The translations under genes were made by a program, and so were the position numbers. Of a stretch of 64,000 bases of DNA, positions 1 to 64,000 are shown in pieces. This DNA is from a virus (Duplodnaviria; Caudoviricetes). How positions within the stretch are numbered: position 1 is the stretch's first letter; each line of letters starts with the position of its first letter. Location: the IMG/VR virus record IMGVR_UViG_2522572160_000003; one strand, given 5' to 3'. The notes beneath the pieces are model-generated. The model was given only the letters and a program-made list of their open reading frames with translations, made no database searches and was not told where the DNA came from.

Positions 1-201
1 CCGGGCGGGCCTGCCAATGGCTTTGCACAGCCCGTTGATGATATTATCCACGTCCTTTTCCTTGAGCTTGTCCACCTGGCCCAAATGGGCGATAATTTTG
101 GTGCGTGGATTTTTGACGCCGGGTTCCCTGACGCTTTCCGCGATCTGGACCGACTGATAGACCTTGCCCCGCTGTTTACTTTTGACGATTCGGATATACA
201 T
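1..201 (-). CDS. IS1634-family transposase, N-terminal part (truncated by window edge)
   Basis: Hand translation MYIRIVKSKQRGKVYQSVQIAESVREPGVKNPRTKIIAHLGQVDKL matches the characteristic IS1634 N-terminus. Not in the ORF track. Confidence 0.8.
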   Translation of the reverse strand, partial: MYIRIVKSKQRGKVYQSVQIAESVREPGVKNPRTKIIAHLGQVDKLKEKDVDNIINGLCKAIGRPAR

Positions 202-349
202 AGTGCGTAAACACTATAATATATTATTCATTAAGTCAAGTATAAATACAATAGTTTACGTACTACATTAACCTTCCCGAAACAGATATTATCTTCAATG
301 ATTTCAATCTGGATTTCTTGTTTAAGGCAAGATTGGTGTCAAAGTTCGG
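1..349 (-). mobile_element. Left end of IS1634-family insertion sequence (continues off window)
   Basis: The minus strand begins CCGAACTTTGACAC at 349, resembling IS1634-type terminal IRs, and the transposase start follows at 201. Confidence 0.75.
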
Positions 350-416
350 TTGCCCCAGCCAAAATCCAAAGGGCCATTGGTAGAAACGGCACTGTTACAG
401 CGTCCATTTTTTCTCC

Positions 417-2057
417 TTATTTTTTACCGTTATTCTCGGTGTCTTTGCCTTTTGTTTCAAGTGAAGTCACTTGCACGGCATGCTTCTGTACAACTTCAAC
501 CATTCGGTTCATTTCCACCAAGTTATCAGACAGGGCGTTAAGTTTATTATCCATCTCTTCAACTATTTTGGACAGGGCTCCATCCCGCTTATCAAGCTGT
601 GCCTTGCTTTGTTCCGTAAGACTGGTTAGAGATTGAACCTCTTGTTTAAACCCACTATTTAACCTGGATAGATCATCCACTTGTCCCTTAGTCGCATTCG
701 CCATTTTTGCCAATTGAGCCAAAATGTCATTGGCATCGCCTACTTTTTCCTTGAAGGCGTCTACATCATTTCCCAGCGAACTTATGTAATCACCCAGTTT
801 ATCAAGTCCGCCATTAAATGCAGAAATTGCTTCCGTGAGAGAGTCCGCTTTTTGGGAAAGCATCGTTGATGATTTGTCGAGCAGACCACCATATCTGCTT
901 GTTTCACTATCAACTTTGGTAATCGCATTTTTAAAATTTTTAGCAGAGACGTTTAATGAATCTATAGATTGTTTCATTTGCTTCTTTGAATCATCTGCTG
1001 CTTCTGAAATTTGATCTATAACTTCTGAAGTCTGGATAGACTTATCTTTAAAGCTCTCAATTTGAGATTCCAAGGAACTTATATGGCCATCCAGTTTGTC
1101 AATCTTCTTTCCAAATTTGGATTCAGTTTCACCAAGCATATCTGTTTGTTGGGACAATTCGGTTGTAGATCGATCTATCAAGTCTCCAAACCGACTTGTG
1201 TTGTCATCCACACTAGTTATGAGTTCCTGCATCTTTTCCACTTTGGTTTTAAATGATCCTGAAGTTTCACCAATACTAATGACTGCCTTGTCTGTCGTTT
1301 GGATTGACCAGTTCATTTCTTTTAACACGGCATCTATATTTTTATTCGATCCTTCCAAAGCAACCGCTATTTCTTCAAATTTTGTGGATAGTTTTTGCAG
1401 CCCCTCACCTTCCTGGGTCATTTGCTTCAGAATTAGCTCTGCATTTTGTTTTTTGCGTTCAAGTCCTTGAATGTCAGCTTGGAGTTCAGCCTTTTTGACT
1501 TGGAGTTGGTCAATTGAATTCCGGAAGATCTCTTCCTGGCTTTTTAGAGCTTCAACCTTCTGTCCTAAATTCTGCTCCTGCAATTGAGCGGTTTGAATCT
1601 TCGCATGCAAGTCAGCGTTCTCCTTGCGAGCAGCTATCACTGCAGCCTCATTTTCAGTTCGCTCGGCTTTGCTTGCTTCCAAATCGGACAGGGCCATTTC
1701 CAGTCTGGTTGTTTCTCCTTCCAAACGAACCTTGGTAGTTTGGAATTGGCCTTCCAAACCGGTTACCTCCTTTGTCAATACTTGGCGTCTATCTTCCATG
1801 GTAGGAAGCTCCTGCCTAATAGCCGAATATGCTTGTTTGTCTCGTTCAAGAAGCATGCGTTCGCTTTTAATGGCTGCTATCTCCCTCTCAAGGTTCACAA
1901 TTTTCCACCCGGAAAAAATAATTAGCAAACAGACAAAAAGGATCGCTAAGGCCAAGAACCAAACCGGCGGGAAAAAACTGTCGAGAGCAGCGCCTTGTTT
2001 TTCGGAGATGATATTTTTCGATATTGGACTCTCATTATCTGGCATATTTTCAGTCAT
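417..2057 (-). CDS. Membrane-anchored long coiled-coil protein
   Basis: One N-terminal TM helix (VWFLALAILFVCLLIIFSGW), then ~480 aa of coiled coil. ATG at 2057 has a GGAGAG RBS and overlaps the helicase stop (ORF track start 2078). Confidence 0.8.
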   Translation of the reverse strand: MTENMPDNESPISKNIISEKQGAALDSFFPPVWFLALAILFVCLLIIFSGWKIVNLEREIAAIKSERMLLERDKQAYSAIRQELPTMEDRRQVLTKEVTGLEGQFQTTKVRLEGETTRLEMALSDLEASKAERTENEAAVIAARKENADLHAKIQTAQLQEQNLGQKVEALKSQEEIFRNSIDQLQVKKAELQADIQGLERKKQNAELILKQMTQEGEGLQKLSTKFEEIAVALEGSNKNIDAVLKEMNWSIQTTDKAVISIGETSGSFKTKVEKMQELITSVDDNTSRFGDLIDRSTTELSQQTDMLGETESKFGKKIDKLDGHISSLESQIESFKDKSIQTSEVIDQISEAADDSKKQMKQSIDSLNVSAKNFKNAITKVDSETSRYGGLLDKSSTMLSQKADSLTEAISAFNGGLDKLGDYISSLGNDVDAFKEKVGDANDILAQLAKMANATKGQVDDLSRLNSGFKQEVQSLTSLTEQSKAQLDKRDGALSKIVEEMDNKLNALSDNLVEMNRMVEVVQKHAVQVTSLETKGKDTENNGKK

Positions 2058-5000
2058 TTTCTCTCCATCCATGGACAACTTTGTCCACGCACCCTTTTAG
2101 GTCTTCACGCAGTTGATAGGTCCAAAAGCGCATAACTTTCCATCCCAGTCCTTGAAGTTGAATATCTCGCCAATGGTCATCAATTTTTCTTGATCCATCT
2201 GAGTTCCTGTGACAGTCCCCATCCACTTCGATATCAATTTTAATGGGCTTTTCTCCTCCCTTGATCAAGGCCATGTCCAGCCGTCGACTGGAAACAGGAA
2301 ATTGTGGCCGCGGTTCAAGGCCAGCCTCTTGTAATGCGTTGAAAAACATTTCTTCATATGGGGACTCAAATGGATGCCATGGCGTTTTGGGCAGAGTGGT
2401 GGCTGTAATAGGTTTAGGGACGGCAAGACTTTCAATATGAGGTATTCCACATTTTCGCGCCCAGGCCTGGTTGCCCACAACATGTAGGACAGCCCTGGCG
2501 CGACTGGCAGCAACATTAAAAAGGTTCCCTGTCTCCCTCAAAAAAGAACGTGAGCCTGCAGGCATGTCCGGGCCTCCGCATATGGAAAAAATTATGACGT
2601 CTCTTTCATCCCCCTGAAAACCATGAGACGTGTCCACATGAGCATCTGACAATTGCAGCGCATGAAATAATTGGGCATCGGCCTCAAATAATGCATCTCT
2701 GATGCGGTTGGCCTGTTGACGGAATGGCGTGACGATGCCAAGGCTGCCTTTGAAATGATTCTGCAAGAGCATAGTTCTTACTATGCTGACCACCTCATCC
2801 ACTTCACTTTGGGAATAGCATCCACTGCCGCCTCCGCTCTGAACTTCCCCTGATACATCCGTCCAGCCTATTCCCATTTGCATCCCGTTAGGGATTTTTA
2901 ATAGAGAACAGTCAGTGGCTACCCGCAACCGCCCCTTATAGAAATTTGCATTGGAATAATCAGCGATGGGGTTTGCACTTCTGTACGTTTCACTCAGAAA
3001 AATTGCATCAGCTTTTTTTGACCCTGCGAGTAGATTATAAAGAGAACTTTCCGTATATGCGAAACGGGCGTCGTCTACACGCTTAATGTTCACATTGCGT
3101 CTCAACATAGCGTCTTTGGCTGTGGACAGCTTGGTTGAGTGAGTAAGCTGATGAGGGTCGCCTATTGCCCCCGCTCTTTTTGCGCGGAATAAAATAGGTA
3201 TTGCCGAAGGAATATCCGACTGGCTTGCTTCATCAACAATTGCCAAATCAAACATTCCGGCTATAAGGGGGATTCTGGATTTGACAGAAAGATTGGTTAC
3301 TGCCCAGCATGGAAATGATTCCAAAATATACGGCGTCCTTTTTTTTAGGATACGTCGAGTCTCCATGGTGATTATTTGGGTGTCCAAACCCGTTCTCATT
3401 GCATTTAATGCCGCCCGCAACCCGTCAAGCTCCTGCCTGTCCACGCCGGGACGCAGCCCCACTCTGCTGGAAGCGTCAAGAGAAATGGCAATAGAAGCAA
3501 GTTCCTTTATACGATCAGAGAGTTTGAGGATTTCTTGCGTGATTTCTTCCAGGGGAGGAAGCTCTTTAAGTTTGGCTTCATATACGATGCTTTCATTTCT
3601 ATTGCTTGCATATTTCGCAGCATGGTCCAATGTTGAAACTTGAAGTGCCATCCCGGAAAGTTTTTTTGATTTTGGATAACGCGGAAGTAAAGGCAGTCCG
3701 GGCATATCTCCAAGTTTCAGGAGTGCATTGGCATAAGAAGGGAAGTAGTACAGTTCCCTAAAGAGTGCCAAAATTTTAGACAAACCATCTTGTTGACTCC
3801 CATCGAAAACTGCTGACTTAATAATTGAGGATATCTTTTCAATAGCCTTATATTTATCATTGTTGGAGTTTGCATTTAGAAACCGAATTGTTTCTTCAGT
3901 AAGACCCTGAGCAAGATAACTCATCTTGTCCTCAAGTTCTCCCAACAGGCTCCCAAACTCTATCGCTTGGTGAGCAAATGTCGCCTTTAACCCTCTCTGC
4001 TCAAGATATTCAAAGAGTTCCTCTCGCACCCTGCCGATTTTCTCGATAGAAGACTCATTACTTGGAAAAGCTAAAATATCTGTTATCGCGTTGTTGAATG
4101 TATATTTGAGGTTTGGATCTTCCTTGGAGTTTGTTCTGACAATCAGTTGGGGACCTTCAGGTTTATTCAGCCTTGAGACAACAGCGTCAATGGCCTTGTG
4201 ATTGCGGCTTGAAAAAAGAACTGTCAGGTTTCTTAACCTGGCATTACATATTGCGGCGGCGGCAACCTGACTTTTCCCCGTTCCAGGAGGCCCAGTGATG
4301 ACGGATATCTCTTGATTTATCAGAGAGGAAATTGCTCTTCTCTGTTCCGCATTTAACGGCGTCGTGTCCACCACGACTGATTCATGAGGCGAAGCATCTA
4401 CAGCATTTTCATTTTCTTCGTCTCCTTCCAAAAAGATGTAGCGGAGAGCAGTTTGATCAAGCACATCATCCGATTCACTTTCAATTGTGGAAAGCTCGTT
4501 AAGCAGAGAAGCGGTGTACCGAGTTTTTTTGGCCATCATCAGGACAGCCCTATTATATATGCCTGTATCAAATGGCTCTTTTATTGTGTTGTCTGGGACG
4601 CTGTCAATGTTAAGAGACTCACGAATTTTGTAGGGCATAAATGCAGTTAGGGCTGTAACCAAATTTTCCAAATCAGGGCAAATTTCTTCTTTTTCAAAGC
4701 CGGGGCCTTCATCATTTGGACGCCATCTATTGATAAAACCGCATGCCGACAAAAAATTCCGTTGTTGATCCGGTTTTCGAGCAAAAGCATATTCCAACCA
4801 CTTTACATTGACCTCCGCACGAGGGGCACTGCAACTTACAACCAAGCCGTCTCTTGAAACTTCATGGTTCAGTTCAAAAAAGAACACAGGACTTATGATA
4901 CTCACGTCCGGTTCGTTTTGTTTCTTTATGTGTGTTGCCTGCACAGGGTAGCCAAGAACCAATGATTGATCATTTCCAGCACTCGGGAGAGCATTTAATA

Positions 5001-5529
5001 AGCCTGACAGATGAGAGCCTATGGGTATTGTGATTCGCCAATGCAAACCTGGCTTGGGACTCCACTTCCCTATTCGACGGAGGTATATATAGCTTTTTCC
5101 TAAATCATTCAGAAAAGCGGACGCTTCAGCCCCCTCCTCATTGTTGATACACTTTCGGTAATAGGAAACTAATTGCCGAAAAAGCCCCCACCGCCCTGAA
5201 TAAACATTTTCAGTTCCCGAAGGGGGTGTCGGCTCAGGAGTAGCTATATTTCCTGTGAAATTCAGCTCTGTAATTGTTTCCTTTGACAATGCTGGAAGAG
5301 GACAGCTTATAGAATCTGAATGCTTGACTTTAGAGGCGGTATAAGACCAAAGGCCTTTACTATATTCGACCTGGCCGTTTGCACTCATGTCTCTAAGAAG
5401 GGAGCTAATTTGGTAATCAGGCAGGCGTAGATGCAGTTTTCTCAAACGGAAGCCAATCTCCCGTGTGGAAAGGCCAGTAGAGGAGGTGTGAAGAATGTTA
5501 ATCAACGAATTTTTGATTTCTGCATCCAA
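2050..5529 (-). CDS. SF1 (DNA2/NAM7-like, AAA_11/AAA_12) helicase with C-terminal Vsr/DUF559 endonuclease
   Basis: GPPGTGKS Walker A, IVDEASQ Walker B, GDPHQL, TPFRQQ, FQGDERD and NVAASRA motifs; C-terminal ESPYE...RLDMA...IEVDG..H...RD..L...GW nuclease motif. Confidence 0.9.
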   Translation of the reverse strand: MDAEIKNSLINILHTSSTGLSTREIGFRLRKLHLRLPDYQISSLLRDMSANGQVEYSKGLWSYTASKVKHSDSISCPLPALSKETITELNFTGNIATPEPTPPSGTENVYSGRWGLFRQLVSYYRKCINNEEGAEASAFLNDLGKSYIYLRRIGKWSPKPGLHWRITIPIGSHLSGLLNALPSAGNDQSLVLGYPVQATHIKKQNEPDVSIISPVFFFELNHEVSRDGLVVSCSAPRAEVNVKWLEYAFARKPDQQRNFLSACGFINRWRPNDEGPGFEKEEICPDLENLVTALTAFMPYKIRESLNIDSVPDNTIKEPFDTGIYNRAVLMMAKKTRYTASLLNELSTIESESDDVLDQTALRYIFLEGDEENENAVDASPHESVVVDTTPLNAEQRRAISSLINQEISVITGPPGTGKSQVAAAAICNARLRNLTVLFSSRNHKAIDAVVSRLNKPEGPQLIVRTNSKEDPNLKYTFNNAITDILAFPSNESSIEKIGRVREELFEYLEQRGLKATFAHQAIEFGSLLGELEDKMSYLAQGLTEETIRFLNANSNNDKYKAIEKISSIIKSAVFDGSQQDGLSKILALFRELYYFPSYANALLKLGDMPGLPLLPRYPKSKKLSGMALQVSTLDHAAKYASNRNESIVYEAKLKELPPLEEITQEILKLSDRIKELASIAISLDASSRVGLRPGVDRQELDGLRAALNAMRTGLDTQIITMETRRILKKRTPYILESFPCWAVTNLSVKSRIPLIAGMFDLAIVDEASQSDIPSAIPILFRAKRAGAIGDPHQLTHSTKLSTAKDAMLRRNVNIKRVDDARFAYTESSLYNLLAGSKKADAIFLSETYRSANPIADYSNANFYKGRLRVATDCSLLKIPNGMQMGIGWTDVSGEVQSGGGSGCYSQSEVDEVVSIVRTMLLQNHFKGSLGIVTPFRQQANRIRDALFEADAQLFHALQLSDAHVDTSHGFQGDERDVIIFSICGGPDMPAGSRSFLRETGNLFNVAASRARAVLHVVGNQAWARKCGIPHIESLAVPKPITATTLPKTPWHPFESPYEEMFFNALQEAGLEPRPQFPVSSRRLDMALIKGGEKPIKIDIEVDGDCHRNSDGSRKIDDHWRDIQLQGLGWKVMRFWTYQLREDLKGCVDKVVHGWREND

Positions 5530-5995
5530 TTTTCCATTCCACTATAATTGAAAGATTTAATAATCATTCGTATGCATACAAATAGATTTCAGTTAAATTT
5601 GGCTATAAAATTGAAGCCTTCATAGTTAAAGCCACCAGTCTTAACGCCTCGCAATTATTAGCGGGGTATTTGAGGTAGTCGATTTACGAAAAATTATTTT
5701 GATTTGGCTTCCGCCCCCATTCTTCAGATCCTGCCGTGGATTCTGATAGGCTTGAATATAAACAATGGCATATTTTACGAAAACAGTCAATTATCCCATC
5801 TTGACCCTGCCCTTACTCAAATTTATTTACAGAATGGAATCAATTAAAAAAGCTGTTTAAGTGGGCAAAATCAAGCATGGCAACCGTCTAAACAACTACA
5901 TTTTAATGGAGGGGAATTGGAATAAAGGAGTTCACCTGGTACAAAGATCCAATTGCCTCATAAAGGGAATATTTTTGATTATCTATCAGTTGTGA

Positions 5996-6277
5996 TTACC
6001 CATTTATTTTCTCCCTCAACTTCGCTGAACACTGAAAAGCCACCACCCGTCTGGACCTCAAAGTCAGATCTTCTCCAGTGGCCGGATTTCTTCCTCTGCG
6101 TTCATCCTTCGCTTTCACAGAAAATTTTCCAAAGCCGGAAATCAAGAGATCATTACCAGATCCCAGGTCTTCCTTGATGATCTCCAACAGGGTTTCCATG
6201 ATTTCTCCACCCCTGCGTTTGGGGTAGCCCGTCTCTTTGATTATAGCTTCAATGATTTCGTTTTTGGTCAGTGTCAT
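5996..6277 (-). CDS. ihfA: Integration host factor alpha-like (HU/IHF family) protein
   Basis: MTLTK...ISGFGKF...RRGRNPATG...RRVVAF signature. Confidence 0.9.
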   Translation of the reverse strand: MTLTKNEIIEAIIKETGYPKRRGGEIMETLLEIIKEDLGSGNDLLISGFGKFSVKAKDERRGRNPATGEDLTLRSRRVVAFQCSAKLREKING

Positions 6278-6779
6278 GTTTTTCCTTTATTTTCAATTGC
6301 ATGCCTGCAAAAATTTCTTTAGAAGACAGCAAACCGTTTTCTGTCTTTCTAACTCCCTCGTTTAATCTCTCAGCTACCTCCATGGGCGACAGATCATTAT
6401 AGGTCAAATTGATTTTAGCATCTTCCACCAGTCTGTTAACGAAGGCGGTCACAGATTTATTTAAAGCCTTGGAAGAATAAAATATGCCCATGGCTGGCCC
6501 AACGATGCGGTCATATATCAACTGGATTCCGTCGTACTTCATGGTGTCTCTTAGGAAACTGGGCCAGTATCGCATGAACTCTGAGAAGTCGGTTATACCC
6601 CTTCCATACATAACGGTTGAATATAGGGACATCGTATTGACCATTATGATGTACTGGGTTCGTTCAGCCGTGAAGAGATGCCCTGTCCAGTCCAAATATG
6701 GATTTGGGTCGGCTGGCAAAGACTTTGTGGGAAACTCTTTGAGCTTTTTCCCAAGTTTGGCGGAGTAGCGGAGTATCAT
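6249..6779 (-). CDS. Hypothetical protein (DUF6933-like)
   Basis: MILRYSAKLGKKLK...WTGHLF...YIIMVN..SLYS pattern recalled for this family; overlaps the ihf start. ORF track start 6803. Confidence 0.6.
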   Translation of the reverse strand: MILRYSAKLGKKLKEFPTKSLPADPNPYLDWTGHLFTAERTQYIIMVNTMSLYSTVMYGRGITDFSEFMRYWPSFLRDTMKYDGIQLIYDRIVGPAMGIFYSSKALNKSVTAFVNRLVEDAKINLTYNDLSPMEVAERLNEGVRKTENGLLSSKEIFAGMQLKIKEKHDTDQKRNH

Positions 6780-6893
6780 AATAGGGCAGGCCTCTAATCT
6801 CAAAAAATAATTGAATTTATCAGATAAGTATCATACCTAATAACCGACTTCAATATTCATATTGGGGATGATTCTTCAGCGTGGAGAAAATTA

Positions 6894-7235
6894 ATGAGAG
6901 CCATTAATCGATCAGCCGTCATAGTGAAACCCAAAGAGCCTTTTTTGAAGTGGCTCAATGATCTCTATCCGGAAGAAACGTATTCTCTGGAAGATATCCG
7001 ACATGAATGCACTGTCTTCCTGATTCCCGAGTGCGACGTGGTTGAGGAAGCACAAAAATTTATCAAGAGAAATTTCAAGGCCATTTTTCGGCTTGAACTT
7101 GAAGGTTGGCATACAGATCCCCAAAATTTTCCTGGAAAGCTGACCTACAAAATGTTCTGTGAATGGTTCGAGTGTGAGATCAACTCCGAAGTTTACGATC
7201 TATCAGCGAAAAAGATCACAGTTGAAGACGCATAG
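6894..7235 (+). CDS. Conserved hypothetical protein
   Basis: GGAG RBS; INRSAVIVKPKEPFLKWL...FLIPE...F..EL.GW...F.EWF is a recurrent small bacterial family. Confidence 0.8.
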   Translation: MRAINRSAVIVKPKEPFLKWLNDLYPEETYSLEDIRHECTVFLIPECDVVEEAQKFIKRNFKAIFRLELEGWHTDPQNFPGKLTYKMFCEWFECEINSEVYDLSAKKITVEDA

Positions 7236-7314
7236 AGAGCCCTTCTCATTTTTGTATATGAACGGGCTCGCCCCAAAAAAATCATTCTCCTCTTCCCTGA
7301 TGTCGAAGGGAGTT

Positions 7315-7499
7315 GATCTGGTTCATTTGACATGAGTAGGCAGACTGAAAGCATAGTTAGTAGAAAGAGATGAATGTCACAGTTATTCCGATTCATCTAC
7401 TCTTATACAAAGCACTATGTATACACAATGCTATAAATATCTCTCTCTTTGTTTGTAAATCCCTATTATATTGCCAAAAAAATAATTTTGTGGTCTATA
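7315..7499 (+). repeat. Direct repeat copy 1 (185 bp), paired with 19304-19468
   Basis: gatctggttcatttgacat...gatgaatgtcacagttatt...tacaaagcactatgtatacacaatgctat...aaaaaaataattttgtggtctata is near-identical to copy 2, with an extra 20 bp. Confidence 0.95.
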
Positions 7500-7562
7500 C
7501 CCCAAGGTCTATAGAGGAATCAAAAATGCAAAAAGAACTCAACCATCGCCTTCCAGCACTGT

Positions 7563-8312
7563 TTAGGCTTTATTACGTCTTTTTTGCGGCAAATCTTTAT
7601 GAAGTTTTTTAATTTTAAGTAGCTCCTGAAATACAAAAATTGACTTTCCGAGGCTGTCATAAACAATCCTTGAATCGCCTACGAAAGTCCAGCTGACAGG
7701 AAACTGACAAATACTATAACCTTTTTGTTTGGCCATCCAAAGAATTTCAGGATCAAAAATAACACTATATAATTTTTGATTTGAAAATAAATCCATTGCG
7801 GCCGCCCTTGTGAACATCTTAAAACCACATTGTGTGTCAGGGATATTTAGTCCTAAATAACAATTCTGTATAGTTCTGTATAGTTTGGATGAAAGCCTTC
7901 TAAAGAAACTTTGAGACGCACTAATTTTTGATCCGGGTATTGCTCTTGATGCGATGGCAATGTCACACGTATCATTTAGCAATTTTTCTGCTTTGACAAT
8001 TTCTTCGATGGCCACAGAATAATCGGCATCCATAAAGAGAACCCGGCCCCCGGAAGCTCGAACCATTCCGTAAGCTACTGCATATCCCTTTCCTCGGTTA
8101 GGCTTATATGAAAGAATTTTTAGGGACATATTATGAATATCCTGAAAAAGTTTCTCAGAAACAGCAATTGTGTTATCGGTAGAACCATCATCCACTATAA
8201 TCACTTCGACAAACTCTTCTCGCATTGAGAAAAAATTAATTGTATTCGATAGAGTCTTTACTATACGGTTTTCTTCATTATAAGCAGGAATAACTATCGA
8301 CAAGTTTATCAT
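7563..8312 (-). CDS. GT2 glycosyltransferase (dolichyl/polyprenyl-phosphate glycosyltransferase-like)
   Basis: LSIVIPAYNEE, VDDGSTD, NRGKGYAV, FMDAD and DTQCGFK motifs; ATG 8312 has a GAGAGG RBS. Confidence 0.92.
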   Translation of the reverse strand: MINLSIVIPAYNEENRIVKTLSNTINFFSMREEFVEVIIVDDGSTDNTIAVSEKLFQDIHNMSLKILSYKPNRGKGYAVAYGMVRASGGRVLFMDADYSVAIEEIVKAEKLLNDTCDIAIASRAIPGSKISASQSFFRRLSSKLYRTIQNCYLGLNIPDTQCGFKMFTRAAAMDLFSNQKLYSVIFDPEILWMAKQKGYSICQFPVSWTFVGDSRIVYDSLGKSIFVFQELLKIKKLHKDLPQKRRNKA

Positions 8313-8855
8313 GATATTCCTCTCATCATTTGGTATCAATATTTTTGAGCAGTTTTCTCACGCATCAAACTATCGAGTTTCATAGTACCTTAAAATTAAA
8401 ATAAAATGAAAGGATAATCACCAACATGTTTAGTACCAATCCCAAAACGCTTCGTTGGGGAGTCTATTCAAAGTTTTGATCGAGTTTCAATACACCAACA
8501 ATGACATTTATGAGCCCGATACATAGAACCTATCTCAGTGTTTTGATCTATAAATGCGTCCATACCCAAAAAACTACATTGCCTATATTAGCCGCCTCGC
8601 AAAATAATCGCCGCTTTCTGTTCAGGAGCCAAAGCCATCTTTTAAACGCGAGACATGTTTGCTGGATTCCCAGGACCCTGCCAAAGTGAATTCTTCCTGC
8701 TCCTCGACACTGACCATATGCCGTTCCCTCAAATTTGGAAAAAACACGTAGAATTATATAACTATCCAAAAATTATGAATATTATTCAAATGACTTGGAC
8801 GCAAAAATATTACGGCCGTTTTAACAAACGGCACTGCTCCTTCCGATTGCGTTGG

Positions 8856-10166
8856 TTATTCACAAAAAATCCGTTGGTAGCAATACCATTCTCCATTATG
8901 TTTCATTTGCTCCTTTAACTGCTTGAGGACATCCTCGGAGGCATTTATTTGACCATAATCAATATTTTGAATAGGACAGGACCCGATGCATTTCTTTTCC
9001 GTATAATATTGACAGGTTAAACATTCCTTGGATTTGTAGGCCGGGTCTCGAAAAATTGTCCACGCTTTATCATCGTGCCAAATTTTTAAAAAGTCGTTGA
9101 CGCAATCTATTGAAAACTTTCCGGCCATAAAGGGATTACGAATGTTGGGGTCAGCATCCAAATCGCTGGCCGGAGAATAGGAGCACCCGTACATGAGAAA
9201 TTGTTTATTCTTTGCATCATAATCCAAATTCGTCGCCTCGCGCCCAGCCGCACAGGCGGAGAGCTTTTTCACCACGGGATCATTGTAAAAGTGCTCTCCA
9301 AAATCCGTCGTCAATGTGGTTGTCATGCGGATTTTCAATTTTTTCATTACCCGAACCATTTCGCCAATGGCCCATTTAAATTCCGCAGAACTCATGATCT
9401 CGTTTTTTATCGACAAATTGCGAACTTGAGGCCTTAATGGAATGAAAGTTATGCTTTCCGCTCCCAGTTCTTTGACTATTCGGCCCAAGGGCTCAATTTG
9501 ATTCATGTTCGCCCGGGTTAAGACGGTCGTTAAGCGCAGCCTCATCTCAGGATTTACGGACCGAAGAAGGCGAAGGTTCCTGATTATGGTATTAAAGGTT
9601 GACGGACGATACTTATTATGAGCTTCTTCATCTCCATCCAAGGAGCAAATGGTCCAACAATTTCTATTCGCAATTTCCATCAATTTCTGTTCAGGCATCA
9701 CGCCATTGGTGGCGACCGAAACATAAACCCCCTGCTCCTGAAAGGCATCCAGGATGCGAAAAAAATCAGGATGCGTGGTGGGCTCGCCCCCGGTCAAACG
9801 CACTTCCACCAATCCATTTTGACCTAAAAATGAAGCCATTTCCAAAACGGCCTGTGTGGGGACGTGAGCAAGTCCGATTTCGGACTTAATAAAGCAATAG
9901 GAGCATTTAAGGTTGCAATTGCGGGTAATCTGAAAATAGACTCTTCTTGGAAACCGGGTATGGTTTTTGCGGGTTTTACCGATGAATACGGAATCGCCTT
10001 CCGTTGTTTCAACACGGGTTATAAATTCTCCGTTTTCATACGCTGTTGTTCCACCTAATAATGATTTAACAAATTCCTCCTTATCAATGGCCGAGAGGCG
10101 CCCTGTGGCGCTGTCAAAGCGAGAAAACTCCCCGAACTCCGGATCTTCCTGATATAACCGATACAT
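8856..10166 (-). CDS. Radical SAM/SPASM domain protein
   Basis: CNLKCSYC, LTGGEP, ATNG; C-terminal CAAG...CLTC...CIGSCP...YC. Confidence 0.92.
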   Translation of the reverse strand: MYRLYQEDPEFGEFSRFDSATGRLSAIDKEEFVKSLLGGTTAYENGEFITRVETTEGDSVFIGKTRKNHTRFPRRVYFQITRNCNLKCSYCFIKSEIGLAHVPTQAVLEMASFLGQNGLVEVRLTGGEPTTHPDFFRILDAFQEQGVYVSVATNGVMPEQKLMEIANRNCWTICSLDGDEEAHNKYRPSTFNTIIRNLRLLRSVNPEMRLRLTTVLTRANMNQIEPLGRIVKELGAESITFIPLRPQVRNLSIKNEIMSSAEFKWAIGEMVRVMKKLKIRMTTTLTTDFGEHFYNDPVVKKLSACAAGREATNLDYDAKNKQFLMYGCSYSPASDLDADPNIRNPFMAGKFSIDCVNDFLKIWHDDKAWTIFRDPAYKSKECLTCQYYTEKKCIGSCPIQNIDYGQINASEDVLKQLKEQMKHNGEWYCYQRIFCE

Positions 10167-10183
10167 GCGATCGCCTCTATGTT

Positions 10184-11176
10184 TTAAAGAGTCGTTTGTC
10201 TAAGTTGATGTTCGCTGGTTTGCCGTTGCCCGTTAAGAGGTTGGCGATTCGAGCAGTTGAGGCAGGGCAGAGCCTCGGCCTGGGCAAAACCCGAGTAGTC
10301 GTTTAGAAGCTCCGCCTTACGAAGTGCACGATATTTCTCATTATGCCAGATCTCGGATATGGAGTGCTTTTTGACATCTCCCATGACCACGCCGGGGTGA
10401 AGAGATTCTTTAAACAGTTCATTAAAGCAAACAACGGCGTCACCGGTTATGCCTATGTTAAACCTTGCCCAGTGCACCAGGCAAGGTTGATGTTCCAAGC
10501 TGCCGGAGCCGCTATTGCACAGTTTTGGAATGCAATCGTTATATGTGTGGTAAGAGCGGATAAAGGCGTCATGCACCAAGCCGCTGGACTTCCAGAATGA
10601 AACGAATGCTTCATCCAACACAGGGTCTTGCGATTGAACCCGGCTGACGATAAGCCTGTTGGATCCCCGTTTTGAAATCCGCTTGTGAATATATCCGATG
10701 TTTTCACAAACCAGCTCAAAAGCGTCAATTCCCTTGGTTTCCAGATAATTCCCGGAATCAATGCTATTGACGGAAACTTCGACTATACTGGCGTAATCGC
10801 AAATGGCGTCCAGATAATCCCTCCTATTGGTGACGCCGCAAGTGAACAACCAAGGCCGGGCGTTATTTTTGTGCGCAATTTGAAGAGCTTCCGGCAACCC
10901 GGGCCACAAGACCGGTTCCCCCACCGAATGAATGCGCAAACTGGCCCAGTCATGACACCCTGTTTCAGCAGCTATTTTTTCAAATAGGCCCAGGTCAATC
11001 GCCCTTGCGCCGAAACGCATTGTCCGGTTTTCGGCCGGGGTGCTTCCCACCGGGCAGTGGGAGCAGTTGCATGGACAGGCTCCCCGGAAAACCTCAACAT
11101 TGACAATATTGGGAAATATATGAGTCTGCTTTGTTGGAAAGCCTAAACACTTCCATTGCTCCTGCGTGTCTTTCAT
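10184..11176 (-). CDS. Radical SAM protein with SPASM/twitch domain
   Basis: CPCNCSHC, SVGEP; PC...G....CF...CLNC twitch pattern. Start moved to ATG 11176 (GGAGAGG RBS), which avoids overlap with the upstream gene. Confidence 0.88.
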   Translation of the reverse strand: MKDTQEQWKCLGFPTKQTHIFPNIVNVEVFRGACPCNCSHCPVGSTPAENRTMRFGARAIDLGLFEKIAAETGCHDWASLRIHSVGEPVLWPGLPEALQIAHKNNARPWLFTCGVTNRRDYLDAICDYASIVEVSVNSIDSGNYLETKGIDAFELVCENIGYIHKRISKRGSNRLIVSRVQSQDPVLDEAFVSFWKSSGLVHDAFIRSYHTYNDCIPKLCNSGSGSLEHQPCLVHWARFNIGITGDAVVCFNELFKESLHPGVVMGDVKKHSISEIWHNEKYRALRKAELLNDYSGFAQAEALPCLNCSNRQPLNGQRQTSEHQLRQTTL

Positions 11177-11225
11177 TTTAAGCCTCTCCACCATATGAAA
11201 CAGATATGCCGATTCAGATAAAAAT

Positions 11226-13208
11226 TTAGGGTGCGCTTTTGGGAAATGAGTAAAAACCGTTTTCGGAGCGAACCTCGGCGTTCTCGTAGGGTGCGTTTCT
11301 CTCGTGATTTCCGATAAGCAACTTGCCGTTACTATCACCTATAGACAACCAGCCGCTTCTTTGACCTATAACTTGCGTCTTCCGGTCAGATGGAAAGCAG
11401 CGGAAGCCTTTCCGCTTTCCCTTGAAATATGAGTCGACCTTATGGGCAAACCAGGCTCTGTAACCAAGACACTCCTCACCGAACTCGCTTAACAGAGCCA
11501 GCTTACAAGATTCTATTTCTTTAACGCATGAAAAAACGCCTCTTGCGCCGAGATGTGTTTTATAAAGTCCCGAGTCGCGCAGCTCCTGGCGTTTAAGACT
11601 GCCGACATGCAGCACCATGACTGCAGGCTCAAGTTGCTTAAATACGCCCCCAAGACTCTGGCTCACCACCTTTCCGGAAGAATCTTTAGAAGAATCATAC
11701 CACCCGGTGTCTGACGTTATTCCAATATCAGGATAGCCGCGCGGAAACCTAAATACCAATCCGACGCCGTCTCCAAACCCATGCTTATCGCCATGCTTGG
11801 TTAACGTGGCAAATATATCTAGTTTACCGCCTTTTGAGTGAATAGTATGCTTGCGGCCCATTTCCTCATCCACATCCGTCAACGGTTGTATTCTGCCATA
11901 GTATGAAAAGTCCACAATGGACCGGGCATACATGTCAAAAACACCCTGGCTTAAATAAAAATCAACCTTATTGTCGGATCCTTTTAGCGTTTTATATAAA
12001 AGATTCAGCAAGGGGCCAAAAGTGGCGACGTGATCATAATGATCATGGGTGACTATTATTTGGGTGATCTGCGAGGGGTGCAATCCGGATTCATAAAAAT
12101 GCTTGATGAAATCAAATCCTGGATCAATGACTATGCCCAAATCCTTCCACTGCAAAAAATAACCGCCGCCCCCTCCTTGATTTTGCTTGATTGTTTCAGG
12201 GAGTAAAGGCGTGTAAGACCCCCAATCCCGCAGGACAAAAAATTTCCATTCATTCGGCGTTTTTATATTTTTTGAATTGGGTTTTGATTTGGCGTTTATG
12301 GCAGCATTAAACTGTTTGTCAGCCTTTTCTATTGCTTGTATGTTTTCCAAATAATCATGGGCGTCCTCGCCGGCAACAAAAAATAGCCAATCACGGCTAT
12401 CTTTTAACTGTTGTATAACCCTTTCGATCGCCCCAAGTTTAGGGTAAGTACCTTCTTCATGTATGCTATTTCTTAATAATAACGAATTCGGATGGAGCGT
12501 CCCATCAAGTTCATTTTGAAGAAGATCCTGAATCCACTCGGCAAGTATGTATATGGATGTATATTCAATTTTACTTGGTATACTTGCATCTGCTTTCGAG
12601 TTGTCATTTTTCTTTGATTTGTTATTATTGTATTTATTTATAGCATTTTTTGCAAAATCAGATCTTTCTTTTATACGACCACGGAGAGTAACTATCAAAT
12701 CTTTGCCGCCCTTAGAGCGCCACGCGCCCCATTTGCTGCTTATCTGGAATTTTGAAGATTCTTCCTTATTTTTTAGTGAGGGTTCCTCACTATTTATTTG
12801 TGAAGTTTTTTCAACATAATCTAATACTTGTCTAACCAATTCGGCCCACTCTGCATGCACGACGGCTGCAAAAAAAAGGAGATTCTCATCCTCGACCTCT
12901 GCGTAATTCGGAGAGCCTTCGAGGTTTCCAAATTGGCTCCAAACGCTTAGCCAAAAGAACTCGTCGGCCAACCCAAAGGTTTGGATAAAATCCTTTACAA
13001 TGTCCCCATTATGATTTTTTTCCCTGAGGGCTGTTTGAATCGCCTCATTTATTAGCTTTTCCCCCCTGAGCTTTAATGTGTAGGCGATCCCGTAATAAAC
13101 AAGTCCGTTGTTTTCTGGCTCTTTATCCAGGATGATGTTTAGAATGGTTTCCGCAAGTTCAGCTGGATTTCGCTCTGCATCCAGAACTTTAATCAACTCA
13201 TTAATCAT
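11226..13208 (-). CDS. MBL-fold metallo-hydrolase with helical N-terminal region
   Basis: GGGYFL...IVIDPG...THDHYDH (HxHxDH), TKHGD, TSDT and LHVG motifs. Confidence 0.88.
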   Translation of the reverse strand: MINELIKVLDAERNPAELAETILNIILDKEPENNGLVYYGIAYTLKLRGEKLINEAIQTALREKNHNGDIVKDFIQTFGLADEFFWLSVWSQFGNLEGSPNYAEVEDENLLFFAAVVHAEWAELVRQVLDYVEKTSQINSEEPSLKNKEESSKFQISSKWGAWRSKGGKDLIVTLRGRIKERSDFAKNAINKYNNNKSKKNDNSKADASIPSKIEYTSIYILAEWIQDLLQNELDGTLHPNSLLLRNSIHEEGTYPKLGAIERVIQQLKDSRDWLFFVAGEDAHDYLENIQAIEKADKQFNAAINAKSKPNSKNIKTPNEWKFFVLRDWGSYTPLLPETIKQNQGGGGGYFLQWKDLGIVIDPGFDFIKHFYESGLHPSQITQIIVTHDHYDHVATFGPLLNLLYKTLKGSDNKVDFYLSQGVFDMYARSIVDFSYYGRIQPLTDVDEEMGRKHTIHSKGGKLDIFATLTKHGDKHGFGDGVGLVFRFPRGYPDIGITSDTGWYDSSKDSSGKVVSQSLGGVFKQLEPAVMVLHVGSLKRQELRDSGLYKTHLGARGVFSCVKEIESCKLALLSEFGEECLGYRAWFAHKVDSYFKGKRKGFRCFPSDRKTQVIGQRSGWLSIGDSNGKLLIGNHERNAPYENAEVRSENGFYSFPKSAP

Positions 13209-13329
13209 GCCCCCTCCCCCTTAAACAATTCTACAAAGATTACGGAATCAAAACTTGTTTGAACGCAAACTTGGCATCAAGTCCGAATCGCATTGTCTTA
13301 CTTGTAAACGGCTCAACATGAGGCTCTTG

Positions 13330-14601
13330 TCACATTAATTCGGAGCCCTTTCCCAAAGCAAAGGAGCCTTGCGAATTTGGGTTATCGAAAAAAGCGGCAT
13401 TTCGCACACAATAAGGATCCGTCCCTTCCAGGCTTCCGGTAATTGCATAAGCCGATACAGGGCAGCCTCCATTGCAGCGGCGAATATAAAACAGACAATT
13501 CTTGCAGCCATCATGACTAAGAGCCCTTGCCTTTAAAAACAATTGCGATTCATGCCATAATTTCAATATGTCTGATTTGGAACCATCAGAATTGATCCAA
13601 TAGTCATGGTCGAGACCGGAAAGATAGTTGCACAGCGTAATCCTGCCGTCAGACAGGATTCCAAAACCCATTCCTCCTAAAGCGCAACTGGAGTTATCAA
13701 AAGGAAAAGGCTTGCTTCCCGGGTTGAACTCATTTTCGCAGAATACATCGTAATTGACTCTTATTCGGCCTCCCATCAAGCCGAACTCTTTTCGCAGTTG
13801 ATTTATCCAGCGCGCCGCCTCCAGAACCTCCATGGGGCTTAGCATTTGCTTATGGTCTGCACGCCCGACGGGTCTAAGCAGGCCGATGCTCAGACTGCAT
13901 TCCAACTGAGCAGCCAACTCGACCATATGCTCCAGGCAATGCTGATTGGCTTTCATCAGGACCATGTTTATGGTGATGTGCTCGGGATGAGAAGACTTGC
14001 AGCCAGTCAAGATTTTCAGCGCAGAGACGATTTTTTGATATGCACCTTTTCCTCTTATATTGTCATTGGCGCTTTCATCGCCGTCCAAGCTGACTCTAAT
14101 GTCATTAACGCCCAAGTCAACTGCTTTCACAAGAATTTCCATGGAGGAAAGCCCGTTGGTATTTAATGACGGTATCATGCCCTGGCCAACAATCACTTTA
14201 ACAATATCGAGGAAGTCTTCACGGACAGTAGGCTCTCCGCCGGTCAGGCGAATATAGTAGGTCCCCAGGGAGGCAAGGTTTTGAAGCATTTTGGAAAGCT
14301 CGGAAAACGACATCTCCTCCGCTTTGTCCGGTTGGGAAAACTTGGCGTAGCAATGCGCGCACGACAATTGGCAGCGCTTGGTCAATTCAAGGAAAATTTT
14401 CCCCGGAGTTGCAAGAGCGTTTGAAGGCAAAGGATATCCTATCTGTTCCACATTGATCTTTCTGACGCATTTTCCGTTGAGAGCCATGTCGTCAAAATTA
14501 TCGGAGGCAGCGGCATATTGATTTTTATCCAGCATTTCAATCTTCTGAGCGATAGTATCAATAATAATCCCGCCAAAATGCTCTTTTCGGAGAATATGCA
14601 T
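13330..14601 (-). CDS. Radical SAM/SPASM domain protein
   Basis: CQLSCAHC, LTGGEP, NTNG, VSLDG; full SPASM C...C...CKNC...CNGGC...DPYC. Confidence 0.93.
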   Translation of the reverse strand: MHILRKEHFGGIIIDTIAQKIEMLDKNQYAAASDNFDDMALNGKCVRKINVEQIGYPLPSNALATPGKIFLELTKRCQLSCAHCYAKFSQPDKAEEMSFSELSKMLQNLASLGTYYIRLTGGEPTVREDFLDIVKVIVGQGMIPSLNTNGLSSMEILVKAVDLGVNDIRVSLDGDESANDNIRGKGAYQKIVSALKILTGCKSSHPEHITINMVLMKANQHCLEHMVELAAQLECSLSIGLLRPVGRADHKQMLSPMEVLEAARWINQLRKEFGLMGGRIRVNYDVFCENEFNPGSKPFPFDNSSCALGGMGFGILSDGRITLCNYLSGLDHDYWINSDGSKSDILKLWHESQLFLKARALSHDGCKNCLFYIRRCNGGCPVSAYAITGSLEGTDPYCVRNAAFFDNPNSQGSFALGKGSELM

Positions 14602-14710
14602 AACCTCGATCCTTTACCCTAAAACGCCGTTTTCAAAAATCCTCATTGTATGACGCCATTTTTCAACCGGACAGCCCTTTTTTGCGCCGGCTTACCGCGG
14701 CGGTAATAAA

Positions 14711-15853
14711 TCAGACAAACCCTTTATGGTGCATGGGGCTTTTTAAATACTCAATGATTTCATTGTACTTGCTTAAAGGGTGCGTGCAATGTTTGGCGCA
14801 CGCGAACTTTTTAATCCGTGTTAGAATTTCTTGTCTTTCCTGTCCTTCAAGGATCATCTTGAGAGTTCTTCCCTGCTCATAATTGATCCGTCCAATGCGC
14901 CACTTTTGTATTGAACGAAGATTGCAGCAAGGATAAACGTCGCCTTCTGCTGTAATCACAGACAGCAAGGGAGAGGCCAGGCATCTTCCCGTGACGTGCT
15001 CAATGCCATTTGCATTTTTCATAATATAGGAGCCTCGCCTGGGAGAATTTCCTTTATAAGCGTTTAAATATTTTGCATCCTGATCTGATATCCAGTGATC
15101 AACCAGAATCTTCATGTCGCCAGTGTACCCATTGGCGGCGTCGACGAACTGTTTGCGCAATTTGAACGATTCCAGGGGACTGTTTGTGGCCTGGGCGCCG
15201 ACCTCTTCAAAAAATGGGGGGCGAAAAAGAATGTAATCGGACTTTACCTGCTCGCCAAGTTTTAACGCCGCATCCACTAAATCGATCATCCCAAAATCCA
15301 TTGCAAACGATAAACCGACAATGGGATGCCTTTGATTGGATTTATTTCTAATCTCAAGTAATTTTTTCGCGCCTCCTACAACGTGCTCAAAATCGTCTGA
15401 GCCATGAACATATCGGTGGGACGACGGCGTGGGACCATCTATGCTGACCCTGACATAGTCGGCGTAAGACGCCAATACGTCCGCAATTCCGTTTATCCTG
15501 GAACCGTTTGTTACAACTCCCACTTCGAACTTGCATTTTGATGCAGTTTCCAATAAACGAGAGAACTCTGGATGCAAAGTCGGCTCTCCGCCTCCTTTGA
15601 ACACCACACCGGCAACGCCAATTTCCTCAAATTCGCCAAAGAGCCGCTCCGCAAAGTTTAGAGAAATGCAGCTTTGCCCGTGATACGGATCAACGCACCA
15701 ACGGCATTTATGATTGCAATAATTAACAGGATCAAGCTCGACCGTAACTGGAAAAATATCCTGGCCAGCGGCAAGCGCTTCTAGCTTGGGAAGAATCGAG
15801 ACAAACTTATATGGATTCAACTCGATATCTGTAATTGAACTTCCAAACTGCAT
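14711..15853 (-). CDS. Radical SAM protein with SPASM/twitch domain
   Basis: CNHKCRWC, GGGEPTLHP, VTNG; C...GDVYPCC...C...C. Confidence 0.93.
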   Translation of the reverse strand: MQFGSSITDIELNPYKFVSILPKLEALAAGQDIFPVTVELDPVNYCNHKCRWCVDPYHGQSCISLNFAERLFGEFEEIGVAGVVFKGGGEPTLHPEFSRLLETASKCKFEVGVVTNGSRINGIADVLASYADYVRVSIDGPTPSSHRYVHGSDDFEHVVGGAKKLLEIRNKSNQRHPIVGLSFAMDFGMIDLVDAALKLGEQVKSDYILFRPPFFEEVGAQATNSPLESFKLRKQFVDAANGYTGDMKILVDHWISDQDAKYLNAYKGNSPRRGSYIMKNANGIEHVTGRCLASPLLSVITAEGDVYPCCNLRSIQKWRIGRINYEQGRTLKMILEGQERQEILTRIKKFACAKHCTHPLSKYNEIIEYLKSPMHHKGFV

Positions 15854-15865
15854 GCCGACAACCCT

Positions 15866-17170
15866 CTACTTTGCGATTTTGCTATTTATGCTATCAATTA
15901 CTCCACCATTACGTAGGATTTGCTCCGCCCGAGTCCTCCATCTTTTTACATCATTTACTCCAAAATTTTTATGCTCCAAAGCAAAACAAGACCGGCCGTT
16001 CACTCCAATCTGGACATAATCTCTAAAGTTCCGATTAATAATTTTGTATCCAAAGGAGGTCGGGCGCTTTGCGATTTCTGTGCCGGGGTAAGGAATCAAA
16101 GGATAGACCGAAAACTCGCTAAGACCAAGGTTGGTTGCTTTTAAAAAGTACTCATCAATATTTTGATCATTATCATACGGAAGTCCTACCATAAAAAAAG
16201 AACGGACCACAATGTCGGCTTCAGCGGCGTACTGCACCCGCCACTCTTGCCCAATTTGTCCTCCCTTATTGAGAATTTTTAAATTCTGAGGATTTAATGA
16301 TTCAAGGCCTACAGACATATGCACGCATCCGGCCCGCTTCAAAGAAAGGCAGTTTTTTTCCGTCAGGTGGCTCACTCGACCGAAAATCCGAAAAGAAATA
16401 TCCAACCCTGTTAATCTATCCAATACTTCATCCAAATTAGGATGTTCTGTGAAACAATCATCATTAAAACGGAAGAACCTGCATTGATCCCTAAGAGCCT
16501 CAACTTCTTTCGCAATGCTTAGCGGGCTTCTAAAAGCTACCCGCCTTGCCCCGCCCCCCATTACCACACTATTACAAAAGGCGCATCTGTGCGGACAACC
16601 GCGAGAAGCAAGGAGAGATATAACGCTTTCATTAAGAAGTTTTCGCGAATATCCACTATTGTTCACAAGATCTCGTGCAGGAAATGAAAGGGTGTCAATA
16701 TCTTCAACATGAGTCCCTTGTAGTACGCCAGCCTTGGGAGTTCCATCAATATAACTATCCAAACAACTGATCATGGCATTTTCGCCTTCTCCAACCACAA
16801 CTAAATCAACTCCTAAATCGTGTAGAGTTAGCTCAGGAAGAGCTGATGGGTTTGCTCCTCCCACGACAATATAAGAAGATGACCACGTATTGCGAATCCA
16901 ATCCACAATATGCTTAGCATATTCATGCGTTGTACAGTGGATACCGATGCCATAAACGTCTGCCTTGGGAATACTTTCTATTTTTTTATCAATATCTTGC
17001 CTATCGCTACATCCCGACATATCAAAAACGCCAATTTGTTTGAACCCCGCATCCCTAACAGCAGCTGCAATATATAGTAATCCTAAGGGGGGCTCTAAAT
17101 GGTCGTCATTTACGCATAATGATGGCGGATTAATTAACACAACAGTAAGTGTTTCTCGCGATAAAGACAT
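15866..17170 (-). CDS. Cobalamin-binding radical SAM protein (class B methyltransferase-like)
   Basis: VVLINPP...PPLGLLYIAA, VVGG, GEGE B12-binding domain; ASRGCPHRCAFC; GLES; PYPGT. Confidence 0.93.
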   Translation of the reverse strand: MSLSRETLTVVLINPPSLCVNDDHLEPPLGLLYIAAAVRDAGFKQIGVFDMSGCSDRQDIDKKIESIPKADVYGIGIHCTTHEYAKHIVDWIRNTWSSSYIVVGGANPSALPELTLHDLGVDLVVVGEGENAMISCLDSYIDGTPKAGVLQGTHVEDIDTLSFPARDLVNNSGYSRKLLNESVISLLASRGCPHRCAFCNSVVMGGGARRVAFRSPLSIAKEVEALRDQCRFFRFNDDCFTEHPNLDEVLDRLTGLDISFRIFGRVSHLTEKNCLSLKRAGCVHMSVGLESLNPQNLKILNKGGQIGQEWRVQYAAEADIVVRSFFMVGLPYDNDQNIDEYFLKATNLGLSEFSVYPLIPYPGTEIAKRPTSFGYKIINRNFRDYVQIGVNGRSCFALEHKNFGVNDVKRWRTRAEQILRNGGVIDSINSKIAK

Positions 17171-17210
17171 AAGTTATTTCCGATTGGTTCATTTTAAACG
17201 TATGAAATAA

Positions 17211-17238
17211 ATCATACTCCATAGGAATCTTTTGTCAA
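17211..17238 (-). promoter_or_regulatory. Putative sigma70 promoter of the radical SAM operon
   Basis: Minus strand TTGACA-16 nt-TATGAT, ~40 bp upstream of the 17170 start. Confidence 0.6.
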
Positions 17239-17263
17239 ACAATTACTTTGAACAATTACTTTG
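17238..17263. repeat. 13-bp tandem duplication (aacaattactttg x2)
   Basis: Read directly; abuts the -35 box. Confidence 0.85.
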
Positions 17264-17492
17264 AATTGTGTCATCATGCAGATTCAATTATTTCGGAGGC
17301 TTTGAAAAAGGCGATTTTCAGACGATTGAAATGAATGGGAAGGATAGGGTTTCCAATAATCAGTAAAAAAAATTAGCGGAACTGATTCTCCACATTAACC
17401 AACAGCTTGAAAAAACTCACCCCCCAGCGAGAAGAACGCACCTTAAATTGATCCTATCAGCGTTTACATACAACCCATCGACTGAACCGCAT

Positions 17493-17517
17493 CCTGGCCC
17501 CACGATCAAGGGCCAGG
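17493..17517. terminator. GC-rich hairpin downstream of mucR, possible terminator
   Basis: cctggccc-9 nt-gggccagg; no clear U-tract. Confidence 0.45.
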
Positions 17518-17569
17518 GGGGGATTTAGACCAGAAACTATTCAACCAGTGTTACCAACGAAAGAGCAGC

Positions 17570-18049
17570 CTATTTCTTGGGAGTCTTCTTATCAGTCGCC
17601 TTTTTATTCTTCCTTGCAGCAACCAACTTATCGGCCAAGCCTTTTTCTTTGGCTACCTTGGCGCGATCCGCAGAAAGAGACTTGCAAGATAGAGGCTGAC
17701 GCTTCTTCATACCGTATTTGGCCCGGTACTCATTAGCCGTCATACCATGCTGTTCCAGGTGTTTATTAGTCAGCATTTTGAACTCAGCCCCGCACTCAAG
17801 ACAGACCACAGACTTTTGGCGAATGGACCGTAAAGGAGCCTCCCTCAGTTTTAGCAGTTTCTCAGGAACTTCTTCAGCCGGTTCCGTTTCAACTTCGGGT
17901 GTTTCTCCCGCTTCCTCCATTGCTTTGATGGAGGCCAATGTTTGATATGCCTTGGTTAAGGCCTCTGCCATTTCTTCTGGGGTCATTTTGGCATGGGAAG
18001 CCTGGGCGGTAACCATTTCAGCGGCGAGTTCATAAAGTGATCTGGACAT
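17570..18049 (-). CDS. Ros/MucR family zinc-finger regulator
   Basis: SIRQKSVVCLECGAEFKMLTNKHLEQHGMTANEYRAKYG...PL; AAGGAG RBS. Confidence 0.92.
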   Translation of the reverse strand: MSRSLYELAAEMVTAQASHAKMTPEEMAEALTKAYQTLASIKAMEEAGETPEVETEPAEEVPEKLLKLREAPLRSIRQKSVVCLECGAEFKMLTNKHLEQHGMTANEYRAKYGMKKRQPLSCKSLSADRAKVAKEKGLADKLVAARKNKKATDKKTPKK

Positions 18050-18062
18050 GGAAGGTCTCCTT

Positions 18063-19145
18063 TTAATTATCTGGGGTGGATGATTTGCTCTTCAATTCAT
18101 TATCTATCACACCTTTGGTCATGGAAACCAATTCTTTTATTGCAGCGACAATTATTGAAGGATCCAACGTCTTGGAAATTGGAGCCGTCAATCTACCTCG
18201 TTTACGAGAGTATTTGTCATCCCAGGAAATTTGATACTTCCCTTGTAGTAGAGTCCCATCAAATTTCTTTAGATGTTCCCCCAGAAACGCAACATCATCA
18301 GATTCAAGATGCAGATCCACTTTGATCATGTCATTTTGGAACAATAATTCATAATGAACTCCATCCGGCCAGTTGACCGGCTTTACCTTGCGATATGTTA
18401 TGCCTCCACCCAACAATGTCATGCCAGTGACGGGATGTTTTTCATAATATTCGATCACAGTTGCAAAATGGGGATCGATGGACTTCTTCGCCCGAGTGGT
18501 AATGCTTTTCTTCACTTCAACGCCGAAGATCTTGGGAATTACAATTTCATATTCTTCGTGTTTGTAAAATTTGAATTCCACCCCATAGATGCCGAACTGG
18601 CTGTTCTGATTGACATATAGAATCAAATCTTTTAGCCGGTCTCCAATGGAATCCATCAGGATAACAAACTTGATAACTCCAGCCTGGAGGTTCTGACTCA
18701 TCCGTTCAATGATGCTGTCTGTCTGGGCGAATTCAATTCCAAAGAAATCGGCGACTTTTTCTTGAAAGTCCATGCCATGGGTTTTCTGGGTTTCTCTATC
18801 AAGGACGCTTAGGAATTGGGCGAAATCGGTGGTATGTTTCCACAATGCGGCGCCATAATCCAGAGCCTGAGCGATGACCGTTCGTTTGTCTGGGTTCTTC
18901 CAAAGTTTGGTCTCAATTACGTAGAGATCACCATCTTCATCGATTCCTAAAGCATCTATGGGACCTGAATTTGTGGACAGTTCCCTAACAGCTACGTAGA
19001 GGCGCTTGTTTTCCTGCAACTCATAGACAGGGATGGATTCGGGATTTCGATGAATATACTCCTGTAGCGAGTCTTCATATTCAAAAGGCGACTGATTGAT
19101 GACCTGGGCGTTTTGCCCGTGTTTGGAAATAATTATCGGCATCAT
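18063..19145 (-). CDS. PD-(D/E)XK endonuclease (NucS-like N-terminal domain)
   Basis: E..LQEYI..NP...REL.T..GPIDALGID.DG....IETK...R.VIAQALDY; AGGAG RBS before MMPII. Confidence 0.8.
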   Translation of the reverse strand: MMPIIISKHGQNAQVINQSPFEYEDSLQEYIHRNPESIPVYELQENKRLYVAVRELSTNSGPIDALGIDEDGDLYVIETKLWKNPDKRTVIAQALDYGAALWKHTTDFAQFLSVLDRETQKTHGMDFQEKVADFFGIEFAQTDSIIERMSQNLQAGVIKFVILMDSIGDRLKDLILYVNQNSQFGIYGVEFKFYKHEEYEIVIPKIFGVEVKKSITTRAKKSIDPHFATVIEYYEKHPVTGMTLLGGGITYRKVKPVNWPDGVHYELLFQNDMIKVDLHLESDDVAFLGEHLKKFDGTLLQGKYQISWDDKYSRKRGRLTAPISKTLDPSIIVAAIKELVSMTKGVIDNELKSKSSTPDN

Positions 19146-19303
19146 TGACTCCTGGCTATGTAGAGGAATTTTCAGTTTTGAAATATCATGAGACCGCAAT
19201 TGAAGCAAGTACGGTCCTCATCAATGGATCTTGAAAAAAATGAGCTTACCAGATCATCGTTTCATTAGACGATACAATTTTTAAAAAAGGGAGGTAGAAG
19301 ACA

Positions 19304-19468
19304 GATCTGGTTCATTTGACATAAGTAGGTAGACTGAGATGAATGTCACAGTTATTCAAATTCATATACTCATATACAAAGCACTATGTATACACAATGC
19401 TATTAATATCTCTCTCTTCCTTTGTAAATCCCTATTATATGGCCAAAAAAATAATTTTGTGGTCTATA
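19304..19468 (+). repeat. Direct repeat copy 2 (165 bp), paired with 7315-7499
   Basis: See copy 1; differs by scattered substitutions and a 20-bp indel. Confidence 0.95.
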
Positions 19469-19646
19469 TCCCGCCTCTACATCTCAAGGTCTACAATCGA
19501 AAGCCTACAGGCCTCTATTATCCAGGAATTAACTCGGCAGATAGCGACTTCTTCTGCGCCATCATCCCGCCCGGTAGATCATTTTTTATATAGAAATTTT
19601 TTAAATGTAACCTTGCGGGCGTCTCCAGCCGGAAGGAGTTTCTATT

Positions 19647-20030
19647 ATGATCATCGAAAATATCGACCTGACAAAATACGTCAACAACAATCTTGTCCCT
19701 CCACCAGAGGGCGTCTACAATGTAGAATGCACCAGAGTAGAAAGATACACTGCCAAAAGCAGCCGCAAACCTATGCTTCAATTCATATGGATGGTTCTGG
19801 ATGGAAAATTCACCGGAAGATACTTCACCACCAGGATAGCTCTTGAAGGTGACGGTCCGCTCTCCGTCCTGGCCAGTCTTTTCCTTACCCTGGGAGTTCC
19901 ATTACAGAAAGAACTCGATACAGATCCTTTGATTGGGAAAAAGTGCCGAGTGGTTCTGGTCAAAAATGATTCCAACATGCTTTCTTGCGACGGATATATG
20001 CCTTATGAAGAAGACAGCGGACTATTATAA
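19647..20030 (+). CDS. DUF669-like protein (phage-type putative ssDNA-binding OB fold)
   Basis: PPEGVY...KSSRKPML..W.VLDG.F.GR...D..LIGK.CRV pattern; AAGGAG RBS. Confidence 0.7.
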   Translation: MIIENIDLTKYVNNNLVPPPEGVYNVECTRVERYTAKSSRKPMLQFIWMVLDGKFTGRYFTTRIALEGDGPLSVLASLFLTLGVPLQKELDTDPLIGKKCRVVLVKNDSNMLSCDGYMPYEEDSGLL

Positions 20031-20197
20031 GGACCAGGAAGACGATCAGGATCGCCAGGTGGAACACCCTCGATCAGGCCCCAGCGCCTTCGTTCCCGAT
20101 CTTGACTGCATCCCTGATTTCAAAACATTACCCTATTGGCTCGTTGAAATATTGGACCTCATTGCATAGAAATATTGATGATGAAAGGAGGGACAAC

Positions 20198-20395
20198 ATG
20201 AAAAACGTCATATTCCTGGATCATCGAACAAAGCAGCAAATAAACGAAATGCCCGATCAGTGGCCTGAAGAAGACCTTGCTGTCGGGCATCGAATTCACA
20301 AACACACATTTTTAAAAGGCTGGAGATGCCTGAAAATTACCAGAGTGGACTACGAAGCGGATCTAATCCGGGTTTTCGTAAAGAAGACTCTGTAG
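20198..20395 (+). CDS. Small hypothetical protein (65 aa)
   Basis: Strong AAGGAGG RBS before ATG 20198 (MKNVIFLDHRTK...). Confidence 0.65.
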   Translation: MKNVIFLDHRTKQQINEMPDQWPEEDLAVGHRIHKHTFLKGWRCLKITRVDYEADLIRVFVKKTL

Positions 20396-20451
20396 TGACC
20401 GGCCTGATTTTGGCCCATTGCCCACAACTCGCTTCCCCAATGATTTGGCGT

Positions 20452-20501
20452 ATTCGGCAGGTGGATCATTTCCTGGTACACCGGGATTAAGCCTGCCGAA
20501 T
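20452..20501. other. Long stem-loop in intergenic region
   Basis: attcggcagg...cctgccgaat is a perfect 10-bp stem enclosing a tcctggt/accggga inner stem. Confidence 0.6.
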
Positions 20502-20777
20502 CTCCATTTCCCATTTTTTTATGGGTGGTTTTCATGGGTGACAGGCATGCGTTTTTTCAATGCGCATCCGATGCGTTTTTAGGGCAAAGATCGTTTCTCT
20601 TTTTATGCCCCGCGCAGAAGGATGTGTATAAATGGTTAGCACAATGAAACCTGAGTATTCTTTCCAAGGGGTTGAATATTTACCTGTTCGGCCATTTTAT
20701 TAGCAATGACTTGTACTTTCACAATGGCGAACCCTATGGAGCAACGTAACCGTCTAAACAACCGCAACCACTTCAAA

Positions 20778-23102
20778 TTAATTGAGGGCTGAAATTTTTT
20801 GCCAAGAGCTGTTTATCAGAGTATCCTGACTATTAGCGCCCTTGTTTTCATATAATGCATGGTATATCCAGGAATCACGAAGTGAGTCCTTAATATATTT
20901 CTCAACCAGCGGATTTTTGGCCATTTCCTGAATAGAGGCAAGTAAGGCGCTCCGGTCTCTGGGCCATTTGTCACCGGCGTATCTGAAATAATCTATTGCT
21001 TTTTGTTCATGAGGGGCCGCATCCCAAACAGATTTTCCTCTTGCAAGATCCTTTTCATAATCACCCATCTCTTTATAATGCATAGCAATAAATACGCGAT
21101 CCTCAAACCTGCATCCCCAGTCACCTTTTGTTACAAATTCATGACGTTCATCAATAGACCCATCTCTTTCAATAGATTTATATTTTTTAAAACAATCCCA
21201 TGAAATAATAGAATAGGAAGATAGTTTTTCATGTTGATTTCTTAGTGATCCATCTTTTTCCAGCAAAGATTCATACAGGTTCCTACATTCCTCATAGGAT
21301 TTCTCGTAAACATTGCAATGAGAGTATATTGGTCCAGACAATCTCTGAGCCAAAAATGAGGCTTGATTTTCGAACAACCGTTTCGCCTCATACATGACAC
21401 TTCTATGATATGACTTGATAAATTGTTTATAGATATTAATAACTTCGTCAGACAATTCATGCGAAACATATTTTTTTAACAAGGGCTCCAAATCAGCGCT
21501 TTCAAAAGCCACTATTGTTGCTGGGGCGGCCCTCATAGGATTATGCTCGGCTATGAGGTTCTCCATAATCTCTACATTCTTTGCAATATCGACATATTGC
21601 TGTAGATTCCATACGGAAATGATTTCCGAATCCAGTCCTAAAGATTTTCTTCCTTTTTCTAAGCCCGAGGAAGATTCCATAACTTCTTTAAAAATCTTCC
21701 ATTGGTCGTCTAAAGAGGAAAGTTTCTTCGTTTGAGAGCTGTCAAGATATTCCAGGTATCTCTTAGATTTTAGTATTAAAAGGATAGCTTCAAAATCCTC
21801 TCCTCGGCGCAGAAGTCTTCTTGAACATCCCTCTATTTTCTGCGCTGGACTGGCAGATTTGCTGAAATACAGCCAATTATGTAAATCTTCCATGGCTGCA
21901 TTACAGTTAAAATGCAATTTGCGGACAACGGAACGTTTAACGTCACTCCAAAACCGTGCGCTGCTTGGCGGTTGCTCAGGGAACTGATCAAAAGCGTCCA
22001 GAAATTCAATGAATGGATCTTTTTCAGAAACGCAAGAAGAGGAGAGGTCCATGGATACATAAACCTGCAACAAGCTCAGGCAATTTTCATATTCAGGTTC
22101 TACCTTGAATAGAGACTGCATATCCTCCGTTCTTTCAGTCCATAGTTCTAAGTCTGAAAGCCTAAGAGATCTTTCCTGACTCGCTCCGGCAGATAGCGCT
22201 TCGTCAATTTCAGCCGCTAAGCCCCACATGCCGGCCGTTTTGTCGATTTCTCGCCACTGAGGAAGATTATGGAACTTCACAAGATTTGTTTTGCTAATAA
22301 TTTTGAGACATTCAACAGCTCTTTTATAACAAGCAGCCTTCTCCACGGATGAGTTAGCGGTTTTAGCCCTTGCATCCAAATTATAATATTCATGGATGGT
22401 AGCAAATATTCTCTTCAAGGGCTGGACGTCTACGCCAATCCTTTCCAATTCTTCCAGGTCGTTAATTGCTGGTTGTATGTATTCTTTCGTAACATTTCCG
22501 TCCGCGAAAATTTCATTTAAAAGCCTGGAATAACGACATATATTTTCTATTCTATCGACATCAAAATGGAAAACATCAGCCCAAAAAGGCTCTATTTCCG
22601 GACAAGGCATTGTCCAGGGAGCGTTCATGAACTTTTCCGCCTTGTTCTGAAGGTGGGCGTTTTCATTTTTCAGTTGATCTGCTTTTTGGGGAGATATATA
22701 CTCAAGACGTTTGAAGGCCCTGTCAGCGACCTCTTTGTTATCCATGATTCCATAATACAGACTGTAATACAGCCACAAAGAATACGCCTGGGAGTCAGAC
22801 GGGTTATACAGGTCCTTTAGTTGAACCATCAAATTCCGGGCTTTAACTGAATTTCCTTCTTTGTTATATGCGTCTACAAGATAGATGGCGCAATACGACC
22901 TCGTTTTGTTTTGATTCATAAAGGCTTCCGCTGCGTCTATATCGGCGGCTTTGATTTTCATTTCTAATATTTCGCATGGAGAAGCGAAGATGGGCTTCAA
23001 CTGGATAACAAAAAAAAGGCATATTACTCCAATCACAAAAACTATCCTTGCAGGGTCAATAACAACCAACCTACGCGGATATTTGTGAAGAATTTGTTTC
23101 AC
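20778..23102 (-). CDS. Large exported alpha-helical (TPR-like) protein, paralog of 23193-26567
   Basis: N-terminal hydrophobic signal/TM; shares C..L...I.A.D...AE...CAI.L...Y...GN..KA...WLYYSL with its neighbour. Confidence 0.8.
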   Translation of the reverse strand: MKQILHKYPRRLVVIDPARIVFVIGVICLFFVIQLKPIFASPCEILEMKIKAADIDAAEAFMNQNKTRSYCAIYLVDAYNKEGNSVKARNLMVQLKDLYNPSDSQAYSLWLYYSLYYGIMDNKEVADRAFKRLEYISPQKADQLKNENAHLQNKAEKFMNAPWTMPCPEIEPFWADVFHFDVDRIENICRYSRLLNEIFADGNVTKEYIQPAINDLEELERIGVDVQPLKRIFATIHEYYNLDARAKTANSSVEKAACYKRAVECLKIISKTNLVKFHNLPQWREIDKTAGMWGLAAEIDEALSAGASQERSLRLSDLELWTERTEDMQSLFKVEPEYENCLSLLQVYVSMDLSSSCVSEKDPFIEFLDAFDQFPEQPPSSARFWSDVKRSVVRKLHFNCNAAMEDLHNWLYFSKSASPAQKIEGCSRRLLRRGEDFEAILLILKSKRYLEYLDSSQTKKLSSLDDQWKIFKEVMESSSGLEKGRKSLGLDSEIISVWNLQQYVDIAKNVEIMENLIAEHNPMRAAPATIVAFESADLEPLLKKYVSHELSDEVINIYKQFIKSYHRSVMYEAKRLFENQASFLAQRLSGPIYSHCNVYEKSYEECRNLYESLLEKDGSLRNQHEKLSSYSIISWDCFKKYKSIERDGSIDERHEFVTKGDWGCRFEDRVFIAMHYKEMGDYEKDLARGKSVWDAAPHEQKAIDYFRYAGDKWPRDRSALLASIQEMAKNPLVEKYIKDSLRDSWIYHALYENKGANSQDTLINSSWQKISALN

Positions 23103-23192
23103 TACTTCCTCCAGATTGATTTATTTTATTGCCAAATTCTCAAGGATTAACAATAGAGCATGGCGGTGAAACAAGCAATGGACATCTAACTC

Positions 23193-26100
23193 TTATTCAT
23201 TTACGGCTTTCATTGCTTCAAAATATTTCTTCATTTCCTTAGCAAGGTTATCCATCTCATCTGAATAACTATATTTTTTATAGGGGGTATGTATTGTTAC
23301 AATAGCTTTGTCATATTTTCCCATTTTTTCATAACCCAATGCAAGTACATAAGAACGGATGAATTCAGCCTCAGACATCCTATTAGGGTTGCCTTGCCCA
23401 CTACTAACAGGCTTGGCATTACCGTTTTCGCCTTTTTCATACCTATAAAATGTATCCAGTCCCATTTGCAAATTATCCAGGTGTTCGTTAACAGAAAAAT
23501 CGTTGTCTAATAGATACCTAACTGCCTTTTTTAACTCATTTCTTGGGTCATAACTTTTGCCGCTTTGAATATTGTCGTTTCCTCCCTCTAACAGATTATG
23601 AACCAGAGAAAAATATGAATTCTCTTTTGCGACAGCAATTGCCTTTTCCTGTAAACCTTTCCTTAATTTTTCGATTTCTTGTTTATTAGTTATATATTGC
23701 GTGGGCTCACCACTATCGTCACCTGTTGAAGAAGTTAGCTTCTTATATAGCCAACTTTCTTTTGTTAAATAATCTTCTTCTAATATAGAGTCATCTGTTC
23801 TACTATTCCCTTTGTATTTTTTAAAAATATCGCCAGCTTTAGCGAAAATTTCTTCCTGATCCTTTTTCTCGGCCCATCGATCATCTCCGGCACTGTTAAG
23901 CATTTTTAAAGCAGTACCAAGGGCTTTGGGAGTTTCATTATTAAGCCATATATTTGCCATAAGCATATAGTAATTAACTATTACAGGCTTAATATTTTTG
24001 TTTTGCTTGAATTCAGTAAGAAGAAGCTTTTCAGCGTCCAAATATTTGAAATCCTGCATAAAATTACTATATTTATCACAAAGATCATTGGAATGAATGT
24101 CTCCACAATATGAACTTCGTAAACTTGCAATTTTAATTTGATCCATCAGTGATTTTGCTCTTTTGATAATTTGGCTTTGGTCATTTTCACTTAACTTACT
24201 CTCCTTTACATAGTTTATAAGATCTGTAAGTTTATTTTTTGCGTTGTCATAGTCGTGCTCGTATAGTAAGCGCTCAGCCTCCTTAAGATTTTTCTTCGCC
24301 TCGACAATTACCTGGTCGCCAGGTTGGTTGCCTGTTTGTAAACTTTTTATTTTAGCAAGGAGTTCTTTGATCTCCTTTTCGGCACTTTGCTTACCTTGTT
24401 CATGATCAGAATCCAAGTCTTTAAAGCATTGAAGAGCAAATTGTATTTCCTTTTTTGCTTCCTCATACTGTTCGTTAGATATGTACCGCTTTACACCTTC
24501 TATGAGTTTATTACATTCAGAAATAGCAGTGCTATCTAATATTTTTTTAGCAATGTCGCGTTCCTCTGATGATTTCTTGCCAAAATATAATTTATTCTCA
24601 CCAATATCCAAAAAGTTTTTGACGTCTGGATCCATATAAAACTGCAATTCATTTATATTCATACTATTTTGTGTTAAGTTTTGTAATAATTCTTTTTTCC
24701 TTAAAGCATATACATAGAGCTTAATTTCGGGACTTGCAGACGAGATTTCATTTTCGTTAGAAAAATTTTTTTTTATATTTTGGTATTTATGCCCAAAAGA
24801 TTTGTAGATATTACCGTCAATACGTTTGGTAAGGAAGTCAAGACCTTCGTCAATCTTCTCATTCTTATAAAAGTTCCATGTCATAATCATTACATGTTCG
24901 TGGAACTTGGAGAAAAACTCACTATACTCTTTATCCCAGTCAGGATAATTCTCAAAATTGGTTTGATTATCGTTATAACTGTTAATAATTTTTCCCCTTA
25001 ACGCTTCGAACTCAGGAATAAGCTCTTTACTTGCTTTGCCTTCATCATTTTGAACGAGAACCTTCATTTCCTCTAAATATGTATGAATTTCAAGGTTACC
25101 CTGTAAACCTCGTGACGAAATTATTTTTGTATTAAGTTTACCCAGTAGTGTCTTCTTTTTTTCATTATCTTGTTCCTTATTGAACAAATCCAGGTATTCT
25201 TTTTGTTGGACCAAATAGGCCACAGTGTTTCTATCTTCGTCAGATAAGTATTTATAATATTGCGCCCCCTTTTCTACATACTTAAGGTACTCGTCAAAAT
25301 CGTTGCCATCTTTGACTAAATAGCCCGTGTTTTTTAATGCACAACAGGGCTTATTATCTTCAAGCCAGCCCCTCAAACAAATGACGGTGGTTGCAGACAT
25401 CTTTTTCAAATCAGCAATAATTTCTTCATAAGACGTTTGAAAAACCTCCTTTTTATATACCTCTTGATGCGAATTAAACTTGTTCAAAAATTCTATTCTG
25501 GAATCGTTAACGCCTAGATAATGGTTCATTATGCTATGTGCACTCACATACTTTTCAACGAGCTCTAAGGAGTTCATATATTTGGAATCTGGTTTATAAT
25601 TTGAGGCCAAAGACTGAGCCTTGTTACGCCATTTTTTAACTGCAGCCGAATCCGGAAGCCCCTTAGAGAAACCTTTTGTAATTGCAACAGTAAGGTCCCA
25701 TTTTTTGATATTTAAATCAATCTCACTCCCTATGTTTGGTTTTTTTACATCATAGTGAAGGCCTGAAAAAGCCCTACTTGCGTCTTTGGCCGCGTTCCAC
25801 TCATTCAGTATTTCTGAAGGTTCTTTACCACTCCCTTGCGATTGCATCTTTTTCGCATGATTGAATTTTTCGTAAAATTTTTTTACCTTCTTAAAATCAT
25901 TCAAACGTGCGCCCACTTCAACACCGTCTGTTTTTAGTTTGGTCAAGACATCAATAGTTTTTGTTAAGTTGGTCTGGCTATAATCATTACTTCTTATGTA
26001 ATTTTTGTATAGCTGAACATTTCTATCTATATTGTTAATTCTTTCTGAATTGATTTCATCAAATAAAACTGTTGATAAATAGGGGACTTCAGGTTTGGAT

Positions 26101-26567
26101 TTTTCAAAAGGATTCTTACAATAGGCCATAATTTTTTTTGCTTCCGCCGATAATTCTTTTTTGAGATTATTTGCTTCCGGTTGAAACCCATAATTCAGAT
26201 TTTTCCAGTAGGAATCTGTGTCCGACTCATCCACCACACCAAGCAGCAACGAATAATACAACCAATATTTATATGTTTCAGAAATATCTGAACGATAATA
26301 ATTTTTATAATTTTCCAATAGTTCTTTGGCTTTTTGAGTATTGCCTTTCTCCACATATTTTTTTATGAGAAGTATTGCGCAATGATTACCATTGCGTTCC
26401 AACAATTGTTCAGCCCCTATTAAATCTCCCGCATTTATGTAATCATTCAAGTCCCAGCAATCCTGAGGGAGATCATCCTGGGCCAAACAAGCATTTACAA
26501 AGGTTATTAGTGCAAAAAACATTGAAAGAAGCAGAATGGCGGAACCGCGGTTAATCGTAGTTTTCAT
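23193..26567 (-). CDS. Large exported alpha-helical (TPR-like) protein
   Basis: Signal peptide; TPR-like segments (YEEAKKEIQFAL, YDNAKNKL, LALGYEKMGKYDKAI). Confidence 0.8.
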   Translation of the reverse strand: MKTTINRGSAILLLSMFFALITFVNACLAQDDLPQDCWDLNDYINAGDLIGAEQLLERNGNHCAILLIKKYVEKGNTQKAKELLENYKNYYRSDISETYKYWLYYSLLLGVVDESDTDSYWKNLNYGFQPEANNLKKELSAEAKKIMAYCKNPFEKSKPEVPYLSTVLFDEINSERINNIDRNVQLYKNYIRSNDYSQTNLTKTIDVLTKLKTDGVEVGARLNDFKKVKKFYEKFNHAKKMQSQGSGKEPSEILNEWNAAKDASRAFSGLHYDVKKPNIGSEIDLNIKKWDLTVAITKGFSKGLPDSAAVKKWRNKAQSLASNYKPDSKYMNSLELVEKYVSAHSIMNHYLGVNDSRIEFLNKFNSHQEVYKKEVFQTSYEEIIADLKKMSATTVICLRGWLEDNKPCCALKNTGYLVKDGNDFDEYLKYVEKGAQYYKYLSDEDRNTVAYLVQQKEYLDLFNKEQDNEKKKTLLGKLNTKIISSRGLQGNLEIHTYLEEMKVLVQNDEGKASKELIPEFEALRGKIINSYNDNQTNFENYPDWDKEYSEFFSKFHEHVMIMTWNFYKNEKIDEGLDFLTKRIDGNIYKSFGHKYQNIKKNFSNENEISSASPEIKLYVYALRKKELLQNLTQNSMNINELQFYMDPDVKNFLDIGENKLYFGKKSSEERDIAKKILDSTAISECNKLIEGVKRYISNEQYEEAKKEIQFALQCFKDLDSDHEQGKQSAEKEIKELLAKIKSLQTGNQPGDQVIVEAKKNLKEAERLLYEHDYDNAKNKLTDLINYVKESKLSENDQSQIIKRAKSLMDQIKIASLRSSYCGDIHSNDLCDKYSNFMQDFKYLDAEKLLLTEFKQNKNIKPVIVNYYMLMANIWLNNETPKALGTALKMLNSAGDDRWAEKKDQEEIFAKAGDIFKKYKGNSRTDDSILEEDYLTKESWLYKKLTSSTGDDSGEPTQYITNKQEIEKLRKGLQEKAIAVAKENSYFSLVHNLLEGGNDNIQSGKSYDPRNELKKAVRYLLDNDFSVNEHLDNLQMGLDTFYRYEKGENGNAKPVSSGQGNPNRMSEAEFIRSYVLALGYEKMGKYDKAIVTIHTPYKKYSYSDEMDNLAKEMKKYFEAMKAVNE

Positions 26568-26703
26568 TTTTTAGCCTTTGTTTGCCATATAAAGAGTTTT
26601 AAACTCAAATAGTTCAGGCGCAAGCAGCGAAGACATGCACATCGAAACAAGTCGTGGTCCCAAAAATGACCTATTTCAAGAGTGCCCACCCCCTACAATC
26701 TTA

Positions 26704-29136
26704 CTACAGAACAGCGTCAGACGACTCACAGTTTTGCATTAAAGACTCATCCATAAGCGCAGTCTTGTCAGAAAATGTTTCTTGAGATGCGCGTATTGGT
26801 TCGGGATTAAGCAACGCAGCCTTTAGTTCCGGGCTAAAACTGTTGGTTTCAACAAGTATCTCAATCCATGCAGTGTAATCAGGATTCATGGTGCAACCAT
26901 CTCCAGACATTGATCCGAACATCATTTCCAGGAACATTTCCCCCTTTAGTATATCGTCGTTGACTATTTGTGTATTTTCTGAATCTTTAAATGTTCCAGG
27001 ACTGAACTCTTTTTCAATGAGACCGATATTTCTCATGGATCTCTGAGATCTACGCAGCATGGTTTGAGAAGTCTCTGGGTTGAAATAAACCTCATCCTTT
27101 AAGCCTTTCCACAGCCTTCTAACTTCATAAATATTTTCATTTTTTGCAAACTTTTCGGATGAAAAAGTTAATAGCGCCATAAGGAAGTTGCTTGATGTAG
27201 GGGCAAGTTTAACAGCCTCGCCATGAAGGCTGGACATTGCAATAAACCGGCTGAATTTTTCATTCCAAATATTGCGGTTTGCAAGGGGATCGAGTTCCAG
27301 TAACAACCCTTGCTTATCTACAGATTGGTCAAATTTTTTGACCAAATAGGAGTTCAGGAAAAATGAAAGAATTCCATCATCTTGTGGATAGACTTCTATA
27401 AGGTATTCTCCCGGCAGCAAGTACTCGTGTGGAATATCTGAAAAAACATGCTTCTTAGCTGTATATAATTCATTTAAATTGGAAGCCTTCTTGATGATCT
27501 TTAGATAAACATCGTTCGTAACAAGGCCTTTCAATTCCGACACATCAAATGAGAATGGAACTTTGACAAAAGCCTTCTTCGGTAAACGAATTTTTTCAAC
27601 CCCCCTGCTTCTGATTTGTGCATTAGTCAATTTCAGCCCTTTTATCTCTCCTTCAAAAAAATCATCGTCAAGGGACCATCCATAAACAATTTTCGAGTCG
27701 CCTTCCGTGTAGACCTTGAGCTTGACCTTGCCCTTCTTTTTAGTGGGCCTAAACATTTTGATATCGCCTAAAGAACTATCCACTGGAGCGGCCCGAAAAT
27801 CAAACCCCTGGGCAAGATCGTGCCCAATAAAATCTTGTATAATGACCTCTTTAAACTTCATGCTGGGCGGATAGTTTTCTTTAATGTCCGCCTTGAGTAA
27901 ATCTTCCAACTTTCCCGCCGTCCATTTCATCATACTCCCTACCGAAGTTAACTCCTCCGGGGGGCAAACGTTTTTCATAGCTGGCGTAATAGAGCCCCCC
28001 TGCCTTTGGTCGGCCTTAGAGTATAAGGTAATCTTGGGCTTTGCAAATGGATTGTGTGTGTTGCCTCTGTCTATCCGGGCAAAATAGTCTGCATCATCAA
28101 GGACATTTTCGAGCGAAAGTCCGGACAAAGTATAATACACCTTCGCCTCGATGCGCCTTAAATGCCCAGCTTCAATTTCATCAGGAATGTGTTTCTTAAA
28201 GATTTTAGGCCCAACCCCTTCGTTGGCCAATAGGCGAGTTGAAAAAGCTACTTTGACTTTAAAATCCTTTTTGGTGGAAACAATGCATACTTCTTGTTTT
28301 TTATCTTTAACTTCAAGATTATTACAAAGGCAGTCTATGAGGCCTTCTGTATTTGGAATGGTACCTCCTGATATCCCGGACGCTGGAACTTTAATTGGAA
28401 TCACCTCCAACCGAACTCTATTTCCATATTTGTCTTTCAGGCGAGCCAAACCGTCTTTTACAAGTTGCCTGTTGGTGCTGCAATTTTCAGGGATATCCCA
28501 ATGATTCTTTTTACATTTAGTAACGTGATTTCGACTATATCGTATATCATCAAACAAGCTGTCTTTATTTGAATTGTAGCTTTCTGGCTTTTGGTTCCAG
28601 TCATGGAGATAGAATACAATCTTTCGATCTTCCTTTTCAGTGAGCCATGATTCCAAGCGGGTAAGATAGTTTATTAGATCGTCGTATTCCTTTTCTTCAA
28701 AATAAAAGGGCTTACGATTAACCTGATAATCAGGCTCCATGTCGCTGATAACTAAAATCTTGTCAATTTCATCAAAAATGTTCTTTTCTCTTAAATAATC
28801 TTCCGCCATTTTTAAACTGCCGTCAATCTTGGTGTAATTATCATTAAATGCAAATACTTTTTTTATTGTTTCCATTTTTTTACTTTTTGAACTTTTAATT
28901 ATGGGGAATATATTCCTCTCTACATCACAATCCCCTACAGGGGCGAACCAAGTGGGCCCACTGATGACCGACATAATTGCCAGCAAGTTCTCCTGATAAT
29001 TTTCACTCAATTCGGTCTTAATTGAACCCGAATTATCTAAAAACACTAATGTGTTAGCGCATGCAATCTTTGAGTAGAATATGGCCAGAGCAACGGCATA
29101 CAATATGAAAAGAGTTTTCCTTATTGTTACATACAT
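26704..29136 (-). CDS. Exported vWA (MIDAS) domain protein
   Basis: Signal peptide, then VFLDNSGS (DxSxS), YTKIDGSL (T) and ILVISD (D). Confidence 0.8.
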   Translation of the reverse strand: MYVTIRKTLFILYAVALAIFYSKIACANTLVFLDNSGSIKTELSENYQENLLAIMSVISGPTWFAPVGDCDVERNIFPIIKSSKSKKMETIKKVFAFNDNYTKIDGSLKMAEDYLREKNIFDEIDKILVISDMEPDYQVNRKPFYFEEKEYDDLINYLTRLESWLTEKEDRKIVFYLHDWNQKPESYNSNKDSLFDDIRYSRNHVTKCKKNHWDIPENCSTNRQLVKDGLARLKDKYGNRVRLEVIPIKVPASGISGGTIPNTEGLIDCLCNNLEVKDKKQEVCIVSTKKDFKVKVAFSTRLLANEGVGPKIFKKHIPDEIEAGHLRRIEAKVYYTLSGLSLENVLDDADYFARIDRGNTHNPFAKPKITLYSKADQRQGGSITPAMKNVCPPEELTSVGSMMKWTAGKLEDLLKADIKENYPPSMKFKEVIIQDFIGHDLAQGFDFRAAPVDSSLGDIKMFRPTKKKGKVKLKVYTEGDSKIVYGWSLDDDFFEGEIKGLKLTNAQIRSRGVEKIRLPKKAFVKVPFSFDVSELKGLVTNDVYLKIIKKASNLNELYTAKKHVFSDIPHEYLLPGEYLIEVYPQDDGILSFFLNSYLVKKFDQSVDKQGLLLELDPLANRNIWNEKFSRFIAMSSLHGEAVKLAPTSSNFLMALLTFSSEKFAKNENIYEVRRLWKGLKDEVYFNPETSQTMLRRSQRSMRNIGLIEKEFSPGTFKDSENTQIVNDDILKGEMFLEMMFGSMSGDGCTMNPDYTAWIEILVETNSFSPELKAALLNPEPIRASQETFSDKTALMDESLMQNCESSDAVL

Positions 29137-30932
29137 ATTCCAACCTCTCCTTTTTCTTTAAGGGCCGCATGAATGCATCCCGGCCTATTTATATTATCGC
29201 ACACATAGTACTTGGCATAAATACAACCACTATAGTCATCACCATTACTAAGGTTCCGCTCCATATTGTGATCAGGCTCCACACCTTGTAAAAACTTACC
29301 ATAATAAGGATTCAACAGGGAGGGCTCCTCTTGTTCAGTTGCATTTTCATCAGAAGACAATTTAATGAGTTCGCTTTTTGACAGTTTTTCGTGGAGTAAA
29401 AACCCTTTAAACATAACTCTAAAGCTGTTGCACAGTCTGGTTATAAAACCTATATCATGACTCACCGCCAGAATAGAGGTATTGTATTGGATTGCAAAAT
29501 TATCCAAAACAGTCACCAAAAGGTTTTCATTTTCCTGGTCAAGCCCTCGGGAAATTTCATCCAACAGAAGCAGCTTGGGCTCTTTAGCTGCGGCCGCATC
29601 ATAGATATTCATAAACAACAGGGCTCGTAACAGGGAAAAACGGCGAGCTTGGCCCATTGAAAGAAGCGTCATCTGTTTTTTCCTGAATTCACATAGCTCT
29701 TTGCTACCAGAGAAAAGATTGAGATCGGAACCCAATTCCTCAAACTTTTTATCAAACAAATTTTTGGGAGCTTTTATTCTGCTTTGAATTCTATCCAGAT
29801 TCTTCTTGACCGTTTCATTGGGGGCGAGTGCGCCGGTAGTGTCTTGAAACACCATTTGAATTCTACGACAGCGAGGCAGCATGGGTTGTGTTATGACTGG
29901 CTCCAAGCCGTCTCTGAAAGAAAACTCACTCAAAAGTCTTGATTTATAATCCGATTTACTAAATAAACTTCCGGCGATTCTTAACAATGTGGTTTTGCCA
30001 GACCCTGATTCACCAATCAACCCCAAACGCTGGCCATTTCGTAATTGTAGGTCATCCAGTTCCCAAAGACAGAAATCCTTGTTGCTGTTATAAACTGAGA
30101 AAGAACCATCGACTTTCAATCTATATATCACTGGATTTTGTTTAAATAAGTCACCGTCATCCAGGGTAGGGCAGTTTTTTGAACGGCCGCTTGGAAGGAT
30201 CTCGCAGTCTTTATAGTCTTTTACGGCCTCCTTCTTCACCAGTCGCCCATGATCTATTTTATAATGCCTTAATTTTTTGGATTTTAACCATTCCCATTCC
30301 TTCCATTTATGGGTAACTAAAATCACCGTCCACTCAGGATCGTCAAAAAAATGTTCAATGGCCGTCACGGTAGCCCTGAATGATATACGGTCAATATCGG
30401 TTAATGGCTCGTCAAGAATTAAAATTCTTCGCTTTGATTTCTCGTGGTTGCGCTTGGCAAACATGAGAGATACCCGTTGGCACTCCCCCCCACTACAGTC
30501 TTTTGGCATTCTTGTGGCAATATATTGTTTATTCAGCAATAGTTCTCTATAGTCTTCATCACTACCAGGGCACTGCGCTTCTATTGCCCTATAGGGATGC
30601 AAACTGTTGACAGCGTCCTGAAATACCACCCTGCACGATTTATACATATTAGTTTGATTAATATAATCTTTGTATTGAAGCCAGGGCCCGGAACCTCCTT
30701 GCCGAAATTCTCCATTAACCATACTTGCAGGAGCTATTCCCAGTAAGGTTTTCAGGAAAAAGGATTTGCCTTCACCAGATCCCCCAGTAATCAAAACCTT
30801 GTCGCCTTGGTTAAGCACAAAACCCTTTCCCTTTTTATCGTGCGGATGCTCTTCATCGTTAGTGATGCTCAGCACGAAACCACTTCTTCTGGGAATCATT
30901 TCAAGTAGTCTAATATGTAATATTTCAGTCAT
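29127..30932 (-). CDS. ABC transporter ATP-binding protein, two fused NBDs (OppD/F-DppD/F-like)
   Basis: GGSGEGKS / VFQD / CSGGECQR / ILDEP / VTH and GESGSGKT / VFQD / LSMGQARR / LLDE / VSHD; C-terminal NPYY plus Cys cluster. Confidence 0.9.
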   Translation of the reverse strand: MTEILHIRLLEMIPRRSGFVLSITNDEEHPHDKKGKGFVLNQGDKVLITGGSGEGKSFFLKTLLGIAPASMVNGEFRQGGSGPWLQYKDYINQTNMYKSCRVVFQDAVNSLHPYRAIEAQCPGSDEDYRELLLNKQYIATRMPKDCSGGECQRVSLMFAKRNHEKSKRRILILDEPLTDIDRISFRATVTAIEHFFDDPEWTVILVTHKWKEWEWLKSKKLRHYKIDHGRLVKKEAVKDYKDCEILPSGRSKNCPTLDDGDLFKQNPVIYRLKVDGSFSVYNSNKDFCLWELDDLQLRNGQRLGLIGESGSGKTTLLRIAGSLFSKSDYKSRLLSEFSFRDGLEPVITQPMLPRCRRIQMVFQDTTGALAPNETVKKNLDRIQSRIKAPKNLFDKKFEELGSDLNLFSGSKELCEFRKKQMTLLSMGQARRFSLLRALLFMNIYDAAAAKEPKLLLLDEISRGLDQENENLLVTVLDNFAIQYNTSILAVSHDIGFITRLCNSFRVMFKGFLLHEKLSKSELIKLSSDENATEQEEPSLLNPYYGKFLQGVEPDHNMERNLSNGDDYSGCIYAKYYVCDNINRPGCIHAALKEKGEVGICM

Positions 30933-32148
30933 CCCTTTGCAACTCGCTTAAATCAAAGAAAATGAAGGTTAATAGCAAAAGAAAAAATATTGCCATACTG
31001 TTCATTTTACGGTAATAGTTGACAATGCCATCATAAAATAAGGTCTCATGCTCAACCGGATGTAAGAAGTTATAAGAGGATGATTCCAGTTGTTTAGCCT
31101 TTTCTGAGTCCTTTTTATTTTTCTTTGCCTGAGACAAATAGTGTCTTAATTCCTTTCTTTGGTCTGGATCAATGATTGCATAATGGTGACGCAACATGAA
31201 CGCGGCCTTGTTAGAGGCATTTTCATCCTCGAGAGTTTTAACCTCAAGCAGAAAATCTCGGAAATTCTTCCCCTCTCTATTCTGGGCCTTGGATAATGTA
31301 TTCAGGTAATCAACTTGATTATAGTAGTATCCTCCTGTACAAAAAACAGAGTTCTCTTTTATTGGATCATTATATGGAGCAATAATGCTAAAAGAAAAAT
31401 CTAGAATCATAATAAAAACAGCCACGTACAAAACATGCCGAATAAATGTCCTAAACAAAAACTGACGATAAAATAAATCAAAGCATAGTCGAAAATTACC
31501 AATCCCCATCATTCTTTCGGCATCAAACAATCCCGTCTTTCTAATAGCCAAAATTCGACGTCGATTTTGCCTTAATAAGAAACTGAACAGAAAAAGGCCG
31601 AAGCCAGTAAAAACGATTAATATATATAACCAGTTTGGAGCGCCATATTTTCGAACCAATCCCCTGGCAAAAACAATAAACAATAAAGCCCACAATATGT
31701 ACGGAACAGAGTCAAAGAGATCTGCCAAAATAGATCCGATTCTCTTGAAGCTATAATGCCTGCTTTCCTCACATATAAAGGCAAAAACAAAAGAAAATGC
31801 TGCTATTAACAAAGCTGCAAATCCGATTTGACAAAAGGTAAAGCCCCAAGATTTAAAATACTTGTACCTAATTGAGCGTGCTGCGGCAGGCCCCATTGTT
31901 TCAACAGTCAGGCCGTGGAATTCATAAAAAAAATTTTCTACGCCCTCTCCTGGCGTCTCCCTTTTGGAGTTAAGGTATGGTAAAAAGGACTGGCTATTAG
32001 AAGTTTTTTGGAAAAATATGGATTTTACTGCGCTTTGAGTTACGTTCTCTAAAGAATTAAAATAGTTAAAACTGGAATAAACAACTAACAAGATGCCAAT
32101 AGATAACAGTACAAACCTAATAACCTTTATATCGCCTAAACCAATCAT
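30925..32148 (-). CDS. ABC transporter permease (divergent OppC/DppC-like)
   Basis: Multiple TM helices; DLFDSVPYIL and an EAA-like FDAERMMG loop; lies between SBP and ATPase. Confidence 0.75.
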   Translation of the reverse strand: MIGLGDIKVIRFVLLSIGILLVVYSSFNYFNSLENVTQSAVKSIFFQKTSNSQSFLPYLNSKRETPGEGVENFFYEFHGLTVETMGPAAARSIRYKYFKSWGFTFCQIGFAALLIAAFSFVFAFICEESRHYSFKRIGSILADLFDSVPYILWALLFIVFARGLVRKYGAPNWLYILIVFTGFGLFLFSFLLRQNRRRILAIRKTGLFDAERMMGIGNFRLCFDLFYRQFLFRTFIRHVLYVAVFIMILDFSFSIIAPYNDPIKENSVFCTGGYYYNQVDYLNTLSKAQNREGKNFRDFLLEVKTLEDENASNKAAFMLRHHYAIIDPDQRKELRHYLSQAKKNKKDSEKAKQLESSSYNFLHPVEHETLFYDGIVNYYRKMNSMAIFFLLLLTFIFFDLSELQRDD

Positions 32149-32182
32149 TGAGATACGACCTCCAGGTGGAGCAGCTCATGGA

Positions 32183-33031
32183 TCAAACGAGCATACTCCT
32201 CTTTGACTCCCATGCATAAAGGCATGTGTCCAGAAAAATTTTTAATGGCATAATAACGAGGGCCATACTTAAAAGATATGTAAAAAACTGTGCATAAGAC
32301 GCATCTTCCATAGCAAATCGCAAAAGGTCGCCAACGACCCCTCCCGCGGCATCGGTCTCCCCTTGCAATAAGTAATCAGTGAACACAGTAAAAGAGAACA
32401 AGTATAAGAGCAAGGGGGACGTATTGCCCAGAAAAATCCAAAGCACTCTCTCTTTCAAGTAGTGAATTTTAGCCCCTCTCGGGCCAAGATATGAAGGCAG
32501 TTTATAAGGAGCCGATACAACATACAATTTTTTATACTCAGTAACTATTTCAAAAACAAATGTATAGAGAAAAAAATATAAAAGTGCATTGGATAGTAAA
32601 AGTGAAAGTGTTTTTGACCAAAAGATGCTTTCTCCAAACCAGGAATACAACGGGTCAACGTAACATACAATTGGTTTTGAACTGAAATATAAAAGACAAA
32701 AAAAGCTCGCAATTCCGAACATCAATGAAATCCGGACATGTACTTTTTTTATTCCAATTGAGGCAAATATACCAATAAGAAATGCGACTATCCAAAATAT
32801 TACAAAAGCCCAAAAAACATCCTGTAACGTCCGAAAAGCAGCTTTAAAAGCATCCCAAACCATATAAATATCTGCAGTTTTACTAATCACCGTTACAGTT
32901 ACTAAAGATATCGCCATTATGCCTGTTGCCGCCACCTTCCACTTGCAATATTTCAAAGCTGCAAGTATATGCGGCAAGATGCTCAGAACATGTTGATCTG
33001 GCGCGTTATTTTTCAATTCTTCAACCTCCAT
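32183..33031 (-). CDS. Polytopic membrane protein, probable second ABC permease (divergent OppB-like)
   Basis: About six TM helices; EYKKLYVVSA resembles the E....YV..A loop; position in the ABC cluster. Confidence 0.65.
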   Translation of the reverse strand: MEVEELKNNAPDQHVLSILPHILAALKYCKWKVAATGIMAISLVTVTVISKTADIYMVWDAFKAAFRTLQDVFWAFVIFWIVAFLIGIFASIGIKKVHVRISLMFGIASFFCLLYFSSKPIVCYVDPLYSWFGESIFWSKTLSLLLSNALLYFFLYTFVFEIVTEYKKLYVVSAPYKLPSYLGPRGAKIHYLKERVLWIFLGNTSPLLLYLFSFTVFTDYLLQGETDAAGGVVGDLLRFAMEDASYAQFFTYLLSMALVIMPLKIFLDTCLYAWESKRSMLV

Positions 33032-34653
33032 GACCTAATATTGTAAAATGGCATTACTTTTCTTTCATCATTACATTCGCATTCCCTTTTTAAATTTACG
33101 TCGAACAGGTCTCTGCGTTTAAACCTGCCAACAACTGCTACGGGAAAGGTTTCTCCAACAATAATCCCAAATTTAGAAACCCCGTCAGTGCCACCGGCTA
33201 TGCATGCATCAATTTCATCTGACTCGACAACATCATTGGGAACTCCCAAAATATTAAGGGAGCTTCCGTCTTTTACAAACAACATGTATTTATGCCTAGA
33301 ACGTCCGTAAAAAAATATATCGAAATTCATATCAAATTCTTTTTCTTCAATGATGGAGTTGTAGCCCCTTCTTCCTGTCACTGGTGGTTCAAAGGAGAAA
33401 TTGACAATCCCTTCCCATATTTGATTTAGTTCCTCGGTCATTTTTTCAAAATCGTTTTTTTCGAAAGCATAGTCAATCTCTGGGGAATAATATATTTTTA
33501 TTTTGAGGTTTTTAACATCCCCATGTTTCTTTGCAAATTTTTGGGCTTCCTTTCTCGTTTCATGAAAAGAAGGTGCGTTCATTCCGTTCTTCTGATCAAA
33601 ACTTTCGTAAAGGAACACCCCTGGGGTAAGGTTTTCAACTTCATCACTTGATTCTTCTTGCCCTAGATTATCGTCAATCTTGATACCGCGCATTTTCCGT
33701 TTAATCGGTGAAAGATTCCAGACAGAATGTGTGAATATCGCTCTAAACTCTAAAGACAAAAAAAGATCCTCAAACTTTTCGCTATCATAATTGAAGCCGA
33801 TATAGGTAAAACTATCAAGGTCTGGAGAAGCTTTGAACTCGTAAATATCGGGTGACACGGGTAGGGTGCTGGGAACTGAGAGTATTACATTTGGTCGTCT
33901 CTTGACATCACTAAGGGTTGTGGTCATCTCTTTTCGGAGATCATAATAGTTGAATTTGACGTTAGAAATATTTGTTTTCTGAGGATCTCTGGATGAAAGA
34001 GAAAGTTTTCTTGAATCGATGTCGCTAATTTTGTAATACCCTCCTGTAGCTTTATTATATATATCAATTCCCCCTTTCCCTACGATCGTCTGCGAATAAA
34101 AATCATTTGAAGCACAACGAAGTATGGGAAAATCTAAAATATTCATTAACACCCACGATTGGGCGCTTTTTGTATAATCTGCATACAATCTATTCCCATC
34201 AACTCTGAAGCGAAGTGCATGGTAAGGATTTTTGGGAACTTGTTTGATTTGTTCAACTGTATACGCAACGTCATTTATGGATAGTGCTGTGCTCGCGCAA
34301 TTTGGACATTCATCATTGTTCAGGTCTAAAGTGAGAAAATTTGACCCATTTCGTGGTTCGTTTGCCTTCCCTTTGGCTTGGCAAATAGCACTACGTAAAA
34401 ATGCGTTTTCGGACTCCGGGTCATCCAAACAACTTCTTGCATACAAAGTTTCCGTAGTGAATTGATTTAACACAAAAGATGGGTAACTTGCGTATTGAAG
34501 TGGATTCCAATCTGATGTGTATTGTATGGTTGATATACTTAACTCTACAGAGTCATTTGGTTCTATACCCAGAGCGAAATCTCCCCCTATCAGCAATATA
34601 GTCAAAGTAACCATTACATTTATCGCCGTTGACCTCCAACAAGATCTTATCAT
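33013..34653 (-). CDS. ABC substrate-binding protein, family 5 (OppA/DppA-like, divergent)
   Basis: Signal peptide; DWNPL...ETLY, LSINDVAYT, TGGYY and YIGFN motifs; 546 aa. Confidence 0.75.
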   Translation of the reverse strand: MIRSCWRSTAINVMVTLTILLIGGDFALGIEPNDSVELSISTIQYTSDWNPLQYASYPSFVLNQFTTETLYARSCLDDPESENAFLRSAICQAKGKANEPRNGSNFLTLDLNNDECPNCASTALSINDVAYTVEQIKQVPKNPYHALRFRVDGNRLYADYTKSAQSWVLMNILDFPILRCASNDFYSQTIVGKGGIDIYNKATGGYYKISDIDSRKLSLSSRDPQKTNISNVKFNYYDLRKEMTTTLSDVKRRPNVILSVPSTLPVSPDIYEFKASPDLDSFTYIGFNYDSEKFEDLFLSLEFRAIFTHSVWNLSPIKRKMRGIKIDDNLGQEESSDEVENLTPGVFLYESFDQKNGMNAPSFHETRKEAQKFAKKHGDVKNLKIKIYYSPEIDYAFEKNDFEKMTEELNQIWEGIVNFSFEPPVTGRRGYNSIIEEKEFDMNFDIFFYGRSRHKYMLFVKDGSSLNILGVPNDVVESDEIDACIAGGTDGVSKFGIIVGETFPVAVVGRFKRRDLFDVNLKRECECNDERKVMPFYNIRSWRLKN

Positions 34654-34690
34654 AAGTTGTCTCCCAAGCTCCTTATATTGTATAAATCCC

Positions 34691-35650
34691 TCAATTATGC
34701 AATACCAGTTTACTTCTCCATAAAATATCTTCTAATTGCTGCAACTCAGGATATCTTTTTTTTAAGTCATCCCGCGGGTAAAAAAACTCCTGTAGCACCA
34801 ACCCAGGATTTCTAAAAGCAGCAAGCCGGGCATATTCCATATAGTAACAGGTGAAAAATTCAGATTTTTTTATCTCGAATGGTCGATTCCGCGGGTTCGC
34901 CAAGTATAAGTTAATTCCCCCAAAAGAATCCTCCGAGGAAAATTGATTATAGAATTCCCTTAAGTAAGGATTCGTAACTTCTGTTAGGGGCCATTCAACA
35001 CTCTTATCACAAACATTCAGGACGTTTGTAATGAAGTAAACCAGAAAATTGTGAATTTCGGCTTCCCTTCCTGTTGCATTAGCATCCAATATTGCAAGTT
35101 CAGAGCAGTATTTTTCATCAACAAGATTTTGAAGTTCGGCAATCGCTGGTTCTAATCGGCGTGGATCCTCCAAATGGAAATTAATTTCGGGGTTGTCATA
35201 TGGCTCTAAATAGTCGCCTTCAGAAGTGCTATCGATTATTGCCCGAGCATTGGCCACGTACAATTCAATCTTCTCTTTATCTTTGATACTTATTGCCTTC
35301 AAGTTGTGAGAACTATGCTCCACGATCTCAGTCTTTTCATTGAGATAGGCTTCAAGAACTTCGGCATGACACCGGACTAACAATTCATAAATAGTTTTTT
35401 TAACAAACAAATCAGTTATTTCCTGTGGAACATCTAATAGTTTAACATCGTCTACAGGATATGCTTTTTTAGAAATGTAAGATTCAGCATTATTCGCTCC
35501 GTGTTTTCCATCAGAGACAGTATTTGTAACTGAAGGACTTTCCTTTAAATTAAGACCTTTCTCAACATTCTGAAAGTGAATGACTATTGCGACAAGCAGT
35601 AGAGTAAACGTCGTAGTTGCAACTGCTATAAACCACGCTCCCCGCTTCAT
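34691..35650 (-). CDS. Membrane-anchored hypothetical protein
   Basis: N-terminal TM; ATGA overlap with the upstream gene. Confidence 0.75.
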   Translation of the reverse strand: MKRGAWFIAVATTTFTLLLVAIVIHFQNVEKGLNLKESPSVTNTVSDGKHGANNAESYISKKAYPVDDVKLLDVPQEITDLFVKKTIYELLVRCHAEVLEAYLNEKTEIVEHSSHNLKAISIKDKEKIELYVANARAIIDSTSEGDYLEPYDNPEINFHLEDPRRLEPAIAELQNLVDEKYCSELAILDANATGREAEIHNFLVYFITNVLNVCDKSVEWPLTEVTNPYLREFYNQFSSEDSFGGINLYLANPRNRPFEIKKSEFFTCYYMEYARLAAFRNPGLVLQEFFYPRDDLKKRYPELQQLEDILWRSKLVLHN

Positions 35651-36963
35651 AATGTTTCCTCCAAAATTTTAAAAATCAGTATATTAGTAGAGGAACTGCT
35701 TGGCCTACCTTGCAACTTCTGCTTGACCGACGCTTGAACTGCCAGAAAATTCTCCCCCTTATAAGAAAATGGATACACCCAAGAAACATGATTAAGCGTT
35801 ATTAATGTCTCCCCATCGCTTTTCGCCCAAACTTGCTGGTATAAAAAATGATCGCTAATCCATTCCGCCCGTTTCTCTAATATTTCCTGGTCATTTCTTC
35901 CCTCAATATCGTCCAAACGGTTTCGAATTTTTTTGTAAGCATTGCAAACACTAAAGCTATTGGGAAATCCAAGCTCGTCTTCACTGCATTTAGGGCCACA
36001 TTTTATCCGAAACACCTTCAAACTGTCGCCCATCTTAGTAAAATATAATTCATCTCCAAGCCAAGCAAATGAATTGGGGTATAGAAAGTAATTATCAGCC
36101 CTGCAGTCATAGACATTTACGCGTGCAACAGTTTGCACGGGTTCTTTAAGATTCACGATATCATAAATGTATAATCCCCAGATATTGTTTTTGTCCACAT
36201 AGGCAACCGCCAAATACTCCCCAGATTGTGAAAATCTCGGGTAAAATATCGGATTTTCACTTTTCAGAACCCTCTGGCTTCCTTTTTCGTGAATACAAAC
36301 GCGGGGAAAGTTGTTTAAATCATGGTATGAAACAGCATACTTTTTCCCATCAGGATGCATGTCAAAATCAAAAAGACCTTCTGAGTTGTCAATTGTTTGT
36401 TTTTTCCCTTTTTGATCATACAAGTAATCATGACTAATAAAAGTAACCTTGTTTTTCGATTTCATCAATGTAACTGGTCTTTCATCTGAATTCATTATAG
36501 GCAAAGAAATCGGACGATTATCTGGAATACTTTTAAATATAAAATTATTGTCAACATCCTCCCAAAATATGGGTCCCCGAGAAAAAGAAACAAGCCTACC
36601 CGGAGAAGGGACTTGATCCAAAAAACTTACCTTCTCTTGATTGATTTTAATCTCAGGGTGAACCATAGCAGGCTCGAGGGCGCAAAAACCTGATTTGTCA
36701 GGCCCCATGACATGGTCTAAGTCATACGCAAAAAGCCTTCCTCCATCTGACGCCAAATCGATAAACATCAAGTAGTCGTCAGCAACAAAAGGGAATTTTA
36801 AACGGCCGCCTTCTGACAGCCAAGAAGGTGGAACGTTCTTTTTTGATACGTAACACCCAGTCTTGTACTCAACCTCAACTCCTATGGCATTGCCAGCGAA
36901 GACTGCTGCCATGAAGAAGACGAATAGCCCCCATTTAGACATTGCGTTGGAACATATCCTCAT
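35647..36963 (-). CDS. Exported TolB-like beta-propeller protein
   Basis: Signal peptide; PD40-like repeats FDMHPDGKKYAV, YPRFSQSGEYLAV and FAWLGDELYF. Confidence 0.75.
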   Translation of the reverse strand: MRICSNAMSKWGLFVFFMAAVFAGNAIGVEVEYKTGCYVSKKNVPPSWLSEGGRLKFPFVADDYLMFIDLASDGGRLFAYDLDHVMGPDKSGFCALEPAMVHPEIKINQEKVSFLDQVPSPGRLVSFSRGPIFWEDVDNNFIFKSIPDNRPISLPIMNSDERPVTLMKSKNKVTFISHDYLYDQKGKKQTIDNSEGLFDFDMHPDGKKYAVSYHDLNNFPRVCIHEKGSQRVLKSENPIFYPRFSQSGEYLAVAYVDKNNIWGLYIYDIVNLKEPVQTVARVNVYDCRADNYFLYPNSFAWLGDELYFTKMGDSLKVFRIKCGPKCSEDELGFPNSFSVCNAYKKIRNRLDDIEGRNDQEILEKRAEWISDHFLYQQVWAKSDGETLITLNHVSWVYPFSYKGENFLAVQASVKQKLQGRPSSSSTNILIFKILEETL

Positions 36964-36964
36964 G

Positions 36965-39900
36965 CTAAAAACCTCTCACAAATTCCACAGAGTTTGAATT
37001 GTTCGATTTTTCCCAATACAAAACCTTTTCTTTTTCACTATTATAAGTAAGAAGTCGAACATCTTTGATGGGAATTCGTTTATCAAAAATCTCGTCTTTG
37101 TATCCGTCGGTCTTAGTAACAATCCAAGATTTCGTTCTGTTGTTATAAAGGAACTTTAGATTTTGTACCTGAACCCTGCCCTTTTGTTCTGTGACTTCAT
37201 GGTTTACAATCAAGATAGATGATAAATTACGGAAATCTTTGTCCAAGGCTTTAATATAAATCTTGACATTTTCTGGAGCCACTGCCACAGCCTCATCAAA
37301 ATAGTTGGTCAAGTCAATTTCTCCTGGAATCGAAGAAATACGCCCCTCTACGTCAAAACGCGTTACAGTTGCTATATATCGGTAGGTCTTAGCTCCATTA
37401 CTAACACGTTGCAATCGCAGGAATCCCATGGCTAACCCTTTTGAATTGAAAAACGTGTCTGAAGACAGAACGGCATCACTGGAACCTTTCGAATGATATA
37501 AAATTTCTTCCTTGCAGCCACTGTTATTGGGCAAATAGGCGATACCCGCCCCTTTAGATAGACAGCACAATGAGTTCCCAAATTTTATGAGATTTACCCC
37601 ACCATCACTTGCGCTCTCATCCTTACTCGTTTGCCAATGCTCGGGTTTCAATAAATGAAGTTTATGGATTTCTTTTGGAGGCGCATCGGTATTCAAAACC
37701 TTTTCCAAAAGGCGAGCGGAACCCTTTGCTGAGAACAAACAGGCTAAATAGGAAGTGTCTGTAAACTCTATGGTTAACGCAACCAAATCTCCTTGCCTGC
37801 CGTCAAAACTAATTAGCTTCCACTCCATCTCCCTATGGGAAAAAGTTAGAACCTCGATAGGACTTATCTGGACTGCAAAATAATCAAGGGTCTCATCTCG
37901 CCCTCCAATGGTCGGCGCAGAATTCAATTTGATTGGAGTACCAACAAATTGCCCGTTGGTTTTGCAGCATGTTTGAAAGTAAAACGGTCCCGACTTCATT
38001 TCATCTTCAGGGCCCATCAGAATGTACATATATGGCGACTGCAATAACGGGCTAAAACAACTTATAATAACATTGCCTTGCATAGGACTGATACTTACTG
38101 TATTGGTAGTGTAACCTGAAAATACTTCATCATTTCCCTCCAATCTTTCAAACTCGCCAGAAAATAAATCGGTTAAATAGTAAATATATGGATTTCCAGC
38201 TTCTACGCACCGCAAGGATCCACCATTATTTTCATTAACTGTCAGCGTGACTGATAAGTCCTGTGTTCGTTCGAGTGCCAGCACCACTCCCTCTTTCTTA
38301 GATAAATCCGTTTTATGTTCAAAAGGTTCTGCGTGAAAACCCATCATTTCCAAAACCTTTTTTGCCAGGTCGGATTCAACGCCAATCAAATGAGGAAGTG
38401 GATGGTTTTGAACCACCAAATCGTTATCGCTCAATACAATTTCAAGGTAGTTCTCAAAATTGGAAATATTTCTCATCTTGTTCCTGTATTTGCTTGTTAC
38501 ATCAGTTTCTGTCAGAAACTTGGCAATCGAAGGCTCCCATCTAACTGGAATCACTTCAATTTCATTCATACCGGCAATGCAATCTATTTGATCTCCTAAA
38601 GAAAAAAGAGTATTGTTATATTTAATTCCAATTTCAACATCGGGAAATATTCCTTCTTTATTCGTCACAGTAAAACTTCGAGGTCTTTTTACCTCTTGAT
38701 TAACAATCAGGGTTAAACACTTGTCTTTATTGAATTTGCTGTCCAGCACTATTCCTTTCTCTTTTTTAGTTTCGTTGCTGTATGCAACTGAACAAATTTT
38801 GAACCCTAAAAGACCAGCCGCTTTTTGCGCATAATTTATGGTTTCTCCCTCAAAATTCGGTCGTATTGAATTTGATTCAATTTTAAGATCATTCGGCTCA
38901 AGATTGATTCGTTCTCCATTTTTGATGACTCCTATGTTTTTCTTAACCGCAGAGTACTTTTGTGTAACTGTATATTCTCGCATTGCACGGGCGACATCGT
39001 CAGTCCAAGCGACGGGTTTGACCTCAATAGATTTTACCTCTTCCACATATGGAATTTCTGCGTCTAAGTCATATGTCCCGCCATTGTATACCACCTTAAT
39101 CTCGACATCTTGCAAAATATATTTTGGCTTGGTGACTGAAAAGTGCTTTGGTTTAGCAACCTCAGGAAGGTCTACCACAAGAGTTGTTTTTCCTTGAGCA
39201 GCGCAAACGAGGGGCTTTATTTTTGCTTCAATATCGCCTTCTATCCCATTCCCGTATTTAATGCCCACATGAAGGTTTCTGCCATTTCTAACGTAATCAT
39301 TAATAAGCTCTACTTTTCCAGATTTTACTGTTTCTCCATTGACTACATTTCCCATATGCACATGGCCGATGCATTGATTTCCGTTCTTATCTGAATACAG
39401 AGAGACCGTGGCCTCCAAGCCGGAATCAATTAACGCGTCCGTCGACCTAATAAAAACAAAAGGAGATTTGTCTATGAATGGAAAATCACTTGGTAGATTG
39501 TTTACGCCTTCAAACATATTCGGGGAAGGGAATCGCTCCTTAACCCTCGCGACAAAATAATGCAAATTCAAAAGGTTGGGCTTGTAAGGTACGATAATAC
39601 CTCTTGCTGCATCCCAAAAACGCTCTTCCTTAGCCTGGCCGTTGGCTGTTGTATAAAGCCCTAAATGACTGCCTTTATTATATTTAATGTAGCCCTCTTC
39701 ATTTCCGGCCCCCATCTCCCCTACGCCATAACACCCATGTGCAATCAATAAAGACTGTGCTCCTCTATCGCGGATAGTCTTATCAATATGGAGGTTCAAC
39801 TCATCAATATTTAAAAGATCAACAAACTCACCGTTTGGAAGCACCTTAACATTACTTGTAAGCATTGCATTTTTTATCGCGTGGGAATGGGTATAAATAA

Positions 39901-40264
39901 AAAGAAAATCCCCTTCCCCCAAAATAGTAATTTTCTCGTCAATCAATCTCTGGATAGTATCATCCTCTAAAAATTTGGATCCATAGAACTTTTCATCTGG
40001 GCAATTAATGCTAAACTCCTGACGTGGAGCGGAGTCTCCATAATAAATAATGGTTTGATCAAAATACTTGTTTATCACATCGTACATGCCCTGGAGGACG
40101 CTATGGGCATGGTCCAGATTATCAATTCCAGCAGCGTTTTTCGCTTCTTTATCAAAAACTTTAGGCGCGCCGAAAAGCATGGCATATCTATTTCCGGCGT
40201 GAACCGTTGAAGTCAAAGCCATTGCCATAAAGATTATAGCAAATATGGCAGCTATTTTTCTCAT
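36965..40264 (-). CDS. Exported multidomain protein: caspase-like (C14) domain, two beta-domain/PASTA repeats, beta-rich C-terminus
   Basis: Signal peptide (VHA-G); RYAMLFG, GDFLFIYTHSHA (His) and LLIAHGC (Cys); PASTA-like PNFEG.....A......GF...KGIVL and PHLIG....AKKVL...GF...EGVVL. Confidence 0.7.
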   Translation of the reverse strand: MRKIAAIFAIIFMAMALTSTVHAGNRYAMLFGAPKVFDKEAKNAAGIDNLDHAHSVLQGMYDVINKYFDQTIIYYGDSAPRQEFSINCPDEKFYGSKFLEDDTIQRLIDEKITILGEGDFLFIYTHSHAIKNAMLTSNVKVLPNGEFVDLLNIDELNLHIDKTIRDRGAQSLLIAHGCYGVGEMGAGNEEGYIKYNKGSHLGLYTTANGQAKEERFWDAARGIIVPYKPNLLNLHYFVARVKERFPSPNMFEGVNNLPSDFPFIDKSPFVFIRSTDALIDSGLEATVSLYSDKNGNQCIGHVHMGNVVNGETVKSGKVELINDYVRNGRNLHVGIKYGNGIEGDIEAKIKPLVCAAQGKTTLVVDLPEVAKPKHFSVTKPKYILQDVEIKVVYNGGTYDLDAEIPYVEEVKSIEVKPVAWTDDVARAMREYTVTQKYSAVKKNIGVIKNGERINLEPNDLKIESNSIRPNFEGETINYAQKAAGLLGFKICSVAYSNETKKEKGIVLDSKFNKDKCLTLIVNQEVKRPRSFTVTNKEGIFPDVEIGIKYNNTLFSLGDQIDCIAGMNEIEVIPVRWEPSIAKFLTETDVTSKYRNKMRNISNFENYLEIVLSDNDLVVQNHPLPHLIGVESDLAKKVLEMMGFHAEPFEHKTDLSKKEGVVLALERTQDLSVTLTVNENNGGSLRCVEAGNPYIYYLTDLFSGEFERLEGNDEVFSGYTTNTVSISPMQGNVIISCFSPLLQSPYMYILMGPEDEMKSGPFYFQTCCKTNGQFVGTPIKLNSAPTIGGRDETLDYFAVQISPIEVLTFSHREMEWKLISFDGRQGDLVALTIEFTDTSYLACLFSAKGSARLLEKVLNTDAPPKEIHKLHLLKPEHWQTSKDESASDGGVNLIKFGNSLCCLSKGAGIAYLPNNSGCKEEILYHSKGSSDAVLSSDTFFNSKGLAMGFLRLQRVSNGAKTYRYIATVTRFDVEGRISSIPGEIDLTNYFDEAVAVAPENVKIYIKALDKDFRNLSSILIVNHEVTEQKGRVQVQNLKFLYNNRTKSWIVTKTDGYKDEIFDKRIPIKDVRLLTYNSEKEKVLYWEKSNNSNSVEFVRGF

Positions 40265-40277
40265 TTTAAACCCCCAA

Positions 40278-41759
40278 CTACCTAAAATTTATAGGTTTTG
40301 AAACGGCCAAAACACTTAGACCACCGTTACTAATTTCCCTGGTGATAAAATTAACACACTCGTTGTCACCATTGAGGCATGAAACCTGAAACCTATGCTC
40401 CAAAAGATAGACTTTGAAGAACATATCAGATGGCGGCTTTACGCCCGCTTTTCCCCAATCAATGGTCAGGGTTTTTTTCTGGAACTTATCAATATAGGAA
40501 TCGTTGTGGCGTATTAGCGGATAGGGGTAATCAGGTTCATTTCCATAATCAACTTCTAGTAAAACGTACCCCTCATGGCTGGACTCCACTTCCAAAGAAA
40601 TTTTGTCATCTAAAAATCTTTTTGAAACAATGTTAATTGCTGGCTTTGACTGTTTATTATCTACCCAATAAATTTGGGACAAACAGTCAAACTCATCTCT
40701 TTTACCCAAGATAACTTTACCGTTTACTCGTTCCACCGAATGAAAGTTTACTATTAATCCCAAGGCCTCTAACTCACTATTACTTCTTATAATATCGCCT
40801 CTTTTCACCAACATTGCGTGAGTGGCTGTTGCCGGCGCAAAAACGGCTTCACCATTATACAATTCGTTAAAAATTTTCCATGTTTCCACTCTGGGAATAA
40901 CTGAAACTTTGGTTCCCATACCAAAGAGATTGATCGCGTTCTCAATGTGATCAGGTAACTTAGATTTAATGTTTTCAGGCAATGATTCATCTATAATCAT
41001 ATCCAAAACCAACGGCCGCTCTGGATTTACAGCGTTATACCTACACAATAATGCAACGCCCATTATTCTTCCCAAAGATGCAGCATCGGCTGCTGGAGAG
41101 TCAGGGTAGCCTGAAATAAATTGGTAATCGCCTAACTTCCTTCCGCCATCTTTTGCGTAAAACTTATCGACGTTTCGATATTTTTCAGCCTTGAGAATTT
41201 TCTCGATTACACATGCTGCAGTATCAAAAGCTCCCTCTGCATTCCTTATCACCACTGTCAGTTTAACATCCTCATCGCTTTCACCGACATGGATATATCC
41301 AATGGATCTGGGCGCAGTTCTGCAAGGAAGTTGAGGTTTAATTCCTGGAGGGGGTTGAACATAATAGACAATATCGGTGTTCCCAAAAACATATGGAAGC
41401 ACACCTTCGGCACCATCAGTTGTCTTTTGCGCCTCAATCATTCCGCTTTCCAATTGCTTTCTGAGGCCATTCATTAACGTTGTCGTCTTTCCATAAGGAA
41501 TGCTAGGATAATCAGGGTTAGCAATAAGCAATAAAACCGGCAGGATATTCTCTGCCTTACAAACATCATATATTTCCTGGGCGCATTCCTGAATTTGTTC
41601 TTGATCGTCCTTCCTGCATTGCCTTTCTTTTGAAGAGATGCTGGAATCCCCGGAAAGGGAGGCACAGCCTGAAACAAATAGGCATAAAGCCATCATAAAT
41701 ACTGCGCACATCATGGTAGCCAAGCATTCTTTTACCTTATGACTTTTTTTGAATTGCAT
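40278..41759 (-). CDS. Putative lipoprotein
   Basis: Hydrophobic N-region ending in the lipobox-like VSGC; GGAGG RBS. Confidence 0.7.
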   Translation of the reverse strand: MQFKKSHKVKECLATMMCAVFMMALCLFVSGCASLSGDSSISSKERQCRKDDQEQIQECAQEIYDVCKAENILPVLLLIANPDYPSIPYGKTTTLMNGLRKQLESGMIEAQKTTDGAEGVLPYVFGNTDIVYYVQPPPGIKPQLPCRTAPRSIGYIHVGESDEDVKLTVVIRNAEGAFDTAACVIEKILKAEKYRNVDKFYAKDGGRKLGDYQFISGYPDSPAADAASLGRIMGVALLCRYNAVNPERPLVLDMIIDESLPENIKSKLPDHIENAINLFGMGTKVSVIPRVETWKIFNELYNGEAVFAPATATHAMLVKRGDIIRSNSELEALGLIVNFHSVERVNGKVILGKRDEFDCLSQIYWVDNKQSKPAINIVSKRFLDDKISLEVESSHEGYVLLEVDYGNEPDYPYPLIRHNDSYIDKFQKKTLTIDWGKAGVKPPSDMFFKVYLLEHRFQVSCLNGDNECVNFITREISNGGLSVLAVSKPINFR

Positions 41760-41899
41760 GTCCTCCCTCCCTGCATGCCAACTATACTATTAACGCGAAA
41801 GATCAGCTGTAACAGTTGAGTACTTGTTACACTCAGCAGAAGTCGCTTCTTCCAAATATAAACAAAACAGACACTACCCAAAATTACTGTTCATAGGTA

Positions 41900-42559
41900 T
41901 TATAATTGATAATTCTGGTAAAACTCCAAACGCTCCTCGTCATTCTCAAAAATCTTAAAACTGGAAATGCTGTTAAGAGCTTTAATCATGTCCCTTAATT
42001 GGGGGGTAATGTCTAAATTGGGCGTGCCATTTTTCTTGATGACCTCAAGCATGTCTTTTCCTATAATAATTTTAACGTTGCTTTTAACTCTTGAACGCAA
42101 TGCATCAGAGATATTATTAGGATAGGTGTTGGCTTCAGGCCCCACGATTCCGGTATGGATCGGAATGTTCAAAACGACTCCTTTGTCGAAGACAATTTGC
42201 CCGGAAAAATCGTATTCCACTTTTCCTTCCCAATGTTTGGCGGTTTCGCCGTGGTAGGTGGTTGTCTTTTCAACTAATTCCTTTTCATCGAATTTTCCAG
42301 TCAGCTTTACCTCGAGAAGATCTAAATCCGAATTTTGCTTGTCTAATTCCCCCCTTAATTCCTCCGCGATTTCTTTTCCTATCTGGGAAATTACACTGTC
42401 TGGGTCCATGTCAAACCCGCCATGATTCAGGATGGGTTCCGTTTCGGCGCCTTTCATAGAGGAGGCCTTTTGCAGCGGGTCATTGGCATTAGTCGATTGA
42501 ACCGCAATGATCATAAATGCTGAAATTAACAGTGATGTGATAAGTCTCATTTTGGTCAT
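41900..42559 (-). CDS. Exported hypothetical protein
   Basis: MTKMRLITSLLISAFMIIAVQSTNA signal peptide starting just after the SLT stop (ORF track start 42622). Confidence 0.75.
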   Translation of the reverse strand: MTKMRLITSLLISAFMIIAVQSTNANDPLQKASSMKGAETEPILNHGGFDMDPDSVISQIGKEIAEELRGELDKQNSDLDLLEVKLTGKFDEKELVEKTTTYHGETAKHWEGKVEYDFSGQIVFDKGVVLNIPIHTGIVGPEANTYPNNISDALRSRVKSNVKIIIGKDMLEVIKKNGTPNLDITPQLRDMIKALNSISSFKIFENDEERLEFYQNYQL

Positions 42560-42561
42560 TC

Positions 42562-43320
42562 CTATGCAGAAAAGCCGTAGTCCTTTTTTAAAATGGTTGC
42601 ATGCCGTAGGATGCGTTGGCAATAAACGTCCGGATCAATGGTTGTAGACCCATCTGTATAGTATATTTTACGCACGACCTTCTGGCCCTTAACGCCCTCC
42701 CTCCCTCTGTAGTAATATTGCAGGGCCATGCACCAGTCTTCATTTACTGATTTATCAAAATGTTGTTTTGGGTAGTCCTTAACTGACAAATCAAATTGCT
42801 TGCTTAGATAGTAGGCTCCTGCCATTATAGCCGTTTCCGGGTTGTTTCGGTTATCCCCAATATCTATGCCCCTTTCTTCTAACTCACATTGGATCTCCGT
42901 AAAAGTGGAATCTATAATTTGAGTCAGACCCTTGGCGGAAGACAATGGTTTTCCATTTTTGCCAATGGGAACGGCCTCAGGCCTACCTGAGGATTCCTGA
43001 TATATCAACCCGGCGATGATAGAAGGGGGGACTTTAAAGGTACGGGCAGCTTGCCAAACTTCTTTTTTGTATGGCACTACTGCTTTGGATATTATTTCCT
43101 TGTATTCTTTGGTGACGTTTTCAATGGGGCCGGTTTCGTTCTTGATGGAGTAATCTCTTTTATAAATCATCTCCCAGACCTCAAGATGTTTGCTGGCCTC
43201 CTTTAAAAGTTTCAATCCCTCTGACGCCGCAGCCATTCCGGAAAATATTATTGCCAGAATAATGAGCCAGCCCACACTATTTCCGAAATGTAAGATAAGT
43301 CGAGTTTTAATTTTACTCAT
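42562..43320 (-). CDS. Lytic transglycosylase (SLT/GH23 domain)
   Basis: IYQESSG (catalytic Glu), SAKGLTQI, NPETAI.AGAYYL, AL.YY; N-terminal signal/TM. Confidence 0.92.
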   Translation of the reverse strand: MSKIKTRLILHFGNSVGWLIILAIIFSGMAAASEGLKLLKEASKHLEVWEMIYKRDYSIKNETGPIENVTKEYKEIISKAVVPYKKEVWQAARTFKVPPSIIAGLIYQESSGRPEAVPIGKNGKPLSSAKGLTQIIDSTFTEIQCELEERGIDIGDNRNNPETAIMAGAYYLSKQFDLSVKDYPKQHFDKSVNEDWCMALQYYYRGREGVKGQKVVRKIYYTDGSTTIDPDVYCQRILRHATILKKDYGFSA

Positions 43321-43335
43321 TTCATATCCTGTTTC

Positions 43336-43788
43336 TCACTTACTTTCCACAAATTGAACAGATACTCCGCATCTGTTTAATCTCCCAGTCAAATCCACGG
43401 CGTCCACTCCTGATATGGATTCGTCAGTAATGAGCACAAAAGCGGTAACATCCTCCTCTTTTACGCTGTCCGCATCATTAAGGGCTTTTCGCAGCCCGGA
43501 GAGATCTGAATCATTCAGCCAAAAATGATCACCGTGAAATAATAATTCCACCTTTCCGCTACGTTTTACCGTTTTTACCACTAAAGATTTATCAACAACC
43601 TTATTCGGATCAAGTATAGCGTTGGCTTCAACAGGGATGGCCGGCACCCCGCCGCCCCCGGGATGGATAGTCATTAAGGCAAATGAAAAAAGCAGCATAA
43701 CCATGAATAAATAGGCGAACAGGTCCTTGCCGGGATCCTGCAGCGCCAAAAAAGGATCTTCCCGCCTGCAGCCGAATCGCCTACCCAT
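43336..43788 (-). CDS. ExbD/TolR-like protein
   Basis: Single TM starting with the conserved Asp (KDLFAYLFMVMLLFSF); C-terminal VLITDE.....AV.....L...G.SVQF; directly follows the ExbB-like gene. Confidence 0.75.
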   Translation of the reverse strand: MGRRFGCRREDPFLALQDPGKDLFAYLFMVMLLFSFALMTIHPGGGGVPAIPVEANAILDPNKVVDKSLVVKTVKRSGKVELLFHGDHFWLNDSDLSGLRKALNDADSVKEEDVTAFVLITDESISGVDAVDLTGRLNRCGVSVQFVESK

Positions 43789-44377
43789 TATTTTTCTCCT
43801 CAAAAGCGGGATCTGGGTTTGCATCCGCTTCCATAAGGCATTTTAATAGGGAAGAGATTCTATGATTAATTTTTTTTTCAAATGCTTTGAGCCTTGGTTG
43901 TGTCCTTACAGCAAGAAAAAAGATAATAACGGCGCCTATAGCTGAGCTTAATAGTGACGTCAATAGAGCCGTGTTCAACCCCCCCTCAAAAGCCTGCGAA
44001 ATAGCTTGCGTCGCTACCACATTCTGAGTGCTCAACGCCTTAGTCATCTCCTGAAACGCAAAAATGGTTCCATAGATCGTCCCAAAAAAACCCAAAAGAA
44101 TGGCTGAATTGACTACGCCGCCAATGCTGGCGACCTGGCTTGATATTTCAGTCTCATATTCCAACCACACCTGGTCAACGCAAGAATCCACCCATGATTG
44201 ATGATAGTTTACGCCTGGCTCAATGGGCAATAAGTCATCGATCCATGTCATGTCTTCTCTGGCTCTCAATTCGCCCCACACCTTGATTATTTTATATAAG
44301 ATTGCTATTGCCAAGCATACAAAAAGCAATACGAAAACCAGATCAAGGCTTTTGTATAGTTCAGACGGCGTCATCAC
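43781..44377 (-). CDS. MotA/TolQ/ExbB proton channel family protein
   Basis: Three TMs; AILLGFFGTIYGTIFAF and GGLNTALLTSLL signatures. Confidence 0.88.
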   Translation of the reverse strand: MMTPSELYKSLDLVFVLLFVCLAIAILYKIIKVWGELRAREDMTWIDDLLPIEPGVNYHQSWVDSCVDQVWLEYETEISSQVASIGGVVNSAILLGFFGTIYGTIFAFQEMTKALSTQNVVATQAISQAFEGGLNTALLTSLLSSAIGAVIIFFLAVRTQPRLKAFEKKINHRISSLLKCLMEADANPDPAFEEKNNG

Positions 44378-44551
44378 TTTCTACTTTCATTGTCTGTTGG
44401 ACTAAGAGCGCTCTCAAAAAATCAATATGCACTTTAAGGACAATGCGTTGAGTTTGAATCCCAACCCCAAAGGGATATTCACTCTCGTATTAAAGGCACC
44501 GATTTAAGGCGAGCTTTCTGAAAATAAAACTCTTGGTTCTGTTTTTGAAAC

Positions 44552-45256
44552 TTAAAGTCTGTTTACTATTTCGGGGTCAATGATTGTTTTATCCACTTGA
44601 GTGGGCGCATAACTGAGCCAAGCAAAAACCTGATCAATTCTGGAAACCATTTCATCAGGTACTAAGCCCATTTTTTCATTCTTTCTGTAGAGTTTCACTG
44701 CATCACTGCTTAAAAAGTCTAACTTTTCCTTGACAAACGAAGTACTGCCTGTAAAAGAGTCCACTTTAAACGATGGCGGATACTTGATGTTTTCTCTGAT
44801 TCTGTCGATTAACAAATCCACGCGCCCTATCCTGTCCTCCCATTTGCCGGCAGTTGAGTTGCTCAGTTCTTCAAATTCATCCTCTACGATTTGCTGGTCA
44901 GACGTCAACAACAGTTGAGCTTCCTCAGCAGTCATTTCATTGGCGACCAGTTCTTTTTCATATTTGCGCTTTACCAGCATTTTCTCAACCGCAAGTTGCT
45001 TTCTAAGCGTTGCTTCATAATCCTTGTAAACAATGGACTTATTGGCATGATAAACGGCTTCTTTGCAATCATTAAAGATGGAATCCTGCACAAGAAGGCT
45101 AATAATTTCTTTGTTGCTGATTTTGCTTGATTCTTCGTCAATCTCACGTTTAAGTTCCTTATTGCTTTCCTCATAGGATCCTGCAGAAGATTCCCCCACT
45201 TGAAAAGCCACTGCTAAAACCAATAACACACAAAAAACTATTCTATAATGGCGCAT
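44552..45256 (-). CDS. Exported helical/coiled-coil hypothetical protein
   Basis: Signal peptide MRHYRIVFCVLLVLAVAFQVGESSA; AAGGGAG RBS (ORF track start 45283). Confidence 0.75.
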   Translation of the reverse strand: MRHYRIVFCVLLVLAVAFQVGESSAGSYEESNKELKREIDEESSKISNKEIISLLVQDSIFNDCKEAVYHANKSIVYKDYEATLRKQLAVEKMLVKRKYEKELVANEMTAEEAQLLLTSDQQIVEDEFEELSNSTAGKWEDRIGRVDLLIDRIRENIKYPPSFKVDSFTGSTSFVKEKLDFLSSDAVKLYRKNEKMGLVPDEMVSRIDQVFAWLSYAPTQVDKTIIDPEIVNRL

Positions 45257-45315
45257 AATTATCTCCCTTACAAGATTACTCATCTAAGATGCCATTGTTA
45301 TTGCCAAAAAGCCCT

Positions 45316-46326
45316 CTAATCCAAAGTTAACCCTTTGTAGCGGGCCAATCTTTCATCGTTGCTTTCTCCAACATTGATGTTGGGCATTCCGCTTGGATTG
45401 TTTTTGTACTTTTCATCTAGTATACGTAAAGATTCCAAGCCTTCGTCTCTCATTAGCTTGTTCACATTATCCATTGCGGCTCCTGTTTTATCCATAGCTA
45501 AACTGAGATTCCTAAAAGCTATTATGCCTTCACGGAAAGACTTTGAGGCTATAATCATATCATCGCTGAAAGCCCCTGTATTCACCTGAGAAAACTTACG
45601 AAATAAGCGAATAAAATGACTATGGAACTTATCAGCGGCAGGGAGAAAACTATTTTTCATCAACAAGGCATTATCCTTCATTACCTTGTTGAATTGTTCA
45701 AGAAACTCGTTCTCCACTTTCATACTTTCATAGCTGACAATAATATTTTCAATTCTATCAAACTTTCTATCTATCGTATTTTGTAGCCTCGCCTTGCAGG
45801 AATCATTCCTACATCCTTTTTGTTCGTTAATAAGCCGTTTAATTTCTTTTTCTAAGGCTTCCTTGCCGCGAACCAGTTCACGACGCCTCTGTGGGATTTC
45901 GGCGTTCATTCCCCGCTCGGAAATGGCTTCAATCTCATCCACCCCTCTAATTACCATTTCTTTCAAGCTATTGACATTTTCAGTGGTGGATGAGGCATTC
46001 TTTGCCAAAGGGGAGTTCAACTTCACCACCGCAAGTCTAATTTTTAATGTGAGATTTTTACTCAAATCTTCAGGAACCTGGCCGTTGTAGCGGGATTCTG
46101 CCTCTTCCCATTCATTAATTATCTTGTCAATTTCAGTTTTGAATTCAACCATAGCCTTGGCAACTCCGTCTAACCCACTAACTGCATCCCCAGTAGCGTC
46201 TGTTATCCCCTTGATAGTTGTCACGGCTTGGTGAATGGATTCTTCCGTGGTGACTGCATGGCAAACAGGCGAAAACACCACTCCCATGAGCAGGATTGCC
46301 AAAAGAACTTTCCGTATTACTAACAT
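45316..46326 (-). CDS. Exported coiled-coil hypothetical protein
   Basis: Signal peptide (VCHA); heptad-rich helices; AAGGAGG RBS. Confidence 0.78.
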   Translation of the reverse strand: MLVIRKVLLAILLMGVVFSPVCHAVTTEESIHQAVTTIKGITDATGDAVSGLDGVAKAMVEFKTEIDKIINEWEEAESRYNGQVPEDLSKNLTLKIRLAVVKLNSPLAKNASSTTENVNSLKEMVIRGVDEIEAISERGMNAEIPQRRRELVRGKEALEKEIKRLINEQKGCRNDSCKARLQNTIDRKFDRIENIIVSYESMKVENEFLEQFNKVMKDNALLMKNSFLPAADKFHSHFIRLFRKFSQVNTGAFSDDMIIASKSFREGIIAFRNLSLAMDKTGAAMDNVNKLMRDEGLESLRILDEKYKNNPSGMPNINVGESNDERLARYKGLTLD

Positions 46327-46367
46327 GCCTTCCTCCTTGATTAGTGGAAATATGGGCCTTTTACTAT

Positions 46368-46874
46368 TTATTGCTGCACATAACCAGGATCAACCTTTTT
46401 CAACAGGCGTTTAGAGCAAAGCTCAACTTTTTTAGCCCGTCCGTCCATAGTTGAAAGGCTCCAGTCATAGATCGCGCGAAGAAACTCTTGGTCAGCCGCC
46501 CTCAGTTTCAATCTACCACCGGCTTGAGAATCTTCAATATTTGAAAAATATTGACATGAGGCCGCTACAAAATTCTCCATTTGGCTTTCCTTGTTAAAAG
46601 CCTTGATCGCTTCCACAAGCACGTCGTTGTCAACCCTCCGGTTGGCGTCAAGAATCTTGACAATCATAGCCATTCTGGCATCCGCATACCTGGAGTTGTC
46701 TTTAGTTTCGCGGAAAAACCTGTCAATTTCGGAATTTGACAACTCTGATACCGGCATAGTTTGCATTTGATCTACCGTCAAAGGGGCCGCCGATGGTTGG
46801 GGAGATTTTTCAACACACCCCGCCAATGATAAAGCCATAAGAACTGCTGCAATAATTGTCATCTTTCTCCTCAT
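46368..46874 (-). CDS. Lipoprotein
   Basis: Canonical lipobox LAGC after a basic/hydrophobic signal. Confidence 0.85.
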   Translation of the reverse strand: MRRKMTIIAAVLMALSLAGCVEKSPQPSAAPLTVDQMQTMPVSELSNSEIDRFFRETKDNSRYADARMAMIVKILDANRRVDNDVLVEAIKAFNKESQMENFVAASCQYFSNIEDSQAGGRLKLRAADQEFLRAIYDWSLSTMDGRAKKVELCSKRLLKKVDPGYVQQ

Positions 46875-46930
46875 AGTATCTCCCCTTTCTGACCTTCTAC
46901 ATTGGGTGCTATAGTAAAAACGCCTATTAA

Positions 46931-48073
46931 CTATTTAACCTGTACTATGCCCTTTTCTATGAAAAACGCTGCATCAGGATCCTGATTTATTAAGTCGCCG
47001 GGCAACAATTTCCAACCCTGTCCATCATCATAATACAACGGTATGATAAACGCTTGGCCCCTGGAGTCCACACCTGCATTTGAAGTCAAACGCCCGGCCG
47101 CCATTCTTACGGATAACATGCAATTAGGGGAATTCCTTTGGGACGTATGCCACTTTCGTACTGCATTTAATTTATTAAAAAAATAGCCGCAGTATTGTTT
47201 AGGAACAACGTAGTAGACGCGCTCAATTTTGCTTGAGCCAACTTCCTTGGAATACTTTTTTCGCCAAGCACGTAGTTCCTCTTCATGGTCATCCACGCAA
47301 GCCTCAATTTTAATCGGATACACAGCATCCAACTCGTCATCTTGAACCCAATCAAAATCACGAAAAGAACTCTTTATAAAAATACCGCCGTTGCTTGAAA
47401 TCAGCGCCAACTTCATATTCAAATAGGGATAAAGAGTTTTTAACATGTATCCTCTCGAATTTTTTATCTCCCAGGAAACATTCCCATCCCCGTCCCAGGA
47501 GGCGCTGTTAAGATCGTTGTGCAAAGAAAAAAAATCGTTTTCTATGCTCTCCGAGGTTTCAACTCCCTGTACGGATGTGAGCGTTTCAAAAGCAGACGTC
47601 TTTTCCTCCTCCTTTTGATTTTCTTGCTCCTGCACTTCTTCTTTCTGGGGATCTGGCTTCATTTCGGGCTTAGCGTCATCACTGTCAGCATGTTCGTCAG
47701 CTGATTCCCCTGCAGTCTGAGTTTCCTCTTCCTGCGGGCTTTCATCCTTCTCAATTCGTTTATCCGATTCCACCCCCAACGTGGTGGTTTCATCCATTGC
47801 ACCATCCGGCTTTTCACTCAGTTGTTCTGCACCGACATCTTTCGTATCTTTGGCCGCATTGGAATTATGATCTGTAGGTGTATTTGGAGAAGAGGGGGTT
47901 GGAGGCGTCGAACCGGGAAAAGGCTTTCCTGTCTCAACATATCCTGAAGAATCATCTGATTTTCCCCCGCCAACCAGGGGTGCGGCCATCTGCCATAAAA
48001 AGAGAATTATAGCCAAAATGACAACCGCAATCAGCAGGTAATTCAATTCCTTTCTCAACTTGTCCCTTTGCAT
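46931..48073 (-). CDS. Membrane-anchored protein with Pro/acidic disordered linker and C-terminal globular domain (TonB/TolA-like architecture)
   Basis: N-terminal TM, PFPGSTPPTPSSPNTP, ~130 aa E/D/K-rich linker, then a folded domain; first gene of the operon. Confidence 0.7.
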   Translation of the reverse strand: MQRDKLRKELNYLLIAVVILAIILFLWQMAAPLVGGGKSDDSSGYVETGKPFPGSTPPTPSSPNTPTDHNSNAAKDTKDVGAEQLSEKPDGAMDETTTLGVESDKRIEKDESPQEEETQTAGESADEHADSDDAKPEMKPDPQKEEVQEQENQKEEEKTSAFETLTSVQGVETSESIENDFFSLHNDLNSASWDGDGNVSWEIKNSRGYMLKTLYPYLNMKLALISSNGGIFIKSSFRDFDWVQDDELDAVYPIKIEACVDDHEEELRAWRKKYSKEVGSSKIERVYYVVPKQYCGYFFNKLNAVRKWHTSQRNSPNCMLSVRMAAGRLTSNAGVDSRGQAFIIPLYYDDGQGWKLLPGDLINQDPDAAFFIEKGIVQVK

Positions 48074-48494
48074 TGACGCACCCTTCCGAAAAAAGTCACA
48101 AGATTCAGTTTCTCACAAAATGACATGATAAGTTTAAGGTGTGCACCTTGCATTAAAAGGATAAAGACCGCATTGCACATATACTTCACTGCTCCCAAAC
48201 TGATTTGCAGAAATGAATCAAAAGGCCGGGGCCTATATGAAGATATTATCTTGTATTAGAGCGTCATACTAATTACCCTAACAAACAAAAGTCAAGTCAA
48301 TTTTTAGATGTTTTTTTTATTGCTTTAGGGCAAAGAATTCGTCTTTGCCATTTTCGTTATCCCAAGCCTTCGGGAAAATGTGCGGATTAGGATTCTACGT
48401 GATTTTTGATTGTTTAATGGATTATTTGGCCACTCACAACAATTTTTTAATTTGCATAAAATACAGATATTAGTTTGAAAGTTATTAGAATGAT

Positions 48495-48824
48495 TTAAAG
48501 GACAATGCCAGAGGAGTACCTTTTGGGCAGGGCCAAGGGAGTAGCTGTCTCTGCTTGCGCAGAGGTCCCTTTTTCACCAAAATTGAAATCAGCGCTGACA
48601 ATATGAAGAAGCGGTCCGTTCTGGTAGTCCTTCGACATCAAAACTAATTCATTTCCAACAGAATGAATCTCCTTAATATTTAGCCGTTCTCTATTGGGAT
48701 CGATTATTCTTTTTAGCAGCGCATCATATGAACCCAAGAGATTATCCCCTTGTTCCAGTTGGCAAATCTCCCCCCCAGTTCGAGCCTTGTAAAAATAACT
48801 TCCACACGCCGCCACAGCAAAGTC
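48495..48824 (-). pseudogene. 5'-truncated paralog of the 53868-54989 gene
   Basis: DFAVAACGSYFYKA...GDNLL...IKEIHSVGNELVLM...IVSADF...LPKRYSSGIVL aligns with DMAVSPCGKYFYEA...EDNFL...VKKIFPIADMIVVL...LISAKF...LENKYKSMIVL; in-frame stop just upstream. Confidence 0.65.
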
Positions 48825-49123
48825 TCAACAAATGTGTCCCTAAAACACGGACTTTTCAATTATCAATTCTATGAACGAATACATACACCTATAGATATTA
48901 AATGTCAATGAATAGAACTATGTTGGGTGCGCCGACGCTTAGCTCTATATGCTATAATTCCAAGAAGGTAAGACTCAAGCAAGCTCAAATTCCGGCACAC
49001 TAACCCCAGAGAAGAAGTGAAAAAGTTTGCGTATTTTGCATGTAGAGGCACGTACCTCAAAAAACTGGACAGGAAATTAAGGCTGACACTATATTAATCG
49101 AAAGGGAATATATTGTACAGGAT

Positions 49124-49732
49124 TTGGATATCTTAACAACCATGTGGATAAAACTGACAAAATCCAATAAGACCAAACTGTTCTTTACCTCTGATCATCA
49201 TTTTGGTCATGAAGCTATCATTCGATTCTGCAATCGGCCTTTTGAGAGCCATGCAGAAATGGATGCAGAATTAATCCGTCGATGGAACGAGGTAGTTGAT
49301 TTTGATGATGTAGTTTTTCATTTAGGGGATTTTACACTACGCAATAAAAAAGACGCTCGCCATTATTTTTCAAGGTTGAGAGGCAATATCAAAGTACTTG
49401 GGAATCTCTGGCATCATGACAAAGGATGGCTCCCCAGAAAACCAGGCCCATCCGATCTGCAAAGCAGGAGCGGGACTCCCATAGAGATTCTACCACCCAT
49501 AATAGTTGTTGATATAAAAGGGTTAGTTGAAGACAATAAAAAACAACGTATTGTTTTATGTCATTATCCCCTTGCTGAATGGGATGCCATGCACTACGGG
49601 GCCTATCACCTGTATGGCCACACACATGGTAATCATGTTAACCTTGGCCTATCTTTTGATATCGGGGTCGATTGCACCAATTTTTATCCCATGGAATTTT
49701 CTGATGTAGTAGAAAAATTCAATTGTTTTTAA
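49124..49732 (+). CDS. Calcineurin-like metallophosphoesterase (phage-associated type)
   Basis: FFTSDHHFGH, HLGDF, GN..HHD, HYP, YGHTH and DIGVD motifs. Confidence 0.9.
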   Translation: MDILTTMWIKLTKSNKTKLFFTSDHHFGHEAIIRFCNRPFESHAEMDAELIRRWNEVVDFDDVVFHLGDFTLRNKKDARHYFSRLRGNIKVLGNLWHHDKGWLPRKPGPSDLQSRSGTPIEILPPIIVVDIKGLVEDNKKQRIVLCHYPLAEWDAMHYGAYHLYGHTHGNHVNLGLSFDIGVDCTNFYPMEFSDVVEKFNCF

Positions 49733-49809
49733 CCTATTGCTAACCATTATATCAAAGGTTTTTTGGGAAAAATAAACGTCGGGGGCAACGGATAAATTCG
49801 GGAGATCCT

Positions 49810-50682
49810 ATGTTCAAAATTTTTAAAAGGTTAACTGCAATTTCGATCGTTTTCTTCCTTGTCCTGTTCATTTATGCTTCCATAGGTATTTCGGGCCAGG
49901 ATGAGCTTCCCACCGGTCAGACGTTGAGCGAAGTTAAAACCCGGGTGTTGTCTACGCTGGAAAATGAGATGGAGAATGCAGGGTTTCGCTGGGGCGCACC
50001 CGTATTTTTACGCATATTTAAGGATGTTAAGTTTCCAGGAGGATACAGGGCATATGGTCGAAGAAATAAGTCATACGGAGAAAACGGAGTATTGGAAGTT
50101 TGGGTGCAACGCAATGACCAATTCTGCCTTTTCAGGTCATATGCGGTTTGCTATTTCTCCGGAAGCCCGGGGCCCAAGACAGAGCAGGGGGACTACCAAA
50201 GCCCGAAGGGGTTTTATTTTGTCACTCCGCAGCGGATGAACCCATACAGCTCTTATCATTTAGCCTTTAACTTGGGCTATCCAAATGTTTATGATCGCGC
50301 GCACGAGAGAACCGGAAGTGCTTTAATGGTCCACGGGAATTGCTGCTCAGTCGGTTGCTATGCCATGACAGACCCTAAAATTGAAGAAATATATTTGTTG
50401 GTTGAGGCTGCTCTTAGCGCAGGGCAGCCTTTCGTTCGCGTTCATATTTTTCCTTTTCCAATGACAGACGAAAACATGGAGGCGGCCGAAGGCTCACAAT
50501 GGATTGATTTCTGGAAGAACCTGAAAGAAGGATATGACTTTTTCGAGAATAATAAAGTTCCCCCAAACGTGGAAGTGAGCAACAGGCGATATATTTTTAA
50601 AGTGGAAGAAGTCGCCCCAGCTGCTTTTCCGGTGGCAGGGTCGCCTTCACCTCAAGCTCATCCTGGTGATGCTTTGGACTGA
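49810..50682 (+). CDS. YkuD/L,D-transpeptidase family, YafK/DpaA(LdtF)-like
   Basis: PVFLRIFK, SG.PGPK..QGD.QSP.GFY, YHLAFNLGYPN.YD, MVHGNCCSVGCYAMTD and FWKNLKEGYD motifs. Confidence 0.9.
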   Translation: MFKIFKRLTAISIVFFLVLFIYASIGISGQDELPTGQTLSEVKTRVLSTLENEMENAGFRWGAPVFLRIFKDVKFPGGYRAYGRRNKSYGENGVLEVWVQRNDQFCLFRSYAVCYFSGSPGPKTEQGDYQSPKGFYFVTPQRMNPYSSYHLAFNLGYPNVYDRAHERTGSALMVHGNCCSVGCYAMTDPKIEEIYLLVEAALSAGQPFVRVHIFPFPMTDENMEAAEGSQWIDFWKNLKEGYDFFENNKVPPNVEVSNRRYIFKVEEVAPAAFPVAGSPSPQAHPGDALD

Positions 50683-50694
50683 CATTAAATATAC

Positions 50695-51036
50695 ATGATA
50701 GAATACAATGGCAGATTGATTCTTCGTAGAGGATGGAAATACATGGATGAAAAAAATGCTGCTTGGGTCCACTCCATTTCCAAAAAGGTTGACCCTATAT
50801 ATGAAATAGTCAACCGGCTGACAGGCTGGAAGGTTGTATTTGTTTTCTGGAAAATTACTTGTACGCAATGTCCATTTTTTAAAACGGAACCCGACTGGAG
50901 TGATCTTGTCCGCCTTTTTGATATGGAAATTTTACCGGTCATGGATTGGCTTTTTAGAAACCTATCCCCTGCCGGTGAGGATTTTAAGTGGGCGGTTGAA
51001 ACCTATCCGTGTCTTTATAAGGGGGAAAACGAATAA
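50695..51036 (+). CDS. Hypothetical protein
   Basis: 113-aa ORF 12 bp after the previous stop; no motif recognised. Confidence 0.55.
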   Translation: MIEYNGRLILRRGWKYMDEKNAAWVHSISKKVDPIYEIVNRLTGWKVVFVFWKITCTQCPFFKTEPDWSDLVRLFDMEILPVMDWLFRNLSPAGEDFKWAVETYPCLYKGENE

Positions 51037-51477
51037 ACATAGAACAGGTAGCATATTATCACTGCCAAGTGAAATTGCCCCCCCCAAGACAGGCGACCTA
51101 ACAGCCGTAAATCTTCAGGCGCGATTTTATAATGGAGGTTTTTCAGACCTGTCATGCAACTCTAACGAGACAACAATAGACAGAAAATATTTATTGGAGA
51201 TGGCCGAACAAGTTCGGGTGAGCATGAAAAAGGAATTGCGGTTGGATGAGTGGCAAAAAACAGTTTTATTAAAAGGACGAGAATATTTTTACCTTTTCGT
51301 CCAGTTGTTAAGCGGAGCCTTGGATGACGATGGAAAATAGATACAGGGCGCCAAAGCCAGGGACAAACTTCGATGCAGAGACTGGAAAATTTTACATTTT
51401 CCGGCCTAACAGCATCACCGTCATGAAGGCATGGCCTCCATTAGCCTGGAAGAAGACTTGAAGTCAACTTGCATAGT

Positions 51478-51715
51478 CTCATTGTCGGCTTAGGAATTGG
51501 ACTATGTTTCCCAAGTCAGTTATTTTATGGGTTATTCCAGGTAGCAGTTTTATGAAATCCGCCGCAATTACCAGACCTATGGCGCCGAGAGGCTTGTTGA
51601 CAAACTGCCAGGCGTCAAAGGGTCTCACCCCCAACCGGGTAGCTCCCGAAGTGGGAAAGGCCATCCTGGAATACAGCGTCTGAAGCAGCCAGGCCAGGGA
51701 TGTCTCGCAGCAGCC
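51478..51715 (+). pseudogene. IS481-family transposase remnant
   Basis: Hand translation A*ELDYVSQVSYFMGYSR*QFYEIRRNYQTYGAERLVDKLPGVKGSHP/NRVAPEV/KAILEYS matches the IS481 HTH N-terminus, with stops and frameshifts. Confidence 0.8.
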
Positions 51716-51811
51716 AAAAGCCTTTTATAAGCTGCCGCGTGCCTCATATTTGTGGAGAAGCGATCATGTTGCTTTGACAAGCTAAAAAAATACTGACCAG
51801 GATCAAAAAAT

Positions 51812-52588
51812 ATGGACCTTGATGAAAAAAATCAAAAGCATTTGGAACGTCAGCTAATTGCCTCGGAACGTAAACTGGGGCAGTACGACCCGCAAACAAT
51901 AAGTGTCGGATTGAATCTTGCACGCATCTATGTAGAACAAGGCCGTTTTGACAAAGCGGAGCCTCTCTATCTGAGAGACTTGCATTTCTTTGAAAGAATG
52001 GAAGGCGAGGACGGCATTTGCGTTGCTTTTTCATGTTCAAGAATCGGAGCATTTTACGAAGCATACGGAAAATTTGATCAGGCAGAGGCTATGTACTTGC
52101 GAGAACTGAAGATCATTGCATGCATTGATGACAACTTCCTTCCAGTACGTATTGCAAAGCTGTTAAAGGTTTCCTTAAGCCAGGAGAATTTTTCCAAGGC
52201 TCAGAAATACTGTGATAGTCTCATGAATTTAATCATAACGATTTTGAGAGAGGATTATAATAACGATGATGATTACGTCTCGGACTTATCGGATTTACTA
52301 AACGAAATGGCTTGGGCTTATCATGAGAAAGGCTGGAAAGAGCAGGCGCTGGGCTTGTATTTGAGGGGGATGGAGCTTTATGAGTTTTTTGGAGGAACGG
52401 ATCAACCCATGATGGCATTCTTGTCTCATGGCATGGGGCTGTTTTGTAGAGAAGCAGGCCACTCGATTTTAGCCGGGAAGTATCTTAATCAAGCGGTTGA
52501 ACTCGCCCAAATGCTTTGGGGGCCCGATGATCCGGACACGATTCGTTTTAAGAAAAATCTGACTGCTTTATCAATATTGCATCAATAA
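51812..52588 (+). CDS. Tetratricopeptide repeat protein (TPR_12/kinesin light chain type)
   Basis: NLARIYVEQGRFDKAEPLYLR, GKFDQAEAMYLR and GPDDPDT motifs. Confidence 0.88.
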   Translation: MDLDEKNQKHLERQLIASERKLGQYDPQTISVGLNLARIYVEQGRFDKAEPLYLRDLHFFERMEGEDGICVAFSCSRIGAFYEAYGKFDQAEAMYLRELKIIACIDDNFLPVRIAKLLKVSLSQENFSKAQKYCDSLMNLIITILREDYNNDDDYVSDLSDLLNEMAWAYHEKGWKEQALGLYLRGMELYEFFGGTDQPMMAFLSHGMGLFCREAGHSILAGKYLNQAVELAQMLWGPDDPDTIRFKKNLTALSILHQ

Positions 52589-52640
52589 ACTCCAAGAGAC
52601 AAGCCGCCGGGGCATTATTGGGGGAAAATGGAGTGTTGTT

Positions 52641-53348
52641 ATGAAACTTCTGGGGGTGACATTCACTGGTGTGGATTCAACTATTGATTTAAGTGAACTA
52701 AAGAAAATTCAAGATAATTTTCCATGGGTTGAGTGGGGGATTCTTCTTTCAGACTTTTACATGGGGACTCAGCTTAGATTCCCTGGTGAGGGCTGGTTAG
52801 CAGGACTTCGTTCGTTTGCCACTCAAAATGAACTAAACCTGTCTGGCCACTACTGTGGACGATGGGCAAGGGATGTGATCAAGGGCCTAAAATCGCCATT
52901 CACCAAGGAGGGTTTTAACCCTGATATTTTCAAAAGAATTCAGCTTAACACGAAAATTGATAAGCTACCGGTTCTCGATATTGTCGGATTGGCTAATACG
53001 ATCAAAAGCATGGATCAAGAATTCATTTTTCAGTGCAACGGGGGGCTTAATGATGCGGTGGTACTTCTATTGAACAGGTCTGGGATTAATGTTTCTGGCC
53101 TGTTTGATCGATCTGGAGGACATGGGTTGGTACCAGATAATTGGCCAGAACCATATAAAAATATCAAAATGGGGTATGCTGGTGGACTGAACCCGATAAA
53201 CCTTTCTTTAGAATTGGAAAAAATATCGGAAATCGTAGGGGAAGGAACTATTTGGATCGATATGGAAACAGGAATTCGGACGGATGATAAATTTGATTTG
53301 AAAAAAGTCTCCCTTTGCCTTGAAACCGCAGCCCCCTGGATCCAGTGA
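52641..53348 (+). CDS. TrpF-like TIM-barrel protein (phage/MGE-associated family)
   Basis: VTFTGVD, VEWGILLS, RIQLN, LFDRSGG.G, GYAGGLNP.N and WIDMETGIRT.DKFD motifs. Confidence 0.8.
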   Translation: MKLLGVTFTGVDSTIDLSELKKIQDNFPWVEWGILLSDFYMGTQLRFPGEGWLAGLRSFATQNELNLSGHYCGRWARDVIKGLKSPFTKEGFNPDIFKRIQLNTKIDKLPVLDIVGLANTIKSMDQEFIFQCNGGLNDAVVLLLNRSGINVSGLFDRSGGHGLVPDNWPEPYKNIKMGYAGGLNPINLSLELEKISEIVGEGTIWIDMETGIRTDDKFDLKKVSLCLETAAPWIQ

Positions 53349-53478
53349 TTTGATGTCCTGGCACGTTTGCTGTTAAGGTGGGCGGAAATTACACAGAACC
53401 TTTACTATGCTTAATACTATCTTTAATTTTGAATATTTCAGCCCAAAAACTTGTTCCGAGATTTTACAATTGTTAGGA

Positions 53479-53859
53479 TTAAAAGGGTATTTTTTCATCG
53501 TGATAGTCAGCAGAGGAATAATCAGCGCTTTTTTTTCTCACTTCAGTAAACACTATCCTGAGCTCGCCTGCATTCTTCCCTCTCATTTTTGGACAAAGCA
53601 CAGGTTCCATGAAAAGGTCATCGGGCCATGTATCCAGGCGAAAGATGATTCTTTCCTGAGTTCTGAGGATATAATCCAGCGCCCAGGCATGAAATTTCTT
53701 CTTTGTCCTGATTGTATTGATTAATTTTCCGGGTTCCCCGGATTCAGTAATTTGGTAGATGTGGTGTATGTATGGTTTCATTGCCGGTTTCTTATCCCCT
53801 TTCACGATGGTATCTAAAAATGAACCACCAATTCGGGTAGTGTCCAGAATTTTTAGCAC
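53479..53859 (-). CDS. Hypothetical protein
   Basis: 126-aa ORF 8 bp downstream of the 53868 gene, same strand. Confidence 0.6.
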   Translation of the reverse strand: MLKILDTTRIGGSFLDTIVKGDKKPAMKPYIHHIYQITESGEPGKLINTIRTKKKFHAWALDYILRTQERIIFRLDTWPDDLFMEPVLCPKMRGKNAGELRIVFTEVRKKSADYSSADYHDEKIPF

Positions 53860-53867
53860 TTTTGATT

Positions 53868-54989
53868 TTAAGTAGCCCCAACACCTGTTAAGACGATCAT
53901 GCTTTTGTATTTATTCTCCAATTCTATGGAGGCTGGCGTTTCATCGTGCCGGCCAGTTTCAAATTTCGCACTAATAAGATATGGCCGTATTCGATTCTTG
54001 CGGCGATACTGATCCAATCCACGCTCCATATCCTCAATAAGGACAACTATCATGTCTGCAATGGGGAATATTTTTTTTACGCGCTGGTCCTGGCTTAGCC
54101 CTTTCAAATTCTTGCAACATCCTGGTTTAATGCTTAAAAAGTTGTCTTCCAACATCCGCCTACCAATACCGTCATAGTCAGCTTCATAAAAATATTTTCC
54201 GCATGGAGACACCGCCATGTCTTCTGGAGCACTGAATATTTTAAAGCCATCACCTTTGCCAGTTCCTGTCCGTTCCTGTTCAGTGATCTCATATCGGCCC
54301 CCTGTTGTTATTTTCTCCAGCACACCAAATCGTCTATAGCCATAATGTGCTGTATCTCTACCGCTGGTGCTTCTCGGGTAGTAGGGACGGGTTTTAAAGA
54401 TCACTGTCAGAACATCTCCAAAAGGCACCATTTTGAGCACCTCGCCACAGTCTTCTATCCAACCAACAGGCTCCCTGGCCCACTCCTCATCTTGTTTCAC
54501 AACATAAAGACGGTTTCCATTGGCATACAACAAGTCTTCATTCCAAATAACAAAACAGTTTACCGGCGAATAGCGATAATATTTTTGGCCCAATTCTATA
54601 CGTTTGCGGCCATCGGAATAAAGAGGTATGGTATCAATTTGATTGCCTTCTATATCCCATTTAACAAAGGTTTCGTCTTCAAGGACCTGGGCTCCTATCC
54701 AAGACGGGCCTACAATCAGGTGTTGTATATCCCCAATATGAATGCAGGTTGGTTGGTGCTCAATGTGGTGGGCAATTATGGCATCATCCCCATTTTTAAA
54801 GCGAGACCATGTAAATATGGTTCGACTGTCACCGTCATCTAAGACCTGTAAATCAATATGAGTTGCAACTTTTGGTAAGGTTTGAATCACATGCGAATCT
54901 TGGAGTTTTGATCCACGAAACATACTATAGTGAATGTCAGTGGACCTGTCCGGAATTCCAATAAGCCCAAAAGTGCAATCGAAATTCAT
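53868..54989 (-). CDS. Hypothetical beta-rich (possible propeller) protein
   Basis: 373 aa, AAGGAG RBS; a paralogous fragment at 48495 supports real coding. Confidence 0.75.
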   Translation of the reverse strand: MNFDCTFGLIGIPDRSTDIHYSMFRGSKLQDSHVIQTLPKVATHIDLQVLDDGDSRTIFTWSRFKNGDDAIIAHHIEHQPTCIHIGDIQHLIVGPSWIGAQVLEDETFVKWDIEGNQIDTIPLYSDGRKRIELGQKYYRYSPVNCFVIWNEDLLYANGNRLYVVKQDEEWAREPVGWIEDCGEVLKMVPFGDVLTVIFKTRPYYPRSTSGRDTAHYGYRRFGVLEKITTGGRYEITEQERTGTGKGDGFKIFSAPEDMAVSPCGKYFYEADYDGIGRRMLEDNFLSIKPGCCKNLKGLSQDQRVKKIFPIADMIVVLIEDMERGLDQYRRKNRIRPYLISAKFETGRHDETPASIELENKYKSMIVLTGVGAT

Positions 54990-55310
54990 TTAATCTCCTT
55001 CCATTGGGTTACGCCACATCCGTCCAAAACCGATTGTGTATCCAGCAGAACAGATTGAGCGTTGCAATCGCTCAATTTCCTTGTCAAGTTTGTACGCCAA
55101 TTGTTTGGATTATTGATCAATAAATACCACGCACAAAATATTCTGGCAAGCTCTGACATGAACTATGCGCCATGTCTTTTCATGGGCCCATTATTCGCCA
55201 ATGCAATTTTTAACAAAACTTATAGAGAAATAAATGTATTATGGAGGAGATGATTCTCAACAATAGGACGCTATTGTATTAAATTAGCTCCAATCCATTA
55301 CAAGAGACCG

Positions 55311-55342
55311 CATTCTCCAATGCGGTTTCTTGCTTTAAGGGG
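55311..55342. terminator. Stem-loop upstream of the AAA operon (terminator/attenuator-like)
   Basis: caagagaccgcatt-ctcc-aatgcggtttcttg, a 14-bp stem with one G-U pair. Confidence 0.55.
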
Positions 55343-55440
55343 CCGAACAATCCCTATTCCAATCACTCCGTCTTTCCCCTATTCCACTCATCCCGAGTGA
55401 ATCCGTGATCCCAAACAATTCAAACCAAAGGAGTTTGCCT

Positions 55441-56874
55441 ATGATCAAGGAGTATTTGAAGGCCGGATATCCGGCCATATGCCTGTTGACGCAGGAGCCG
55501 CACCGCGCAGAAGCGGTGTTGCCTTGCGAGGGCTGGAGATTCGTCTCCTGGGACTGCCTACAGGGCATCATTGACCTGGAAGCCAAAAAGGTCCTGGAAG
55601 AGATCATCGACCCTGTCGAAGCCATTCGCTGGCTCGACAACTTCGGCGACACCGTGCTCATCGCCCACAACCTGCACCTGTTTCTCGAAGCCCCGGAGGT
55701 CGCCCAGGCCATCCAGAACGGCATTATCCGATGGAAAAGCATCGGCAGTGCGCTGGTCATGGTTTCCCCGGTGATCCAAATGCGGCCGGAGATCGAAAAG
55801 TATTTCCATATCATCGATCTGGCCCTGCCTTCCGACGAAGACCTGTTCACAATCCAGATGGATTTCGCCAAGAAGCTCAACGTCAAACCCAACCGGAAGG
55901 CGGCCCGCGCCGCAAAAGGACTCACCGAATTCGAAACCGAAACAGCCTACGCCCTGTCCCTTGTGAAAAAGGGCTACTTTTCCACCCGGGTCGTCACTGA
56001 GAACAAGGCTCAGATGATCCGCAAATCCGGCCTCATGGAGTTCTGGCAACCCGCAGACATTCAGGACGTGGGAGGATTGGACGCACTCAAATCGTTCATC
56101 GCCAACCGCATTCGAGCCTACGAATCGGACGGCGAATCCCTCCCCCGCCCCAAAGGAATATTGCTCTGCGGAGTTCCAGGGACTGGAAAATCTTTAACCT
56201 CCAAGGCAGTGGCATCATTGCTCAACTGGCCTCTCATCAAACTGGACATCGGCGCGTTGAAAAACTCTCTCGTAGGAGAATCCGAGCGCCGCATGCGCCA
56301 GGCAACCCAGGTGATCGACGCTTTCGGCGAAGCCATTATCTGGCTCGACGAGTGCGAAAAAATGTTCGCCGGGACCAAATCAAGCGGAGAAACCGACGCA
56401 GGCACAACCGCCGGAATGTTCAGCCATTTCTTAAACTGGATGGCCGAAACCAATAATTCCGTATTGGTCATGTGCACTGCAAACAACATCTCCCAACTGC
56501 CGCCCGAGTTTCTGCGAGCCGGTCGATTCGACGCAACCTTCTTCGTGGATCTTCCCACCAAGGCGGAGCGCATCGAAATCATCAAAATCATGAACCGCAA
56601 GTATAAAACCGACATCCCCCTATCATGGGCGGACCGGTTGACCGGGTTCACCGGCGCGGAAATCGAGCAACTGGCTAAAGACAGCCTGTTCGACGGCATA
56701 GACGAAGCATTTCAAAACCTGGTTCCCATATCCCGGTCCATGCGCGAAGAAATCAACGCGCTCAGGGATTGGGCCAAGAACCGGGCTCGACTGGCGAACA
56801 CGCCTGACAACCTCGAAACCGGTCAACGCAAACTGCGCACCGTTAAGAAGAAAGGAGGTGACACCAAGCATTGA
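55441..56874 (+). CDS. AAA+ ATPase, Ycf46-like
   Basis: DVGGL..LK, PRPKGILL.GVPGTGKS, VGESE, WLDECEK, TANNI..LPPEFLRAGRFD; AAGGAG RBS before ATG 55441. Confidence 0.9.
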   Translation: MIKEYLKAGYPAICLLTQEPHRAEAVLPCEGWRFVSWDCLQGIIDLEAKKVLEEIIDPVEAIRWLDNFGDTVLIAHNLHLFLEAPEVAQAIQNGIIRWKSIGSALVMVSPVIQMRPEIEKYFHIIDLALPSDEDLFTIQMDFAKKLNVKPNRKAARAAKGLTEFETETAYALSLVKKGYFSTRVVTENKAQMIRKSGLMEFWQPADIQDVGGLDALKSFIANRIRAYESDGESLPRPKGILLCGVPGTGKSLTSKAVASLLNWPLIKLDIGALKNSLVGESERRMRQATQVIDAFGEAIIWLDECEKMFAGTKSSGETDAGTTAGMFSHFLNWMAETNNSVLVMCTANNISQLPPEFLRAGRFDATFFVDLPTKAERIEIIKIMNRKYKTDIPLSWADRLTGFTGAEIEQLAKDSLFDGIDEAFQNLVPISRSMREEINALRDWAKNRARLANTPDNLETGQRKLRTVKKKGGDTKH

Positions 56875-57290
56875 GCCACATTTCCAAAATCGAGGTGAGG
56901 ATCGACTCCCTCGACGCTCTGAAGCTCGCCTGCCATAGGCTGGGGTTCCAGTTCAACCAAAACCAGACCACGTACAAATGGTTCGGTCGATGGGTTGGAG
57001 ACGAGCCCTTGCCCGAAGGCGTAAGCGAAGAAGAGCTTGGCAAATGCCATCACGCCATCATCGTGCCCGAATGCGAGTACGAAATCGGCGTGGTCAAACG
57101 CGAATCCCATTACATCCTGTTGTGGGATTCATGGTATCGAGGCGGCTTGAAAAAGAAGATCGGCAAAAACGCCGGCATTCTCAAACAAGCCTACTCCATC
57201 GAAAAGATCAGGGCTGAAGCCCGCAAACGATCCTACCGCATCACCGAAAAACGGACGCCCCAAGGCATCCGCCTGACTCTCACCTGCTGA
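56871..57290 (+). CDS. DUF1257 (Ycf35-like) protein
   Basis: MSHISKIEVRI..LDALK.AC..LG...YEIGV...Y.L.WD...LKQAY; TTG start coupled to the AAA stop, AAGGAGGT RBS. Confidence 0.82.
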   Translation: MSHISKIEVRIDSLDALKLACHRLGFQFNQNQTTYKWFGRWVGDEPLPEGVSEEELGKCHHAIIVPECEYEIGVVKRESHYILLWDSWYRGGLKKKIGKNAGILKQAYSIEKIRAEARKRSYRITEKRTPQGIRLTLTC

Positions 57291-57298
57291 GGACAATC

Positions 57299-57496
57299 AT
57301 GAAACAAATCATTTTGGACGTCTCCGACGACGGAGAGGTTCGCATTGAAACCCGAGGCTTTGCCGGAAAGGCTTGTCTGGAAGAGGCGCAGTTCATCAAG
57401 GATCTGCTGGGTAAGGAGCTTACCCGCAACCTGACTCCCGCCTATTACCAGGACGCCAAAAAGAAGGCGAAGCGCTACCTTAACCTTTGCGGATAG
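57299..57496 (+). CDS. DUF2997 protein
   Basis: I...DGEV.IET.GF.G.AC......LG......TP.YY. Confidence 0.82.
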   Translation: MKQIILDVSDDGEVRIETRGFAGKACLEEAQFIKDLLGKELTRNLTPAYYQDAKKKAKRYLNLCG

Positions 57497-57509
57497 AAAG
57501 GAAAACATT

Positions 57510-58373
57510 ATGGACGCCATTTTCAAGAAAGCATGTCTCGTACAATTCTCAGCCTCCGTGTGGCAGGGAACCCGCATGATCGATCCCGCCCTCATGGAAA
57601 GCCTGGGCCAGAACAGCGACTGGGTCAAAGCCCGCAAGAGGCTCATCAACCCCGAACTGTTAGGCCCCATCAAAACCGCCGTGCATCAGGCCCGAAACAA
57701 CATCCAGAAGCATGCATTGCCGTTTCCCATCACTGCGCTTTACCTGATTCCCAAGGAAAGCCTGACCATGATCGACGAAACCCTGCAGCAATTCAAGGAG
57801 CGTTTCTGGGCCAAGGTCAACGAGTTCGAGGCTCATTACGAAGAAGCCCGCGAGGAGGCGAAAGCCGTCCTGGGCGAATTGTGGAACGAAACCGACTACC
57901 CGAGCGACGTAACCGCCAAATTCAACTTTGAGTGGCGATTCCTCATCCTGGACGTCCCGAGCAAATCGAGCGTCCTGCCTCCCGAGGTATACGCCCGGGA
58001 AAAGGAGAAGTTCCAAAGCCTCATGGAAGAAACCCGTACTCTGGCCGCCGAAGCATTGGCCAAGGAGATGGGCGACATCGTCCATAATCTGTCGGAACGC
58101 TTATCCGGCGGCAACAAGACCTTGTCATCCAACATGCTGAACAAGCTCAAGGAGTTCCTGGACGCCTTTGAAACCAAGAACATCTTTGAAAACGAACGCC
58201 TGACGGAGCTGGTTACCCAAACCCGCGAGATCGTGGGCGGAGTCACTCCCTACGGACTTCGCTACAACGAATCCATCCGCCAGCGCATTTCAACTGACAT
58301 GGCCAACCTGAAATCCGCCATTGACGAAGCCATCGAAGACCTGCCCAGGCGCAAGCTCCGCCTGGCTGCGTAA
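57510..58373 (+). CDS. DUF3150-like protein
   Basis: LV...SVWQG...KRLI.P..L...LPF...LYLIP...YP...KF.F pattern; position in the module. Confidence 0.65.
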   Translation: MDAIFKKACLVQFSASVWQGTRMIDPALMESLGQNSDWVKARKRLINPELLGPIKTAVHQARNNIQKHALPFPITALYLIPKESLTMIDETLQQFKERFWAKVNEFEAHYEEAREEAKAVLGELWNETDYPSDVTAKFNFEWRFLILDVPSKSSVLPPEVYAREKEKFQSLMEETRTLAAEALAKEMGDIVHNLSERLSGGNKTLSSNMLNKLKEFLDAFETKNIFENERLTELVTQTREIVGGVTPYGLRYNESIRQRISTDMANLKSAIDEAIEDLPRRKLRLAA

Positions 58374-58430
58374 TTCCAAAGCGCATCCGATGCGTTTTCC
58401 ATACCTTATTAATAAGCAAAGGAGAAAACT

Positions 58431-64000: not shown

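Follow-up and report, generated by a model that had tools for sequence, protein, structure and literature searches.

The window analysed here, the whole stretch of DNA at its full length of 64,000 nucleotides, contains a 12-kb block bracketed by direct repeats, namely a left copy of ~190 nt that is AT-rich and non-coding (7315..7503, plus strand) and a right copy that is 84-94% identical to it (19304..19472, plus strand). Seven co-oriented open reading frames had been described in this block by the first-pass annotation, and all seven were found on the minus strand, in the same places, when the ORF list was checked. Six of them form a tightly spaced run from 17170 to 8856, with gaps of 12-121 nt. 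Gene 1 (15866..17170; 434 aa) encodes a radical SAM protein with a B12-binding domain and the motif CPHRCAFC at residue 192 (Pfam B12-binding and Radical_SAM), followed by gene 2 (14711..15853; 380 aa), a radical SAM protein with a short SPASM/twitch-like tail and five C-terminal Cys (Radical_SAM and SPASM), and gene 3 (13330..14601; 423 aa), a radical SAM protein with a full SPASM-type Cys set (Radical_SAM). Gene 4 (11226..13208; 660 aa) joins a helical domain to an MBL hydrolase (Lactamase_B/Lactamase_B_2 at residues 355-510). Gene 5 (10184..11194; 336 aa from the likely start) is a small radical SAM protein with a BtrN-like twitch tail (Radical_SAM and SPASM), and gene 6 (8856..10166; 436 aa) carries a seven-Cys SPASM set (Radical_SAM). 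The start of gene 5 is most likely 11194 and not 11338 as in the ORF list; the 336-aa form is the one held in the public record.

Gene 2 starts 12 nt past gene 1, gene 6 starts 17 nt past gene 5, and a strong ribosome-binding site precedes gene 4. Upstream of gene 1, the region 17211..17263 (minus strand) holds a promoter-like site (TTGACA-16-TATGAT, 11/12) and two tandem copies of CAAAGTAATTGTT, which overlap the -35 hexamer or lie just upstream of it. This exact 13-mer occurs nowhere else in the window, and the region is a candidate operator and promoter of the operon. A terminator-like hairpin 24 nt past the stop of gene 6 (8815..8832, minus strand) is the likely operon end, and another one (17418-17438) divides the operon from two upstream genes inside the bracket, a Ros/MucR regulator (17570-18049, minus strand) and a NucS-like/PDC-S11-like nuclease-fold protein (18063-19208, minus strand). 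The short gaps, the single strong promoter-like site and the hairpin past the last gene argue for one operon. All six of its genes have intact catalytic motifs, and their products are soluble, with no membrane segments. Across the 6.47 Mb of the host genome there are 81 Radical_SAM matches, or about one per 80 kb, so five of them within 8.3 kb reflect operon organisation and not chance. As had been stated before, the block is devoid of PKS, NRPS and transporter genes and of any plausible precursor ORF.

The seventh gene (7563..8312, minus strand; most likely starting at an ATG near 8312) encodes a soluble, Dol-P/Und-P-hexose-synthase-like GT2, with the Pfam GT2 match on ORF 7563-8339. While the six-gene radical SAM/MBL run of the first-pass annotation was confirmed, the GT2 that it placed at the end of the series looks like a separate transcription unit. 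Specifically, a 540-nt gap holding the terminator-like hairpin separates it from the operon, and its GC content is 35.9% as opposed to 42-49% for the operon genes. It belongs to a huge, generic, Dol-P-glucose-synthase-like family, and the contigs listed for its top ten representative clusters had none in common with the gene-1, gene-6 and MBL lists. We therefore regard the GT2 as a neighbour within the repeat bracket and a putative member at most, and the suggestion of a lipid-carrier-linked product, which depended on its membership, loses its support as well.

Each of the five radical SAM proteins scored above the PF04055 cut-off (33.6-72.9 bits versus 29.5) and contained exactly one CX3CX2C motif. 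The twitch, SPASM, twitch, SPASM order originally proposed for genes 2, 3, 5 and 6 fits their C-terminal Cys counts, and these auxiliary-cluster Cys sets, together with matches to SPASM-enzyme folds at Z 24-28, place them in the SPASM/twitch class. The Pfam SPASM model matched genes 2 and 5 and did not match genes 3 and 6. The latter two are paralogues (26% identity over 399 aa), and the seven Cys conserved in the gene-6 family (C305, C328, C382, C385, C393, C397 and C429) have equivalents in gene 3. In gene 1, the B12-binding domain (PF02310, residues 26-133) scored 60.2 bits against a cut-off of 32.1. C-methylation had been proposed from this domain, but it is not established, since the solved protein nearest to gene 1 in sequence is AprD4 (86 bits), which has the same type of domain yet works as a diol dehydratase; the chemistry of gene 1 thus cannot be read from its domain. 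More than 120 orthologues of gene 1 were found at 45-59% identity.

The MBL domain of gene 4 (residues ~320-600) was matched by Foldseek to 1zkp, 6kns and 7u2r with a probability of 1.00 (E 3e-10 to 1e-6; TM by target 0.6-0.8). Its HDHYDH motif is present, and the metal ligands H388-x-H390-x-D392-H393, H454/H472, D500, H534 and H552 are invariant in a family of 13 members, all that were found among 5.8 billion clustered proteins. These ligands and the alpha-beta/beta-alpha fold make gene 4 a dinuclear MBL-fold metallohydrolase of the RNase Z/ElaC-like branch. Its nearest fold relatives are the phosphodiesterases ElaC, YhfI, RNase Z, Apyc1 and PhnP, from which it differs by an identity of just 11-17%, by an N-terminal all-helical domain (residues ~1-300) with no detectable relative, and by a beta-rich C-terminal tail of ~60 aa. 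The nearest relative found in another phylum, in Eubacterium (28% identity), sits in a glycan locus with LicD and at least five glycosyltransferases.

The block lies within a ~60-kb low-GC island in the genome of a sulfate-reducing Desulfatibacillum, the operon genes having 42-49% GC compared with 54.4% for the genome. They were not found in two congeners, nor among ~800 sampled Desulfobacterota genomes of the same phylum and class. This absence and the low GC of the island point to a foreign origin. When the best 120 orthologues of gene 1 were compared with the best 120 of gene 6 (50-59% identity), at least 31 metagenomic contigs, matched by exact length, were common to both sets and assigned to Patescibacteria, Nanoarchaeota, Chloroflexota, Planctomycetota and others, so the earlier possibility that homologues never co-occur does not apply. 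By GenBank protein accessions, the two are seven genes apart in a Patescibacteria MAG and six apart in a Deltaproteobacteria MAG, compared with five here. The first and last genes are thus a conserved pair, distributed patchily across bacterial and archaeal phyla. Nine of the 12 contigs with an MBL homologue also hold a gene-1 or gene-6 orthologue, and the MBL-linked tips form a single clade in both trees (support 0.94 and 0.97), which supports the MBL-bearing form as one subclade of a widespread but patchy cluster. We are highly confident that 17170 to 8856 is a real, conserved and mobile (horizontally acquired) operon.

No described pathway matches the six-gene set, and no curated family was matched by it at the NCBIfam cut-offs. 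Mapping of the enzymes to a characterised pathway, which would have counted against the first-pass annotation, was thus not seen, and all NCBIfam matches are far below cut-off. For the mycofactocin system (MftA-F), MftC reached 124 bits versus 265 (with gene 3) and MftF 33 versus 280, and no mycofactocin partner genes were found in the block. For PQQ, PqqE reached 104 bits versus 381, PqqA/C/D are missing, and the MBL protein is nearest to ElaC/YhfI. Prokaryotic viperin (NCBIfam viperin_w_prok, 281 positions) gave at most 62 bits versus 180; the PADLOC pVip matches (at most 71.5 bits) cover the N-terminal core only, and family-level similarity to OxsB or pVip was not detected in the operon radical SAM enzymes.

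Tentatively, we take the substrate to be a sugar or polyol, either nucleotide-activated or phosphorylated, or else a nucleotide. In sequence comparisons with solved proteins, genes 1, 6 and 5 came closest to AprD4, the cytosylglucuronate decarboxylase BlsE (58.5 bits with the gene-6 profile) and the BtrN twitch domain, respectively, although the PDB sequence scores of sugar-acting and peptide-acting enzymes are only a few bits apart. The phosphodiesterase relatives of the MBL domain lean the same way, as do the glycan contexts of distant homologues: besides the Eubacterium locus, a gene-1 homologue (43% identity) lies in a phage contig among three GT4s, an NDP-sugar epimerase/dehydratase and a methyltransferase. 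A fold cluster resembling gene 5 also carries a fused cytidylyltransferase domain. The phage and Eubacterium relatives are distant and may differ in function. In the gene-6 family, Arg accounts for 12 of the 98 invariant columns, in keeping with an anionic substrate, and the failure to find a precursor ORF, protease or transporter at the locus also favours a sugar or nucleotide. On the other hand, a conserved nucleotidyltransferase, NDP-sugar dehydratase or glycosyltransferase is missing, gene 6 is structurally closer to SkfB, SuiB, anSME, ChlB and CteB than to BlsE, and the best solved relative of gene 3 by sequence is PqqE (72 bits).

Under this sugar or nucleotide reading, the cassette would act on a ready-made, universal, phosphate-bearing metabolite, so that no scaffold-building enzyme would be needed. 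On the sugar, radical dehydration, oxidation or C-alkylation would fall to the AprD4-like gene 1 and both BtrN-like twitch enzymes, and the two SPASM enzymes, rich in invariant Arg, may contribute additional radical chemistry, for instance decarboxylation, epimerisation or the formation of C-C bonds. Under the direction of its helical domain, the ElaC/YhfI-type MBL enzyme would cleave a phosphodiester and so release or trim the product, which may enter host glycan assembly or be a free nucleoside or sugar analogue. The modified sugar, nucleoside or peptide first suggested was broad enough to cover both leading readings; its peptide part ranks here as a rival.

In that rival, which we consider somewhat unlikely, the SPASM and twitch enzymes would modify a ribosomal peptide or protein encoded elsewhere. 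The SPASM N-terminal domains would bind the peptide, the modifications would be cross-linking, epimerisation or other, the B12-domain enzyme would C-methylate, and the helical, TPR-like domain of the MBL protein would bind and process. The best structural matches of gene 6 are indeed RiPP or protein maturases (SkfB Z 27.9, SuiB 25.6, anSME 24.6, ChlB 23.8 and CteB 23.6, versus 21.2 for BlsE), but solved SPASM enzymes that do not act on peptides are scarce, so that anSME, SuiB and CteB come out best for any full-SPASM enzyme. Both SPASM enzymes have conserved N-terminal extensions of ~65 aa, and the SkfB and SuiB alignments span the gene-6 N-domain to model residue 1 (366 residues aligned with SuiB), whereas that with anSME begins only at ~72. 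This beta-rich, conserved domain (residues 1-62) is nevertheless modelled as six strands and one helix, unlike the three-strand/three-helix RRE, and 28 orthologues of gene 6 gave no PF05402 (PqqD/RRE) match with an E-value of 1 or less. The similarities of gene 3 to PqqE and to MftC, its closest NCBIfam model, speak for peptide maturation, as does the fusion of one MBL-module relative to TPR repeats, which are a protein-binding fold. The one or two additional genes between the conserved pair in related clusters could be small precursor peptides. At this locus, however, no credible small ORF was found in or beside the operon; the sole Cys-rich candidate (8468-8569) lies past the terminator-like hairpin and has no ribosome-binding site. 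Moreover, there is neither a protease nor an exporter, and the 68% mean column identity of the gene-6 family across phyla and both domains would be unusual for RiPP maturases.

An anti-phage or conflict system is improbable. From a common nucleotide it would make an analogue that is toxic or terminates chains, or it would modify nucleic acid, following a viperin- or oxetanocin-like logic with the MBL enzyme as a nucleotide phosphodiesterase or nuclease effector under a sensor-like helical domain. The operon does lie in a low-GC island, flanked by a helicase/REase_MTES_1575 fusion, the PDC-S11-like gene and other orphans, its cross-domain distribution is patchy at 50-59% identity, it was not found in the congeners searched, Apyc1 and RNase Z are close in fold to the MBL domain, a relative of which is fused to TPR/TPR-S, and PADLOC gave weak matches to pVip (~70 bits) and PDC-M51A (31 bits). 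These matches, however, are limited to the generic radical SAM core and far from family membership, and island location is weak evidence of defence because islands carry biosynthetic cargo as well. Neither a sensor nor an abortive-infection effector nor an immunity gene is recognisable, and we know of no defence system with five radical SAM enzymes. Since the chemistry overlaps that of the sugar or nucleotide reading, the two differ in biological role only, and what support there is for the defensive role first suggested comes from the island context and these generic PADLOC matches. It is a long shot that five successive radical-SAM steps and a dedicated metallo-phosphodiesterase would extensively rearrange a universal nucleotide or nucleotide-sugar, giving an analogue that serves as an antiviral or an inter-microbial toxin. 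Least probable is the tailoring of a cofactor, tetrapyrrole or lipid through Ahb/NirJ-like steps, hopanoid- or ladderane-type methylation or Tes-like lipid coupling: gene 1 has its best NCBIfam match in a ladderane-associated B12 rSAM (101 bits), followed by BchE, HpnJ and HpnR, gene 3 aligns full-length with AhbD (114 bits) and also matches NirJ and Tes, and GDGT-MAS is among the fold matches (Z 20), but the NCBIfam scores are all 3-6 fold under the family cut-offs, tetrapyrrole, isoprenoid and fatty-acid genes are absent nearby, no protein has a membrane segment, and the cluster occurs in Archaea and Bacteria with differing lipids, including CPR and DPANN organisms, from which lipid and tetrapyrrole synthesis is largely missing.

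Like the pathways of AprD4 (apramycin), BtrN (butirosin), BlsE (blasticidin S) and GenK, the operon clusters several radical steps, and gene 1, the gene-5 twitch tail and the SPASM-enzyme profile resemble the first three respectively. These similarities are remote (31-86 bits, no NCBIfam cut-off reached), and the operon lacks aminoglycoside and nucleoside scaffold genes, among them a 2-DOI synthase, an aminotransferase and a conserved glycosyltransferase, embeds an MBL hydrolase whose helical domain is novel, and occurs in CPR, DPANN and other anaerobes, not in actinomycetes. Its SPASM enzymes share the seven-Cys architecture and N-terminal extension with SuiB, SkfB, CteB, anSME, PqqE and MftC, the first four being best structural matches (Z 24-28). 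PQQ clusters pair the radical SAM enzyme PqqE with the MBL-fold PqqB, and mycofactocin clusters pair MftC with the GT2 MftF. Here, in contrast, PqqB is not among the listed fold matches of gene 4, the GT2 is not conserved with the cassette, a precursor, a separate or recognisable RRE, a peptidase and equivalents of PqqC, MftD and MftE are lacking, and the scores are about one third of the MftC and PqqE cut-offs. With OxsB/OxsA (oxetanocin) and viperin/pVip the cassette shares the logic in which a metal-dependent phosphohydrolase partners a radical SAM enzyme whose substrate is an existing nucleotide, although it has five radical SAM enzymes and not one, and an MBL-fold hydrolase in place of an HD-domain one. 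Its radical SAM cores are viperin/MoaA-like (Z ~19), and its mobile, island-borne distribution is a further resemblance.

Cassettes of several radical SAM enzymes act on unactivated carbons with chemistry that is difficult to foresee, and the characterised examples come mostly from actinomycete antibiotics or RiPPs. This one is compact, with six soluble enzymes and no need of scaffold genes. That it is highly conserved across Desulfobacterota, CPR bacteria and DPANN archaea implies that its substrate is universal and that its product is open to selection. Solving that product would provide the first function for a rare MBL family whose helical domain is new and, if the product proved to be a conflict analogue, would reveal a new and far more elaborate counterpart of viperin/oxetanocin chemistry. 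The copy in the cultivable genus Desulfatibacillum offers a practical entry to the product of a family that is otherwise metagenome-only. Several further clusters of multiple radical SAM genes are present elsewhere in the same Desulfatibacillum genome.

The six minus-strand genes running from 17170 to 8856 form a genuine, conserved and uncharacterised cassette that belongs among the multi-radical-SAM tailoring clusters, and from which the neighbouring glycosyltransferase (GT2) gene is to be excluded. Seven ORFs were found on the minus strand from 17170 to 7563. Gene 1 (15866-17170, 434 aa) matched the Pfam B12-binding and Radical_SAM domains, genes 2 (14711-15853, 380 aa) and 5 (ORF 10184-11338) matched Radical_SAM and SPASM, and genes 3 (13330-14601, 423 aa) and 6 (8856-10166, 436 aa) matched Radical_SAM. 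Gene 4 (11226-13208) encodes a 660-aa MBL-fold hydrolase with Lactamase_B and Lactamase_B_2 matches at residues 355-510 and an HDHYDH motif, and the seventh ORF (7563-8339) matched GT2. Each of the five radical SAM (rSAM) proteins contains exactly one CX3CX2C motif. C-terminal cysteines are few in the twitch-like products of genes 2 and 5, and the full SPASM set is present in those of genes 3 and 6, which are paralogues (26% identity over 399 aa). No membrane segments were found in any protein of the block. Gene 5 probably starts at 11194, which gives the same 336-aa form as its public record, and the GT2 gene probably starts at an ATG near 8312.

Across the 12-kb region, the top sigma-70-like site (TTGACA-16-TATGAT) is the one directly upstream of gene 1. 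Two exact tandem copies of CAAAGTAATTGTT (17238-17263) lie at the -35 region of this promoter-like site and are a candidate operator; within the window this exact 13-mer was found only here. One terminator-like hairpin lies after the upstream MucR gene and another after the stop codon of gene 6. Together, these ORFs, domains, motifs, promoter-like site and hairpins confirm the co-oriented series of B12, twitch and SPASM rSAM, MBL hydrolase and GT2 genes noted by the first-pass annotation. The proposal that GT2 is a member of the cluster was not supported, and this gene is probably not part of the cassette. It is separated from gene 6 by a 540-nt gap with a hairpin, and has a GC content of 35.9% versus 42-49% for the six operon genes. 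Its family is very large and generic (69,410 representatives at E up to 0.001), with relatives annotated at source as 'dolichyl-phosphate beta-glucosyltransferase', and the contig listings of its top ten representative clusters contained no contig that coincided with one of an rSAM or MBL homologue.

A search of 5.8 billion clustered proteins recovered only 13 homologues of the MBL protein, at 36-49% identity, and within this family every metal ligand and many residues of the N-terminal domain are invariant. More than 120 orthologues each were retrieved for genes 1 and 6 (45-59% identity), derived from Patescibacteria, Nanoarchaeota and Woesearchaeota, Chloroflexota and Anaerolineales, Brocadiaceae, Thermoguttaceae, Nitrospirae, and Deltaproteobacteria. 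Shared contigs were identified by an identical exact length of the longest contig, and the spacing of GenBank accessions served as a second proxy. The top-120 lists of the two genes had 31 such lengths in common, and among contigs of at least 9 kb, 25 of the 52 in each list reappeared in the other. By the same length fingerprint, 9 of 12 MBL contigs also held a gene-1 or gene-6 orthologue. According to the accessions, genes 1 and 6 lie 7 proteins from one another in a Patescibacteria MAG (two assemblies, MBU2592009-MBU2592016 and MFH1705374-MFH1705381), at a distance of 6 in a Deltaproteobacteria MAG (MCP4368849-MCP4368855) and of 5 in the window. Assuming that accession numbers track gene order, we infer that the related clusters are about as large as this one and contain one or two additional genes. 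When both families were placed in maximum-likelihood trees, the window copy grouped with the MBL-linked sequences in one subclade (22 and 20 of 120 tips, support 0.94 and 0.97, respectively). Shared contigs, accession spacing and this supported subclade therefore establish the cassette as a real, conserved and horizontally mobile unit, of which the window carries the MBL-bearing variant. No description of it was found in the literature searched.

Apart from one distant relative in Eubacterium, scanning genome contigs with the MBL alignment yielded only motif-level MBL matches in Bacteroidia, and nothing relevant was among the metagenome matches listed for this alignment. Viral contigs gave no relative to the single gene-1 protein or the MBL alignment and only generic rSAMs to the gene-6 alignment, and tblastn of genes 1 and 6 against plasmids and phages gave no match. 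The gene-1 alignment retrieved one useful phage locus (L053, IMG/VR UViG 3300020171_000755), whose contig carries an SU10-type capsid gene. At 6000-15700 it encodes two adjacent B12-rSAMs, one of them the gene-1 homologue (43% identity), together with three GT4s, an NDP-sugar epimerase/dehydratase and a SAM methyltransferase, and is a phage-borne radical sugar-tailoring module. NUMOD3 endonucleases are also present on this contig.

The window covers the opening 64 kb of contig C9, which belongs to a 6.47-Mb Desulfatibacillum genome. The first ~60 kb of this contig, with 38-45% GC versus 54.4% for the genome, are a large mosaic foreign island with several unrelated cassettes. At 90% identity, the MucR protein next to the operon falls into a cluster that names Desulfatibacillum alkenivorans. 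In a genome of the same genus, matches to this stretch were limited to the genes for MucR, DUF6933 and a 113-aa protein, and the rSAM block had none. MucR paralogues (~80% nucleotide identity) recur in a genome of this genus. Neither two congeners nor ~800 genomes sampled from the phylum and the class yielded gene 1, gene 6 or the MBL gene. An AT-rich, non-coding direct repeat of ~190 nt (7315-7503 and 19304-19472, 84-94% identity between copies), which contains the palindrome AGCACTATGTATACACAATGCT, encloses a 12-kb block with GT2, the operon, MucR and a PDC-S11-like nuclease-fold gene. Elsewhere in the genome the repeat occurs only as partial copies (contig C45), and it may mark the edges of a module or be a regulatory region that is repeated. 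The nuclease-like protein (18063-19208, 381 aa), encoded directly upstream of the MucR-family regulator, has weak NucS-like and PADLOC PDC-S11/PDC-S18 similarity. Flanking genes encode a helicase/REase fusion, HU, and DUF6933 and DUF669-like proteins.

Since the operon codes for tailoring enzymes only and is found in minimal-genome CPR and DPANN and in both domains, we infer that these enzymes act on a universal metabolite or macromolecule supplied ready-made. We tentatively favour a nucleotide-activated or phosphorylated sugar, or a nucleotide. One reason is the modelled hydrolase, which would be of phosphodiesterase type: in the MBL model (pLDDT 72) the catalytic domain is nearest to the ElaC, YhfI, RNase Z, Apyc1 and PhnP phosphodiesterases, and the N-terminal domain is all-helical without a known relative (an ESM Atlas search with this domain found nothing). 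Another is that, by sequence, genes 1, 5 and 6 are nearest to sugar-acting enzymes, namely AprD4 among solved structures (86 bits), the BtrN twitch domain (31 bits) and BlsE (58.5 bits with the gene-6 profile, SuiB following at 55.1). The glycan surroundings of distant relatives point the same way, as in the 496-aa Eubacterium relative of the MBL module, whose locus contains LicD and several glycosyltransferases. So does the high share of arginines among the invariant columns of gene 6 (12 of 98). A gene-5-like fold cluster includes a fusion to a cytidylyltransferase domain. The MBL module also occurs, at 37% identity, in a stand-alone 938-aa TPR-MBL fusion of another Desulfobacterota genome (L045, G353:C3, 8495-11311), with ~550 aa of TPR including TPR-S sensor-type repeats. 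A DACNV/DAC-like gene lies ~4 kb downstream of it.

That the enzymes instead act on a peptide or protein is somewhat less likely. The SPASM enzymes are structurally akin to peptide maturases: in its AlphaFold model (pLDDT 90), gene 6 has a beta-rich N-domain (1-62) and matched SkfB (Z 27.9), SuiB (25.6, from model residue 1) and anSME (24.6), followed by ChlB and CteB, with BlsE and PqqE both at Z 21.2, and PqqE was the closest solved structure to gene 3 by sequence (72 bits). The conserved N-domains of these enzymes and the putative extra genes in related clusters also fit this reading. Yet there is no precursor peptide at this locus, which favours the sugar or nucleotide substrate. Gaps within the rSAM/MBL run (12, 109, 121, ~30 and 17 nt) would not fit a peptide gene, and none of 28 gene-6 orthologues had a PqqD/RRE Pfam match. 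Two candidate ORFs were discarded: a Cys-rich one of 31-33 aa (8468-8569), without an RBS and past the hairpin, and one of 30 aa (17130-17222) whose start falls inside the -10 box.

A role in defence, suggested by the genomic context, seems unlikely, and its chemistry would overlap with the sugar or nucleotide explanation; PADLOC gave pVip matches at core level only and PDC-M51A at 31 bits. No NCBIfam model reached its cut-off for any cassette protein (top scores: ladderane B12 rSAM, 101 versus 360; MftC, 124 versus 265; then AhbD, PqqE and ScmF), and with scores far under cut-off, mycofactocin, PQQ, pVip, ladderane and hopanoid identities were rejected; tailoring of a lipid or cofactor is improbable.

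The source genome holds several other tight multi-rSAM clusters, unrelated to the cassette at the 1e-80 level (C13:4269-34375, C3:314576-328171, C20:70950-75390, C26:69279-72652 and C16:133984-139640), among 81 Radical_SAM matches; contigs C13 and C3 each carry five rSAMs within ~14 kb. Towards the end of the window, 55400-62440 has 54-55% GC, a strong A-over-T skew and many spurious antisense ORFs. Its plus strand encodes an AAA ATPase, DUF3150, a PD-(D/E)XK (Cas4-like) nuclease and a UvrD helicase, and the stretch resembles a common type of mobile-element or repair module.

Follow-up and report, generated by a model that had tools for sequence, protein, structure and literature searches.

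A two-module gene block, probably acquired horizontally, with a divergent peptide-type ABC importer and a possible role at the cell wall

Described systems closest to the gene block

MppA-Opp is the import route for murein tripeptide and one of the Opp/Dpp/Nik (PepT-family) importers. Among trans-envelope machines, the Agl-Glt gliding and focal adhesion apparatus of Myxococcus xanthus contains a TolQR-like motor, TonB-like proteins and TPR proteins (PMC11761067), CglB is the vWA adhesin of myxobacterial gliding (PMC9946355), and the transglycosylase AgmT links the gliding complex to the wall (PMC11444678). Motor-driven vWA "force transducers" were proposed in 2025 for vWA proteins whose genes have tolQ(R)-like and TPR genes as neighbours (Williams-Jones et al., 2025, PMC12204202). 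Conflict systems described from multicellular prokaryotes, in turn, use vWA, caspase, trypsin, FGS, PASTA/OmpA and propellers (PMC7159879).

Here we describe a block of 19 genes from a window of 64,000 nucleotides (the whole stretch of DNA analysed), for which no matching described system was found in Pfam, NCBIfam, PADLOC or the literature, in line with the original prediction. The block resembles Opp/Dpp/Nik systems in the family-5 fold of its solute-binding protein (SBP), its OppB/OppC-type coupling motifs and its two ATPase domains. However, its four importer parts fall under every curated cut-off, its two ATPases are fused, and ordinary operons of this kind lack the five exported partner families that flank its transporter. 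Generic Dpp/Opp ATPases also list the oligo_HPY C-terminal domain (PF08352), which is missing from the ATPase clade of the block. With Tol-Pal the block shares a TolQ/TolR-like stator, a TolA-shaped anchor, a TolB-like PD40 propeller and peptidoglycan links, but the window lacks Pal, and no TolA or TolB profile was matched. A TolQR/ExbBD-type stator, TonB-shaped, helical repeat and vWA proteins and a lytic transglycosylase are found in Agl-Glt as well; the relation is nevertheless no closer than superfamily level, and the conserved core of the block consists of the ABC importer and two propellers.

Gene content and organization

The block comprises 27 kb and, exactly as predicted, 19 genes (g1 to g19), all on the minus strand from 48073 to 20778, as are all features of the block described below. 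The ORFs are 162-1124 aa long and the opposite strand of this interval is devoid of large ORFs. Seven junctions are listed as overlapping as called (g5/g6, g7/g8, g11/g12, g13/g14, g15/g16, g16/g17, and g10/g11, where the genes are 1 nt apart), so that the claim of many overlapping genes also held. The widest intergenic gaps are those at g4/g5 (174 nt), g8/g9 (140 nt), g17/g18 (136 nt) and g18/g19 (90 nt), and a scan of the gaps for terminators found none that was strong, its output being at background level. Hydropathy analysis revealed an N-terminal hydrophobic segment (signal, anchor or lipobox) in 18 of the 19 proteins, with lipoboxes in g2 and g9; the sole exception is the ATPase g16, which had been singled out beforehand. 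By the same means, three TM segments were seen in g5, approximately five in g14 and approximately six to seven in g15. Also as anticipated, Pfam and NCBIfam profiles matched no TonB-dependent receptor, Pal, secretin or secretion ATPase among the 19 proteins. We explain the block best as a single cluster, gained by horizontal transfer and composed of two modules, B (g1-g9) and A (g11-g19 together with the C-terminal propeller of g10).

The ABC importer

Genes g13 to g16 encode a bona fide, extremely divergent ABC importer of the peptide/nickel type. The exported g13 protein (33013..34653; 546 aa) is a highly divergent family-5 (Opp/Dpp/Nik-type) SBP. It has no Pfam match; in the ESM Atlas (0.98) 28 of its 30 neighbours are SBP_bac_5, with a TM of 0.70 over 458 residues, and the family motif SFTYIGFN...FRELFT is conserved. 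The OppB/DppB-like permease g14 (32183..33031; 282 aa) has an EAA-type motif, KLYVxSAxFKG, kept in seven homologs, and its OppC/DppC-like partner g15 (30925..32148; 407 aa), which matches BPD_transp_1 at 0.0059, carries the conserved EAA-type motif DGERxxGxS. The cytoplasmic ATPase g16 (29127..30932; 601 aa) is a fusion of two peptide/nickel-type nucleotide-binding domains, each with a set of Walker A, signature and Walker B motifs, and its best NCBIfam matches are NikE, OppD, YejF and OppF. It belongs to a discrete clade of approximately 35 sequences (E 1e-104 to 1e-49, vs. approximately 1e-25 for generic Dpp/Opp ATPases).

Exported partner proteins

Upstream of the importer lie three genes for exported or anchored proteins. 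The largest of these proteins, g10 (36965..40264; 1099 aa), is exported and consists of three parts. Its N-terminal domain (approximately residues 25-300), in which His128 and Cys178 are invariant in three homologs, may be caspase-like judging from this motif; Pfam C14 gave nothing at E<=10. Two tandem units of approximately 152 aa follow (368-519 and 524-674; 31.6% identity, E 4e-24), and each of them ends in a PASTA-like motif. In g10 itself PASTA is a putative, motif-level assignment with no Pfam match, and the ortholog in L016 matches PASTA at 2.7e-15. Residues 689-1099, at the C-terminus, form a beta-propeller, as propellers were found in all top 50 matches of a structure search (Z up to 14.8); the AF2 model has a pLDDT of 60-80 for residues 690-1099 only and is not usable for residues 1-689. 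Exhaustive HMMER searches retrieved only four remote relatives, and these split the protein into its N-terminal, repeat and C-terminal parts.

The core family proteins g11 and g12 are encoded next. The former (35647..36963; 438 aa) is an exported PD40-type beta-propeller (ESM Atlas features 0.94; structure TM 0.5-0.55 to PD40/TolB-like clusters), with homologs in the same position in L003, L005, L007, L008, L009, L012 and L097. The latter (34691..35650; 319 aa) is a membrane-anchored periplasmic protein with two invariant Cys residues and a C-terminal YPxL motif, and is present in all cassette loci; a profile search of the PDB gave no match.

Downstream of the importer, the exported core family protein g17 (26704..29136; 810 aa) comprises an N-terminal vWA domain (approximately residues 20-278) with a conserved MIDAS motif (DxSxS...T...SDMxPD), then a middle region rich in beta structure and a C-terminal helical one. 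The vWA fold occurs in all top 50 VIA matches of its AF2 model (pLDDT 59.5; Z 9.2-11.4), and the Atlas shape search concurs. The two last genes, g18 (23193..26567; 1124 aa) and g19 (20778..23102; 774 aa), encode exported helical proteins which are paralogs (24% identity over 577 aa, E 1.4e-32). Relatives of g18 were detected by local jackhmmer in L003, L006 and L007, and TPR was reached in g18 only at E of approximately 0.05.

The front module

In g1 (46931..48073; 380 aa), a TM helix (residues 13-31) is connected to a folded C-terminal portion by a long linker that is acidic and rich in Pro. The protein is TonB/TolA-like in this topology only; Pfam and NCBIfam yielded no match even at E<=10, and inspection of the TM helix found no Ser/His (SHLS-type) motif. 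It is followed by the lipoprotein g2 (46368..46874; 168 aa; lipobox LAGC at residue 17) and by two exported, helical or coiled-coil-like proteins, g3 (45316..46326; 336 aa) and g4 (44552..45283; 243 aa), with no Pfam family match for g2 and g4.

The very divergent g5 (43781..44377; 198 aa; three TM segments) is a candidate stator channel of the ExbB/TolQ/MotA kind. The ExbB-like assignment is weak, the match to PF01618 (1.6e-5, 25.1 bits) lying just above the cut-off of 22.9, and the TIGR exbB/tolQ models are far under theirs (TolQ 19.7 vs. 221 bits). The genome has seven MotA_ExbB genes, among which g5 scores weakest, the other six being canonical. The motifs LGFxGT..G and EGGL..AL.T are common to g5 and the proteins of 201 aa in L016 and 255 aa in L006. 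Over the MotA/ExbB core g5 also fits the model of the Zorya protein ZorA (7.7e-5), but it is without the long ZorA tail at 198 aa, and PADLOC found no ZorB, ZorC or ZorD. One TM helix with an Asp, a short periplasmic domain and a C-terminal motif suggest that g6 (43336..43824; 162 aa) may be ExbD/TolR-like, for which Pfam gave no match at E<=10.

An SLT-family lytic transglycosylase, exported or anchored, is encoded by g7 (42562..43320; 252 aa): it matches PF01464 at 4.5e-13 and carries the catalytic-Glu motif QESSG ... GLTQI, and its NCBIfam matches, under cut-off, are specialised transglycosylases of the flagellar and T3SS type. The module ends with the exported g8 (41900..42622; approximately 215-240 aa), which has no recognised fold and whose translation probably begins 3' of the called TTG, and with the lipoprotein g9 (40278..41759; 493 aa; lipobox VSGC at residue 29), which has no family match. 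Of the domains originally listed for the block, the weak ExbB (g5), SLT (g7), PD40 (g11), Opp-type ABC (g13-g16), vWA (g17) and the end paralogs were recovered, and those of ExbD (g6), caspase and PASTA (g10) and TonB/TolA (g1) stay at the level of motif or topology, and the TPR-like one at an E of approximately 0.05.

Conservation in other loci

As had been claimed, the genes are co-conserved: the order g10 C-terminal domain, g11, g12, g13, g14, g15, g16, g17 and then g18/19-like genes is kept in approximately ten independent loci, mostly of uncultured bacteria (L003/L006, L005, L007, L008, L009/L016, L012, the fragment L013, L097 and two without DNA). The GC content of these loci ranges from 0.32 to 0.70. 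Up to seven exported partner families recur with the importer, of which five are always present, namely the beta-propeller, the PD40 propeller, the anchored disulfide-bearing protein, the secreted vWA/MIDAS protein and the large helical protein. It is the importer genes, not the motor, that are best preserved in the block.

L099/L016 (32% GC), the closest relative, has a front module that is colinear with this one gene by gene (coiled coil, lipoprotein, ExbB, ExbD, SLT, lipoproteins). In L099 the positional counterpart is the best match for g3 (250 aa, E 0.037, among 15 candidate proteins), g5, g7, g8 (184 aa, E 0.067) and g9 (a lipoprotein of 420 aa, E 0.15), and a lipoprotein of 213 aa stands at the position of g2. 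The module is partly repeated in L006 (61% GC), where an ExbB-like gene without an ExbD alongside and coiled coils come after the cassette. The motor is absent from the 25.5-kb contig L007, which carries the cassette, and was not seen within the fetched stretches of L005, L008, L012 and L097; therefore, the motor module may be separable. The association of the predicted proton motor with the cassette is backed by L099/L016 and L006 and missing on L007. The idea of an energised envelope machine gained partial support from the co-conservation and the peptidoglycan context, and the motor may not be obligatory.

At every well-sampled locus, a neighbour protein has a peptidoglycan-binding or -cleaving domain: PG_binding_1 with FGE-sulfatase in L003, FGE-sulfatase with OmpA as well as SH3_3 in L005, SLT_2 with PG_binding_1 in L007, LysM in L012, and SLT in this block and in L016. 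Trypsin neighbours occur in L008 and L097. The exported proteins encoded between and beside the modules vary by lineage and combine a peptidoglycan-binding domain with a head of the protease or lectin type; g10 is the lineage-variable protein of this block. The context argues strongly for a link to peptidoglycan, and yet the wall-binding domains might do no more than hold periplasmic proteins in place, in which case they would be uninformative on the substrate.

Genomic island and rarity

The host is a sulfite-reductase-carrying bacterium with a genomic GC content of 0.544. The low-GC island that harbours the block (0.40) is at least 55 kb long. With a GC content of 0.396, the operon is the lowest 27-kb stretch of the genome. 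Searches of 40 relatives, congeners included, and of 400 genomes of the same phylum did not find the block. The low GC and the absence from relatives indicate that island and block are foreign in origin.

Possible functions of the block

We tentatively favor the view that the two-module cluster encodes a wall-anchored periplasmic assembly which feeds a peptide importer and to which a proton motor is an optional addition. The exported partners would assemble in the periplasm, anchored to the wall, and capture a peptide-bearing envelope substrate, which in some lineages they may also cleave; peptidoglycan stem peptides or a wall-bound protein are the most plausible candidates. The product would be passed to the binding protein g13 for ATP-driven import. 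SLT g7 could open the wall locally for the assembly or for substrate release, and the stator, where present, may give proton-motive energy to an outer step, although the block has no recognisable outer-membrane barrel, which counts against this role.

Rather unlikely, in our opinion, is a force-transducing or adhesion machine across the envelope that would resemble Agl-Glt or the motor-driven vWA transducers and serve surface movement, adhesion or cell-cell contact. In such a machine the stator would pull, via g1 and the coiled coils, on periplasmic or outer propellers, vWA/MIDAS proteins and helical repeats, with the SLT anchoring the assembly in the wall and the ABC transporter as an assembly or regulatory accessory. 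The part list does overlap that of myxobacterial gliding, CglB (PMC9946355) and AgmT (PMC11444678) included, and among the cassette ATPases there is one from Beggiatoa sp. PS, a gliding filament. As in the transducers proposed in 2025 (PMC12204202), the cluster combines an ExbB/TolQ-like stator with a vWA/MIDAS protein and with proteins of helical or TPR-like type, the g17 gene being followed by helical-repeat genes, and the lone ExbB-like gene of L006 is a further likeness. However, the published transducers are without ABC importer, propellers and SLT, and g17 has none of their Pro-rich linker, SHLS/His helix and Asp-bearing trans-pore helix; its vWA domain comes directly after a cleavable-looking signal, 11 genes from the stator. 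Neither the cytoplasmic coupling platform nor the outer-membrane barrels of gliding were found among the block proteins, and the importer is better kept than the motor, which several loci do not show.

An envelope-level conflict system directed at phages or competitors or serving kin discrimination, which we consider quite unlikely, would use variable wall-binding sensors or effectors (caspase-like, trypsin, FGE-sulfatase lectin, WD40, DUF4384) for detection or attack, the ABC transporter importing a signal peptide or exporting nothing. It would suit the foreign island, where helicase-nuclease, DUF6933, AAA and UvrD genes surround the block, the rare and patchy distribution across widely differing GC contents, the duplicated and diverged end genes g18/g19, and the domain vocabulary that the lineage-variable heads share with conflict systems of multicellular prokaryotes (PMC7159879). 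These published systems, however, lie in the cytoplasm or close to the membrane and lack an ABC importer (PMC7159879), the operon is without a STAND or MoxR-type NTPase switch, nuclease or obvious toxin, and in PADLOC the generic MotA/ExbB resemblance between g5 and ZorA was the sole match. It is likewise improbable that two or three unrelated operons (motor and SLT; ABC cassette; end paralogs) stand head to tail by chance. The four widest gaps and the motorless cassette of L007 would fit such a juxtaposition, but no strong terminator was found in the gaps by a scan whose output was at background level, the front module precedes the cassette in the same order in a 32% GC organism, an ExbB-like gene adjoins it in one of 61% GC, and g18/19-like genes are found 3' of the vWA gene in at least five loci. 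What is new is the conserved cassette, which starts at the C-terminal propeller of g10 and runs through g19.

Organization of the operon

The operon occupies the minus strand of the window from 48073 to 20778 and comprises 19 ORFs (g1-g19) of 162 to 1124 aa, without competing long ORFs. Seven of the junctions overlap or abut, and only four gaps reach at least 90 nt, namely those at g4/g5 (174 nt), g8/g9 (140 nt), g17/g18 (136 nt) and g18/g19 (90 nt). According to a hydropathy scan, 18 of the 19 proteins have an N-terminal signal or anchor, the g16 ATPase being the only one without a hydrophobic segment. Lipoboxes are found in g2 and g9, g5 has three transmembrane helices, and g14 and g15 are polytopic. 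The original prediction of 19 same-strand genes with nearly all products exported is therefore borne out by the ORF calls and the hydropathy scan.

The proteins are highly divergent from characterized families. Pfam and NCBIfam matches (searched to E ≤ 10) are limited to four of the 19 proteins, i.e., g5, g7, g15 (weak) and g16, and no recognisable fold could be assigned to g2, g3, g4, g8, g9 and g12. Searches against PDB profiles with g13, the N-terminus of g10, g12 and g11 gave nothing usable. Promoter and terminator scans of the window stayed at background level, and Rfam and tRNA scans of it returned nothing.

A peptide-type ABC importer

The products of g13-g16 form a real peptide-type ABC importer of the PepT family (Opp/Dpp/Nik). 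The ATPase g16 contains two complete nucleotide-binding domains in one chain, and its best NCBIfam matches are NikE (3.6e-33), OppD, YejF and OppF, all below the equivalog cut-offs. The permease families carry EAA coupling motifs, of the OppB/DppB type in g14 (KLYVxSAxFKG) and of the OppC type in g15 (DGERxxGxS), each conserved in seven homologs; in addition, g15 matches BPD_transp_1 below the cut-off (0.0059). Since no Pfam sequence match was obtained for g13 (E ≤ 10), its membership in the Cluster-C (family-5) periplasmic binding proteins rests on the fold, as indicated by ESM Atlas features (0.98, with SBP_bac_5 in 28 of 30 neighbours) and by a model reaching TM 0.70 over 458 residues against family-5 binding proteins.

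The g16 ATPase defines a discrete clade of approximately 35 sequence clusters with identities of 30-42% and E-values from 1e-104 to 1e-49, set apart from generic Dpp/Opp ATPases, which score approximately 1e-25. The clade lacks PF08352 and includes a member from Beggiatoa sp. PS. It is rare, these being approximately 35 ATPase clusters among 5.8 billion protein clusters. A word-based homolog search, which is weak for these families, retrieved a single relative of g13 and nothing but the query for g10, and scanning genome collections for g13 motifs gave no relative.

Conserved cassette and variable neighbours

The neighbourhoods of ten g16-clade genes or their partners were compared using local phmmer and jackhmmer searches. 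In all ten the same cassette was found in identical order: a propeller homologous with the C-terminus of g10 (often a stand-alone protein of 470-540 aa), a g11-like propeller, a g12-like anchored protein, the binding protein, two permeases, the fused ATPase, a g17-like von Willebrand factor A (vWA) protein and, usually, g18/19-like proteins. Only at locus L005 is the cassette split over two strands. A lack of co-conservation had been named beforehand as a refuting condition, and for g10-g19 the genes proved to be conserved together. The GC content of the related loci extends from 0.32 to 0.70, which indicates that they come from very different organisms. A metagenome scan recovered only four loci, two of them new.

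The genes next to the cassette vary from locus to locus. FGE-sulfatase domains are found at L003 (with PG_binding_1), L005 (with OmpA) and L007, the last of these also having an SLT_2 protein with PG_binding_1. Genes for DUF4384 proteins accompany the cassette at L003 and L005, and L005 also encodes an SH3_3-bearing g10-like protein. Trypsin genes are present at L008 and L097, the latter with PG_binding_1 and PAN domains downstream, while L012 has a LysM protein and L016 a g10-like protein with PASTA as well as an SLT. Altogether, a peptidoglycan-binding or -cleaving domain occurs at least once at each well-sampled locus, and a protease or lectin head at most of them. Taken together, these neighbouring domains give the strongest functional hint, pointing to a system that works at, or on, the cell wall.

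Partner proteins of the importer

The g10 product consists of three parts. Its C-terminal 410 residues are modelled as a beta-propeller (pLDDT 60-80, Z up to 14.8), and propellers account for all of the 50 top matches. The middle part is made of two tandem 152-residue units (31.6% identity, E 4e-24), each ending in a PASTA-like motif. At the N-terminus, His128 and Cys178 are invariant in the three homologs detectable for this domain, the aligned proteins being g10, the 1030-aa protein of L016 and P0124. An exhaustive HMMER search with g10 yielded four remote matches. The protein had been described as a caspase-PASTA fusion, and both halves of that description stand at the level of motifs. For the caspase part there is the His/Cys pair, but g10 has no match to PF00656 (caspase/C14) at E ≤ 10, PDB profiles gave no support, hhalign of the N-terminus against the C14 protein of the same genome found nothing, and AF2 produced no usable model for residues 1-689 (pLDDT approximately 30 over the N-terminal domain). 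Similarly, PF03793 (PASTA) is not matched in g10 at E ≤ 10, but the L016 protein at the same position has real PASTA in two stretches (2.7e-15), and residues 617-643 of g10 align weakly to the start of that domain (E 0.045). A giant protein from this exhaustive search, P0127 (2652 aa), holds six copies of a segment resembling g10 628-705, the PASTA-like end of the repeat unit, and the unit is thus a mobile repeat module that occurs elsewhere.

The second propeller, g11, is of the PD40 type as judged from the ESM Atlas only, with no TolB_N or PD40 Pfam match at E ≤ 10. An N-terminal vWA domain is present in the AlphaFold model of g17 (pLDDT 59.5), and vWA domains make up 50 of the 50 top structural hits (VIA Z 9.2-11.4, rmsd approximately 3.3-3.7 over 160-197 residues). 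A shape search of the Atlas agrees with this fold, and five of six homologs retain the MIDAS residues (DxSxS, T and D); g17 has no Pfam match at E ≤ 10. The domain begins at about residue 28, directly after a signal segment without His or Asp, and the homologs have cleavable-looking signals. The operon ends with a pair of paralogs, g18 and g19, which share 24% identity over 577 aa (E 1.4e-32). At L006 (11955-18051), a DDE transposase follows an ExbB-like gene and its g18/19-like neighbour, and a second g18/19-like gene (727 aa) is located 4 kb further on, which fits with mobility and duplication of the helical end genes.

Motor module

The front module (g1-g9) had been proposed to contain an ExbB-like (g5), an ExbD-like (g6) and a TonB/TolA-shaped (g1) protein. 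The g5 product scores 25.1 bits against PF01618 (MotA_ExbB; cut-off 22.9) but only 22.6 against the exbB profile TIGR02797 (cut-off 206), so that the assignment holds for superfamily membership only. Six further MotA/ExbB-family genes of the host genome are canonical (93-122 bits), and g5 is an extra, aberrant one. For g6, inspection revealed a single transmembrane helix containing an Asp, together with a C-terminal motif like that of ExbD, although no Pfam or NCBIfam profile matched at E ≤ 10. The topology of g1 agrees with the proposal, but its transmembrane helix LNYLLIAVVILAIILFLWQ lacks Ser and His, and no TonB_C match was found at E ≤ 10. The g7 product matches the Pfam SLT (lytic transglycosylase) family at 4.5e-13.

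The closest related locus (L009/L016/L099; GC 0.32) has an operon that begins after an AT-rich leader with genes for an exported coiled coil, a lipoprotein, an ExbB-like protein of 201 aa, a protein of 244 aa that combines an Asp-bearing helix with a linker rich in Lys and Pro, an SLT (1e-29), a small exported protein and two lipoproteins. These are followed by inserted WD40 and HNH-like genes, the gene for a g10-like protein and the cassette. The front order is the same as that of g3/g2, g5, g6, g7, g8 and g9 in the window, and the sequence similarity is almost gone. The positional counterpart is nevertheless the best match among 15 candidates for g3 (0.037), g5 (5.5e-4), g7 (0.0025), g8 (0.067) and g9 (0.15). 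The inserted genes, at L016 5227-10912 (L099 7899-13334), encode a WD40-repeat protein of 1595 aa and an HNH-like protein of 303 aa; they separate the lipoprotein genes from the g10-like gene and have no counterpart in the window.

The presence of the motor was judged in the window, L009/L016/L099, L006 and L007, the loci sampled far enough for this. At L006 (GC 0.61), an ExbB-like gene (weak PF01618 match) lies downstream of the cassette, after four exported coiled-coil or Pro-rich proteins, and no ExbD is found. The 25.5-kb contig of L007 has no ExbB-like motor gene. The motor is thus a recurrent, not a universal, companion of the cassette.

Upstream of g1 in the window, a 106-aa ORF without a family match (48495-48815, minus strand) is located on the same strand at a distance of 420 nt. 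About 1.7 kb upstream, on the opposite strand, is a gene for a cell-wall enzyme resembling YkuD-type L,D-transpeptidases (49810-50682, plus strand; 4.8e-5), followed by a gene for a TPR protein (51812-52588).

Genomic context

The window belongs to contig C9 of a host genome that carries dsrA. The GC content of this genome is 0.544, and that of the operon is 0.396, the genome-wide minimum among 27-kb stretches (0.09% of windows). The region of low GC extends over approximately the first 55 kb of C9 and resumes at 62.5 kb. As an island it corresponds to window positions 1-55400 and 62500-64000 (C9 from 1 to approximately 66 kb), has a GC content of 0.38-0.46 and accounts for 11 of the 28 low-GC 5-kb windows of the genome. 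The island starts at the contig end, so its observed extent is a minimum, and no tRNA, integrase or flanking direct repeat was found at its ends. Inside it, a 7-kb block (55400-62400) has genome-typical GC (0.53-0.57) and a strong A-over-T skew (+0.2); it encodes an AAA ATPase (55405-56874) as well as a UvrD-type helicase (60607-62436), with many overlapping ORFs on both strands between them.

Helicase-nuclease, DUF6933, radical SAM, AAA and UvrD genes flank the operon. The left flank (1-19208) encodes a coiled-coil protein, a helicase of 1159 aa whose C-terminal domain is restriction-endonuclease-like, a DUF6933 protein, a family-2 glycosyltransferase, two radical SAM enzymes (one of them B12-binding) and a metallo-beta-lactamase-fold protein, and looks like a defence or modification gene set.

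When compared with the whole window, two congeners shared only a MucR gene and small fragments with it. This ROS/MucR regulator gene (17570-18049) is the sole well-conserved part of the window in one congener genome, where it occurs in two copies (80% identity) on contigs C60 and C28. Both copies are located 2-4 kb from a segment resembling window positions 58.8-59.1 kb; in the window the separation is 41 kb. This suggests that the operon region was inserted into a recurring MucR-linked module. Furthermore, g10 was not found in 40 relatives, nor the g13 family in 400 genomes of the same phylum. The low GC content, the lack of matches in relatives and the flanking genes together indicate that the block is an accessory system gained by horizontal transfer and carried on a large island.

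Comparison with known systems

That the operon fits neither a Ton nor a Tol system was confirmed by profile searches. A Ton system was rejected because g1 lacks TonB features and there is no receptor, none of the 19 proteins matching Plug or TonB_dep_Rec. Tol-Pal was rejected for the lack of Pal, there being no OmpA-like lipoprotein in the operon, and for scores far below the cut-offs. The core of g5 matches ZorA (7.7e-5), which is the sole PADLOC match among the 19 proteins, so the screen for known defence systems found nothing beyond it; Zorya was rejected since g5, with 198 aa, lacks the ZorA tail and ZorB-D are missing. Literature searched by component names contained no description of this gene combination.

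The nearest described idea, proposed in 2025 (PMC12204202), is that of vWA "force transducers", whose genes lie next to TPR and tolQ(R)-like genes. Those proteins have a membrane helix with SHLS/His or Asp (the trans-pore helix), a linker and a C-terminal vWA domain. In g17, however, the vWA domain directly follows the signal peptide and the motor-docking helices are absent, and the published transducers were rejected for this operon because of that architecture. The set of parts is also reminiscent of Agl-Glt gliding machinery, in which a motor and TonB-like and TPR proteins occur with the vWA adhesin CglB and the transglycosylase AgmT (PMC11761067, PMC9946355, PMC11444678), but there is no sequence relation. 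On these resemblances the operon could encode a force-transducing or adhesion machine. We consider this unlikely, given the g17 architecture and the lack of visible cytoplasmic or outer-membrane parts; no family match to the Agl-Glt cytoplasmic platform or the outer-membrane Glt barrels was obtained among the 19 proteins, which are so divergent that such parts may have escaped detection. An envelope conflict system is still less probable: the accessory domains of the cassette neighbours match the vocabulary of conflict systems in multicellular prokaryotes, but the described systems have NTPase switches and no ABC importer (PMC7159879). We give similarly little credence to a chance juxtaposition of unrelated neighbouring operons.

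Possible function and significance

Next to the importer, five exported partner families keep a fixed order, and some lineages also possess a private stator and an SLT. The likeliest reading, though still a tentative one, is that the exported partners form a wall-anchored periplasmic assembly. Such an assembly would capture or cut a peptide-bearing substrate, either peptidoglycan stem peptides or a wall-bound protein, and deliver the product to the binding protein g13 for import. The SLT would open the wall locally and the stator, where present, would energise an outer step. The original interpretation as an energised envelope machine is in part supported. The cassette is built from known kinds of parts.

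It is also conceivable, though doubtful, that the operon represents a new class of trans-periplasmic machine energised by both ATP and the proton-motive force. A dedicated, highly divergent ExbB/ExbD-type stator and a specialised transglycosylase would then set up and power an assembly that spans the wall and consists of two propellers, a MIDAS-vWA protein and helical scaffolds. The assembly would take hold of peptides linked to peptidoglycan, whether in the cell's own wall or in that of a neighbour, and interchangeable protease heads would cut them for a private Opp-like importer. If true, this would be a mobile organelle for "cell-wall peptide harvesting or sensing" spreading by horizontal transfer.

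Should the partners work with the transporter, as in the wall-anchored import reading, an ABC importer would gain an extracytoplasmic "front end" made up of propellers, a vWA protein, scaffolds and interchangeable protease or lectin heads that bind the wall. To our knowledge, no such front end has been described for Opp/Dpp systems. It would also give ExbB/TolQ-type proton motors one more job beyond Ton, Tol, flagella, gliding and Zorya. Its rarity and mobility limit the general importance of the cassette. It does provide a clean example of the transfer of a large accessory envelope system between distant bacteria, and its seven new protein families with clear synteny can be studied together as a well-defined, testable set of new envelope proteins.

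Follow-up and report, generated by a model that had tools for sequence, protein, structure and literature searches.

The window, which is the whole 64,000-nt stretch of DNA analysed here, carries seven intact open reading frames on the minus strand between 42562 and 48073. Read in the direction of transcription they encode a TM-anchored protein (g01), a lipoprotein (g02), two exported proteins (g03 and g04), a three-TM protein (g05), its single-TM partner (g06) and an exported lytic transglycosylase (g07); g06 overlaps the 3′ end of g05 by 8 nt. The window holds no Rfam families or tRNAs, no repeats occur in the 1-kb region upstream, and a scan for sigma-70 promoters and terminators gave results at chance level.

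The proton-motor core

g05 (43781−44377, minus strand) is a 198 aa protein of the MotA/ExbB/TolQ superfamily with three TM segments. It matches PF01618 with 25.1 bits (E 1.6e-05; cut-off 22.9), as do 22 of 24 relatives, the best at E 2.7e-08. GFFGT..G in TM2 and NTALLTSL in TM3 fall in the columns of the canonical G-x-G-T and A-L-x-x-T motifs of TolQ, ExbB and MotA, which bears out an earlier note on this DNA in which the protein was said to keep its channel motifs; G96, F97, G99, T100, G103 and S141 are invariant across the 24 sequences of the g05 clade. Translation of g05 probably begins one codon further in, with the ATG at 44374, because the relative P0002, which is 71% identical, begins MTP. 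A search of the PDB with the profile of the ExbB-like family returned nothing significant.

The clade of g05 is tiny, with only 27 representatives at E ≤ 0.001 among 1.84 billion proteins, and within the same phylum the bit scores fall from 186−212 to 46. In a tree with 36 canonical ExbB, TolQ and MotA proteins of the phylum, the clade is set apart from them by a branch 4.3 substitutions per site long (SH-aLRT support 100); within the MotA/ExbB-ExbD superfamily it forms a separate and very rare branch. The new motor branch proposed in the earlier note, and the phylogenetic check against canonical ExbB, TolQ and MotA that it called for, thus come out as it had expected. Within the clade, g05 forms its own subclade with P0002 and P0005; the nearest relatives, P0005 and P0004, sit on ENA contigs of 18 kb and 25 kb, respectively. 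Identity to the main clade is 30−38% for the best-conserved window gene, and the divergence in alignments A1 and A2 was too great for pattern scans.

g06 (43336−43788, minus strand; alternative start at 43824) is the ExbD/TolR-like single-TM partner of g05. Its TM helix opens with an Asp in the motif DPGKDLFAYLF, which is invariant in all 18 relatives compared, so the membrane Asp previously ascribed to it is upheld. The AF2 model of g06 (pLDDT 68.5) features a β-α periplasmic domain; in a structure search of 48,161 chains ExbD 2pfu ranks first (Z 7.1, rmsd 3.0, 73 aligned residues), TolR 5by4 second (Z 6.6) and TolR 2jwk fourth (Z 5.7), and Foldseek finds ExbD 8vgc with a probability of 0.99 and a TM-score of 0.74. 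As modelled, the periplasmic domain has an ExbD/TolR-type fold, with a match of middling strength (Z about 7). No match to g06 was found in Pfam, PF02472 included, or in NCBIfam, nor did the profile of the ExbD-like clade match any PDB entry; hhalign gives 2.6% for the g06 family against canonical ExbD. In P0010 the ExbB-like and ExbD-like proteins are encoded in a single reading frame. The g05-g06 pair is the proton-motor core of a MotA/ExbB-ExbD superfamily system.

The partner proteins

g01 (46931−48073, minus strand) is a TM-anchored protein and a candidate force transducer. Through AF2 modeling a TM helix is predicted at residues 3−30, followed by a stretch with pLDDT below 50 (35−171) and an α/β domain (174−373); this corresponds to an N-in anchor, a disordered acidic and Pro-rich linker of ~140 aa and a C-terminal domain of ~200 aa, the same architecture that was earlier read from the letters. 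The TM segment contains neither Ser nor His and therefore lacks the S-x3-H motif, also in agreement with that reading. g01 has no Pfam match at E ≤ 1 and displays no TonB_C or TolA signal; a word search of 5.8 billion proteins with its C-terminal domain found no relative, and the AF2 model, built with the rows of TMbig, the TM protein of the conserved module described below, as alignment, is poor (pLDDT 52.6) and resembles no known fold (best structural match Z 4.0). g01 is probably homologous to TMbig; judged from sequence, the link is weak but consistent. hhalign aligns g01 with the TMbig family at E 0.0086 over 173 columns reaching the extreme C-terminus, MAFFT yields the same colinear alignment, and the TMbig profile ranks g01 second of 20,825 genome ORFs, with a genome-wide E of 0.27. 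g01 and its relatives share a TonB/TolA-like layout: a conserved juxtamembrane motif, which reads D-G-R-L-K-T-G-R in the relatives, then a variable linker rich in Pro, Lys and Glu and about 100−300 aa long, and lastly a conserved C-terminal domain. The TMbig family profile finds nothing significant in the PDB, and no useful lead on its C-terminal domain came from the ESM Atlas.

g02 (46368−46874, minus strand) carries the lipobox L-A-G-C, as read from its sequence, in line with the lipoprotein already assigned to this operon. It is a homologue of the module lipoprotein (hmmsearch 38.8 bits; hhalign 98.3%), whose profile ranks it first of the 20,825 genome ORFs at E 5e-16; searched against Pfam, it displays no OmpA-like domain.

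g03 (45316−46326, minus strand) is an exported, helix-rich protein of 336 aa, and g04 (44552−45283, minus strand) is an exported protein of 243 aa. Both had been described as exported coiled coils: the signal peptides are seen in both sequences, but a strong 3.5-residue periodicity only in g03 (z 4.1 vs 0.6 in g04), so the coiled-coil part of the description finds support in the longer protein alone. g04 is a homologue of the module protein ccB; hhalign gives 91.8% (E 7.5e-07, 222 columns), the two share a C-terminal I-I-D-x-x-I motif, and the ccB profile ranks g04 first among the genome ORFs. g03 holds the position of the module protein ccA and is alike in size; homology between the two is undetectable by hhalign (0.8%) and by the ccA profile, which ranks g03 514th of 20,825 genome ORFs. 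PDB searches with the ccA and ccB profiles returned nothing significant, and for ccA no useful lead came from the ESM Atlas. For the four partner families of the module, neither Pfam, NCBIfam nor the PDB contains a relative.

g07 (42562−43320, minus strand) is, by its sequence, an SLT-family lytic transglycosylase, which confirms the enzyme reported next to the motor. It matches PF01464 with 49.2 bits (cut-off 21.3) and the SLT profile of the module with 106.8 bits, and it has a signal for export and the catalytic Glu-Ser motif QESSG. In NCBIfam it scores best against the transglycosylases for flagellar assembly (BB0259) and T3SS assembly (IagB).

The conserved module and the window copy

In 24 loci of Thermodesulfobacteriota the relatives of these genes form a conserved module comprising a lipoprotein, ccA, ccB, the TM protein TMbig, the ExbB-like and ExbD-like proteins and an SLT. 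The hosts are Ca. Tharpella, Desulfobacteraceae, Desulfococcus, Desulfobacula and Desulfatiglandales MAGs. In these relatives the module is a self-contained unit of 7−8 genes between housekeeping genes, often with its own FliA/WhiG-like sigma factor (97 bits) and a conserved upstream promoter motif, TTGAAAA-N11-12-CTTCGATAA; its -10 element, CGATAA, resembles that of the sigma-28 consensus. No outer-membrane β-barrel partner is found in the module. The synteny of the motor pair with a TM-anchored linker protein, a lipoprotein, two exported proteins and an SLT is conserved. Six of the seven window genes are linked to the module by sequence (g02, g05, g06 and g07 by hmmsearch, g04 by hhalign, and g01 weakly), g03 being the exception.

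The window copy differs from the conserved module in that its TM-anchored gene is first rather than fourth, its ccA slot is filled by a protein of undetectable similarity, and the sigma factor of the relatives, its two partner genes and their promoter motif are absent. It lies on a low-GC island (about 40% GC vs 54.4% for the genome), and a search within the genus and family yielded no orthologue. Loci like the window subtype were not found in genome, metagenome or viral contigs; the query P0012 gave no loci in metagenomes, and tblastn gave no match in plasmids. A phage origin of the window copy was considered and rejected, the sole PHROGs match being the SLT. Elsewhere the same genome, which is flagellated, encodes TolQRA-TolB-Pal, two Ton-type ExbB-ExbB-ExbD sets and MotAB; the motor pair does not stand in for these canonical sets and, in keeping with its earlier label of orphan, is no duplicate of any of them.

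Twelve co-oriented genes, g08−g19, follow downstream from 41900 to 20778. A TolB-like propeller had been placed among them; the candidate, g11 (35647−36963), has no PD40/TolB Pfam match and only 2% by hhalign against the genome's own TolB, and that assignment is dropped. g10, tried as a caspase, has no Pfam match and no similarity to the caspase-domain proteins beside related modules.

Taken together, we consider the window set to be a rearranged and very divergent version, gained by horizontal transfer, of a seven-gene envelope module that is conserved in Thermodesulfobacteriota and has a distinct ExbB/ExbD-type motor, at a probability of roughly 0.55.

Known motors, rival readings and proposed function

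The window set looks like a third system related to the envelope machines Ton and Tol. As in Ton, one operon encodes an A subunit, a B subunit and a third, membrane-anchored protein. The A subunit crosses the membrane three times and carries the channel motifs G-x-G-T in TM2 and A-L-x-x-T/S in TM3; the B subunit has one TM segment, an Asp in the membrane and a periplasmic domain of the ExbD type; and in the third protein a TM anchor at the N-terminus is joined by a long linker rich in Pro to a globular domain at the C-terminus. However, g05 scores far under the cut-off of the ExbB model (TIGR02797, 22.6 vs 206.2 bits) and the B subunit does not match PF02472; the cytoplasmic domain of the A subunit is much shorter, and the loop between its TM2 and TM3 is longer; neither S-x3-H nor a Pfam match to TonB_C is seen in the third protein, its ~200-aa domain having no recognised fold; and the module, which lacks a TonB-dependent receptor, has an SLT, two exported proteins and a lipoprotein in addition. 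The Tol-Pal operon likewise unites a motor, a periplasm-spanning TM-anchored protein, an outer-membrane lipoprotein and an exported helical protein, and TolR is among the structural matches of the B subunit; the module departs from it in its score against the TolQ model (TIGR02796, 19.7 bits; cut-off 221), in a lipoprotein without an OmpA-like domain, in the absence of a TolB propeller, and in possessing an SLT and, among relatives, a sigma factor of its own, with a canonical Tol-Pal operon elsewhere in the genome. Zorya ZorAB, MotAB and the gliding motors AglRQS/GldLM share the ion-driven motor superfamily and a B subunit with an Asp; the module contains no motility genes, and its B subunit has no GldM-like domain.

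It is unlikely that the motor module powers a larger, island-specific machine with the twelve downstream genes, for example in secretion, uptake or surface assembly. All genes from 48073 to 20778 lie on one strand of the low-GC island and are tightly packed, the downstream ones encode large exported proteins, others that resemble permeases, and an ABC ATPase in fused form (29127−30932), and caspase-domain proteins adjoin the module in 4 related loci; yet a 140-nt gap follows g08, no downstream gene other than that of the ABC ATPase has a significant Pfam match, and a link between module and downstream genes finds no support, as g08−g19 have no counterpart beside the module in the 24 related loci, where it stands alone. 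An accessory role in the flagellar motor under a sigma-28-type promoter, as a periplasmic scaffold or alternative stator, is improbable. The FliA/WhiG-like sigma factor, the CGATAA element, the flagellar best match of the SLT and the flagellated host would fit such a role, but the A subunit has three TM segments and a short cytoplasmic domain rather than the four-TM MotA architecture with its torque interface, and the B subunit fold is that of ExbD/TolR, not OmpA-like. The module also never adjoins flagellar genes, and in family f95 it occurs without FliG in three genomes (one 94% complete), and FliG without the module in four.

A Zorya-like anti-phage defence, in which a MotAB-type motor senses envelope perturbation, is highly improbable; PADLOC does give weak ZorA matches for the TM region of g05 (19.6 bits) and for the helical g03 (18.4 bits), and the island also carries helicase-nuclease, PD-(D/E)XK and UvrD genes, but g05, at 198 aa, is without the long tail of ZorA, g06 has no OmpA-like domain for binding peptidoglycan, and the module has no ZorC/D/E genes and no nuclease or helicase effector. 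In relatives it sits with its own sigma factor among housekeeping genes, and phage contig and plasmid collections gave no match. There is little reason, finally, to regard the window copy as silent or in decay, carried along by the island without current function: its great divergence from the main clade and the lack of a dedicated sigma factor and conserved promoter motif could be read that way, but the seven ORFs are intact, every invariant residue of the motor family is kept, and a 71% identical relative exists elsewhere.

For the envelope module a mechanism can be proposed by analogy with Ton and Tol. The proton-driven motor made up of the three-TM A subunit and the single-TM B subunit with its proton-carrying Asp, presumably in 5:2 stoichiometry, would draw on the proton gradient to pull or turn g01; the flexible linker of g01 may let its C-terminal domain cross the periplasm to g02, g03 and g04, while g07 would open the peptidoglycan so that the assembly could span the wall. 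As for the output, remodelling of the outer membrane or the wall when a particular condition arises is the likeliest candidate. We raise more tentatively the idea that Ton and Tol have in this module a third counterpart, a proton-driven system for transducing force across the envelope, with its own motor clade, a transducer whose C-terminal fold is new, new partners among periplasmic proteins and lipoproteins, and a built-in wall cutter; it would be able to pass from one lineage to another on a genomic island and to function without the dedicated sigma factor.

To our knowledge, the known uses of the 5:2 ion-driven motor are few: flagella, Ton, Tol, gliding with type IX secretion, and Zorya. 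Surveys state that further uses of such motors await discovery (PMC12204202; PMC12505986); the words "transglycosylase" and "Desulfobacter" are absent from the text of both. The conserved seven-gene module is not known to have been described. The operon of this motor clade is conserved across several orders of sediment sulfate reducers, and the window adds that the module is mobile and that a copy persists with altered gene order and without the regulator; the module offers a small, defined gene set for asking how motors couple to new outputs.

The operon and its low-GC island

The operon comprises seven closely packed ORFs on the minus strand, running from 48073 to 42562. g01 (46931-48073) encodes 380 aa; g02 (46368-46874; 168 aa) has the lipobox L-A-G-C, and g03 (45316-46326; 336 aa) and g04 (44552-45283; 243 aa) both carry signal peptides. 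g05 (43781-44377; 198 aa) matches MotA_ExbB (PF01618), g06 (43336-43788) is a 150-162 aa protein with one TM helix, and g07 (42562-43320; 252 aa) is an SLT-family lytic transglycosylase (PF01464, 49.2 bits) with its catalytic E-S motif kept. Pfam matches are found for just two of the seven ORFs, g05 and g07; with PHROGs, SLT is the sole match in the operon.

The window is the opening 64 kb of contig C9 in a 6.47 Mb genome of 54.4% GC; the first ~55 kb of this contig has ~40% GC and is therefore a foreign island. Besides the operon it contains a block of five radical-SAM genes, PD-(D/E)XK and UvrD genes, a helicase-nuclease and a Ros/MucR-family regulator (17570-18049; 115 bits). Ros/MucR-family proteins are AT-rich DNA binders, so this one could silence or regulate the island. 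The helicase-nuclease (2050-5529) is a 1159-aa superfamily-1 helicase (AAA_11/AAA_12) with a fused MTES_1575/DUF559 endonuclease domain, and its neighbour at the end of the contig (417-2078) is a coiled-coil protein of 553 aa; the content of this pair is defence-like or mobile-element-like. Divergent to the operon, across a ~1-kb gene-poor gap (48074-49123), is a YkuD-type L,D-transpeptidase-like gene (49810-50682; 24.4 bits, barely above cut-off), the second peptidoglycan-related gene next to the operon. The final two genes of the minus-strand run (20778-23102 and 23193-26567) are paralogues, 24% identical across 577 aa (E 1.6e-31). Canonical sets are encoded elsewhere in the same genome: TolQ-TolR-TolA-TolB-Pal (contig C7), ExbB-ExbB-ExbD twice (C30 and C42) and MotAB (C11, adjoining a hook gene); given these, the g05/g06 pair is an additional motor and no replacement.

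A distinct ExbB/ExbD-type motor

g05 and g06 constitute a motor of the ExbB/ExbD type that is distinct from the canonical ones. g05 scores 25.1 bits against MotA_ExbB (E 1.6e-05; cut-off 22.9), far under the NCBIfam cut-offs for ExbB (22.6 vs 206 bits) and TolQ (19.7 vs 221 bits). Among 5.8 billion proteins searched by word index, the sole matches were g05 itself and a single relative at 71% identity; a HMMER scan of 1.84 billion representatives returned 27 proteins at E <= 0.001, a threshold that canonical ExbB, TolQ and MotA all miss. Within the clade of g05 relatives, PF01618 is matched by 22 of 24 members and G96, F97, G99, T100, G103 and S141 are invariant; aligned with TolQ, ExbB and MotA of this genome, these residues occupy the columns of the TM2 motif G-x-G-T and the TM3 motif A-L-x-x-T, which bears out the earlier claim that the channel motifs are kept. 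Compared with these canonical proteins, the TM1-TM2 cytoplasmic region of g05 is about half the length, whereas the TM2-TM3 loop is ~8-10 residues longer. The public gene call for g05 (P0001; 156 aa) begins 42 codons late and misses TM1; the N-terminal TM helix is present in all clade members and in the relative P0002 (71% identical), which starts at the longer start.

The earlier note had proposed a new branch of proton motors, to be placed by phylogeny against ExbB, TolQ, MotA, AglR and ZorA. A tree was built from 45 members of the clade together with 36 canonical paralogues of the phylum, with groups defined by the same searches that found the members; between clade and canonical proteins lies a branch of 4.3 substitutions per site (SH-aLRT 100). 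The separation from ExbB, TolQ and MotA, the families that the tree covers beside the clade, thus stands. g05 groups with the relatives P0002 and P0005, separate from the main clade.

For g06, the ExbD-like B subunit, sequence searches of Pfam, NCBIfam and PDB give no match, also when its family profile is used, and hhalign against canonical ExbD gives 2.6%. Its single TM helix starts with D-P-G-K-D-L-F-A-Y-L-F, invariant in 18/18 aligned relatives, in agreement with the TM Asp noted earlier; in P0010, one of the relatives, ExbB-like and ExbD-like parts are read in a single frame. An AF2 model of g06 built from the relatives' alignment (pLDDT 68.5; locally >80 in the periplasmic domain) features the TM helix, a linker and a beta-beta-beta-alpha-beta-alpha-beta domain. 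When this model was compared with 48,161 chains by a Foldseek-independent search, E. coli ExbD (2pfu) ranked first (Z 7.1, rmsd 3.0 over 73 residues), E. coli TolR (5by4) second (Z 6.6) and H. influenzae TolR (2jwk) fourth (Z 5.7); in Foldseek, ExbD 8vgc is the sole high-probability match (prob 0.99, target TM 0.74). The Z scores are middling, yet the match is hard to explain by chance, because three of the top four chains are ExbD/TolR domains and g06 adjoins a MotA/ExbB gene. On this model, the periplasmic domain is of the ExbD/TolR type rather than OmpA-like as in MotB or ZorB.

The conserved module and its variant in the window

The operon is related to a module conserved in Thermodesulfobacteriota. 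When 400 genomes of the phylum were sampled with the clade profile, 4 scored 186-200 bits (next score 46 bits); the module is found in 11 of the 20 genomes of the family concerned (f95), and scanning 185,579 species genomes for the pattern gave 24 loci, all in Thermodesulfobacteriota MAGs (Ca. Tharpella aukensis, Desulfobacteraceae, Desulfococcus, Desulfobacula and Desulfatiglandales). Gene order is identical in every sufficiently long locus: a lipoprotein (~175 aa), the exported ccA (~357 aa) and ccB (~237 aa), the TM-anchored TMbig (356-529 aa), the ExbB-like and ExbD-like subunits, the SLT and, in some loci, an additional TM protein. The lipoprotein, ccA, ccB and TMbig families have no relatives in Pfam, NCBIfam or PDB; the module is a conserved operon that combines four novel envelope proteins with the motor and an SLT.

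The neighbours of the module in relatives are housekeeping genes. A divergent flank of three genes is frequent: a sigma factor (FliA/WhiG-like, 97 bits, under the subfamily cut-off), a Cys-rich 190-aa protein and, third, a protein in which a Lon-protease-like domain (PF05362, 27.3 bits) is followed by a TM helix and an extracytoplasmic part (L063:2929-4167 and L029:5226-6581 in related loci); the three may act together in signalling as sigma factor, anti-sigma and protease. In ~14 of 18 related loci, the promoter-like motif TTGAAAA-N11-12-CTTCGATAA (L029:7952-8211 and the same position elsewhere) precedes the lipoprotein gene by 34-128 nt, beside the sigma gene; its -10 part is similar to the sigma-28 consensus. 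Caspase-domain (Peptidase_C14) proteins adjoin the module at L068:5016-6530 (93.5 bits), L067:3908-5494, L066:5911-8148 and L061:4661-5953; a 1099-aa protein of the window (36965-40264) has no Pfam match and no similarity to these four.

Module profiles identify g02 as the lipoprotein (38.8 bits), g05 as ExbB-like (70.9 bits), g06 as ExbD-like (29.4 bits) and g07 as the SLT (106.8 bits). g04 aligns with ccB (hhalign 91.8%, E 7.5e-07, 222 columns) and shares its C-terminal I-I-D motif; g01 aligns with TMbig over 173 columns up to the last residues (hhalign E 0.0086), as reproduced by MAFFT, and is the sole match of the TMbig profile among window ORFs (E 0.0034). Among the genome's 20,825 ORFs, g02, g06 and g04 rank first for their profiles and g01 second; g03 (rank 514) gives no signal against ccA, nor does g08 (rank 2481) against the optional eighth gene. 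The profile, hhalign and genome-wide rank results argue that six of the seven window genes are homologous to the module at the sequence level, the g01-TMbig tie being weak. The TM-anchored gene has moved from place 4 in the module to place 1 in the window, and a 174-nt non-coding gap between g04 and g05 (44378-44551) lies at precisely its site in relatives; this may be a rearrangement scar. The window contains no sigma factor or sigma-partner genes, and the promoter-like motif is not found in the 600 nt upstream of g01. The window copy is a divergent, island-borne variant of the module.

Candidate transducer and function

g01 and TMbig have a common layout: the N-terminus is short and basic and leads into a single TM helix, followed by a low-complexity linker that is Pro/Lys/Glu- or acid-rich and highly variable in length, and then by a C-domain of ~200 aa that is conserved. 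Relatives keep the juxtamembrane motif D-G-R-L-K-T-G-R. The overall shape resembles that of TonB/TolA; however, the TM helix lacks S-x3-H, as the earlier note had read it, and TonB_C is half as large as the C-domain. The g01 model is poor (pLDDT 52.6; <50 in the linker, residues 35-171) and has no fold match (best Z 4.0). Of the two coiled coils proposed as exported partners, both have signal peptides and just g03 is strongly periodic at 3.5 residues (z 4.1; g04, z 0.6), and the suggested TolB-like propeller downstream (35647-36963) gives no PD40/TolB signal.

That the module powers the downstream genes of the island is unlikely; none of these twelve (g08-g19) lies beside the module in related loci. 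A flagellar accessory role is quite doubtful: the top NCBIfam SLT matches of g07 are transglycosylases for the assembly of flagella (BB0259) and type III systems (IagB), but co-occurrence with FliG is loose across the 20 genomes of family f95, which are related and of which several are incomplete (both in 8, module only in 3, FliG only in 4, neither in 5). It is very improbable that the window copy is a silent passenger, and a Zorya-like defence system, for which PADLOC gives weak ZorA matches in the operon (18-20 bits), can be given hardly any credence.

The terms "transglycosylase" and "Desulfobacter" are absent from the text of two recent surveys that deal with 5:2 motors and with force transducers of the periplasm (PMC12204202; PMC12505986). 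By analogy to Ton/Tol, a 5:2 unit powered by the proton gradient would act on the TM-anchored protein, which would pass through a peptidoglycan gap cut by the SLT and contact the lipoprotein and exported partners. Because relatives have a dedicated sigma factor, conditional expression of the module is suggested.
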